Positions 1 to 32,000 of a stretch of 32,000 bases of DNA are shown piece by piece (the first letter of the stretch is position 1; every line of letters begins with the position of its first letter). This DNA comes from Halomicrobium mukohataei DSM 12286. GTDB lineage: Archaea > Halobacteriota > Halobacteria > Halobacteriales > Haloarculaceae. The stretch is taken from the NCBI RefSeq assembly GCF_000023965.1, contig NC_013202.1, positions 1,920,001-1,952,000 on the forward strand, given 5' to 3'. Both the position numbers and the translations under genes were made by a program. The notes beneath the pieces are model-generated. The model was given only the letters and a program-made list of their open reading frames with translations, had not been told where the DNA came from and did no database searches.

Positions 1-2
1 GG

Positions 3-659
3 GGCGCTCGCGTCACCGGACTGCGCGTCAGCGGCCCGAGCTACTCCTACCGCGAGTACGACGCCGACGCGGTCGACATGGGACTGCGGGTCACTGGCAG
101 CGGCGTCGAGATCGACAACAACGAGATCTGGGGGTTCACCCACGCGGCGGTCCGACCGGCCGGCGACACGCACGTCCACCACAACCACATCCACCACAAC
201 CCGATGGACGGCCTGGGTTACGGGGTCAGCACCACGTCGGGCCAGCCGCTCATCGAGTACAACGAGTTCAACTACAACCGCCACAGCATCGCCAGCGGCG
301 GCGGCAACGGCTACGTCGCCCGATACAACTACTTCGGCTCCGCGGCCGTCGACCACGTGATGGACATGCACCGACCCGGCGGTACGACCATCGAGATCCA
401 CCACAACACCGTCGAGGCCGTCACACACGTTCAGGACAGCGGCCGCACGGAAGCCGTCGCGATCCGGGGGACGCCCAGTGACGTGGCCGACATCCACGGC
501 AACTGGTTCTACAACCCCAACGAACCGAAGCCGACGCCCGAGGGCTGGGACGGGAGCGCGATCACACAGGTCCACACCAGCGACTGGCAGAACGTCGAGT
601 TCTGGAACAACCACTACGGCAGCGACGAGCCGGCACCGGACATCGGCTGTCCGCGGTAG
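3..659 (+). CDS. Right-handed beta-helix (PbH1-type) repeat protein, C-terminal part; 5' end lies outside the window
   Basis: The frame is open from base 3 to TAG at 657-659. Repeated asparagine-ladder turns (EIDNNEIWG, HVHHNHIHHN, IEYNEFNYN, IEIHHNTVE, IHGNWFYN) are typical of parallel beta-helix carbohydrate-active proteins. GC3-rich codons. Confidence 0.6.
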   Translation, partial: GARVTGLRVSGPSYSYREYDADAVDMGLRVTGSGVEIDNNEIWGFTHAAVRPAGDTHVHHNHIHHNPMDGLGYGVSTTSGQPLIEYNEFNYNRHSIASGGGNGYVARYNYFGSAAVDHVMDMHRPGGTTIEIHHNTVEAVTHVQDSGRTEAVAIRGTPSDVADIHGNWFYNPNEPKPTPEGWDGSAITQVHTSDWQNVEFWNNHYGSDEPAPDIGCPR

Positions 660-756
660 CGAGGGGTTCGTTTCGCGCTGGCGGTTCTCGTCTCGGGGGC
701 AGGCGGGGGACACCCAGTCGAACCGGTACTCGCCACTTACCCGTTCGTAAGAGCTG

Positions 757-766
757 CCATTACAAT
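757..766 (+). promoter_or_regulatory. Variant copy (CCATTACAAT) of the recurrent CCATAACAAW promoter-like motif
   Basis: One mismatch to the 10-mer found upstream of the glycan genes. It overlaps the annotated ATG 765, and an in-frame GTG at 792 lies exactly 25 nt downstream. Confidence 0.3.
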
Positions 767-2201
767 GACGACGGGGGGTCACGCTTCGCCTGTGTCACGA
801 GATTCGCAGCCCCGCCGCTCTCGCCGTGCCTTCCTCGCGCTCACAGCGGCAGCCGTCGGCTCGCTCGCCGGCTGTCCGGGTGGTGGTCCGGAGACTGAGA
901 CGCCGGTGCCGCCCGACGACGGGACCCGGACGCCGGGGGAGACGACGGAGACGCCGGTCCAGACGACCGAGAGACAGTCCCGGTTCGACGAGGTGATCGA
1001 CATCACCGAGGTCGGCGGTGCGGCCGACGGCTCGGAACCGATCACCGATCTGCTGGCCGAACACGCGGCCGACGATACGCTGATCGAGTTCCCGGCCGGG
1101 ACCTACGCGGTCGATCACCTCTCGCTGACCGGGCTCCGCAACGTCGGACTCCGTGCGGTCGACGGGGCCGACGTGTCGTTCGTTCCGACTGCTCCCGCCA
1201 GCGAGCTGGGCACGACGCTCCTGCGACTGGTCGATCTCAAGCGGTTCCTCTTCGAGGGGATCGATCTCGACTTCCGAGCCGAGGGGGACGGCGGCATGAT
1301 GTACGTACTGGGGACCGACGACTTCGCCGTCCGCGATGTCACGGTCAGGGGCCAGTATCCGCCCGACGTGTCCGGGTTCCGGTTCGAGGCGGTCACGCCA
1401 GACAGTACCGCCCTCGTCGAGAACGTCCGTCTCTCCGGTGGCTCGACCGACGATTCGGACTCCGTCGGAATCTACGTCGGCCACAACCACGCCGGGACCC
1501 TGACCGTCCGGGACTGCGTGGTGGAGAACTTCCCGAACAACGGGATCTACGCGTCGTCGCCGGGCCGCCAGGACGGTCTCTCGGGATCGAACGGACCCGT
1601 CCACGTCCGGGGCGGGCGCTACCGGAACAACAACATCGCCAACGTCAGGCTCGGCTCGACCGGTTCGTCGGTCAAGCGCGCGACCGTCGTCGTCGACGAG
1701 GTCCCGCCGCGTCACACCAACGGGCTCGATCCCCGCGGGATCAGGATGCGGGCCCGCGAAGGCCAGGTCGTCGAGGACTGCGAGGTCCGCATCGAGGGGC
1801 AGGTTCCGACGAGCTCCGGCGGGATCGTGCTCCACTCGGAGGCGGGCCGGGCGACGATCAGAGACTCGACGGTGACCGTCGACACCGACGGCGTCCCGGC
1901 GATCAACGCCCTCCGTCCCGCCGACAGCCAGCGAGGGCCGGTCGTCGAGAACGTCACCATCAGCGGCCGCGCGGCGACGGAACACGCGATCGACATCACC
2001 AGGCGAAACGGCACCCGCATCCGGGGCTCGCGGATCGAACAGACGGGTCCACGCCGCTCCGGAATCCGGTTCGAACAGTCGCGTGACTGTCTCGTCGCCG
2101 ATACGAACTTCGACGTGACCGGCAATCCGATCACCGCGATCAACTCCGAGGTCGTGCGCCAGAACGTCTCGCACGACCCGCCGGAAAAGAGATCCGAGTA
2201 G
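765..2201 (+). CDS. Secreted Tat-dependent lipoprotein with right-handed beta-helix repeats
   Basis: Twin-arginine signal plus lipobox (RRSRRAFLALTAAAVGSLAGC) is followed by a Thr/Pro/Glu-rich linker. Then come beta-helix-like repeats (NNGIYASS, NNNIANVRLG). The true start may be GTG 792. Confidence 0.75.
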   Translation: MTTGGHASPVSRDSQPRRSRRAFLALTAAAVGSLAGCPGGGPETETPVPPDDGTRTPGETTETPVQTTERQSRFDEVIDITEVGGAADGSEPITDLLAEHAADDTLIEFPAGTYAVDHLSLTGLRNVGLRAVDGADVSFVPTAPASELGTTLLRLVDLKRFLFEGIDLDFRAEGDGGMMYVLGTDDFAVRDVTVRGQYPPDVSGFRFEAVTPDSTALVENVRLSGGSTDDSDSVGIYVGHNHAGTLTVRDCVVENFPNNGIYASSPGRQDGLSGSNGPVHVRGGRYRNNNIANVRLGSTGSSVKRATVVVDEVPPRHTNGLDPRGIRMRAREGQVVEDCEVRIEGQVPTSSGGIVLHSEAGRATIRDSTVTVDTDGVPAINALRPADSQRGPVVENVTISGRAATEHAIDITRRNGTRIRGSRIEQTGPRRSGIRFEQSRDCLVADTNFDVTGNPITAINSEVVRQNVSHDPPEKRSE

Positions 2202-2290
2202 CGCGGCCCGGCGGCACTTCTCCGAGGACGACACGGCGAGAGCGCTGACTGTCGTCGCGATCTTCGATCGCCGAAAAGAGAGTAGCCGTG

Positions 2291-3259
2291 TTACCTGATC
2301 CGGACGCGCAGCCAGCGAACTGCGCTCTCTCGGGACGGCTCCCCCGGTGGCTCCCCCTCGTAGAGGAGGTAGGTCAGTTCGAGCGGGCGGTCGCCGCGTT
2401 CGAGGTCGAGTGCGTACGTCGCCGTCCCGGTCCCGCCGTCGCCGAGCGTGAGCGACGTGCGACCGAGGGTCCGTTCCTCGACGACGCCGCGGTCGGTGGC
2501 GATGCCGGTCCGGGCGACGACGGTGTAGTTCGCACCGGGACGTTCCGGGCTCTCGACGACCAGCTCGTGGACCGACTCGTTGCCGATCGTCTCGGCGGTC
2601 GCCATCACCCGCTCGCCGTCGGGTCCGTCGGTGGTGAGGTAGAACTCCGTGACTTCCTGACCGCTGTCGGCCGTCGCGACGACGCCCCCGGCACCCACGG
2701 CGGCGACGCTCAACAGGACGGCGACGATCAGGAACACCTGCGTCTTCGGCCGTTCGGTCGTCCCCGCCAGCGCCCGGCGCAGCGGCGTCGTCACCTCGAA
2801 CCGCTCTCCGACCGGCAACCGCTCGCGTCTGACGAGCGCGATCACGCCCGCGGCGATCGTCACCGCGGCGACGGTGTCGAGGACGGGGACGAGCGTCAGC
2901 GACCAGACGGCCTCGACGGCGACTCCGACCAGCGGGACGACGAACAGGCTCAGCCCGACCGCGAGCGCGGCGCGCTCGATCGCCGTCGGGCCGTCCACGG
3001 TCGTCTCGGTCTCTCGACGGGCCGCCGGATACAGGGCCGCGACGACGGCGTACCCCGGCACGAACAGCAAGAGCGGGACCGCGAGGACGGCCCTCGCGGC
3101 GACTGGGAGCCCGAGCGGGAGCGAGAACAGGATCGCCCCCACGAGGGCCAGCAAGACGACCGCTGCGACGTCGATCGACGACGCCAGCCGCGGCAGCGCG
3201 ACCGACGACGACTGGACAGTTCTGTCTGACATTGGGCTGGATTCTGAATCTCCGCGCAT
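2291..3259 (-). CDS. DUF1616-type membrane protein (N-terminal TM bundle plus C-terminal extracytoplasmic domain)
   Basis: Only the 3' third of the 711-aa track ORF looks like a protein. It has TM helices with the FVPGYAVVAALYP signature I associate with DUF1616, then an acidic beta-rich tail. ATG 3259 lies 2 nt after the upstream stop; ATG 3232 is an alternative. Confidence 0.75.
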   Translation of the reverse strand: MRGDSESSPMSDRTVQSSSVALPRLASSIDVAAVVLLALVGAILFSLPLGLPVAARAVLAVPLLLFVPGYAVVAALYPAARRETETTVDGPTAIERAALAVGLSLFVVPLVGVAVEAVWSLTLVPVLDTVAAVTIAAGVIALVRRERLPVGERFEVTTPLRRALAGTTERPKTQVFLIVAVLLSVAAVGAGGVVATADSGQEVTEFYLTTDGPDGERVMATAETIGNESVHELVVESPERPGANYTVVARTGIATDRGVVEERTLGRTSLTLGDGGTGTATYALDLERGDRPLELTYLLYEGEPPGEPSRESAVRWLRVRIR

Positions 3260-3261
3260 AG

Positions 3262-5187
3262 TTATGCTCCGTCTATCCCGTCGATACCGGTACAGACGGT
3301 GACGTTGCTGTTCGCGTAGAGCCGGTGCATATCCTCGCGACACACCTCCGAGGGTGCGACCCTGCGCGTCCGCGACTCGTTGTCGACGAGGAGCACCGGC
3401 GCGCCGGTCGACTGGTACTTCCGGTAGACGACGGTGTCGTGGTAGATCTCGCCGTCCTCGACGGCCAGCATGTTGGCCGGCGTCGCACCGCTGCGCTCGA
3501 ACACCGTCCGATAGGGGTGGTCGGTGTAGACCGGATCGGCCACTTCGGGCCGCGTCGCTCCGACCGTCTCGACGGCCGACAGCTCCGTCTCGTCGTAGGC
3601 GTAGGTCGAGTACTCCTGGTCGAAGACCGGGCTGTCCGGGGTCCCCTTGTGGTTGATCGCCATCGCACCGGGGACCACCAGCGCGAACACGAGCAGGCCG
3701 GTCATCGCCATCCGTGGCGAGAGCCGGCGCACCGCGAACCGGCAGCCAAGCGCCGCGAGCAGCGCCATCGGGACGTACATGAACGCGTACCAGCGGCCGG
3801 GCAGGAAGGTCGTAAAGCCAAACAGCGGGAGTCCGAAGGTAAACGTCGCCAGCACCACCGCGGCCGCGGCGTAGGTCACCGTCGCCGGAGTGGCGTTGCG
3901 TCGGCGGAAGACGGCGACGGTCCCGATCACGACCGCGAAAAACAGCGCGAAGAAGCCGAGCGCGTCCGCGAAGGCGACGTCGATCGGGACGCCCGCAGCG
4001 CTGCTGGCACCGCCCGCGCCGCCCGGATCCGACCCGGCGAGGTTGAGGAAGCCGACGGAGGTCGCGATCGCCCGGTCGACGGTGTCGAGCAGTTCCAGGG
4101 CGAACACGCTGTCTCGGTACGGCGTGATCGACCAGAGCGCTGCCACGAAGGCGGTGACGAGCGCGAAGACCGGCCACAGCGACCCCGCGCGGTCGAAGTC
4201 GCCGGGCAGCACCGATCCGAGCGACCCCACCACGGCACCGACGCCCAGCACCACCAGCAGGATGAACGCCGAGATCTGGTGGGTCAGCGCGGTCGCGATC
4301 CCGAACGCCACGACGATCGCGTACGTGGCGCGTCTGGTGTCGCCAGCGAGGAGCCGCGTCGCTCCGGCCAGCGCTCCGAGGAAGAAGACCAGCCCCATGC
4401 TGGTCGGGATGATGTGGACGCCCCACCGGATCACGTGATCGGCCATCACGAACAGGCCCGCTGCCAGCAACGCCCAGCGGCGGTCGAACAGCAGCGTCCC
4501 GATCGCGTACACCAGCAGCGTCGACAGCGGGAGCGCGAGCCCCATCGAGACGTAGGTGGCCGCTCGCAGGCCGACACCGATGGCGTCGGCCGCGATCACC
4601 ACCAGGACGTGAAAGAGCGGCGCAGTCCGGTACTTCACGTCGGCGATCGCCGACAGCGAGTCCGTCGACTGGATGGCCGCCGCGTAGTCCGTGAGGTGCG
4701 TCCAGCTGTCGACGCCGATCAGTCCGGGCGTCGAGAGCAACGCGGTGAACCTGACGACGAGCGCCAGCGCGAGCAACTGGCCCAACACGAGTCCGGGATC
4801 GAGTGCGTCGTCGTCGAGAAACAGGATCTGTGCGAGGATCGCGGTCCCGACGAGCCCGCTGGCCAGCAGGAACGCCGTCGTCCGACCGCCGGCACTCGCG
4901 CCAAACAGCGCGAGCCCGCCGATCCCAAGCGCCGTGAGGCCCGCGACGACACGCCCGTCGACGCCGACGCGTCGGCGCTCGATCGCGCGCTCGGACTCGC
5001 CAGCACGGACGCGTCCGACGAGATACACCAGGCTCCCGAGGCCCAGCACCGGTGGGAGGACCTGGATGAACAGCTGTCCGGAGAGGAATCGAAGCGGGAA
5101 GAGGACGACCGCGACCGCGAGGCCGGCGAGCCCCACGAGGAGGTCCGGCTCCGCCGGGAGTCGCTCGCGGGGCGTCGCGCTAGCCAT
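3262..5187 (-). CDS. Large polytopic membrane protein with C-terminal soluble domain (candidate GT-C-like glycosyltransferase or glycan polymerase)
   Basis: 641 aa with about a dozen or more hydrophobic segments, then an acidic ~130-aa C-terminal domain. The start overlaps the GT4 stop (ATGGCTAG). Function is inferred from operon context only. Confidence 0.7.
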   Translation of the reverse strand: MASATPRERLPAEPDLLVGLAGLAVAVVLFPLRFLSGQLFIQVLPPVLGLGSLVYLVGRVRAGESERAIERRRVGVDGRVVAGLTALGIGGLALFGASAGGRTTAFLLASGLVGTAILAQILFLDDDALDPGLVLGQLLALALVVRFTALLSTPGLIGVDSWTHLTDYAAAIQSTDSLSAIADVKYRTAPLFHVLVVIAADAIGVGLRAATYVSMGLALPLSTLLVYAIGTLLFDRRWALLAAGLFVMADHVIRWGVHIIPTSMGLVFFLGALAGATRLLAGDTRRATYAIVVAFGIATALTHQISAFILLVVLGVGAVVGSLGSVLPGDFDRAGSLWPVFALVTAFVAALWSITPYRDSVFALELLDTVDRAIATSVGFLNLAGSDPGGAGGASSAAGVPIDVAFADALGFFALFFAVVIGTVAVFRRRNATPATVTYAAAAVVLATFTFGLPLFGFTTFLPGRWYAFMYVPMALLAALGCRFAVRRLSPRMAMTGLLVFALVVPGAMAINHKGTPDSPVFDQEYSTYAYDETELSAVETVGATRPEVADPVYTDHPYRTVFERSGATPANMLAVEDGEIYHDTVVYRKYQSTGAPVLLVDNESRTRRVAPSEVCREDMHRLYANSNVTVCTGIDGIDGA

Positions 5188-6118
5188 CGACGGTCACCCC
5201 CCGTGCGCCGGCTCGTCGATACACCGACGCGATGTTGCGGGCCATCTCCGGCAACCCGAGCGCCGCGACCTGTTCGCGGCCCTCAGAGACCGGTGCGGCC
5301 CGGAGCGTCGCGACGAGTCGCTCGACGAGCTCGTCGTCGTCGGCACAGACCCCCGAGTAGTCGAGGGCCGCGACGTAGTCGGACACGTCTCCCACGTCGG
5401 TCGAGACGACGGGGCAGTTACACGCCAGTGCTTCTTTCACCGTGTTCGGTGACCCCTCGCGTCGAGAGGTCAGGAGCATCACGTCTGTTGCGTTCATGTA
5501 TCGTGGTATCTCTCCGTGGTCGACGCCGCTCACCGTCCGGAGCGCGACGTGTCCATCGAGGCGCGACGCCGCGTCGTCGACGACCGCGCGGGCCCGTGGG
5601 AAGTCCTTGATCGGGCGCTCGGGGTCGTAGGGAAACAGGACGATCCGGGCGTTTTGATCCCACCCGAGTTCGTCGCGGGCGCTCGCCTGTGCGGTGGGGC
5701 TGAACCGCTCCATGTCGACGCCGTGGGGAATGACGTGGGCGTCTCGGTCGAGTTCGGTCGCCATCGCGTCGGACATGACGATCACTTCGTCACACCGATT
5801 GGCACACCACGTCGACAGCCGTCCGTACGACCCCAGCAGGTCCGACCCCCACAGCGAGAGGACGACCGGACGACGCCGCTGGGCGAGGGCGGCCGGGGCT
5901 GTCAGCCCGTAGTTGGCGTGGACGACGTCGTACTCCGACAGCGACTTGCGCAGCGTCGCCCCGTAGAAGCGCGCGTAGTGGCGCAACCGCCGGGTTCCGT
6001 CCTCGCTGTTGGGGACCGCCACCGTATCACAGTTCAGCCCCAGGTCTTCGAGCGCGTCGACCTGTTGTCTGTAGAACGATGCGTCTTCGTTGGTCACCAG
6101 CATGAGCACGTCACCCAT
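5180..6118 (-). CDS. Glycosyltransferase, GT4 / group 1 family
   Basis: C-terminal GT-B signature SRREGSPNTVKEALACNCPVVSTDVGD (E-x7-E). The start overlaps the epimerase stop (ATGGGTGA). Confidence 0.85.
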   Translation of the reverse strand: MGDVLMLVTNEDASFYRQQVDALEDLGLNCDTVAVPNSEDGTRRLRHYARFYGATLRKSLSEYDVVHANYGLTAPAALAQRRRPVVLSLWGSDLLGSYGRLSTWCANRCDEVIVMSDAMATELDRDAHVIPHGVDMERFSPTAQASARDELGWDQNARIVLFPYDPERPIKDFPRARAVVDDAASRLDGHVALRTVSGVDHGEIPRYMNATDVMLLTSRREGSPNTVKEALACNCPVVSTDVGDVSDYVAALDYSGVCADDDELVERLVATLRAAPVSEGREQVAALGLPEMARNIASVYRRAGARGVTVDG

Positions 6119-7169
6119 CGGCGATCACCTCGACGACGCGCTCGGCCGCGTCGCCGTCGCCGTAGGGGTGGCCCCTGTCGGTGGCGTCGACCGGCGTCGC
6201 CAGCGCGTCGCGGATCGCCGTCGTCCGTGCGCCGACGAGCCTGTTCCACCCCTCGGCGACCGTCTCGTCCCACTCGGTCTCCTCGCGCAACGTCACGCAG
6301 GGCGTTTCGAGGAAGAACGCCTCCTTCTGGACGCCCCCGGAGTCGGTGACCACCCGATCGGCGGCGTCGAGCAGGCGGACGAAATCCAGGTAGCCGACGG
6401 GGTCGATACAGTGCAGTTCGGACTGGACCGTCTCGAACAGCCCCTGATCTCGGAGCGCGGCCGCAGTCCGGGGGTGAACCGGAAAGACGACCGGCGCGGG
6501 GTGGGTCACCAGCGCCTCCACGATGGCGGCGAGGCGGTCGGGATCGTCGGTGTTGCGGGGCCGGTGTACCGTCGCGAGGACGAACGACTCGTCGAGCCCG
6601 AGCCGATCGAGGACGGCCGACTCGTCGCGCGCGATCCGCTCGGCCCAGCGGAGCGCGTCGTACATCACGTCGCCGGTCTCGTGGACCCGATCACCCAGCC
6701 CCTCCCGTTCGAGCGTCTCGGTCGCCGCCCGGCAGGGCGTACAGAGCACGTCGGCGACGTGATCCGTGACGATGCGGTTGGTCTCTTCGGGCATCGATCG
6801 CGTCCCGCTCCGCAGTCCGGCCTCGACGTGAGCGACCGTCACGTCTCGGTTGGCCCCGACGAGCGCTCCGGCAACCGTCGAGTTCGTATCGCCGTACAAC
6901 AGCAGTACGTCGGGCGCTTCCCTGGCGACGATCGGGTCCAGTCGTTCCATGATCTGGGCGGTCTGGACCGCGTGGGTGTGCGAGCCCACTCCGAGGTTGT
7001 AGTCGGGCTGGTCCAGATCCAGGTCGTCGAAGAACACCGCCGACAGCTCTTCGTCGTAGTGCTGGCCGGTGTGTACGAGCACCTCCTCGTGGTCGGGTGC
7101 GAGCGCACGCGAGACGGGGAACGACTTGACGAACTGTGGACGCGCGCCGACGACGGTGAGGACCCTCAT
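6111..7169 (-). CDS. wecB: UDP-N-acetylglucosamine 2-epimerase family (non-hydrolysing; WecB/WbpI-like)
   Basis: Family motifs: VVGARPQFVK, HTGQHYD, HVEAGLRS, PEETNR, DSGGVQKEA. 352 aa, typical family length. Confidence 0.9.
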   Translation of the reverse strand: MRVLTVVGARPQFVKSFPVSRALAPDHEEVLVHTGQHYDEELSAVFFDDLDLDQPDYNLGVGSHTHAVQTAQIMERLDPIVAREAPDVLLLYGDTNSTVAGALVGANRDVTVAHVEAGLRSGTRSMPEETNRIVTDHVADVLCTPCRAATETLEREGLGDRVHETGDVMYDALRWAERIARDESAVLDRLGLDESFVLATVHRPRNTDDPDRLAAIVEALVTHPAPVVFPVHPRTAAALRDQGLFETVQSELHCIDPVGYLDFVRLLDAADRVVTDSGGVQKEAFFLETPCVTLREETEWDETVAEGWNRLVGARTTAIRDALATPVDATDRGHPYGDGDAAERVVEVIADG

Positions 7170-8305
7170 GTTCCCACCGCCACGAGCACGTCCCGGACGA
7201 ACGAGGCCACGTCGATGGTCTCTGCGACGAACTCGCCGCGGCGGCGGTCCCAGTCGCCGTCGTCGTCCGCGAGCAGCGTCTCGATTCGGTCGTGGGCCTC
7301 CGCCTCGTCGTCGGTCGAGAACACGAGCCCGTACTCTGCGAGTCGCCGGAAGTTCGCCATGTCGTCGCCGCCCGCAAAGGAGTTACAGCGCACGGCCGGC
7401 GTCCCGAGCAACGCCGCCTCCGTCGCCATCGTCTGGGAGTCGCCGACGTACAACTGCGCGAACGCCAGCAGGTGGTGGAGGTCGGCCGGCGCGACCGGGA
7501 GTCGGTACTGGTCGAGGGGCGCGTCGAGTGGCTCCTCGGACGTGATGTACACCTCGCCGGCCTCGGCGAGCGTCTCGACGATCGCCTCCTTGCCGGCCCG
7601 CGAGAGGCCCCCCTCGCCCACGTCGTGCTGTGCGTCCCAGGAGACGAACCGGACCAGCGAGTAGTCGGCCGACGGGTCCACTCCGGCTGCCCTGACCACT
7701 TCCCGGTCGGGCTCGAACCGCTCGGGGTGGAGGTAGGCAAGTTCGTGGAGCCCCTCGTAGCGCACGTGGCGCGCGTCGACCTCTCCGTCGTACCACGCCG
7801 GTGTACAGACCACGTCCGCGAAGGGGAAGGCGAGGCGGTTGGTCAGCGCCGCCGGCTCGCTGTCGGTCAGGACGACGCTCTTGGCTCCGAGGGCGGTCGC
7901 CACGTGGGCCGCTGCGACCCCGCCGATCGCGGTGACCACGTCGGGCTGGAAGCGCCGCGCCGTCGCCAGCAAGCGCAGCTCGTACAGCGCCTGCACGCCG
8001 ATCCGTCCCAGCGTCGACTGGCCCGAACCGGCGAGCACGCTGTGCTCGATGTCGAAGGCGGTCAGCAACTCGGTGGCCACGTCCTTCTCGCGCGTACAGA
8101 CGCGTACCTCGTGCCCGTCGGCGGTCAGCTCCTCGATGACGGGGCGATAGAAGTGGACGTGGGCGGGGTGCTGAATCGTGATCAGGACCCGAAGCCGCTC
8201 TGTCTGTTCCGCTGGTGGCGTCCCGACTCCGTTTTGATCGGGGGGGACGGTAGCGTTCCGTGGCGTGTCTGTGGCTGTTACGGCCGAGGCGTGTCTCCGA
8301 CGCAT
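7166..8305 (-). CDS. DUF354 family protein (GT-B-like, commonly paired with archaeal 2-epimerases)
   Basis: RVLITIQHPAHVHFYRPVIEEL matches the N-terminal signature of DUF354 as I recall it. ATG 8305 is the first plausible start. The upstream part of the 601-aa track ORF is Arg/Pro/Ser-rich and not protein-like. The stop overlaps the epimerase start by 4 nt. Confidence 0.8.
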   Translation of the reverse strand: MRRRHASAVTATDTPRNATVPPDQNGVGTPPAEQTERLRVLITIQHPAHVHFYRPVIEELTADGHEVRVCTREKDVATELLTAFDIEHSVLAGSGQSTLGRIGVQALYELRLLATARRFQPDVVTAIGGVAAAHVATALGAKSVVLTDSEPAALTNRLAFPFADVVCTPAWYDGEVDARHVRYEGLHELAYLHPERFEPDREVVRAAGVDPSADYSLVRFVSWDAQHDVGEGGLSRAGKEAIVETLAEAGEVYITSEEPLDAPLDQYRLPVAPADLHHLLAFAQLYVGDSQTMATEAALLGTPAVRCNSFAGGDDMANFRRLAEYGLVFSTDDEAEAHDRIETLLADDDGDWDRRRGEFVAETIDVASFVRDVLVAVGT

Positions 8306-8330
8306 CACTCGGTGGTGACCGGGTGAGTGT

Positions 8331-8340
8331 TTTGTTATGG
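8331..8340 (-). promoter_or_regulatory. CCATAACAAA promoter-like motif (TATA/BRE region) of the DUF354 operon
   Basis: Exact 10-mer on the minus strand, with 25 nt between the motif and ATG 8305. This is consistent with a leaderless transcript. Confidence 0.55.
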
Positions 8341-8523
8341 CCGACCTACGCCCTCGCACACGGCAGCCGGCGGCCACGGCGTCGCAGGGGCCTCGGCGAG
8401 TTCTCCGGCGTTCTCGCCTCCGGTCGCCTCTCACTCGATGGGAGCGCGGGCGCGCGACGAGGCAGGAAGAGTCCCGTCGTCGTCCGTCGTGACTCGCCGT
8501 CGACGAGCGCGGAAAATGGAAGC

Positions 8524-8564
8524 GGGGAAAGGGGAGTGGGGTGGGGGTGGGGGGTGGGGGTGGG
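8524..8564 (+). repeat. G-quadruplex-type G-run tract (C-rich on minus strand)
   Basis: Seven runs of 3-6 G separated by 1-3 nt (GGGGAAAGGGGAGTGGGGTGGGGGTGGGGGGTGGGGGTGGG). Further G6 runs lie at 8581-8586 and 8606-8611. The tract is intergenic, between divergent genes. Confidence 0.5.
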
Positions 8565-8789
8565 CAAGTGGCGACGAGTCGGGGGGACGGAGACAGCCAC
8601 TGTGTGGGGGGATTCGCTCCCCAGATACCACGTATCGGCCCAGGGGTATTGTTAGTCGATTCGTACCGCTCTGGCGTCGACGTGGGAGCGTCGACGACTC
8701 GTGGTAAGACCGACGAAACGCTCCTCCGTGCAAAATGGTGACAGTAAGATAATACATAACCTTCCGTATCCGGCCGCCACCTCTCACCG

Positions 8790-9116
8790 ATGACCGAACA
8801 CGGGTCGCTGCCGACTGACGCCTCGGACGACAAGCCAGACCACGTGCTTCGACTGCTCGCCTCGGAGACGCGGCGTGCAACGCTACGGGAACTCCGCTCG
8901 GAGCCGTCTCGATCGCTCGACGCCCTCGCGGACGCCGTCGCCGACAGCGGGGACGTCTCGGTCGAGTCCACGGAGCGACTCTCTCGCCGCCTCCATCACT
9001 GCCACCTCCCTCGGCTCGAAACGGCCGGCGTCTGTCGGTACGATCCCGACAAGTCGCGGGTCGACTACGTCGGCGACGAGACGGTCGAAGCCGTGCTCTC
9101 GCTGCTAGAGGAGTGA
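8790..9116 (+). CDS. Haloarchaeal winged-helix DNA-binding protein (family recalled as DUF7344), paralogue 1
   Basis: Carries ETRRATLRELR ... LHHCHLPRLETAGVCRYD, the same L-[YH]-x-x-H-[LV]-P-[KR]-[LM] signature as three other ORFs in the window. An AT-rich box (AATACATAAC) lies about 30 nt upstream of the ATG. Confidence 0.8.
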   Translation: MTEHGSLPTDASDDKPDHVLRLLASETRRATLRELRSEPSRSLDALADAVADSGDVSVESTERLSRRLHHCHLPRLETAGVCRYDPDKSRVDYVGDETVEAVLSLLEE

Positions 9117-9500
9117 TCGCTCGGCCCTCGGACGCGGGGCCGTCCGAGACGCCGCTGTGCCGGCGACGAACGCTCCGATATCGGTCTGGCTCGCGTCGCC
9201 CGCTCGTGGATCCCCTCGCCGTCGCCGAATCACGGTCGGGCAGCCGGGAGCGACACCGGCGGTCACGAGAGGGTCCACAAGAGTTACGTCTGTACAATCC
9301 GACTTCCTGTCACGTATGCAGTTCGCTCTCGTCTCTCCGCCTGCACGTCTGTGTCGTCCGGACTCGACATCGCCCTCCAGTTCGAGCGGCCGGGCAGCGT
9401 ACGACGGCGTCCCGGTGCGACGCCGCGCCCCTCGCCGCGTCCCGACCGCTGGAGCAGCGACCGCCACCGTCGACGGTTCGAGGACGGTGAGACGAAACAG

Positions 9501-9803
9501 ATGAACGACGATCTCGTCGTCGAGTACGATGCGGAGTTCGACCGCCACGTCGTCGAGTTCGACGCCGACGACGATTGGTCGACCAGCGAGATGGTCGTCT
9601 ACGCGATGTCGGAGGTGTCGGGTGAAGAACCGACGGCACTGCGACCGCTGGGGACGGTGATCGATCCGGACGCGCTGGACACCATCTTCGATAGATGTCC
9701 CGACGACGGTCGCGGAGACGCCCACATCTCCTTCGAGTACGAGGGCTACGAGGTGACGGTGTACAGCCACGGTCGCCTGACGATCACCGAGCCCCGGTCC
9801 TGA
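9501..9803 (+). CDS. HalOD1 (halobacterial output domain 1) stand-alone protein
   Basis: 100 aa starting at ATG 9501. The pattern SEMVVYAMSEVSGEEPTALRPLGTVIDPDALDTIF ... ISFEYEGYEVTVYSHGRLTI matches HalOD1. The upstream part of the track ORF is Arg-rich and not protein-like. Confidence 0.75.
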   Translation: MNDDLVVEYDAEFDRHVVEFDADDDWSTSEMVVYAMSEVSGEEPTALRPLGTVIDPDALDTIFDRCPDDGRGDAHISFEYEGYEVTVYSHGRLTITEPRS

Positions 9804-9968
9804 TCTGTCCGAGATTCCCGAAACGGGCTCGCTCGTGTGTGTCACTCGCCAAATCACGAAGAGTACTTACGGGGTCGACGGCTACCCTCTGTGCGTATCA
9901 GATGCGGTTCTCTTCAACTGACGGCCGGGGCGTGTCGGCCGATACTGCCCGTACCGGTGGGTACCGTG

Positions 9969-10715
9969 ATGGGACGACGAGGCATGACAGCGAACACTGA
10001 CGACGCCAGGCGGCGGGCAATCGACAAGCTCGAAGGCCTCGGACTGAGTGCGTACGCCGCGCGCACGTTCGTCGCGCTCGTCGAACTCGAGAGCGGCACG
10101 GCGAAGTCGATCAGCGCTACAGTAAATGTCCCGCGCACGCGAGTGTACGACGCCGCCGACGAACTGTCCGAGTGGGGACTCGTCGAGATCGAGTCGGCGA
10201 CTCCGCGCCGATTTCACGCGGTCTCGATCGAGCACGCGCTGTTCGTGCTGGGGACCGAGTACACCGACCGGATCGACGACGTGACGGCGGCACTGGAGGC
10301 GGTCGGCTCGACGGAGTCGTCGCTGTCGCGGGACGACCTCTGGCTGTCGAGCGATCCGGCGGCGATCACGGAGCGAATGAGCGCGGTCGTTGCCGACGCC
10401 CAGGAGTCGGTGTTGCTGGCGGCGACCGACGACCGGCGGGCCGAGCCAGTCGCGGACGCCCTCGTCACGGCTGCCCAGCGCGGCGTCGAGGTCCGTGCGA
10501 TCGGCGTCGACGACCGGTTCGACGAGAGCCCGGTCACCGTCGTGGACGACGACCGACCGTGGAATCCGGCCGTGTTGCCCCTCTCGACGGTGCTGCTCGC
10601 CGACCACGAGGACGCCGTGGTGACGTTCCAGTCCGAGGAGCCGCTGGCGTTCTGGAGCCGCGGCGAGTCGAACAATCTGCTCGTCCTCCTGCGGGCGTTG
10701 CTGGGGATCGAGTAG
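9969..10715 (+). CDS. TrmB family transcriptional regulator
   Basis: N-terminal TrmB HTH: LEGLGLSAYAARTFVALVELESGTAKSISATVNVPRTRVYDAADELSEWGLVE. ATG 9969 is the call, with ATG 9984 as an alternative. Confidence 0.85.
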   Translation: MGRRGMTANTDDARRRAIDKLEGLGLSAYAARTFVALVELESGTAKSISATVNVPRTRVYDAADELSEWGLVEIESATPRRFHAVSIEHALFVLGTEYTDRIDDVTAALEAVGSTESSLSRDDLWLSSDPAAITERMSAVVADAQESVLLAATDDRRAEPVADALVTAAQRGVEVRAIGVDDRFDESPVTVVDDDRPWNPAVLPLSTVLLADHEDAVVTFQSEEPLAFWSRGESNNLLVLLRALLGIE

Positions 10716-10790
10716 CGATGGCAGTCGTCGGCTTACTCCTCGAAGGCCCACAATAACCAAACCGCTCCTCACGGACAGCGTGAACGAACC

Positions 10791-10961
10791 ATGCCGTCAG
10801 TGACCGATCGGACGACTGCGGGGACGGAGTACAGGGCGATCGTCGAGCGATACGACGCGCGGCCGAACCAGTGTACGATCTTCCGGGCGACAGACGAGCA
10901 CGCGGCCGCCTGGATCTCGGCCGACGAAGCGACCTACGTCGATCTGGCCCTGGTTCGGTAG
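10791..10961 (+). CDS. Small conserved haloarchaeal protein (56 aa; family recalled as DUF7511)
   Basis: Not in the supplied track (<60 aa). Translation: MPSVTDRTTAGTEYRAIVERYDARPNQCTIFRATDEHAAAWISADEATYVDLALVR. The C-T-I-F ... W-I-x-A ... Y-V-D-L pattern matches a small haloarchaeal family. An ATAAC-type box lies 30 nt upstream. Confidence 0.55.
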   Translation: MPSVTDRTTAGTEYRAIVERYDARPNQCTIFRATDEHAAAWISADEATYVDLALVR

Positions 10962-11094
10962 CACGCCTTCTCGCGGACCGTCGCCGTACCCGAGTACCGT
11001 GCGTTCGGCGTTCGGACTGTCGACAGTCACTGCTTCGCGATAGCCGTGTCTCCGGGGTCGCGAGATTCGGCTCGGACGGACGACTGACCGTCTC

Positions 11095-11175
11095 ATACGG
11101 ATTATTGTAGCGATTTACCGGTGATCGTCTACTCCGTGGCGACGATCACCGGTAAGCAACTACAATAAACCGTCT
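11095..11175. repeat. Extended hairpin element, copy 1
   Basis: 15-bp apical stem (11115-11129 with 11141-11155, 11-nt loop), a 4x4 internal loop, a 9-bp stem (11102-11110 with 11160-11168) and a 4-bp basal stem (11097-11100 with 11170-11173). It lies 43 nt past the stop of the 11219-11839 gene. Confidence 0.7.
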
Positions 11176-11218
11176 CGGCCGCTCGCACAGAAAACCGGAC
11201 CCGGTCCCGCCGACCGTC

Positions 11219-11839
11219 CTAGACCGTGCTCTGCTCGTCGGTCTGTCGGTCGACGTACTCGTTGACGATCGCACAGCAGCCGAACGCGACGAGCACGACC
11301 GGGACGACGACGCCGACGCTGACGGCCGGGACGATCAGTGCGAGTCCGTACAGTGCGGTCCCGCCGGCAGCGAGCCCCGCGTAGTACCGGGGCCAGGGAC
11401 GGTCCTCGTCGTCGCCGATGTCGAGGAACTCTTCGAGCTGGTCGGCGTTCGGTCCGAGACTGATCGTCCCCCGGTTCTGATCGAACGCCACGACGTTCAT
11501 GTCGTCCATCTTGGGCAGATGGCACTGATAGAGGCCGACGTAGACGCGCTTGCGCTCGCTCGAAGAGATCGCCTGGACGGTCGTGTCGTTCTCGATGGCG
11601 GCGATGTGTTCGGCGAGATCGCTCAGCGAGACCGTCTCGTCGTCGGCCGCTTCGAGGTACCGCAACACTTCGCGGCGACGCTGGTTTTTCAGTAACTCGA
11701 ACACCCGATCGACCGGTAAGGGTGCCGGCTCGTCCGCCGTCACCTCAGCCCCTTCCTGCTGGGCTGACTCCGTCGTCTCGTTCGTGTCGCCGACCGATCC
11801 ACCCTCCGTCTGTGTTGACTCATCGCGCGTTGCGCTCAT
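11219..11839 (-). CDS. Membrane-anchored winged-helix protein (DUF7344-like N-terminal domain plus 2 C-terminal TM helices), paralogue 2
   Basis: RRREVLRYLEAADDETVSLSDLAEHIAAIENDTT ... RKRVYVGLYQCHLPKMDDMNVVAFD. This is followed by RPWPRYY and two hydrophobic helices. Confidence 0.8.
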   Translation of the reverse strand: MSATRDESTQTEGGSVGDTNETTESAQQEGAEVTADEPAPLPVDRVFELLKNQRRREVLRYLEAADDETVSLSDLAEHIAAIENDTTVQAISSSERKRVYVGLYQCHLPKMDDMNVVAFDQNRGTISLGPNADQLEEFLDIGDDEDRPWPRYYAGLAAGGTALYGLALIVPAVSVGVVVPVVLVAFGCCAIVNEYVDRQTDEQSTV

Positions 11840-12282
11840 AGTAGTCTCCCAGTGTTCGCTGATTCATGTTCGTGACCTCCGTTGATCGTCCATTACCGGC
11901 TTGTGTCTGTGTCTGTTTCCTCGGTGACCCCGTACCGGTGACGCGACGCCAGCACCCACCATGGATCCTGGCCTCGGTCCAGTGGACGTATACTCACACC
12001 ACCGGGAGACTTTTAATTGTTTCCTATACTTAACTTCTATTCTGAATGTTACTGCATCTGTAACATTTGTCAAATTGGGTATTATAGGCGACAGCCGGTG
12101 GTTACTCCGACTGACCGAACGTATAATCTGTTCTTTCTGCCGAAATGCAGACATCTATGGGAATATTGATATTTACCGAAGAATTACTAATTGTCCTCTC
12201 CCCATCGCGCTGTTGGCCGCCACCGGCTCGTCGTCCGCACGACCCGTGGTCGCGAAGGGCACCGAGGACGGCCGACAGTATC

Positions 12283-12362
12283 ATACGGACGGTTGTAGCG
12301 ATGTACCGGTGAGCGTTGGGACGGGTAGACGCTCACCGGTACGCAACGCCAACGTTCCGTAT
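12283..12362. repeat. Extended hairpin element, copy 2
   Basis: Terminal ATACGGA / TCCGTAT 7-bp stem and a 14-bp apical stem (12303-12316 with 12329-12342, 12-nt loop). Shares the TTGTAG-NNNN-T(G/T)TACC left arm with copies 1 and 3. Confidence 0.7.
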
Positions 12363-12363
12363 T

Positions 12364-12445
12364 ATACGGACGGTTGTAGGCGTTTACCCAGTCGACCGCA
12401 CGACGGCGTGCGGTCGATCTGGTAAAGATCTACAACTTTCCGCAT
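12364..12445. repeat. Extended hairpin element, copy 3 (tandem with copy 2; abuts the dehydrogenase stop codon)
   Basis: GTTGTAG / CTACAAC 7-bp stem (12373-12379 with 12430-12436). The apical stem has 18 bp with one bulge (12384-12401 with 12408-12426, 6-nt loop). Terminal ATACGGA / TCCGCAT. Confidence 0.7.
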
Positions 12446-13812
12446 CAGTCGGAGGTCGCGGGCCCGCTCCCGATCGTGTACACCTCGCCGGCCGTCGCCG
12501 GGTCCGTCAGTGCGTCTCGACCGTCGACGACGACCGGATCGGCGAGTCGGTCCCAGGGCACGTCGTCGAACGCGTCGTGGGCCGTCACCAGTACGAGCGC
12601 GTCCGGGTCGATCGCGGGGAGCTCCGACAGCGTCGCCGGCCGCCCCGGGAAGGCCGCGAGGTCGCTGCACACCGGATCGACGGTGTACACGTCGGCACCG
12701 GCCGCCGACAGCGCGGCGGTGATCGTCCAGGCCGGCGACGCCCGCGTCTCGTCGATCCCCGGACGGTAGGTGACACCGAGGACGGCGACGCTCGCGTCTC
12801 CGATCTCCGTGCCGGCGTCGACGAGCTGCTCGACGGTCTTGTGAACGGTGAACTCCTCCATCCGCTCGTTGACCCGGCGGGCCGTCTCCAGCAGCGGTGT
12901 CGACGTCTCGACGGTGTCGATGACGAAGTGGGGGTAGTAGGGGATACAGTGCCCGCCGACGCCGGCACCGGGATCGTGGAGCTCGCAGTACGGCTGGGTG
13001 TTGGCCGCCTCGATCGCTTCGCGCACGTCGATCGCGAGCCCGTCGGCCAGCCGTCCCAGTTCGTTGGCCAGCGCGATGTTGACGTCCCGGTAGAGCCCTT
13101 CGAACAGCTTGACGCACTCGGCGGTCGTCGGATCGCTCACGGGAATGACCTCGTTGCTCGTGAGTTCGCCGTACACCAGCTTCGCGACGCGCGTGCTCTC
13201 TTCGTCGACGCCACCGACGATCTTCGGGTAGCTGCCGGTGATGTCTTCGAGCGCGCGTCCGCTGGCCGTCCGCTCCGGACAGAACGCGAGCGCGAACTCG
13301 TCGGGGGCCAGCCCGCTCTTCTCGACGAGCCGTGGCCGTAGCACGTCGACGCACGTGCGCGGGGGGAGCGTCGATTCGAGGAACACCGCGTCGCCTGGTG
13401 CCAGTCCAGCAGCCACGTCGTCGACGACCGACTCCACTGCGGACAGGTCCGGACTGTCCGCGTCGTCGAGCAGCGTCGGGACGATGACGACGTGTAGCGC
13501 CGCCGACTCGGCGGCGTCGACCCCGTCGGTGGTGGCACGCAGCGACTCCGTCTCGACGGCCGTCTCGACGGCGGTGTCCAGTCCCGGTTCGTCCTCGACC
13601 GGGGACTGACCGTCGTTGACCGCGTTCACGACGGCGCTGTCGATGTCGACGCCGGTCACGTTTCCCGACCGGTCGGCGAACACCGCCGCGAGGGGCAACC
13701 CCATCTTGCCGAGGCCGTAGACCGCGACCGGAACGCCGCCTTCCCTGAAGGCCCGTCGCTGCTCGTCGGCCGGACGGTCACTGCCGTACAGCCGACACAG
13801 TGTCGTACTCAT
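12445..13812 (-). CDS. Nucleotide-sugar dehydrogenase, UDP-N-acetyl-hexosamine dehydrogenase subgroup (WbpA/WecC-like)
   Basis: Rossmann motif VAVYGLGKMGLPLA. The catalytic-Cys motif GGHCIPYYP resembles the UDP-GlcNAc/ManNAc dehydrogenase subgroup more than UDP-glucose dehydrogenase. 455 aa. Confidence 0.9.
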   Translation of the reverse strand: MSTTLCRLYGSDRPADEQRRAFREGGVPVAVYGLGKMGLPLAAVFADRSGNVTGVDIDSAVVNAVNDGQSPVEDEPGLDTAVETAVETESLRATTDGVDAAESAALHVVIVPTLLDDADSPDLSAVESVVDDVAAGLAPGDAVFLESTLPPRTCVDVLRPRLVEKSGLAPDEFALAFCPERTASGRALEDITGSYPKIVGGVDEESTRVAKLVYGELTSNEVIPVSDPTTAECVKLFEGLYRDVNIALANELGRLADGLAIDVREAIEAANTQPYCELHDPGAGVGGHCIPYYPHFVIDTVETSTPLLETARRVNERMEEFTVHKTVEQLVDAGTEIGDASVAVLGVTYRPGIDETRASPAWTITAALSAAGADVYTVDPVCSDLAAFPGRPATLSELPAIDPDALVLVTAHDAFDDVPWDRLADPVVVDGRDALTDPATAGEVYTIGSGPATSD

Positions 13813-13889
13813 CCGTCGATTCCTCCGTCCGGCGTGGCCGGTCCGTGATCTGTCGTCACCATCTGGTTTGCCCGTCCGACGAGAGCGAC

Positions 13890-13899
13890 ATTGTTACGA
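13890..13899 (-). promoter_or_regulatory. Variant copy (TCGTAACAAT) of the CCATAACAAW motif upstream of the dehydrogenase gene
   Basis: 8 of 10 match on the minus strand. An ATG (13862) follows after 27 nt and opens a 17-codon ORF that ends in ATGA overlap with the dehydrogenase start. Confidence 0.3.
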
Positions 13900-14216
13900 A
13901 CACCATTGCCCGGACGTACGACGGCGTTATGGCTCGCGTGATTGCCTCTCTCGTCGCGGTGGCGTGGCTCGCTCGAACGTGACGCATCAGAGACCATTTC
14001 CGGCGCGGTTCGTCGCCCGGTGGCGACTCCGCGCCCGTCGTGTCGGCCGTCTGGGACTGCGACACCACCGCGTCGCCGATCGGTAATCCGACCGTAGCGA
14101 CTGTCTGGACGGCGAGGTCACCGGGTAACCTCACTGTTACTAAACTATGGGCGAGGGTCATATGTGCTGTATCGATTGTATATGCCGGACGCTGCGGGAC
14201 AATCCGAAAACGTTCG

Positions 14217-14726
14217 ATGTTCAGCAACAACGATGAACTCTCACAAGACACGGTGTTCGACGTGCTTAGCAGCGCGCGGCGGCGGGAAACGATCGCGATC
14301 TTACGGGAGGAGGAGACTCCGATCGAACTGACGACCCTGGCGGAGATCGTGGCCGCCCGAGAGAACGACACGACCGTCGAGGAGCTCTCCTCGCAGGACC
14401 GCAAGCGCGTGTACGTCTCTCTCTACCAGACTCACGTGCCGAAGCTCGTCGACGTCGGGGTCGTCGAACACGACGCCGACACGGGCGAAGTGTGGCTCAC
14501 GTCCCAGGCCAGCGCGATCGAACCGTACCTGCACAACCCCGAACAGTCCAGACGGTGGCACCGGTATTACCTGGTCGTGGCGGTCGTCGGTGGACTGGCG
14601 TTTCTGGCAACGTCGTTCGGCGCGCTCCCGTTCGTCTCGGGAGCGCTGCTGGGCCAGATTCTCGTTCTCGCGTTCGTTCTCCTCGCGGGTGCGCAGTTTC
14701 TCCTCGCGTGGCAGCGCCGCCTCTGA
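14217..14726 (+). CDS. Membrane-anchored winged-helix protein (DUF7344-like plus 2 C-terminal TM helices), paralogue 3
   Basis: ARRRETIAILREEETPIELTTLAEIVAARENDTT ... RKRVYVSLYQTHVPKLVDVGVVEHD, then RRWHRYY and two TM helices. Same architecture as 11219-11839. A TGTATAT box lies about 33 nt upstream of ATG 14217. Confidence 0.8.
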   Translation: MFSNNDELSQDTVFDVLSSARRRETIAILREEETPIELTTLAEIVAARENDTTVEELSSQDRKRVYVSLYQTHVPKLVDVGVVEHDADTGEVWLTSQASAIEPYLHNPEQSRRWHRYYLVVAVVGGLAFLATSFGALPFVSGALLGQILVLAFVLLAGAQFLLAWQRRL

Positions 14727-14883
14727 CCCGCCGTCTGGGACTGTCCGTGGCGCGTCGCACTGTCGGCCTCTCGTCGCGGCTCGCCGGCCCGATGTGCCGA
14801 CGCTCACCGATCGATAGCCGACAGTGCCACCGGCTCGACGCCACGGCTGATGGTCGGTGGAATGCGGTATGAGAATGAGGTGG

Positions 14884-15003
14884 TCAGTCGTCGGTGCTCG
14901 AGTCTGGTAGCAGCTGTTCCGGTGTCCGTTCGTAGACCGGCGTCTCTGCGAACTCTGTGATCCGTTCCATTTCGCGCTCCGAGATGTGCTGAACCATCGG
15001 CAT
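14884..15003 (-). CDS. Small acidic hypothetical protein (39 aa)
   Basis: Not in the supplied track. Translation: MPMVQHISEREMERITEFAETPVYERTPEQLLPDSSTDD. A TTACTATAGG box on the coding strand ends 17 nt before the ATG. Acidic composition fits the host proteome. Confidence 0.35.
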   Translation of the reverse strand: MPMVQHISEREMERITEFAETPVYERTPEQLLPDSSTDD

Positions 15004-15236
15004 TGTCTGGGTCGTACGATCCTATAGTAATTGTGTCCGTAGCGAGTTCCCGGCCCACGGAAGCGACGAGTTACCGCACGGAAGCCACAGCGTTCTCGGG
15101 CTGTCGGGACCGACCGGCGTCTCCGAGATGGATCTGGCAGTGCTGGCCGTCCGTCTGTACAACGTTGGGGTCGCGGATAGCCCGGTCCACACGGTGGCGC
15201 TGCTGTCCGTGGCTCGTCGGCGAGCGCCGACGGGCC

Positions 15237-15515
15237 TCACACCATGTTCTCGGCTTCGATCGTCTGCCAGACCCGGTCGCCCTCCTCCGTGAGGCCGTAG
15301 ACGCGCCCCTTCTTGCGCTCGTCGGAGACGAGCAGATCGACCAGCTCGCTCTCTCGGAGCTCCTGGAGCGCCCGCGAGACGTGGGCCAGGCCCACGCTGG
15401 CGTCGTCGGCGATGTTCGACGGCGTCGACGGTCCCTCGTCGAGGCGACGCATCGCGGCGACCCTGTAGCGCGAGCTGATGACGAAGCTCACGTCGTCCCA
15501 GTCGGGGTCGGTCAT
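15237..15515 (-). CDS. Small winged-helix transcriptional regulator (ArsR/PadR-like, 92 aa)
   Basis: MTDPDWDDVSFVISSRYRVAAMRRLDEGPSTPSNIADDASVGLAHVSRALQELRESELVDLLVSDERKKGRVYGLTEEG fits an HTH plus wing pattern. The upstream part of the track ORF is AT-richer and not protein-like. Confidence 0.7.
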   Translation of the reverse strand: MTDPDWDDVSFVISSRYRVAAMRRLDEGPSTPSNIADDASVGLAHVSRALQELRESELVDLLVSDERKKGRVYGLTEEGDRVWQTIEAENMV

Positions 15516-15756
15516 GACCGTCTCGCCCCCGATCGGTCCGTCGCGCCACTGGGTGACGGCACGCGACAGCGTCCGGTAGTACTGTGGAGTATCACTGTCG
15601 CTATAAGCGAGTCGAGTCGGACATAAAGACAGTCGGTCGTTAATCCCGTTCACGCTCAGTAAGCGGGTCTTTCTCGCGTGGTCTCCTCTGCCGACGGTCA
15701 GCAGGCGGTCCGTATGCAGTGGTCGGTCGGCCAACGAGCGCCTTCACATATGGCGT

Positions 15757-15766
15757 CCATAACAAT
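15757..15766 (+). promoter_or_regulatory. CCATAACAAT promoter-like motif upstream of the DUF457 hydrolase gene
   Basis: 9 of 10 identity to the CCATAACAAA version. GTG 15792 lies exactly 25 nt downstream and opens a 34-codon ORF ending in TGATG overlap with ATG 15896. Confidence 0.45.
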
Positions 15767-15895
15767 ACCACTCGGTTTCCGACCATCAGTCGTGACTTTC
15801 AGACGTGTTCGAACCCCTTCAGAGAGCGTTATCGACCGCGCGGGGCGTATCGAGGCCGGAGTACGAGCGACGCGACCAACGACCGACGCCACCTG

Positions 15896-16447
15896 ATGTG
15901 GCCCTGGGAACACCTCGCCTGTGGCTACGTCGCCCTCTCGGTACTGTCTCGTCTCCGCGACGGCGATCGGCCCACGGGTCCACAGACCGTCGCCGTCGCG
16001 GTCGGGACGCAGTTTCCGGACCTGGTCGACAAACCGCTGGGCTGGGGGACGACGCTGCTGCCCTCCGGCATCTCGTTGGCCCACTCGCTGCTGGTCGCCG
16101 TCCCGCTGTCGGCCGCCGTCGTCGCCGTCGCGCGCGAGACCGGCCACGGACGGGTCGGCTGGGCGTTCGCGATCGGCTACCTCGCTCACCTGCCCGGCGA
16201 CGTCGTCTATCCGATGGCACTGGGCGGACCGCCCCGGCTGGCCTTCCTGTTGTGGCCGCTCACGGAGAGCGTCGCGTCCGCGCCGGTCTCGATCACCGGC
16301 CACGTCTGGGCACTCCTCGCCCAGTTCGTCGCCCTGCTGGCCACGCCCGCGGGACGAGTGTACGTCGTCCTCGAACTCCTCCTGGTGGGCGGGGCGATCC
16401 TCGCGTGGGTGCTGGACGAGACGCCCCTCGTACCCGACGCCCGGTAG
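15896..16447 (+). CDS. Membrane-bound metal-dependent hydrolase (DUF457 / YdjM-like)
   Basis: MWPWEHLACGY ... FPDLVDKPLGW ... SLAHSL ... YLAHLPGDVVYP are His/Asp motifs in a 4-5 TM protein typical of DUF457. Confidence 0.75.
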   Translation: MWPWEHLACGYVALSVLSRLRDGDRPTGPQTVAVAVGTQFPDLVDKPLGWGTTLLPSGISLAHSLLVAVPLSAAVVAVARETGHGRVGWAFAIGYLAHLPGDVVYPMALGGPPRLAFLLWPLTESVASAPVSITGHVWALLAQFVALLATPAGRVYVVLELLLVGGAILAWVLDETPLVPDAR

Positions 16448-16543
16448 CAGCGGTCAACCGACGAGTGTCACCGGTGTCGTTCGACGCGAACTGGCCAGTA
16501 CACCGAAAGAACCCACAAAAGCGCACGGGAGGTACTGTATAGC

Positions 16544-16957
16544 ATGGGTGCCGAGCATCACGACGACCAGTTAGCTGCCGTGGAGTTCGACGACGAGCTG
16601 TCGTCGTCGTCGGTGACCGTGACGACGGTCTCCGTCGACGACCTCTTCGATGTCCTCGCACGTCCCGCGAACCGATACGTCTTGACGTATCTCCTGCGGG
16701 ACGAGGGACCGGTCTACGCACACGAACTGGTCGAATACATCGTCGACGAGACCGATCCGCCCGAGGGCCTCTCGGAACAGGAGTATCGTGGCCAGATCGA
16801 CTCGCGACTGCTCCACGTCTCGCTGCCCAAGCTCGAAGACGTGGGACTGATCGAGTTCGACGGTCGCCGACAACGAATCTCCGAGACCGACGAGACGACG
16901 GCCGCACTGCCGTACCTCCGCTTTGCACTCGCCCAGCAGCAAAGCCACGACGACTGA
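16544..16957 (+). CDS. Haloarchaeal winged-helix protein (DUF7344-like), paralogue 4
   Basis: DDLFDVLARPANRYVLTYLLRDEGPVYAHELVEYIV ... LLHVSLPKLEDVGLIEFD. Confidence 0.8.
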   Translation: MGAEHHDDQLAAVEFDDELSSSSVTVTTVSVDDLFDVLARPANRYVLTYLLRDEGPVYAHELVEYIVDETDPPEGLSEQEYRGQIDSRLLHVSLPKLEDVGLIEFDGRRQRISETDETTAALPYLRFALAQQQSHDD

Positions 16958-16975
16958 TACGGATCGCTGTCCCCG

Positions 16976-16981
16976 TTTTTT
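16976..16981 (+). terminator. Oligo-T tract (T6), candidate archaeal terminator
   Basis: CCCCGTTTTTTCTG lies 19 nt after the stop at 16957. Archaeal RNA polymerase terminates at oligo-T runs. Confidence 0.35.
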
Positions 16982-17186
16982 CTGTCGACCTGGACCGGTG
17001 TAACTGTTCGTCCGGGACTGTCCGTGCGGACCCCGGCGGCGACGGGATCGCGGCCGCCTCCCAGCAGTGATCGCCGACGCCACGAGCGGCGGGGCGTCTC
17101 GGGACCGACGCGCCCGTCTCTCCGGGACAGGAGATCCCTTACGGATTCATCACGCGGCTAACCAGATCTCCACACTCCTATCATCT

Positions 17187-17196
17187 CCATAACAAA
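17187..17196 (+). promoter_or_regulatory. CCATAACAAA promoter-like motif of the acetyltransferase-aminotransferase-oxidoreductase operon
   Basis: Exact 10-mer, 51 nt before ATG 17248 (42 nt before GTG 17239). This implies a short 5' leader. Confidence 0.45.
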
Positions 17197-17247
17197 GGCG
17201 TCTGTCGCGGAGTGACCTGACGAACACTGGCCCTCAGTGTGGATACT

Positions 17248-17829
17248 ATGACAAACGCGAGAATCGGTGACGGGAGTTACGTAGCACCGGAGGCCGTCGT
17301 GGGTCGCGACGAGGACGCGGAGACGACCCCACGACTCGGCGAGAACGCAACGATTCGATCGGGGACCGTGATATACGGCGACGTGACGATCGGCGACGAC
17401 TTCTCGACCGGGCACAACGCCCTCGTCCGAGACGGAACGGTCGCGGGCGACGACGTGCTCGTCGGGACCAACACGGTCGTCGACGGCGACGTGACGATCG
17501 GCTCGCACGTCAGCCTCCAGACCGGCGTGTACGTCCCGCCGGAGACGACGATCGGAGACGAGGTCTTCCTGGGGCCCCACGCCACGGTCACGAACGACAA
17601 CTACCCGATCCGCTCGGCGAGCGAACTCGACGGCGTCACGATCGAAGAGCACGTCTCGATCGGAGCCAACGCGACGATCCTGCCCGGGGTGACGATCGGT
17701 GAGCAGTCGTTCGTCGCCGCCGGGACCGTCGTCACGGCCGACGTTCCGCCCGAGACGCTCGTCGTCGGTGCGCCCGGCCGACACGAGGAACTGCCCGCCT
17801 CGCTCCAGGGAGGGAACCGGATCGAATGA
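17248..17829 (+). CDS. Hexapeptide-repeat (LbH) sugar N-acetyltransferase, WbpD-like
   Basis: Repeated [LIV]-G-x-x-x-x hexapeptides (IGDDFSTG, VGTNTVVDG, IGSHVSLQ, IGDEVFLG, IGANATIL, IGEQSFVA). The stop overlaps the aminotransferase start (ATGA). GTG 17239 is an alternative start. Confidence 0.85.
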   Translation: MTNARIGDGSYVAPEAVVGRDEDAETTPRLGENATIRSGTVIYGDVTIGDDFSTGHNALVRDGTVAGDDVLVGTNTVVDGDVTIGSHVSLQTGVYVPPETTIGDEVFLGPHATVTNDNYPIRSASELDGVTIEEHVSIGANATILPGVTIGEQSFVAAGTVVTADVPPETLVVGAPGRHEELPASLQGGNRIE

Positions 17830-18941
17830 GCTCTCAGATCGACCTCGACGAGATCTCACTGGCCGACCCGGTCGTCGAGGACCGCGAACAGCGCCGCGTC
17901 CGGTCTGTCCTCGAAAGCGGGCACCTCGCGGCCGGCAGCGAGGTCGCTGCCTTCGAAGCGGCCTTCGCGGACTACTGTGGGACCGACCACGCCGTCGCCA
18001 CCAGCAACGGGACGACCGCGCTCCACGCGGCGCTGGCGGCGCTCGGCATCGGCGAGGGCGACCGCGTACTCACCACGCCCCTGTCCTTCGTGGCGACGGC
18101 CAACGCGATCCGGCTGGTCGGCGCAGAGCCGGTCTTCGCCGACGTGGATCCCGACTCGTACAACCTCGATCCCGAGGCCGCCAGCGAGCGCGTCGACTCC
18201 CTCGACGGCGACGTCGACGCCATCATGCCGGTCCACCTCTACGGGCTCCCCGCCGAGATGGATCGGTTCAGAGCGCTGGCCGACGCCTGCGACGCGACCC
18301 TGATCGAGGACGCCGCACAGGCCCACGGGGCCACCTACCGCGGCGAGCCGGTCGGATCGCTGGGCGACGCGGGCTGTTTCTCCTTCTATCCGACCAAGAA
18401 CATGACGACCGGCGAGGGCGGGATGGTCGTCACCGACGACGACGCGGTCGCTCGTCGGCTCCGCTCGTTCATCAACCACGGGCGCGATCCCGAGGACGGC
18501 TCCGTCCACCGCTCGGTCGGCCACAACTTCCGGATGACCGACATCGCGGCCGCCATCGGACGGGCACAGCTAGAGCGGCTGCCCGACTTCGTCGAGTCCC
18601 GGCGTGCGAACGCCCGGCGACTCTCCGAGGGGATCGATGCCCCGTCGATCACGACGCCGACGGAGGCGGCGTACAAGCGCCACTCGTACCACCAGTACAC
18701 CGTCCGCTCGCCCGAACGAGACGCGCTGGCGTCCGGCCTCGAACGAATCGGGATCGACACCGGCGTCTACTACCCGACGCCGATCCACGAACAGCCCGCC
18801 TACGACGACATCGAGTCGTCGTTCCCCGTCGCAGAGCGACTGACACGGGAGGTCCTCTCCGTGCCCGTCCACCCCTCGCTGGCGGACGAGACGGTCGAAA
18901 CGATCGCGACTGCGATCGACACGGTGATCGCCGATGAGTGA
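17826..18941 (+). CDS. DegT/DnrJ/EryC1/StrS family PLP-dependent sugar aminotransferase, WbpE-like
   Basis: Family layout with the PLP lysine in SFYPTKNMTTGEGGMVVT. 371 aa. Confidence 0.92.
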   Translation: MSSQIDLDEISLADPVVEDREQRRVRSVLESGHLAAGSEVAAFEAAFADYCGTDHAVATSNGTTALHAALAALGIGEGDRVLTTPLSFVATANAIRLVGAEPVFADVDPDSYNLDPEAASERVDSLDGDVDAIMPVHLYGLPAEMDRFRALADACDATLIEDAAQAHGATYRGEPVGSLGDAGCFSFYPTKNMTTGEGGMVVTDDDAVARRLRSFINHGRDPEDGSVHRSVGHNFRMTDIAAAIGRAQLERLPDFVESRRANARRLSEGIDAPSITTPTEAAYKRHSYHQYTVRSPERDALASGLERIGIDTGVYYPTPIHEQPAYDDIESSFPVAERLTREVLSVPVHPSLADETVETIATAIDTVIADE

Positions 18942-19917
18942 GAACGGATCTCTCAAGACGGGCGTCGTCGGCGTGGGCAACATGGGTCGCCACCACGCAC
19001 GCGTCTACGCACAGAACCGCGCCGTCTCGCTGGTCGGTATCGCCGACGCCGACGAGGCGACGGCCCGCGAGGTGGCCGACGACTACGACACGACCGTCAT
19101 GTCGACCGCCGAGCTGCTCGACGCCGCCGACGCCGTCACCGTCGCCGTCCCGACCCGGTACCACGACGACCTCGTCGAGCGGGCGCTGGACGCTGGCGTC
19201 CACGTCCTCGTCGAGAAGCCGTTCGTGAAGGACCTCGCCGACGGCGAGGCGCTGGTCGAACGCGCCGCCGCCGAGAACCTCGTCCTCCAGGTCGGCCACA
19301 TCGAGCGATTCAACCCCGCCATCCGAACCCTGACGGAGGTCCTGGCCGACCACGAGGTGATCGCGGTCGAGGCCCGCCGGCTCGGTCCGCCGGTCGACCG
19401 GGACACGACCGACACGGTCACGATGGACCTGATGGTCCACGACCTCGACGTGACCCTCTCCTTGCTCGACAGCGGCGTCAGGACCGTCGACGCGGTCGGC
19501 ACCTGTGACGGCCAGCACGTCACCGCACAGCTTTCCTTCGAGGACGACACGGTCGCCCAGTTCAGTGCCAGCAGAGTGACCCAGCAGAAGGTCCGTCAGC
19601 TGGCGGTGACGACCCGCGACGCGCGGATCACCGTCGACTACGCCGACCAGGACGTGCGAATCCACCGCCACTCCGTGCCGGCCTACGTCGAGAACGACGG
19701 CGACGTTCGGTACCGCCACGAGAGCGTCATCGAACAGCCGACCGTCGCCAACGGCGAGCCGCTGGTGACGGAACTGGACGCGTTCGTCGAGGCGGTCGTG
19801 ACCGACAGCGAACCGGTCGTCTCCGGGACGGACGGTCTGCGCGCCCTCGAACTCGTCGACCAGATCGACGCACAGGTGTCGACCGAACTGGACGCCACTG
19901 CCCAGCAGTCCCGCTAA
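18934..19917 (+). CDS. Gfo/Idh/MocA family NAD-dependent oxidoreductase, WbpB-like
   Basis: N-terminal Rossmann motif GVVGVGNMGRHHARVY and the EKP motif (VLVEKPF). Overlaps the aminotransferase by 8 nt. Confidence 0.9.
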   Translation: MSENGSLKTGVVGVGNMGRHHARVYAQNRAVSLVGIADADEATAREVADDYDTTVMSTAELLDAADAVTVAVPTRYHDDLVERALDAGVHVLVEKPFVKDLADGEALVERAAAENLVLQVGHIERFNPAIRTLTEVLADHEVIAVEARRLGPPVDRDTTDTVTMDLMVHDLDVTLSLLDSGVRTVDAVGTCDGQHVTAQLSFEDDTVAQFSASRVTQQKVRQLAVTTRDARITVDYADQDVRIHRHSVPAYVENDGDVRYRHESVIEQPTVANGEPLVTELDAFVEAVVTDSEPVVSGTDGLRALELVDQIDAQVSTELDATAQQSR

Positions 19918-19998
19918 CGAGTGTGAGACGACTATGATACTGTCCCGCCAGTGCGTCGGTCCCGGCCCACCGAGAGCGGCCCGCACGGAGGTGAGCGG

Positions 19999-20928
19999 AT
20001 GGGGTCGGTAGTGATCTCCGTCGACGCAGAACTCGGCTGGGGCTTTCACGACGTGTCGGGCCACTCGGAGCGACTGGCGGCCGCCCGCGTCGGCTGGAAG
20101 CGACTCGCCGGACTCTGCTCGGAGTACGAGATCCCCGCGACGTGGGCGGTCGTCGGCCACCTGTTGCTCACCGACTGTGACGGCCGCCACGAGAACCACC
20201 CCCGCGGTCCGGAGTGGTTCCGGTGTGAACGCGACCGCTGGGCCGACCGTCCGAGCCTGCGGTACGGCCCCCACCTCGTCGCCGACGTGGCGGCGGACCC
20301 GGTCGGCCACGAGATCGGCTGTCACACGTTCTCACACGTCCTCTTCGGAGCGGACGACACGACGGCCGCGACCGCTCGCGCCGAGATCGAGGCGTGTCTC
20401 GACGCGACCAGCGCGACCGACTACTCGCTTCGCTCGTTCGTCTTTCCGCGCAACAGCGTGGGTCACCGGGAGCTGCTCGCGGAGTACGACTTCGACTGCT
20501 ATCGCGGTGTCGCCCCGGCGGAACGGACGCCGCTGAACAAACTCCGCGAAGCGACCGTCGGCGAGCCCGAGCCACGCCTCGTCACACCCGCCGTCGACGA
20601 GCACGGTCTGGTCGACATTCCGGCGTCGCTGTACCTCTTCTCATTCGAGGGCCGACCCCGGCGACTCCTGACGACGGTCTTCGAGGACCCGATCGTCCAG
20701 TACGCCCGTCGCGGGATCGACGCCGCGGCCCGCGAAGACGGCGTCTTCCACATGTGGCTCCACCCGAACAACCTCACCGGTCGCCCGGAGATCGCACGCA
20801 TGCGAGCGATCTTCGACTACCTCGACGAGCGCCGCGCCGACCTCGCTATCGAGACGATGGGCGAGGTCGCTGCCCGAGTCGACCGAGTGGATCCGCCGAC
20901 GGCGGGCCACTCTCCCGATGGCGTTTAA
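19999..20928 (+). CDS. Polysaccharide deacetylase family protein
   Basis: ISVDAELGWG, ATWAVVGHLL and EIGCHTFSH are typical of the haloarchaeal polysaccharide deacetylase group. A perfect GGAGGTGA Shine-Dalgarno lies 4 nt before ATG 19999. Confidence 0.8.
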   Translation: MGSVVISVDAELGWGFHDVSGHSERLAAARVGWKRLAGLCSEYEIPATWAVVGHLLLTDCDGRHENHPRGPEWFRCERDRWADRPSLRYGPHLVADVAADPVGHEIGCHTFSHVLFGADDTTAATARAEIEACLDATSATDYSLRSFVFPRNSVGHRELLAEYDFDCYRGVAPAERTPLNKLREATVGEPEPRLVTPAVDEHGLVDIPASLYLFSFEGRPRRLLTTVFEDPIVQYARRGIDAAAREDGVFHMWLHPNNLTGRPEIARMRAIFDYLDERRADLAIETMGEVAARVDRVDPPTAGHSPDGV

Positions 20929-20950
20929 CTCAGAAAACACTATAGGGCGG

Positions 20951-20960
20951 GCATAACAAA
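20951..20960 (+). promoter_or_regulatory. GCATAACAAA promoter-like motif of the SDR epimerase gene
   Basis: 9 of 10 match, with exactly 25 nt between the motif and ATG 20986. Confidence 0.55.
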
Positions 20961-20985
20961 CCCGACACGAGTGGAGTTCCTTTCC

Positions 20986-21936
20986 ATGTCTGAACCCAAC
21001 CTCAGCGACAGATCGGTGCTGGTCACGGGCGGTGCCGGCTTCGTCGGCGGCCAGCTCGTCCAGACGCTCGCCCCGGACAACGACGTGACCGTCCTCGACG
21101 ACCTCTCGACGGGCGAACGCGACCGCGTTCCCGACGACGTGACCTTCGTCCACGGCGACGTACGCGACCAGCGCAAGCTCAAGCAGGAGATCGAGGCGGC
21201 AGACGTCGTCTTCCACGAGGCGGCCGTCGTCGGCGTCCCGGCCTCGTTGCGAGATCCGCCCCGGAGCAACCACGTCAACACCGGCGCGACCGTCCAGTTG
21301 CTCGACTACGCTCGCCAGTACGACACGCGGGTCGTCCTCGCCTCCAGCGCCGCGATCTACGGCGAGCCCGAGTCGGTTCCCATCGAGGAGGACCACCCCC
21401 TCGAACCGACCTCACCGTACGGCGTCGACAAGCTCGCAGTCGATCACTACGCCCGCGTGTTCGCCCAGCAGTACGATCTCCCTGTCGTTCCGCTGCGGTA
21501 CTTCAACATCTACGGGCCGCGGACCGGCCCCAATCCCTACAGTGCCGTGGTCGACGTCTTCCTCGAACAGGCTCGGAGCGGCGACCCGATCACGGTCCAC
21601 GGGACCGGCGAGCAGACCCGTGACTTCGTCCACGTCGACGACGTGGTCCAGGCGAACCTCCGGGCCGCGACCACCGACGAGGTCGGCGTGGCCTACAACG
21701 TCGGCACCGGCTCGTCGGTCTCTATCGCGGAGCTCGCCGAGCTGATCCGGACGGCGACGGACAGCGACTCGCCGATCACACACACCGACGAGCGACCGGG
21801 CGACATCAGCGACAGCGAGGCGGACATCTCTCGCGCACGCGAACGACTCGGCTACGAGCCGACGGTCGATCTCCGTTCTGGCATCGACCGGCTCGTCGAC
21901 GCGGCCGCCCCGGCGGATCCCCCCTCCTCCTCGTAG
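20986..21936 (+). CDS. NAD-dependent nucleotide-sugar epimerase/dehydratase (extended SDR)
   Basis: VTGGAGFVGGQLV (GxxGxxG) and the catalytic YGVDK (YxxxK). 316 aa. Confidence 0.9.
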   Translation: MSEPNLSDRSVLVTGGAGFVGGQLVQTLAPDNDVTVLDDLSTGERDRVPDDVTFVHGDVRDQRKLKQEIEAADVVFHEAAVVGVPASLRDPPRSNHVNTGATVQLLDYARQYDTRVVLASSAAIYGEPESVPIEEDHPLEPTSPYGVDKLAVDHYARVFAQQYDLPVVPLRYFNIYGPRTGPNPYSAVVDVFLEQARSGDPITVHGTGEQTRDFVHVDDVVQANLRAATTDEVGVAYNVGTGSSVSIAELAELIRTATDSDSPITHTDERPGDISDSEADISRARERLGYEPTVDLRSGIDRLVDAAAPADPPSSS

Positions 21937-21941
21937 CGCGT

Positions 21942-21951
21942 CCATAACAAA
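21942..21951 (+). promoter_or_regulatory. CCATAACAAA promoter-like motif upstream of the GT2 gene
   Basis: Exact 10-mer beginning 6 nt after the epimerase stop. An in-frame TTG 21982 lies 30 nt downstream and ATG 22006 lies 54 nt downstream. Confidence 0.5.
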
Positions 21952-22005
21952 CCCGTCCCGCCGGGAAGAGAGAGTCACCGATTGCTGCACGGACTTTCAG
22001 CAGAC

Positions 22006-22989
22006 ATGTTCAACGGACACTCTCTCAGCGTCGTCGTACCGGCATACAACGAGGAATCACACGTCGGCGAAGTCATCGACACGCTCCCGGACTGTGTCGA
22101 CCGGGCGTACGTCGTCGACGACTGCTCGACCGACGACACTTGGTCGGTCATCCAGTCACACGTTCCCGCCCGCGAACGGTCTCGGTCGCGGGCACGCGCC
22201 GACGGCGGCGAGGCGGCACAGACGGTCGTCCCGATTCGCCACGAGCGAAATCGCGGGGTCGGTGGCGCGATCAAGACCGGCTACCTCGCGGCGATCCGGG
22301 ACGGCACGGACATCGTCGCCGTGATGGGCGGCGACGGGCAGATGGACCCGGACCTGCTGCCCGACATCGTCGCGCCGGTGGCCGACGGCCGGGCCGCCTA
22401 CGCGAAGGGGAATCGGCTGTGTTCGCCGTCGGACCGTTCGTCGATGCCGACCGTCCGTCAGGCGGGCAACCGCATGCTCTCGGCGCTGACGCGACTCGCG
22501 TCGGGGTACTGGGGGATCGGCGACCCACAGAACGGGTACACCGCCGCCTCCACGGCGGCGCTCGAACGCAGCGGGGTCGACGAGATGTACGAGTTCTACG
22601 GCTACTGCAACGATCTGCTGGTCAAGCTCAACGTCGCGGACTGCCGGGTCGCCGACGTGCCGATGCCCGCCGAGTACGGCGACGAGACCAGCCACATCGA
22701 CCTCCGGACGTACGTGCCCCGCGTCTCCGGTATGCTGGCTCGGAACTTCTTCTGGCGGCTCCGCCGATACGCCAGCGACGTCGGTCCGGCGATCCCGGCT
22801 GCCTATCTCGGCGGGATCGCGCTTTCCGTCCCCGGCCTGGCGGGCGTCCTGTTCGCGTTGCTGGCGGGTAACAGCGGCTTACTCGCCCTCTCGTCGCTGG
22901 TCTTTCTCGTCGCGACCGTGGCGCTCGTGGCCGGCGTCGCGCTCGACCGCAGGCACAACGAGGAGCTGGCCGTCGTCGTCGATAACTGA
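22006..22989 (+). CDS. GT2 family glycosyltransferase with C-terminal TM segments (dolichyl-phosphate-sugar synthase-like)
   Basis: LSVVVPAYNEE, VVDDCSTDDT and MGGDGQMDP are GT-A motifs. Two C-terminal hydrophobic helices follow. The start could be TTG 21982. Confidence 0.85.
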   Translation: MFNGHSLSVVVPAYNEESHVGEVIDTLPDCVDRAYVVDDCSTDDTWSVIQSHVPARERSRSRARADGGEAAQTVVPIRHERNRGVGGAIKTGYLAAIRDGTDIVAVMGGDGQMDPDLLPDIVAPVADGRAAYAKGNRLCSPSDRSSMPTVRQAGNRMLSALTRLASGYWGIGDPQNGYTAASTAALERSGVDEMYEFYGYCNDLLVKLNVADCRVADVPMPAEYGDETSHIDLRTYVPRVSGMLARNFFWRLRRYASDVGPAIPAAYLGGIALSVPGLAGVLFALLAGNSGLLALSSLVFLVATVALVAGVALDRRHNEELAVVVDN

Positions 22990-23272
22990 GCCCTACCGTT
23001 CGGGAGCGTCGGTAACCCCTTCTTTCGGTGTCCCCTCGGAAGGCGCAACCACGCCGCTACCGACTGGTAGGCAAGTCAGTCCACTTCGACGGAATCGTTT
23101 TGTCGGTATGTACGGATTACCAGGTGTTGATGGCTCCGACACCCACCTACCAGGCCCTCCGCGACGTGGACAGTACGTCTACTACTGTCGGCCGTCCGTC
23201 CGTGACCGATCTCGCCACCTCGGGGTGGCGGACGGCTTCGCGACGTGACGGCCGACCGTACGAACGACGCCG

Positions 23273-23548
23273 ATGGAGGACCAGACGATGACCAACGAGA
23301 CGGACAACACCGACAGTGATCCGCTCGCGGACGCCGCCACGACGTTCGCGGGGACGCCCTGGGAGGGCCGGCCGGTCGATCCGGACCTGCACAGCGATCT
23401 GGGGTACGAGCTGGTCGACTGGGAGGTCGTGCCCAACGCTCGCGACGACAAGCAGGTGTTCCTCCCGATCGAGGAGTCGATGCTGCGCGACGAGGCGTTC
23501 ATCGTCGCGGAACCGGACGCCTGCTGTGACCTCGGAACGAAGCTGTAA
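23273..23548 (+). CDS. Small acidic hypothetical protein (91 aa)
   Basis: Strongly acidic, GC3-rich ORF (MEDQTMTNETDNTDSDPLADAATTFAGTPWEG ... FIVAEPDACCDLGTKL). No function recognised. Confidence 0.55.
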   Translation: MEDQTMTNETDNTDSDPLADAATTFAGTPWEGRPVDPDLHSDLGYELVDWEVVPNARDDKQVFLPIEESMLRDEAFIVAEPDACCDLGTKL

Positions 23549-23637
23549 CTGCGCTCTCGTACGGATGTCGCCCGTCGCTTCGCGGTCGGTCGAGTCCCGC
23601 GGCGACGCTCACCGGGACATCGCTACAGCCGTCCGTC

Positions 23638-25434
23638 TCACTCGACGGTCACGCTCTTGGCGAGGTTCCGTGGCTTGTCGATCGGTCGGTCGAGTTCCGC
23701 GGCGACGTGATAGGCGAGCAACTGGAGGTGAACGTTCGCGAGCACGCCCGTCAGTGCCGGATCGGTGTCGGGCACCGGCAAGTGAGCGTCCGCTCGGTCG
23801 CCCAGCGGGCTGTCGGCCGGGCCGACCGCGACGACCGGCCCGCCGCGTGATCGGATCTCCTCGGCGTTGCTGGCGACCTTCTCGGTGTTGTGGCCCGTGT
23901 CGATCGCGAACACCGGCGTCCGTTCGGTCACGAGTGCGAGCGGACCGTGTTTGAGCTCGCCAGCGGCGAACCCCTCGGCGTGTTCGTAGGTAATCTCCTT
24001 GAGCTTGAGCGCTCCCTCCAGTGCGACCGGATGGCCGGTCCCGCGACCGACGAAAAAGTACGCGTCGCTGTCTCGAAACTGCCGAGCCACGGACCGAACG
24101 TCGTCCGACTCGACGACCGTGCGGACGCCGTCGGGCAGGGCTGCGAGCGCGCGTCGGAAGGGGCGGCCCCGCCCGGTCCCCTCGCGAGCGGCCAGTTGCT
24201 CGGCCAGCAACGCCAGCGTCGCGACCTGCGAGGAGAAGGTCTTGGTGGCCGCGACGCCGATCTCGGGACCGGCCCGGATGAACAGCGCGTCGTCGCACTC
24301 TCTGGCGGCCGTGGAACCGACCGTGTTCGTGACCGCGAGCGTGGGCTGGTCCTGTGAGTGCGCCTCCCGGAGCGCCGCCAGTGTGTCGGCCGTCTCTCCG
24401 CTCTGGGTCACGCCGACGACGATCGTCCCCGCTCGCGCCGGTGGCGGTGCCGTGACGTACTCGCTGGCTAGGTGTGCGCTCGCGGGGACGCCACGCTCGA
24501 TCAGTAGCCGCGCCCCGTACAGCGAAGCGTGGTAGGAGGTTCCACAGGCGACGAAGGCCACGCGTTCGACGCCGTCGAGGGTCTCGTCCGCGAGGTCGTC
24601 GAGCGCGACGCCGTCGCCGAGTCGCCCCTGGAGGGTCTGCTCCAGGGCCCGTGGCTGCTCGTGGATCTCCTTGTGCATGTAGTGGTCGTAGCGCCCCTTC
24701 TCGGCGTCCTCGGCGGTCCACTCGACGGTCCGGACCGGTCGATCGCGGACGCGACCGTCCGCGCCGGTCACCTCGTAGTGATTCGGTCCGATCGCGACGA
24801 CGTCGCCGTCGTCGAGGTAGACCACGCTGTCGGTGCGCTCGATGAACGCGGGCACGTCGCTCGCGAGGTAGTTCGCGTCGTCGCCCAGGCCCAGGACCAG
24901 CGGCGAGCCGTTCCGTGCGGCGTAGACTCGGTCGCTGTCGGCGACGACCATCGCGATCGCGTAGCTCCCGTCGATGTCGCCCAGCGTCGCCCGGAGCGCG
25001 TCGACCGGCGTCGCGCCCGCGGCCAGATACTCCTCGACGAGGTGTGGCACCACTTCGGTGTCTGTCTCGCTGTCGAGGACGTGGCCACTCGCCCGGAGTC
25101 GATCACGCAACGACGCGTAGTTCTCGACGATCCCGTTGTGGACGACGGCGACCCGCCCCGTGCAGTCGGTGTGTGGATGGGCGTTCTCGTCGCTCGGCTC
25201 ACCGTGGGTGCTCCAGCGCGTGTGGCCGATGCCGGTCGTGCCGCCGGGACGGTCGCGACGGACGCGCCGGGCCAGCTCGGCGACCTCGCCGGAGCGCTTG
25301 ACGACCTCCAGGGACGCACCGTTCGGCACGGCGATCCCGGCGGAGTCGTACCCCCGGTATTCGAGGTTGTCCAGTCCCGAGAGCAGCGTCGAGACTGCCT
25401 CCTCACACCCCACGCAGGCGGTAATCCCACACAT
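23638..25434 (-). CDS. glmS: Glutamine--fructose-6-phosphate aminotransferase (isomerising)
   Basis: Canonical N terminus MCGITACVG (Cys nucleophile), two SIS domains and the C-terminal KPRNLAKSVTVE. 598 aa. Confidence 0.97.
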   Translation of the reverse strand: MCGITACVGCEEAVSTLLSGLDNLEYRGYDSAGIAVPNGASLEVVKRSGEVAELARRVRRDRPGGTTGIGHTRWSTHGEPSDENAHPHTDCTGRVAVVHNGIVENYASLRDRLRASGHVLDSETDTEVVPHLVEEYLAAGATPVDALRATLGDIDGSYAIAMVVADSDRVYAARNGSPLVLGLGDDANYLASDVPAFIERTDSVVYLDDGDVVAIGPNHYEVTGADGRVRDRPVRTVEWTAEDAEKGRYDHYMHKEIHEQPRALEQTLQGRLGDGVALDDLADETLDGVERVAFVACGTSYHASLYGARLLIERGVPASAHLASEYVTAPPPARAGTIVVGVTQSGETADTLAALREAHSQDQPTLAVTNTVGSTAARECDDALFIRAGPEIGVAATKTFSSQVATLALLAEQLAAREGTGRGRPFRRALAALPDGVRTVVESDDVRSVARQFRDSDAYFFVGRGTGHPVALEGALKLKEITYEHAEGFAAGELKHGPLALVTERTPVFAIDTGHNTEKVASNAEEIRSRGGPVVAVGPADSPLGDRADAHLPVPDTDPALTGVLANVHLQLLAYHVAAELDRPIDKPRNLAKSVTVE

Positions 25435-25534
25435 CAGCGGTCACCCTCCATGGCGGTGTGGAGGCGTCGCTGTCGGTCGACTGCGCGTCCGAAGGGCGGT
25501 CTTGGCATACACACCCGTTACCCGGCTCGTCACC

Positions 25535-25544
25535 TTTGTTATGG
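25535..25544 (-). promoter_or_regulatory. CCATAACAAA promoter-like motif upstream of glmS
   Basis: Exact 10-mer on the minus strand, 100 nt upstream of the glmS ATG and 26 nt upstream of ATG 25508, which opens a short upstream ORF. Confidence 0.45.
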
Positions 25545-25561
25545 ACGACTCAAGGCTAAAA

Positions 25562-25582
25562 CCTCGCCCTTTAGGGCGGGGA
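25562..25582 (+). repeat. Left-end subterminal hairpin of the IS element
   Basis: CCTCGCCCTTTAGGGCGGGGA forms a 7-bp stem (one G-T pair) with a TTTA loop, 110 nt upstream of the tnpB ATG. Confidence 0.6.
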
Positions 25583-25691
25583 TACAGCCGACAATTCCTA
25601 CACAGTCCCCGTCGATTCCAAGGCCGGATATTCCACGCCCTGCTCGTTACCTTTAATATAATGTCCCATAACTGGTTATAAACACAGTACG

Positions 25692-26948
25692 ATGCTGGAG
25701 ACGACCCGCACCTACGTCGTACGCATCACGAACCACGGTCAGGTTCGTGACGACCTTGACCAGTGCGGGTTCGTAGCATCCAAGCTGTGGAACGTCGGAC
25801 GCCACTACATCCAAGGTCGGTGGGATGAGGACGGTGAAATACCCGACGAGAAAGAGCTAAAATCGGAGTTGAAAGACCACGAACGCTACAGTGACCTGCA
25901 TTCTCAGTCAAGTCAGCGAGTTCTCGAAGAGCTTGCTGAGGCGTTCACCGGCTGGTACAACTCCGACGACGGCAATAACCCACCCGGCTATCGGAAACGT
26001 GGTGACCGACACCCGCGCTCCACCGTGACGTGGAAGCAGAAAGCCATCAAGCACGACGACAAGCACGGCCAGCTTCGTCTCTCGAAAGGCTTCAACCTGA
26101 AAGAGAGTCGATCTGACTTCATCCTCGCGGAATACGAAACCCGCCCTGACGTAGAAGTCGAGCACATCCAGCAGGTGCGTGCCGTCTGGAACGGCGACGA
26201 GTGGGAACTACACCTCGTCTGCAAGAAAGAAATTCCAATCGAGGACGCACCCGGCGACGCCACGGCGGGTATCGATCTCGGTATCAGCAACTACCTCGCT
26301 ATCGACTATGAGAACGGCCCCTCGGAGCTGTATCCGGGGAACGTGCTGAAAGAGGACAAGCACTACTTCACCCGCGAGGAGTATCAGACCGAAGGCGAGA
26401 ACGGGCCGTCGAAGCGTGCGCGGAAGGCTCGCCGGAAACTCTCCCGACGCAAAGACCACTTCCTCCACACTCTCAGCAAGCACATCGTTGAGCAGTGTGT
26501 CGAAGAAGGTGTGGGAAAGATCGCGGTTGGCGACCTCAGCGACATTCGCGAAGGCGAGAACGGTGATTCGCGGAATTGGGGTCCGTCGGGAAACAAGAAG
26601 TTGCACGGATGGGAGTTCGGCCGCTTCGCCCGTCTGCTCGAATACAAGGCCGAGGAACACGGCATCCTCGTTGATCGTGTAGACGAGGAGAACACCTCAA
26701 AGACGTGTTCGTGTTGCGGACAGATTCGTGCTAGCAACCGCGTGGAGCGTGGGCTGTACGTCTGTGAGTCGTGCGAGACGACGATGAATGCGGACGTGAA
26801 CGGTGCGGTGAACATTCGGAGAAAGATAACTCAGAGTCCCCCGACGGGGGATATGAGTAACGGCTGGTTGGCACAGCCCGGAGTCTTCCTGTTCGACCGC
26901 GAGAGCGGACGGTTCCCACCGAGAGAACAGGGAGACTGTAGACCCTAA
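25692..26948 (+). CDS. tnpB: TnpB (OrfB) RNA-guided endonuclease of the IS200/IS605 family
   Basis: 418 aa. RuvC-I GIDLGISN, C-terminal zinc ribbon CSCCG ... CESCE and RuvC-III NADVNGAVNI are all present. The reading frame is intact. A TTTAATATAA box lies about 30 nt upstream. Confidence 0.93.
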   Translation: MLETTRTYVVRITNHGQVRDDLDQCGFVASKLWNVGRHYIQGRWDEDGEIPDEKELKSELKDHERYSDLHSQSSQRVLEELAEAFTGWYNSDDGNNPPGYRKRGDRHPRSTVTWKQKAIKHDDKHGQLRLSKGFNLKESRSDFILAEYETRPDVEVEHIQQVRAVWNGDEWELHLVCKKEIPIEDAPGDATAGIDLGISNYLAIDYENGPSELYPGNVLKEDKHYFTREEYQTEGENGPSKRARKARRKLSRRKDHFLHTLSKHIVEQCVEEGVGKIAVGDLSDIREGENGDSRNWGPSGNKKLHGWEFGRFARLLEYKAEEHGILVDRVDEENTSKTCSCCGQIRASNRVERGLYVCESCETTMNADVNGAVNIRRKITQSPPTGDMSNGWLAQPGVFLFDRESGRFPPREQGDCRP

Positions 26949-26965
26949 TATCCCAACGCTCGGGA

Positions 26966-26992
26966 ATCCTCGCCCTTCAGGGCGGGGAGGAT
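26966..26992 (+). repeat. Right-end subterminal hairpin of the IS element
   Basis: ATCCTCGCCCTTCAGGGCGGGGAGGAT has the same core as the left-end hairpin and begins 18 nt after the tnpB stop. Confidence 0.6.
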
Positions 26993-27036
26993 GTCAAGCG
27001 ACGGCTGTCGGTCGTCCGACGGAGTCGACGGGTAGC

Positions 27037-27585
27037 TCAGAGACCGCCGGCAGTCTTCACTTCGCCCCGCTCTGTGGCGGCCAGAGGATCGCTCGCGAGT
27101 TCGGCCAGTCCGGTCAGATACGAGTGGACCGTCATGTCGACTGCCTCGAACTGGCTCGGGACGACTCCCGCGAGTTCGCCGTCGACGTACGTCGCCAGAC
27201 AGATTCGTGGGAGCTTGATGCAGTCGAACGCTTCGTCGGTGACGAACGATTCACAGACCGTCTGCTCGAAGGGGAGTTCGACCTCGGGATAGCCGTCTGC
27301 CCAGCGTTCGAACTCCTCGATCTTGTTGTGCAGGTATCGCCCGACCGGCGACTGGGAACAGCGTTCCCCCGTGTAGAGACGATCACCCCACACCTGAACG
27401 GTGAACCGATCGATCCTGTCTCGTTCCTCCAGTCCGTCGAGGCGTTCGAGGACGGCCGACTGCGTCGTCTGGGTGGGCGTCGGTGCCCCCAGCGACCGAA
27501 CGAACACGTCGACGCGAACGTCGTCACTCGCTTCGACGCGCTCGCTGTGATTCGACCACCACTCACGGTACGGTGTCTCTGACAT
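27037..27585 (-). CDS. Conserved haloarchaeal hypothetical protein (182 aa; relatives recalled as annotated HTH domain-containing)
   Basis: Begins at MSETPYREWW (ATG 27585). The pattern VFVRSLG ... AVLERLDGLEERDRIDRFTVQVWG ... IKLPRICLATYVDGELAGVVP resembles a widespread haloarchaeal family. The upstream part of the track ORF is Arg-rich and not protein-like. A CTTATGT box lies about 33 nt upstream. Confidence 0.65.
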   Translation of the reverse strand: MSETPYREWWSNHSERVEASDDVRVDVFVRSLGAPTPTQTTQSAVLERLDGLEERDRIDRFTVQVWGDRLYTGERCSQSPVGRYLHNKIEEFERWADGYPEVELPFEQTVCESFVTDEAFDCIKLPRICLATYVDGELAGVVPSQFEAVDMTVHSYLTGLAELASDPLAATERGEVKTAGGL

Positions 27586-27821
27586 CGTGTTCTTCTTGTG
27601 GGTCCGTACCAGCCGACATAAGCGGGTTCGACCGTTCACAGAACTGATTCGTGATAACCCTCCACTGTCGCCGATATGGTGGGGCTTCGCCGTGCTGGAG
27701 TCCAGCCGCCGGTGTCCGAGCGAGGGTTGCGACCTCTCCACCTGCGGTGGCCCGTCCCGCCTTACCGGGCGACGGACCGTTCGTCCGTCCGGTACCGAGC
27801 CGAGAGCGTTCGGTAGCCCGG

Positions 27822-27831
27822 CCATAACAAT
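27822..27831 (+). promoter_or_regulatory. CCATAACAAT promoter-like motif upstream of the second GT2 gene
   Basis: 9 of 10 identity to CCATAACAAA. ATG 27876 lies 44 nt downstream. Confidence 0.45.
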
Positions 27832-27875
27832 GCGTGGGCCAGCGGTGCGTCGGGACAAGAAATGGTGATCGGTGT

Positions 27876-28901
27876 ATGAGCTGCCGGGGGCAGGCCACGA
27901 GCGGGCACAGCAGCGACACAGCGTCCGATCTTTCCCTCTCCGTGGTCGTCGTGACCTACAACGAGGCCGATCGTATCGAGGCGTGTCTCGATGCGATCTT
28001 CGAGGCGTGTCGCCGGTTCGAACGTACCGAAGTCGTCATGGTCGATTCGCGCTCGACCGACGAGACCATCGCGCTGGCCGCCAACTATCCGATCCGTGTC
28101 TACCGTCTCCCCGCGTCCACGGACCGCACGCCCGGTGCCGGTCGATACGTCGGGACACAGGTCACGTCGGCTGACCCCGTGCTGTTCGTCGACGGCGACA
28201 TGATCGTCGAGCCCTCGTGGGTCGCGGCCGCCGCGGCGCGGCTCCGGTCCGAGCCCGCGGTCGCCGGCGTCGACGGCTGTCTCAACGACGCCTCCGGACG
28301 GACCGAACGCCGCGTCGACACGCTTCGTGGCGTCGTACTGTACGACCGGGCGATCCTGGCGTCGGTCGGCGGCTTCGACCCGCACCTGCAGGCCCTCGAA
28401 GACGTGGAGCTGGGCTTCCGCCTCAGGAACGCGGGATACCACCTGGTGCGGCTCCCGATCGTCGCCGCAACCCACCCCTTCGGCGACGGGCTACCAGAGC
28501 TGCGTCGCCGGTGGCGCAGCGGCTACTACTTCGGCCGCGGGCAGGTCCTGCGCAAGTGGTCTCGATCCCCGCGGATGGTCGCGCGCGTGTGTCACTACTC
28601 TCGACTCTACGCGGTGATGGGCGGCTGGACGGCGCTCGGAATCTTCGCAACCGGTTCGCTGGGACCGGTCGGGCTTCTGGCGTGGTGCTGCGTGACGGCG
28701 GCGCTGGTCGGCGTCTGTCTCCGACTCAAGGGGCGGACCTGGGTCGAAAACAAGTCGATATCGCTCGCTCCCGTCTGGGCGGGCGCACTCGTCGGCTTTC
28801 TCGGGCCGCACCCGCCGCCGTCTTCCTATCCGGTCGGACGGGTCGAGCTGATCGCGACGCCGACCGGGCGGAGTTCCGGAGCGGTCGGAGGGATTCGATG
28901 A
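27876..28901 (+). CDS. GT2 family glycosyltransferase with C-terminal TM segments
   Basis: LSVVVVTYNEADRI, VMVDSRSTDET and FVDGDM (DxD), with C-terminal hydrophobic helices. Confidence 0.85.
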   Translation: MSCRGQATSGHSSDTASDLSLSVVVVTYNEADRIEACLDAIFEACRRFERTEVVMVDSRSTDETIALAANYPIRVYRLPASTDRTPGAGRYVGTQVTSADPVLFVDGDMIVEPSWVAAAAARLRSEPAVAGVDGCLNDASGRTERRVDTLRGVVLYDRAILASVGGFDPHLQALEDVELGFRLRNAGYHLVRLPIVAATHPFGDGLPELRRRWRSGYYFGRGQVLRKWSRSPRMVARVCHYSRLYAVMGGWTALGIFATGSLGPVGLLAWCCVTAALVGVCLRLKGRTWVENKSISLAPVWAGALVGFLGPHPPPSSYPVGRVELIATPTGRSSGAVGGIR

Positions 28902-28929
28902 CCGACGCGGCCACGCTGGGGGGAGGTCC

Positions 28930-30444
28930 GTGGATCGGTCGCTAACCGAGGCGTTCAGCGCACTGTTCAGTGCCAAGCTGGCGACTTCGGTGATCAGTAT
29001 CGTCTCCTTACCGATCGTCGTCCGGGAGCTGGGGACGACCGGGTACGGGGACTACGCCTTCCTCATCTCCTCGTTCAGCCTCTACATGATCCTCGTCAGC
29101 TCCGGTGTCACGGAGGGCGTCCAGAAGTTCGTCGCCGAGGAGCGCGCGGACGACCGCTGGCACGAACACGTCGTCGGCTTCTACCTCCGACTGACGCTCG
29201 GACTCGGGGCGGTCGGTGCGGTCGTCGTCGGCGCGGCCAGCGCGAGCGGGCTGCCGGACCGCCTGCTCGGTGCGCCGTTCTCCTACTACTTCGCGTTGCT
29301 GGCGGTGCTGGTCGTCGCCGCACAGCTCCGGGCGTTCACCCGCCGGACACTGATGGGGCTCGGTCTGGAGCGCTACTCCGAGCCTCTCCGGGTCGCGGCG
29401 AAACTCACGTGGGTCGGACTCGGACTCGGGCTGGCCGCTCTCGGACTCGGCGTCGACGCCTTCCTCGTCTCGAACATCGCTGGTGCGACGCTGCTCGCCG
29501 TCGTCGGTCTCGCGGTGATCGCCCGCCGACTGTCGGTCTCTGCCATCCTCCGTGGCCCACCAGACGACTTCCCCACTCGAGAACTGCTCTCGTTTAACGG
29601 GCTCAACATCGTCCTCGTGCTCCTCTTGCTGTCGCTGTTCCACGTCGACGTGGTGATGATGCGACTCCTGACCGACGGCGGACAGACGGGACAGTACAGA
29701 GCCGCCCTGGCGATCGCGGAGTACGTCTGGTTCGTTCCGCTCTCTCTCCAGACGCTGCTGTTGCACTCCAGTTCCCGGCTATGGGCCGAGCGTCGGTTCG
29801 AGCGCCTCACCGACATCGCCTCCCGAATTACGCGCTACGTCTGGCTGCTCGTGTCGCTGATGGCGATCGGTCTGTTCGTCCTGGCCGACGCGGCGATCCC
29901 GCTGTACTTCGGCCCCGAGTTCACCGACACCGTCGGACCACTGCTCGTCCTGTTGCCCGGGACGATCGGCTTCGCGCTGGCCCGCCCGCTGTACGCCATC
30001 AACCAGGGGAGCGGCCGCCTCCGAACACCGATCGTCGCCACAGGCGGGGCTGCCGCTATCAACGTCGTCCTCAACGCGGCACTGATCCCGGCCTACGGAA
30101 TGATCGGCGCTGCGGCTGCCACCAGCGTCGGCTACGGTTCGATGTTCGCCTTCCACGTCGCCTGCGCGCGGCATCTGGGGTATCGACCGCTGGCCGATCT
30201 CCGGTTCCCGTCGCTGGTCGGGACCGCGGTCGTCGCCGCTCCCGTCATCTACGCCGTCGACGCCGTTCTCGTCGGCGACTACCTCTCTCTCGCGGTGGTC
30301 CCGGTCGCCGGTGCAGTCGTCTACACGATCGTCGCCGTGGCGTTCGGTGCGGTGACCGTCGACGAACTCCGGTCGGTCACCGGCGCGTTGCCCGCACCGG
30401 TCGGTCCTCGTCTCCGAGCGCTCTTGCCTGGGTCCGACCGCTGA
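28930..30444 (+). CDS. Wzx-type oligosaccharide/polysaccharide flippase (MOP superfamily)
   Basis: 504 aa with about 12-14 TM helices. The N-terminal pattern KLATSVISIVSLPIVVRELGTTGYGDYAF is typical of polysaccharide biosynthesis (Wzx) proteins. A GGAGGT Shine-Dalgarno lies 3 nt before GTG 28930. Confidence 0.85.
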   Translation: MDRSLTEAFSALFSAKLATSVISIVSLPIVVRELGTTGYGDYAFLISSFSLYMILVSSGVTEGVQKFVAEERADDRWHEHVVGFYLRLTLGLGAVGAVVVGAASASGLPDRLLGAPFSYYFALLAVLVVAAQLRAFTRRTLMGLGLERYSEPLRVAAKLTWVGLGLGLAALGLGVDAFLVSNIAGATLLAVVGLAVIARRLSVSAILRGPPDDFPTRELLSFNGLNIVLVLLLLSLFHVDVVMMRLLTDGGQTGQYRAALAIAEYVWFVPLSLQTLLLHSSSRLWAERRFERLTDIASRITRYVWLLVSLMAIGLFVLADAAIPLYFGPEFTDTVGPLLVLLPGTIGFALARPLYAINQGSGRLRTPIVATGGAAAINVVLNAALIPAYGMIGAAAATSVGYGSMFAFHVACARHLGYRPLADLRFPSLVGTAVVAAPVIYAVDAVLVGDYLSLAVVPVAGAVVYTIVAVAFGAVTVDELRSVTGALPAPVGPRLRALLPGSDR

Positions 30445-31202
30445 CGTGTCGCGTCACCCGGCGAATTTATTCTCCACCTATAAATGAAGAAATGTATACT
30501 GGTAGCTCGTACCATCAACAGGGTGTGACGTTCGACCGACCGCCGCGACGTATCAGACCTCCAGTTTCGTCTGGAAATATATCGAACACAACAGCCGCCA
30601 CCCTCAATACGTTTCCGGTGTCGTACCGCCGATCGAGAGGGTCTGGTGCCGTTCGCTACGCGATCGCCTCGACGGTGACGATGTGATCGTCGACGCTGGT
30701 ACCCTCACTCTTCGACTGTCTCGTGGCCCCACGCGAGATCGCACTGTTCGGTCGTGGCGTCGTCTCGCTCCGGACGCGCCCGCGCAATCTCGACGTGTAC
30801 CGGAGGTCGGACCGATGTCACACGATCCGGTCCGCGGATTCGAGCATATCAGCGAGAGACGACTACCCAATTTCGATACTGCATCTCAAACCGGTGGTTC
30901 GTTTCTCGCGCGAACAAGTGTACGCAGCCATATACGTTCTCCACGGGCCGATGCTTCCGGCCGGTCGCCGCCCGCAGCTCTCCCGAACGTATCACTCTCA
31001 GTATACCGTTCCCGACCCGCGGTTTCCTCGCCCGCTCTCGATAGTGCTATCACTGGTACCACCGTTATTTCCTCCTCGTGAACACCTGTGCCAGCTCCCG
31101 GATAGCGACCAATCAGTTTCGAAAGAGTTTCTCCCCGACCGCGACAGTCCTTACATCTGTCATACCAGAATCTACAAATAGGAGCGCGCCGTGGCCCGTC
31201 AC

Positions 31203-32000
31203 ATGAACTCCGGAACGCTAACCGTCGAGAATATCGGCGGCATCGAGCACACGACAGCAGAGATACCGCCCGGCGTCACCGTCCTCGCGAGCCCGAACGC
31301 CTCGAACAAGACCTCGTTTCTCCGATCGGTGATGGCCGCGCTCGGTAGCGATCAGGTCTCGCTCAAGGGCGACGCAGACGAGGGGTCGGTGAGCCTCGAA
31401 CTCGACGGGACGACGTACGAACGGACGTTCGAACGAACGGGTGCGACCGTCCGCTCGGACGGCACTCCCTACCTCGACGACTCTGCCGTCGCAGATCTCT
31501 TTGCCTTCCTGTTGAAGTCCAACGAGGCCAGGCGTGCCGTCCAGTCGACCGTCGACCTGCGGGAACTCATCATGCGACCGGTCGACACCGAAGCGATCCA
31601 GTCCGAGATCGAGCGTTGTCAGCGCGAACGCGATCACATCGACGAACAACTGGACGAGATCGACTCGCTCAAGCAGCGACTTCCCGACCTCGAAGAGCAA
31701 AAGCGCGAGCTGCAAAACGAGGTCGAGGCGAAGCGTTCGGAACTGGAGTCACTCGAAACGGAGATCGAGGAGGCCGACGCTTCCGTCGAAAGCCAGCGCG
31801 AGGAACGCGACGAACTCGAAACGGCGCTGGAAGAGCTTCGAGACGTTCGCTCGACACTCGAAGACGTTCGCTACGAGATCGAGGCAAAGCGCAAGCGCCA
31901 CTCCTCGCTCAAGGAGGAGCGAAACGAGCTCGAAACCGAGATCGACGAACTGGCCGACGTGCCCGAAGACGAACTGGCCAACATCGAGGGCCACGTCGAC
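31203..32000 (+). CDS. Archaea-specific SMC-related ATPase (Sph-like), N-terminal 266 codons; continues beyond the window
   Basis: Not in the supplied track because there is no stop in the window. Carries TVENIGGIEH, the P-loop-like SPNASNKTSF, LFAFLLKSNEARRAV and LRELIMRPVDT, followed by a long Glu/Leu/Arg coiled coil. An ACAAATA box lies about 25-30 nt upstream. Confidence 0.8.
   Translation, partial: MNSGTLTVENIGGIEHTTAEIPPGVTVLASPNASNKTSFLRSVMAALGSDQVSLKGDADEGSVSLELDGTTYERTFERTGATVRSDGTPYLDDSAVADLFAFLLKSNEARRAVQSTVDLRELIMRPVDTEAIQSEIERCQRERDHIDEQLDEIDSLKQRLPDLEEQKRELQNEVEAKRSELESLETEIEEADASVESQREERDELETALEELRDVRSTLEDVRYEIEAKRKRHSSLKEERNELETEIDELADVPEDELANIEGHVD

Follow-up and report, generated by a model that had tools for sequence, protein, structure and literature searches.

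The Thermococcales glycolytic motif (TGM) is a palindrome, TATCAC-N5-GTGATA, that lies at variable positions relative to the BRE and TATA box and marks the TrmB/TrmBL1 regulon, and the archaeal upstream activator elements include the Sulfolobus ARA box, the UAS of GvpE and the EarA sites. The bacterial JUMPstart/ops system works with RfaH, the ops sequence GGCGGTAG residing in the transcribed leader and acting in elongation and antitermination. Haloarchaeal promoters have the consensus TTWT / CGAAA / WW, with leaderless mRNAs making up 72% of transcripts (PMC4983044), while ArnR and ArnR1 of Sulfolobus acidocaldarius are membrane-bound one-component activators of surface-structure genes (PMC6396743). 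Here, we describe an element with the core ATAACAAA, TA-G upstream and GC downstream that is found in a 32,000-nt stretch of Halomicrobium mukohataei DSM 12286 (NC_013202.1, positions 1,920,001 to 1,952,000; the window) and in the DegT-type glycan clusters of more than 20 haloarchaeal genera. It likely forms the centre of a strand-specific class of promoters dedicated to the cell-surface glycan genes of Halobacteria. The class appears to be undescribed, as we found no prior description of this motif or promoter class in the literature.

The element resembles the canonical haloarchaeal core promoter in its position relative to the start codon, the A/T at -11, its polarity and its leaderless geometry. 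In place of the canonical arrangement (BRE CGAAA, TATA TTWT at about -28, WW at -10/-11), however, it has ATAACAAA with an invariant C and lacks TTWT and CGAAA, and it is a long conserved word with flanks reaching to -43 that is confined to one functional gene class. Like the TGM, it is an order- or class-wide cis-motif at sugar-metabolism promoters that comparative genomics can recognise and that would define a regulon, but the TGM is palindromic and variable in position, whereas the motif described here is asymmetric and keeps to the TATA slot; no TGM was found in the window. The upstream activator elements are likewise conserved and lie directly upstream of or abut a weak BRE/TATA at promoters under common regulation, an arrangement with which the TA-G patch (-43 to -40) agrees, but here the TATA-slot sequence itself, and not only an upstream box, is most conserved. 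JUMPstart/ops is similar in being a short conserved word that precedes polysaccharide biosynthesis operons in different genera; ops is an element of the transcribed leader, though, whereas the present motif would be promoter DNA, and GGCGGTAG was not found here.

The window holds CCATAACAAW in exact form at six places, 8331(-), 15757(+), 17187(+), 21942(+), 25535(-) and 27822(+), compared with none in 100 dinucleotide-preserving shuffles of the same sequence, in line with the first-pass annotation of this DNA, which had placed the 10-mer far above chance. All copies that it had listed, including the variants at 757(+), 20951(+) and 13890(-), are indeed present, and our gene map confirms that each is intergenic and directed at a gene start. 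Its notion of a conserved 10-mer held with regard to conservation, but the element extends past 10 nt, with the window form TA-K-NN-CGK-CCATAACAAW, and its leading CC is peculiar to Halomicrobium, the core elsewhere being ATAACAAA(GC). A position weight matrix (PWM) derived from other genera only and run on the window returned seven strong and four weaker sites, which precede essentially every biosynthetic transcription unit of the window.

The strong copy CCATAACAAA at 8331..8340(-) (PWM score 23.6; extended form cgTAGGtCGGCCATAACAAAac) is the putative promoter of an operon running from 8305 down to 3262(-) that encodes a DUF354 protein, UDP-GlcNAc 2-epimerase, a GT4 and a 641-aa protein; ATG 8305 lies 25 nt past this copy. 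The variant GCATAACTAT at 3258..3267(-) (14.6), with TA upstream, is the putative promoter of the DUF1616 gene at 2291-3232(-) (DUF1616 E 4e-69), whose ATG 3232 follows after exactly 25 nt. Both this variant and the DUF1616 gene had escaped the first-pass annotation, as had a possible weak variant, CAATAACCAA at 10751..10760(+) (12.2), with ATG 10791 of a 56-aa DUF7511 gene at 30 nt. Another copy of CCATAACAAA, at 17187..17196(+) (21.8), is the putative promoter of the hexapeptide acetyltransferase, DegT aminotransferase and GFO oxidoreductase operon on the (+) strand, possibly extending to a deacetylase; ATG 17248 follows after 51 nt, and this site is the motif position most often conserved in other genera. 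For the SDR epimerase/dehydratase, the putative promoter is GCATAACAAA at 20951..20960(+) (22.8), with ATG 20986 at 25 nt, and for the GT2 gene at 22006-22989 it is CCATAACAAA at 21942..21951(+) (21.5), followed by an in-frame TTG 21982 at 30 nt and an ATG at 54 nt.

The motif-to-start distances quoted in the first-pass annotation are correct in the sequence, but four of the start codons are not those of the genes named: GTG 15792, ATG 25508, ATG 13862 and ATG 27862 do not share the reading frames of YdjM, glmS, the UDP-sugar dehydrogenase and the GT2, respectively. They open uORFs instead, and the correction to leaderless uORFs strengthens the model. GTG 15792, 25 nt past the strong copy CCATAACAAT at 15757..15766(+) (23.0), opens a uORF of 34 codons (15792..15896(+)) whose TGA and ATG 15896, the start of the YdjM-family gene, overlap as TGATG. 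ATG 25508, 26 nt past CCATAACAAA at 25535..25544(-) (19.3), the putative promoter of the glmS transcription unit, opens one of 24 codons (25434..25508(-)) with its TGA overlapping ATG 25434 of glmS (TGATG). The copy of CCATAACAAT at 27822..27831(+) (22.2), the putative promoter of the GT2-flippase unit at 27876-30444, is followed after 30 nt by ATG 27862, the start of a uORF of only five codons (27862-27879(+)) with TGA over ATG 27876 of the GT2 (ATGA). The weak variant TCGTAACAAT at 13890..13899(-), 5′ of the UDP-sugar dehydrogenase, has ATG 13862 at 27 nt, opening a uORF of 17 codons (13809-13862(-)) whose TGA overlaps ATG 13812 of that gene (ATGA). Its independent PWM score of 11.4 compares with 19-24 at the strong sites, and in other loci the variant GTAACAA is enriched in non-coding DNA. 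Class membership is doubtful for the weak variant CCATTACAAT at 757..766(+) (9.2), 5′ of a beta-helix/NosD-like protein, with GTG 792 at 25 nt and ATG 765 overlapping the motif.

We further explored the element in a sample of ~1.05 Mb, consisting of the window and 55 other haloarchaeal DegT loci, which holds 173 ATAACAA sites. The flanks were not selected for, yet they are conserved: position -7 is A in 148 sites, -8 is T in 91 and -5 is G in 100, and downstream +10 is G in 102 and +11 is C in 90. The overall consensus is about T-A-d-G-N4-S-C-ATAACAAA-G-C. Conservation is limited to ~20 nt; the intergenic DNA around them shows no relationship from copy to copy or from genus to genus. At least two strong matches occurred in 35 of the 55 DegT loci, and in 12 the motif was not found. 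ATAACAAA is the top non-coding-enriched 8-mer in glycan loci (104 non-coding versus 21 coding), and ATAACAA is non-coding in 144 copies versus 24 coding ones, the opposite of the location inside coding regions that the first-pass annotation had named as speaking against its proposal.

The first ATG shows a sharp peak at 25-27 nt after the 10-mer (48/173 sites), and position +24 is A or T in 133/173, in agreement with the known haloarchaeal WW element at -10/-11. The 8-mer, near-invariant at -33 to -26 from a start codon, would thus sit in the TATA-box slot of leaderless mRNAs, as had been suggested, with transcription starts deduced from the start codons and the WW element. The box is also atypical, as claimed: neither TTWT nor CGAAA was present in any of the eight strong window promoters. 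Polarity is pronounced, an ORF start lying within 200 nt in the forward direction at 133/153 sites and in the reverse direction at 57/153. An ATG or GTG at offset 23-31 was seen at 100/169 sites, compared with 22/169 at a control offset; 46 of these 100 codons start a long ORF and 23 a uORF whose stop overlaps the start of the long ORF. Since the remaining 69/169 sites lack such a codon at 23-31 nt, many transcripts would carry leaders.

Against the possibility that the 10-mer is equally frequent at unrelated genes, strong matches reached 15.6 per 100 kb in glycan loci versus 0.57 in 350 kb of haloarchaeal plasmid DNA, a comparison that is partly circular because the weight matrix was trained on glycan loci; this circularity does not affect the raw counts of the 7-mer or the independent scan of the window. 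The control DNA came from other species, as plasmids and flanking sequence, among them 100 kb of a plasmid from Halomicrobium urmianum. A Salinibaculum plasmid had no match in its first 50 kb and nine in the half that holds the cluster. Six loci picked solely by a DUF7344 homologue contained 17 strong matches on the glycan side and none on ~60 kb of chromosomal non-glycan flank. In the glycan cluster of the H. urmianum plasmid, which encodes a DUF7344 protein, the motif was not found; together with the motif-free DegT loci, this indicates that neither glycan function nor DUF7344 suffices for its presence.

In the mechanism we propose, TBP, TFB and RNA polymerase would assemble on the A/T-rich 8-mer block and transcription would start ~25-27 nt beyond its 3′ end, on the ATG or GTG itself, giving a leaderless mRNA. 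Where the enzyme gene lies further downstream, this first codon would open a short uORF of 5-35 codons, and the overlap of its stop with the enzyme's ATG (TGATG or ATGA) suggests that the enzyme would be made by termination-reinitiation. As the element, with its invariant C and fixed flanks 8 nt upstream and 2 nt downstream, is conserved far beyond the need of a TBP site and is confined to glycan operons, a dedicated factor probably reads it. This putative factor would co-regulate precursor supply (glmS, UDP-sugar dehydrogenase and WbpB/E/D-like diacetamido-sugar enzymes) along with glycosyltransferases, the flippase and the DUF1616/DUF354 proteins. Dyad symmetry in the element, TAnG-N5-CATA, is only partial: TATG, although the most common upstream tetramer, is seen at only 18 of ~175 sites.

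As the best candidate readers we tentatively put forward the cluster-encoded DUF7344 winged-helix proteins, which would most likely be activators of an otherwise weak promoter. Among families that co-occur with motif-rich loci, DUF7344 ranks first (22/24 vs 6/26, tblastn; 18/25 vs 5/24, p = 5e-4, by unbiased clustering); this is a co-occurrence in related, probably horizontally exchanged clusters and could reflect hitch-hiking. The only other family at p < 0.01 was a deacetylase (7/25 vs 0/24), and the window's TrmB-family gene showed no co-variation with the motif. Of four DUF7344 proteins in the window, two are predicted to be membrane-anchored; the candidate trans-factors at 11219..11839(-), with a predicted C-terminal two-helix anchor, and at 14217..14726(+) share the hydrophobic C-terminal hairpin. 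The structural model has a confident winged-helix domain and two long hydrophobic C-terminal helices, and matches DNA-binding winged helices weakly (best Foldseek E 0.019). If they are the readers, DUF7344 proteins would resemble ArnR/ArnR1 in the N-terminal HTH-type domain, the C-terminal transmembrane helices and the control of cell-envelope genes; they differ in lacking any sequence relationship and a HAMP domain, in belonging to another phylum and in their putative target motif.

Alternatively, the motif might be the operator of a repressor placed over an ordinary functional TATA box, for which any A/T-rich sequence would do, so that the conservation would be that of the repressor's site. 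The binding sites of archaeal repressors typically cover the BRE/TATA or the TSS, several regulator genes lie within the window, PadR genes directly adjoin motif sites in Natrialbaceae loci, and the upstream TAnG forms a partial inverted repeat with the core CATA; DUF7344, PadR, TrmB, HTH_63 or HVO_A0261_N could be the repressor. Such an operator is nevertheless unlikely, since AACAAAGC, the part with the strongest conservation, falls outside the putative dyad, and since promoters that lack canonical BRE and TATA give the impression of needing an activator, not of being strong and repressed. Moreover, PadR is confined to one lineage and the deacetylase is not a regulator.

That one TBP or TFB paralogue prefers ATAACAAA with its flanks and thereby switches the glycan genes together, much like a sigma regulon, we consider rather improbable. 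The motif lies exactly in the TATA/BRE slot at a fixed spacing to the start codon, canonical BRE and TATA are missing, and in two loci (L214, L216) a TFB gene with a CTATAACTAA or TTATAACTAA variant in front adjoins a DUF7344 gene at the cluster edge. But no TFB gene is present in the window or the 55 DegT loci, and motif presence differs by cluster, not by organism. TBP binds the minor groove, and both the invariant G:C pair within its site and the conserved TA-G patch, upstream of the BRE, are unlike TBP/TFB contacts.

That the motif is simply the form which the generic TATA box takes in this organism or in GC-rich haloarchaea, and does not denote a regulon, is very improbable, even though it lies at the TATA position and one internal Haloferax volcanii TSS, 26 nt after CGATAACAAA, has its promoter called at -29 in the part of the TSS table considered. 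This reading is largely refuted by the control DNA of motif-bearing organisms, which is at chance level, by the empty non-glycan flanks and by the other window genes: no PWM site precedes the DUF7344, TrmB, HTH_63, HVO_A0261_N, TnpB or AAA_23 genes in the window scan, and regulator, IS and other genes have different A/T boxes in its place. In the listed part of the H. volcanii table, ATAACAA occurs just seven times. A repeat, mobile-element or recombination-site remnant, or a 5′-leader RNA element, is hardly credible despite the TnpB element adjoining one copy, given the unrelated DNA around the conserved ~20 nt, the strict polarity and start-codon spacing, the lack of a matching Rfam family, and the position upstream of leaderless start codons, where the motif would not be transcribed.

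The dedicated promoter class is further supported by the genes that it precedes. Among 124 motif-downstream ORFs (overlapping Pfam counts), hexapeptide acetyltransferases were most frequent (27), followed by DUF1616 (13), which ranks second among the motif-driven genes of other genera, GT4 (9), GNAT (8), DegT (7), phosphodiesterase (7), GT2 (4), glmS (2) and others. The earlier suggestion of a regulon tying glmS to the glycan genes is supported, with glmS bearing the motif in six species.

The recurrent 10-mer CCATAACAAW is probably a promoter element that occupies the TATA slot and defines a regulon. The genes of the window, which has a G+C content of 62-70%, were mapped by deriving frames from third-position G+C and products from Pfam. 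The biosynthetic and envelope genes comprise two beta-helix proteins, a DUF1616 gene (2291-3232(-)), an operon encoding DUF354, UDP-GlcNAc 2-epimerase, GT4 and a 641-aa protein (8305 down to 3262(-)), a UDP-sugar dehydrogenase (12445-13812(-)), YdjM (15896-16447), the series hexapeptide acetyltransferase, DegT, GFO oxidoreductase and deacetylase (17248-20928), an SDR epimerase and then a GT2 located between the deacetylase and glmS, glmS itself (23638-25434(-)), and a GT2 followed by a flippase (27876-30444). The regulator-like genes are a DUF7344 paralogue (8790-9116), HalOD1 (within 9117-9803), a TrmB-family gene (9837-10715), two further DUF7344 genes (11219-11839(-) and 14217-14726(+)), HVO_A0261_N (15237-15734), a fourth DUF7344 gene (16544-16957) and HTH_63 (27037-27585); an AAA_23 gene falls among the other genes. 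Regulator-like genes are unusually dense at 8790-16957, with four DUF7344 paralogues among them, and the same combination, in which HVO_A0261_N, HalOD1 or both accompany several DUF7344 genes, appears again in four of the loci fetched from other genomes (L215 and L218-L220).

Six copies of CCATAACAAW were found in the window and none in 100 shuffles, and the three variant copies listed in the first-pass annotation were recovered at their positions. According to the gene map, all copies are intergenic and each is directed at a gene, as had been claimed, and every biosynthetic transcription unit of the window has the motif. Beyond the 10-mer, the window copies share TA at -8/-7 and CGK at -3 to -1 relative to the first C. 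A weight matrix built from other genera only recovered seven strong window sites with scores of 19-24. It also scored two sites missing from the earlier list: GCATAACTAT at 3258-3267(-) (score 14.6), with ATG 3232 of the DUF1616 gene exactly 25 nt on, and CAATAACCAA at 10751-10760(+) (score 12.2), 30 nt ahead of a 56-aa DUF7511 gene (10791-10961(+), Pfam E 2.7e-13) that directly follows the TrmB-family gene. In L219, a DUF7511 gene adjoins a DUF7344 gene. The listed weak sites at 13890 and 757 scored 11.4 and 9.2, respectively. DUF1616 is the second commonest motif-driven gene in other genera, and the variants GTAACAA and ATAACTA are likewise enriched in non-coding DNA of related loci, which supports the weaker window sites 13890 and 3258. 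The motif was not found before the DUF7344, TrmB, HVO_A0261_N, HTH_63, TnpB and AAA_23 genes of the window, where other A/T boxes are present. The reverse complement of the 15757 copy lies 22-31 nt upstream of a candidate TTG start at 15734 of the divergent HVO_A0261_N gene (region 15735-15766), so that this copy might serve both directions; the true start of HVO_A0261_N is uncertain, public gene calls giving 138 or 165 aa.

A scan of viral contigs with the pattern TANNNCGKCCATAACAAA gave single chance matches among the matches listed. As such a DNA-word scan is swamped by chance matches, loci were instead collected as relatives of the window DegT aminotransferase, with one genome per species; about 55 of 80 were haloarchaeal, at 52-64% protein identity (hereafter DegT loci). 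The exact 10-mer occurs again in many of them, including Halosimplex, Halorubrum, Halobacterium, Haloferax, Haladaptatus, Natrinema, Natronobiforma and others, where copies often precede the acetyltransferase ahead of DegT, just as at window position 17187; the promoter of this acetyltransferase-DegT operon has the motif in Halosimplex, Halobacterium, Haloferax, Haloferacaceae and Haloarculaceae loci. Beyond about 20 nt, the flanks have background composition, so at orthologous promoters the motif is kept while the surrounding DNA has diverged, as is characteristic of a regulon operator. The core ATAACAA occurs 173 times in 1.05 Mb (window plus DegT loci) and is accompanied by conservation at positions that had not been selected: A at -7 (148/173), T at -8 (91/173) and G at -5 (100/173), and on the downstream side A/T at +9, G at +10 (102/173) and C at +11 (90/173). 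In other genera, the CC with which the Halomicrobium version begins varies. In a de novo comparison of the DegT loci, ATAACAAA was the most enriched 8-mer, with 104 non-coding versus 21 coding occurrences, followed by its overlapping neighbors; this coding to non-coding ratio replaced k-mer z-scores against base composition, which were dropped since codon-like words dominated them, the conservative gene caller having left coding DNA in the 'intergenic' set. Dimeric wHTH sites typically show dyad or direct-repeat symmetry. A clean palindrome was also considered and given up for too weak support: a partial inverted repeat TAnG-N5-CATA is present, and TATG is the commonest upstream tetramer, yet it occurs at only 18 of about 175 sites. 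The motif is class-wide and not universal, being missing from 12 of the 55 DegT loci and from one glycan cluster on a Halomicrobium urmianum plasmid.

The first-pass annotation had suggested a dedicated promoter class or regulon, and we compared this with a generic TATA box on control DNA drawn from other haloarchaeal replicons and from flanks of loci in other species. The control plasmids, 350 kb altogether, comprised 50 kb each from Haloferax volcanii pHV4 and a plasmid of Halomicrobium urmianum, one Salinibaculum plasmid up to its midpoint and 200 kb of a plasmid of Natribaculum breve, the chromosome of which has motif sites. Strong matrix hits numbered 15.6 per 100 kb in glycan loci, a density that is partly circular as the matrix was built from such loci, versus 0.57 per 100 kb in the control plasmids, in which 10 raw ATAACAA copies lacked the signature. 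The Salinibaculum plasmid had no strong hits in its first half and nine in the cluster-bearing half. Six loci picked solely via DUF7344 homologues each turned out to lie at the edge of a glycan cluster; together they had 17 strong hits, all toward the glycan genes, whereas about 60 kb of adjacent unrelated genes had none. In other genera, nearly all of the genes that follow the motif at 124 sites encode glycan enzymes or belong to the clusters, and the motif precedes glmS in six species, in line with the proposed tie of glmS to the glycan genes. The motif is thus enriched before functionally coherent genes and depleted elsewhere, as expected of a regulon operator, and with the densities above, the empty non-glycan flanks and the motif-free regulators of the window, the dedicated class was upheld; a generic TATA box, a repeat remnant or an RNA element is essentially excluded.

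The archaeal TATA box is A/T-rich, and its center precedes the transcription start by about 27-30 nt. After the 10-mer, the first ATG peaks at 25, 26 and 27 nt (21, 14 and 13 sites, respectively), so that, should the start codon also be the transcription start, the 8-mer would occupy -33 to -26 and an A/T -11, counted from the start codons. The corresponding A/T at +24 was present in 133/173 sites and in 10 of the 11 window sites. Haloarchaeal promoters have been described with a TATA element TTWT near -28, a BRE CGAAA and a WW at -10/-11, and 72% of the coding transcripts of H. volcanii are leaderless (PMC4983044). Judged by its spacing to start codons, the motif would resemble these promoters in position; it resembles them in the WW element but differs in sequence, as neither TTWT nor CGAAA occurred between -43 and -20 in any of the eight strong promoters of the window. 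The element thus appears to sit where a TATA box would, with another sequence. It is also polar, with an ORF start at most 200 nt downstream in 133/153 signature sites versus 57/153 in the opposite direction, where 53 of the 57 cases were divergent intergenic regions. In the H. volcanii dRNA-seq table, covering the chromosome to about 1.7 Mb, ATAACAA occurs only seven times and no strong signature site was found at a gene promoter; one internal TSS is located 26 nt after CGATAACAAA, with the promoter called at -29, which shows that a word such as CGATAACAAA can serve in the TATA slot and that it is not a common promoter in the covered part of the H. volcanii chromosome.

The distances from motif to start codon given in the first-pass annotation were correct, but four of the quoted codons (GTG 15792, ATG 25508, ATG 13862 and ATG 27862) do not share the reading frame of the enzymes they had been assigned to and instead open short uORFs. 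GTG 15792 begins 34 codons whose terminal TGA overlaps ATG 15896 of YdjM (TGATG), ATG 25508 begins 24 codons with the stop on the glmS ATG (TGATG), and ATG 13862 and ATG 27862 begin 17 and 5 codons with their stops on the dehydrogenase and GT2 ATG, respectively (both ATGA). In other genera, ATG or GTG occurs at an offset of 23-31 in 100/169 sites versus 22/169 at a control offset; 46 of these 100 starts belong to a long ORF, 23 to a short ORF whose stop overlaps the start of a long ORF and 31 to other short ORFs. Such start codons at a fixed offset independently support a transcription start about 25-30 nt after the motif, and the uORF pattern is as expected if motif promoters always give leaderless mRNAs. 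Enzymes not at the mRNA 5' end would then be reached by termination-reinitiation, for which the recurrent leaderless uORFs overlapping enzyme starts offer a natural test set on leaderless archaeal mRNAs. Conservation of the uORF peptides is limited to close relatives; hence, judged from sequence comparison, position rather than peptide seems to count. In L155, L138, L204 and L153, a short uORF ends at or next to the glmS ATG even in species without the motif, in which a TATAGTAAT-like box lies ahead of glmS, so this coupling seems to be a broader haloarchaeal feature independent of the motif. Moreover, Halomicrobium and a Haloarculaceae MAG have in common a conserved 4-codon mini-ORF GTG(T/C)GGATACTATGA overlapping the acetyltransferase ATG (17237-17251; about 9408-9422 in L165), which lies 40 nt past the motif and not at the predicted 5' end.

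In the mechanism we propose, the motif would act as a dedicated core-promoter element, in which the A/T-rich 8-mer would position the basal machinery for leaderless transcription, and a factor associated with the cluster would read the extra conserved positions; the likeliest candidate is a DUF7344 winged-helix protein, which would activate an otherwise weak promoter. A DUF7344 homologue is encoded in 22 of the 24 motif-rich loci (at least four copies) versus 6 of the 26 motif-poor loci (at most two copies). When 807 predicted proteins were clustered irrespective of the window, DUF7344 was the top correlate (18/25 vs 5/24, p = 5e-4), and all six loci selected by DUF7344 contain the motif. This association, which is not proof, nominates an uncharacterized family as regulator: a search returned about 2000 homologues, those with a named source being all haloarchaeal and none characterized, and DUF7344 has no NCBIfam match and no PDB sequence match. 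For the protein encoded at 11219-11839, the alignment and AlphaFold model (mean pLDDT 79.5) give a disordered acidic tail, a confident winged-helix domain (residues 43-139) and two long hydrophobic C-terminal helices, which are also found in the 14217-14726 protein and are missing from the two shorter paralogues; some members are therefore predicted to be membrane-anchored. Foldseek searches with the model gave weak winged-helix matches to ArsR/SmtB, MarR and TubR. In archaea, control of surface structures by membrane-bound transcription factors is known from ArnR and ArnR1 (PMC6396743). The variant TATATGTGAT-ACGTAACAAAG ahead of DUF7344 genes is repeated in three species and hints at autoregulation. 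A longer conserved variant, TATATG(T/A)GAT-A(C/G)GTAACAAAG, which may be an autoregulatory site, precedes a DUF7344 gene by about 90-110 nt in L215:5972-5981(-) and L220:7955-7964(-); in L218:9491-9500(-), it lies ahead of an HVO_A0261_N gene instead.

Besides activation by DUF7344, there are two less likely alternatives: a repressor operator lying over the TATA box, and a class of promoters tied to one particular TBP/TFB paralogue. A TFB encoded in the cluster was rejected as reader, TFB genes lying beside the cluster in two loci only and being absent from the other glycan loci. In these two, a TFB (TFIIB) paralogue directly adjoins the DUF7344 gene at the glycan-cluster edge (L214:8130-9215, Natranaeroarchaeum, and L216:8130-9208, Natronoarchaeum), with a conserved motif variant, CTATAACTAA or TTATAACTAA, about 100 nt ahead of the TFB gene. 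More broadly, it is conceivable, although we consider it rather unlikely, that Halobacteria possess a sigma-like promoter class for envelope glycans, in which the non-canonical TATA-slot word is read by a dedicated TBP/TFB paralogue or by the DUF7344 family as membrane-anchored, winged-helix one-component regulators sensing envelope or lipid-carrier status, precursor supply through glmS and the assembly of glycans are switched together, and all outputs are leaderless, with short overlapping uORFs delivering ribosomes to distal enzymes.

Haloarchaea have many TBP/TFB paralogues, which, like other regulators, might define promoter classes. For the control of their N-glycan and other surface-glycan genes, the motif allows a glycan regulon to be predicted from sequence in more than 20 genera, and it ties glmS to the glycan genes. 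The searchable literature contained no relevant description of the motif word, its reverse complement, DUF7344 or glycosylation promoter motifs. As a regulon marker, the motif is similar to the Thermococcales TGM of TrmBL1 but shares neither sequence nor symmetry with it. TrmB/TGM sites read TATCAC-N5-GTGATA, and Halobacterium TrmB recognizes TACT-N7-8-GAGTA at target promoters. No TGM was found in the window, and its sole TACT-N8-GAGTA match, the palindrome TACTCCTACCGCGAGTA at 42-58, lies within coding sequence, in the first beta-helix gene, and is thus probably a chance match. In function, the motif also recalls the bacterial JUMPstart/ops element, which has the sequence GGCGGTAG and is part of the leader transcribed from polysaccharide operons, but it lies in promoter DNA rather than leader RNA; ops did not occur in the window.

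The region upstream of glmS further contains a low-GC (about 0.59-0.62) TnpB gene (25692-26948(+), OrfB_IS605 plus Cas12f1-like TNB), single-copy in this genome and flanked by the glmS promoter on one side and the HTH_63 gene on the other. A match to Rfam sot0042 (26824-26988, 111.6 bits) spans the 3' end of the TnpB gene and looks like the guide (omega) RNA of this element. Between the glmS motif and tnpB, about 20 nt upstream of the motif, a G+C-rich hairpin CCCCGCCCT-AAA-GGGCGAGG (minus-strand reading, 25562-25581) may be an IS200/605-type end or a terminator.

Follow-up and report, generated by a model that had tools for sequence, protein, structure and literature searches.

The palindromic elements that adjoin gene ends in the 32,000-nucleotide stretch of Halomicrobium mukohataei DSM 12286 analysed here (the window) are very probably copies of a MITE that is moved in trans into TSA trinucleotides (TGA or TCA), with IS630-family transposons of a haloarchaeal clade as the most likely source of the transposase, and that piles up on stop codons. 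A preliminary description of the window had listed a MITE-like nature among several options, and this is the option borne out by a target-site duplication (TSD), precise empty sites, an IS630-family transposon that matches, and the dispersal of more than 140 copies over many genera. The family is real and apparently undescribed, but of an ordinary kind; a literature search that covered sequence strings and haloarchaeal MITE or IS630 target data found it nowhere described.

Three elements of ~80 nt had been placed at 11095–11175, 12283–12362, and 12364–12445, and these coordinates were confirmed, together with the TTGTAG/CTACAA stem, the internal bubble, the T(T/G)TACC/GGTA(A/C) stem, and apical stems that differ between copies yet remain complementary. 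The element proper measures 79–80 bp, is non-coding and nearly palindromic, and runs from TACGGA to TCCGTA (Table 1). The termini ATACGGA...TCCGTAT had been read correctly as sequence but not as element ends, because their outer A and T belong to the 3-bp TSA duplication. Each half comprises the terminal box TACGGA, three variable nucleotides, and TTGTAG; the 3-nt spacer that follows is unlike in the two arms, which produces a 3 × 3 internal bubble, and is succeeded by the inner box TTTACCGG and a central variable palindrome with a loop of 4–12 nt. Terminal inverted repeats are present (TACGGAnnnTTGTAG...CTACAAnnnTCCGTA), and the outer helix is 92% paired across 100 sequences. Folded as RNA, the three copies reach −45 to −49 kcal/mol (z = −6.2 to −8.3 relative to dinucleotide shuffles), and their DNA folds give z = −6.3 to −9.0 relative to shuffles. 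A 25-nt arm pattern matched seven arms in the window versus 0.00 expected.

Table 1. MITE copies, their target-site duplications (TSDs), and the associated stop codons in the window.
Feature	Position	Strand	Details
MITE copy 1	11096..11174	.	subfamily A: stem GGTGATCGTC, loop TACTCCGTGGC
TSDs of copy 1	11093–11095; 11175–11177		left TCA; right decayed, TCG
MITE copy 2	12284..12361	.	subfamily B: stem GGTGAGCGT; 44.9 bits
TSDs of copy 2	12281–12283; 12362–12364		left TCA; right TTA, common to copy 3
MITE copy 3	12365..12444	.	subfamily C: long apical stem CAGTCGACCGCACG, 4-nt loop
TSDs of copy 3	12362–12364; 12445–12447		left TTA; right TCA, the dehydrogenase TGA stop on the minus strand
Target trinucleotide and stop codon of the UDP-sugar dehydrogenase gene	12445..12447	-	gene 12445–13812
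Decayed fourth copy of the same MITE family	23560..23637	.	adjoins glmS stop
TSD of the fourth copy	23638–23640		TCA, the glmS stop codon
Decayed copy of a related second MITE family	12199..12280	.	termini TACTGTCGGCCG...; directly adjoins copy 2
Decayed second-family copy	23183..23262	.	TACTGTCGGCCGTCC...GACGGCCGACCGTA; still a hairpin, z = −4.8

Copies 2 and 3 are in tandem as described, although what had been taken for a 1-nt spacer is a single duplicated trinucleotide shared by both, TTA, which represents a mutated TCA. The right outer arm of copy 2 is partly decayed, with CGCCAA replacing CTACAA. Copy 3 does end at the stop of the dehydrogenase ORF (12445–13812, minus strand), as described; copies 3 and 2 landed on this trinucleotide, as the decayed family-2 element had done before them. 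Copy 1 lies 43 nt beyond the stop of a DUF7344 gene (11219–11839, minus strand), as had been noted. In the copy beside glmS, the glmS-side arm is well kept (GACGGACGGCTGTAGCGATGTCCCGGTGAGCGTC in the minus-strand reading), the other arm is eroded, and the fold is no longer better than shuffles (z = −0.58).

A purely local duplication, which the preliminary description had considered, does not agree with the occurrence of the same arm pattern in at least 120 genome stretches, with 118 Halobacteria among the matches listed. In 1.19 Mb of loci, nhmmer identified 162 copies, 145 of them full length; at least 64 of the 162 are from Halomicrobium katesii and 18 from Salinadaptatus, and the remainder come from Haloarcula, Natronomonas, Salinirubellus, Natrialbaceae, and others. 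With the outer A of ATACGGA and T of TCCGTAT included, 123 of the 145 full copies are 81–82 bp long. Copies occur also inside ORFs and between divergent genes. All three stem types of the window are multi-copy in H. katesii, and the three window copies are members of three amplified subfamilies. The compensatory inner changes reported earlier therefore stand as kept complementarity of the arms, but not as three independent histories. Viral contigs contained no match to the element, and blastn of the arm against PLSDB plasmids returned only further MITE copies, none of which lay under a transposase. A search of the "orphan" arms at 120 loci for a full-length parent carrying the ends of the MITE itself gave only MITEs that were truncated, divergent, or nested, and an arm beside a low-GC island.

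On both sides of each element lies a direct duplication of 3 bp (TGA or TCA) within a CTSAG target, the flank consensus being C-T-S on the left and S-A-G on the right. TSA is the same on either side in 124 of 145 full copies, and in 116 of 119 copies (63 G/G, 52 C/C) the same base adjoins ATACGGA and TCCGTAT on their outer sides. Empty sites agree with these flanks. In Halomicrobium sp. HM KBTZ05, whose dehydrogenase is 97% identical to that of the window, the site is GAC-TGA-TACTGTC, against GAC-TGA-[79 bp]-TAA-[79 bp]-TGA-TACTGTC in the window; the surplus of the window at the dehydrogenase stop is 164 bp, equal to 2 × (79 + 3). This strain also lacks copy 1, as an 82-bp indel, and all three window copies are precisely absent from the sister strain CP168057.1, which identifies them as recent insertions that occurred after the strain split. 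The family-2 element at 12199–12280 is present in the sister strain too and hence represents an older insertion. A reading with TA as the duplication was ruled out by the empty site, since TA predicts another one, and by the S = S flank correlation. Strains with an identical dehydrogenase (L121–L123) were 100% identical to the window and uninformative.

The position just 3' of minus-strand genes, pointed out in the preliminary description, was found to be part of a general pattern. Tabulating copies relative to stop codons, a check suggested there, revealed that 78 of 145 copies (54%) have as their TSD the in-frame TGA of a coding-like ORF, compared with 1–3 of 145 in control frames. On an annotated H. 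mukohataei plasmid, 8 of 13 matches abut an annotated CDS stop exactly. The copies lie just 3' of genes because the target contains TGA and the duplication regenerates the stop. With the TGA inside the target and restored by duplication, an insertion on a TGA stop would be harmless; harmless insertions would then build up on stops, leaving copies directly 3' of genes and tandem pile-ups on one stop. A crude site count gives an expectation of 5–10%, or at most ~25% when missed genes are allowed for, and as the observed 54% exceeds it, harmlessness alone may not explain the stop landing.

Based on their sequences, haloarchaeal IS630-family elements are likely the mobilisers of the MITE. Full-length candidates are ~1.14 kb long with ends TACGGTCGTGCG.../...CGCACGACCGTA; ORF1 matches HTH_29, HTH_32, and HTH_33, ORF2 matches PF13358 DDE_3, and the sources name an IS630 family transposase. 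Their flanks are TGA..TGA at L136 and L154 (in a C-TGA-G context at L154) and TCA..TCA at L140; identical TSA occurs on both sides at 5 of 6 loci examined and at 4 of 4 copies in the complete Halorubrum trapanicum genome. In place of the classical TA duplication of IS630/Tc1/mariner, the IS630 clade and the MITE both have the 3-bp TSA. A gap-free alignment of MITE arms and IS630 ends places TSA, TA(C/G), and the (T)TTACCGGT box in one register, with the box equidistant from the end in both. The ends match only in the first 5 nt and an 8–9-nt inner box, and TTGTAG is absent from the IS630 ends examined, which means that the true parent may be an unsampled relative. H. katesii has copies of this IS, those seen being truncated. 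In the proposed mechanism, a transposase acting in trans, most likely from the haloarchaeal IS630-family clade, would excise the MITE and paste it into TSA, preferably within CTSAG; its cuts would be staggered by 3 nt, and repair would duplicate TSA on either side.

Mobilisation by another DDE family with 3-bp TNA duplications, and not by IS630, appears very unlikely. Such duplications are typical of the IS1031 and ISL2 groups of the IS5 family and of PIF/Harbinger-like families, whereas IS630/Tc1/mariner elements classically duplicate TA, and the IS630 copies seen in MITE-rich H. katesii are all truncated. However, the haloarchaeal IS630 clade itself has TSA duplications at no fewer than 8 sites, its terminal TA(C/G)GG and TTACCGGT box are in register with the MITE, and the 1.19 Mb of loci contained no IS5-like element with such ends. 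The repeated ISs in these loci were IS1595-like elements and an IS630 fragment only; the former, recovered by all-against-all BLAST, were rejected as partners on account of their CGCTC... ends and 8-bp duplications, while IS4, ISH8, IS701, and ISH3 were excluded by duplication length. A further option, offered in the preliminary description, was that of REP/BIME-like repeats, which together with PATE-like ones would have moved as single-stranded hairpins through a Y1 HUH enzyme (RAYT or IS200/IS605 TnpA). The hairpin shape, intergenic and sometimes tandem arrangement, and high copy number are compatible with it, and an IS200/IS605-type TnpB element is located in the window at 25692–26988. REP/RAYT and IS200/IS605 systems, however, insert beside a short guide (tetra- or pentanucleotide) with no target duplication (PMC3119063), and this origin is made extremely unlikely by the 3-bp duplication, which ~97% of copies show and which the empty sites confirm. 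In addition, the MITE terminal inverted repeats reach the very ends, in contrast to PATEs, which lack true inverted repeats (PMC3119063); no tnpA, RAYT, or Y1 gene was seen near any copy; and the TnpB element has no sequence in common with them, in agreement with the earlier observation.

Complementarity between the arms is actively maintained, with 29 compensated arm changes versus ~2 expected, located within subfamilies; in a set of 100 sequences, both partners had changed in 15 pairs, and 89.8% of cells were paired versus 79.6% in shuffles. Such kept complementarity would fit selection on a folded nucleic acid too. A structured RNA family (3'-UTR stabiliser, terminator, or small RNA) that spread through its usefulness downstream of genes would draw support from this covariation, from the compensated changes inside subfamilies, from the very stable folds, and from the location of more than half of the copies directly after a stop, so that they are probably co-transcribed. 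We nonetheless regard this explanation as very unlikely. Selection on RNA predicts an excess of G·U, but the 77 copies oriented as upstream mRNA displayed 80 G·U versus 98 A·C mismatches (p = 0.2); G·U is not favoured, nothing points to RNA, and the selection on an RNA fold put forward earlier is not upheld. Each subfamily contains both orientations of the bubble with respect to the gene, with no strong bias, and the loop too occurs either way round. Rfam gave nothing at gathering thresholds and only two sub-threshold miRNA-hairpin matches at E < 1, no T-tail or other terminator-like tail is present, and a promoter and terminator scan gave nothing meaningful. The stabiliser, terminator, and small-RNA options of the preliminary description are also at odds with presence or absence between sister strains accompanied by target duplication, with the decay of individual copies in place (copy 2 right arm; 23560–23637), and with copies between divergent genes or within ORFs. 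Secondary exaptation may apply to some copies. DNA-level correction is favoured over selection on an RNA fold. An apical loop found in both orientations suggests DNA hairpin or template-switch processes. Correction of this kind between the arms could keep the central palindrome and also flip the loop, and a need for a symmetric substrate might be an additional or alternative cause.

Other MITEs share several of these properties. Some Sulfolobus MITEs are ~80 bp long, and those derived from Tc1/mariner/IS630 transposons include plant Stowaway, RUP of Streptococcus pneumoniae, linked to IS630-Spn1, and the Neisseria Correia elements. The last three resemble the haloarchaeal MITE in being short (~80–250 bp), non-coding, and nearly palindromic, with terminal inverted repeats related to an IS630/Tc1-type transposon, and in their mobilisation in trans, high copy number, location near genes, and frequent co-transcription as hairpins. 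They duplicate TA, whereas the haloarchaeal MITE duplicates TSA within CTSAG, sits on TGA stops in more than half of its copies, carries its loop both ways, and has Halobacteria as hosts. TA is the classical duplication of IS630/Tc1/mariner, yet fungal Fot/pogo elements of the IS630-Tc1-mariner group generate a 3-bp TAA (T-N-A) duplication (PMC7386202). In this replacement of TA they are similar to the haloarchaeal MITE; they differ in being eukaryotic, autonomous, and 1.2–5 kb long, in duplicating TAA and not TSA, and in that a link to stop codons is not described. The HqIRS of Haloquadratum walsbyi are transposase-free repeats whose inverted repeats and duplication length match a resident transposon (PMC3119063). 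They share the host group and the MITE concept, outnumber transposons, and vary between strains; none of the HqIRS sequences in the supplements has TACGGA/TCCGTA termini. The same study lists no target duplication for IS630-type elements and describes the 80-bp HqIRS41 without a duplication and without a related transposon (PMC3119063). The Sulfolobus SM and SMN1 MITEs are archaeal and mobilised in trans by IS-encoded transposases (PMC3718332; Redder et al. 2001 cited there); they differ in phylum, sequences, and parent IS families, and stop-codon landing is not reported for them.

Our data point to an IS630 clade that duplicates TSA, not TA, and landing on a self-rebuilt stop offers a simple route to transposon harmlessness. 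A wider proposal, which we hold tentatively and lean somewhat against, is that integration at CTSAG with a 3-nt stagger (not TA at CTAG) is common to the IS630 clade and no fewer than two ~80-bp MITE families derived from it, that TGA stops serve them as regenerating safe harbours beyond site availability, and that in-vivo DNA hairpin or template-switch events keep the palindrome perfect and also flip the loop, flip/flop isomers having arisen repeatedly in four subfamilies. If this is true, a −45 kcal/mol hairpin would be present in hundreds of Halobacteria 3' UTRs, and the elements would report naturally on the dynamics of cruciforms or quasi-palindromes in archaeal chromosomes. Together, the surplus of compensated arm changes and the flip/flop loops constitute a natural data set on archaeal palindrome maintenance. 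The repeats are common in Halomicrobium, Haloarcula, Natronomonas, Salinadaptatus, and relatives, and as they adjoin or run into annotated stops and starts, their recognition prevents spurious ORFs and mis-called gene ends. Their insertions can also be used as strain-level markers.

Three near-palindromes (copies 1 to 3) are present in the window, and the preliminary description of their architecture and gene context proved accurate overall. Each copy has the same outer order, consisting of ATACGGA, three variable nucleotides, TTGTAG, a 3-nt "bubble" (an internal spacer differing between arms) and T(T/G)TACC, and encloses an inner stem that is complementary yet different in sequence. RNA folding of the copies gave energies of -45 to -49 kcal/mol (z = -6.2 to -8.3 relative to dinucleotide shuffles), with values alike for both strands, while DNA folding gave z = -6.3 to -9.0. 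A 25-nt pattern for one arm matched seven arms in the window and none in shuffles. Copies 3 and 1 lie at the 3' ends of the genes named in the table, and several paralogues of the DUF7344 gene cluster near the repeats. An AT-rich island between the repeats and the start of this gene is outside the elements and presumably represents the gene's promoter region. The resident IS200/IS605 element is unrelated to the repeats, as was claimed; its TnpB gene carries OrfB_IS605 and Cas12f1-like TNB domains, and the 3' end overlaps a match to Rfam sot0042 (111.6 bits).

Positions of the elements and associated features (window coordinates; L-numbers denote comparison genome stretches)
Feature	Location	Strand	Remark
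Copy 1 (subfamily A)	11095-11175		
Copy 2 (subfamily B)	12283-12362		
Copy 3 (subfamily C)	12364-12445		
Fourth copy, main family	23560-23637		decayed; duplication 23638-23640 = glmS stop codon
Second-family copies	12199-12280; 23183-23262		decayed
Second-family copies elsewhere	L054:2066-2150; L102:6393-6477		
Second-family copy elsewhere	L124, about 11720-11802	-	
UDP-glucose/GDP-mannose dehydrogenase-family ORF	12445-13812	-	stop codon adjoins copy 3
DUF7344 protein ORF	11219-11839	-	end 43 nt from copy 1
AT-rich island	12000-12190		GC about 0.51 vs 0.67 around
IS200/IS605-type TnpB gene	25692-26988		
IS630-family IS (ORF1 HTH + ORF2 DDE_3)	L136 (2455-3596)		TGA..TGA flanks
IS630-family IS (same ORFs)	L154 (1455-1603 and about 2598-2606)		TGA..TGA flanks, C-TGA-G context, one contig
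IS630-family IS (same ORFs)	L140		TCA..TCA flanks
IS630-family ISs (same ORFs)	L147-L150		3-bp TGA/TGA or TCA/TCA
IS1595-like ISs, H. katesii	L019:4884-6228; L092:1498-2543; L058:5228-6182		CGCTC... ends
Element within 89-aa ORF, H. katesii	L034:4789-5124		low-GC island
Elements at CDS starts or ends, H. mukohataei plasmid	L126:45112-45198; L125:44579-44665		
Plasmid CDS	44684-45154	-	begins within a copy
Plasmid CDS	44428-44628		ends within another copy
Nested insertions	L020:4261-4430; L111:3320-3488		

When 185,579 species genomes were scanned for the arm pattern, at least 120 stretches matched, which disposes of a purely local duplication. Among the 120 matches listed, 118 were Halobacteria and two were bacterial MAGs, taken as chance matches; Halomicrobium katesii contributed 47 blocks of 8 kb, and the listed matches also included Salinadaptatus halalkaliphilus, five Haloarcula species, Natronomonas, Salinirubellus, Natronococcus, Natrialba, Natronorubrum, Halorhabdus, and several MAGs. 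In the fetched loci (1.19 Mb), 162 copies were recovered by a profile search. Full-length copies numbered 145 and had a tight length distribution, 123 of them spanning 81-82 nt when counted from the A of ATACGGA through the T of TCCGTAT. The family is also represented on plasmids in PLSDB, among them plasmids of Halomicrobium mukohataei, Haloarcula marismortui, Natrinema, and Halococcus. Record CP045142.1 matches the window at 100% identity. Neither a description nor the sequence of the family was found in the papers searched.

The flanks of 119 copies follow the consensus ...C-T-S | ATACGGA...TCCGTAT | S-A-G... (S, C or G), and the outside base was equal on both sides in 116 of them (G/G 63, C/C 52). 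The element itself, TACGGA...TCCGTA, is 79-80 bp long and has a direct TSA duplication and a preferred CTSAG target, since no other reading makes the equal outside S automatic. Of the 145 full-length copies from the profile search, 124 are flanked by TGA/TGA (70) or TCA/TCA (54). Empty sites prove that the window copies are recent insertions. Halomicrobium sp. HM KBTZ05 (L131), a sister strain, has a dehydrogenase sharing 97% identity with that of the window. The end of this gene reads ...GAC-TGA-TACTGTCGG... there, as it does in an assembly from an independent read set (L132). The window strain reads ...GAC-TGA-[copy 3]-TAA-[copy 2]-TGA-TACTGTCGG..., longer by exactly 164 bp, or 2 x (79+3). 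The middle trinucleotide is the common duplication, mutated since, and therefore the second element inserted into the target duplication of the first; tandem pairs with one common TSA also occur in three comparison stretches (L020, L058, L118). Copy 1 corresponds to an 82-bp indel between the window and the sister strain. A TA duplication was excluded because it predicts an empty site different from the one seen.

Measured against the published definition of REP/RAYT and PATE elements (PMC3119063), the family falls outside both because of its target duplication, so the REP/BIME-like option offered at first is not supported. The MITE-like option was right: every structural feature of a MITE was found, and the partner is a candidate from the IS630 family. 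A repeat search among the fetched loci disclosed a 575-bp repeat in H. katesii encoding a 169-aa protein with HTH_29, HTH_32, and HTH_33 domains, whose homologues are named IS630 family transposases; the repeat has the end TACAGTCGTGCG, with TGA or TCA just before it. Relatives of full length (about 1,142 bp) comprise ORF1 and a DDE_3 ORF2 and have the ends TACGGTCGTGCG... and ...CGCACGACCGTA. A 73%-identical relative in the complete genome of Halorubrum trapanicum had identical TSA on both sides at 4/4 genomic copies and at 5/6 loci examined. Gap-free alignment of MITE arms with IS630 ends placed the TSA, the initial TA(C/G), and, at positions 19-27, a (T)TTACCGGT box in one register; the TTGTAG box was absent from the IS630 ends sampled. 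This similarity makes the IS630 clade, seen in the MITE-rich H. katesii only as truncated copies, the likely supplier of the MITE transposase. The haloarchaeal clade duplicates TSA, in contrast to the TA classical for the IS630-Tc1-mariner group, in which fungal Fot elements have 3-bp TAA variants (PMC7386202); no description of TSA duplication by haloarchaeal IS630 elements was found in the literature searched. Three features of the MITE family deserve attention, namely this IS630-clade duplication, insertion at stop codons, and the flip/flop palindrome.

Three Halorubrum IS630 copies (L146, L147, L149) have a common right flank, TCAAAGGGGCAG, at about 2580-2592, which in L146 is palindromic with the left flank, CTGCCCCTTTGA; the target of these copies may have been a further repeated palindrome. 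Two IS1595-like ISs occur in H. katesii, one of them within a truncated IS630 copy.

The duplication was an in-frame TGA ending a coding-like ORF (≥60 codons, GC3 ≥ 0.75, GC3 > GC1 > GC2) in 78 of the 145 copies, compared to 1-3 of 145 in control frames. On an annotated plasmid of H. mukohataei JP60, 8/13 covariance-model matches exactly adjoin the stop of an annotated CDS; in the window, copy 3 and the fourth copy do so. The position just 3' of genes is explained by the TGA in the target, which the duplication restores. From a crude count of available sites, made with a simple gene finder that misses genes, stops would be expected to receive 5-10% of landings, and no more than about 25% once missed genes are allowed for. 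Harmlessness, combined with selection against promoter-side insertions or with an extra sequence preference, probably lies behind the landing on stops.

Apical-stem covariation had been read as selection on a folded structure. Complementarity is truly kept, whereas the three window stems represent three subfamilies, each multi-copy in H. katesii. Among 100 distinct sequences, 89.8% of cells were paired, compared to 79.6% when shuffled and 29-45% with the partner slid, and 15 pairs had both-side changes, in 302 cells. Within subfamilies, 194 single-arm changes accompanied 29 compensated double changes, where about 2 were expected by chance; all of the latter lay in the apical stem or variable triplet, and some are common by descent. 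At one pair of an orthologous copy with 97% identical flanks, H. katesii has C-G and H. mukohataei G·T. This does not look like selection at the RNA level: among 77 copies read in the direction of the upstream mRNA, mismatches of the G·U type were not in excess (80 vs 98 A·C, p = 0.2) and bubble orientation was mixed, no Rfam model or terminator-like tail fits the elements, and individual copies decay. The fourth window copy has one arm eroded and folds no better than shuffles (z = -0.58), which argues against host selection on individual copies.

The loops suggest another source of complementarity. Relative to the asymmetric bubble, the 11-nt apical loop was found in either orientation, with 11 and 15 copies in subfamily A, about 5 and about 7 in B, 4 and 5 in Salinadaptatus, and 3 and 1 in a Natronococcus MAG; the 4-nt loop of subfamily C occurs in one (about 27 and 0). 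Two copies (L006:1577 and L042:1002) have identical arms and exactly reverse-complementary loops. Since both isomers have common subfamily-specific stems, the loop must have been inverted repeatedly once the subfamilies had separated. The favoured reading is that intrastrand pairing or template switching between the arms takes place in vivo, which would invert the loop and also overwrite one arm with the sequence of the other; "compensatory" evolution would thereby proceed without a selected fold. Alternatively, the transposase may need a symmetric or hairpin substrate.

A second MITE family (~82 bp), with the ends TACTGTCGGCYGTAA...TTACAGCCGACAGTA, likewise duplicates TSA. Its copy next to copy 2 is also in the sister strain, and therefore the dehydrogenase stop codon was struck three times. 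In H. katesii, a MITE lies within an 89-aa ORF, at its 3' end; when the reading frame follows a TCA duplication, the TTGTAG box provides a TAG stop (...SYGKL*) that ends translation five codons past the TCA. The hypothetical CDSs annotated as beginning or ending within MITEs on the H. mukohataei plasmid probably reflect errors of annotation or gene ends derived from MITEs. Nested insertions were also observed, with a family-2 element within a family-1 copy in L020 and a larger palindromic insert within a MITE copy in L111.
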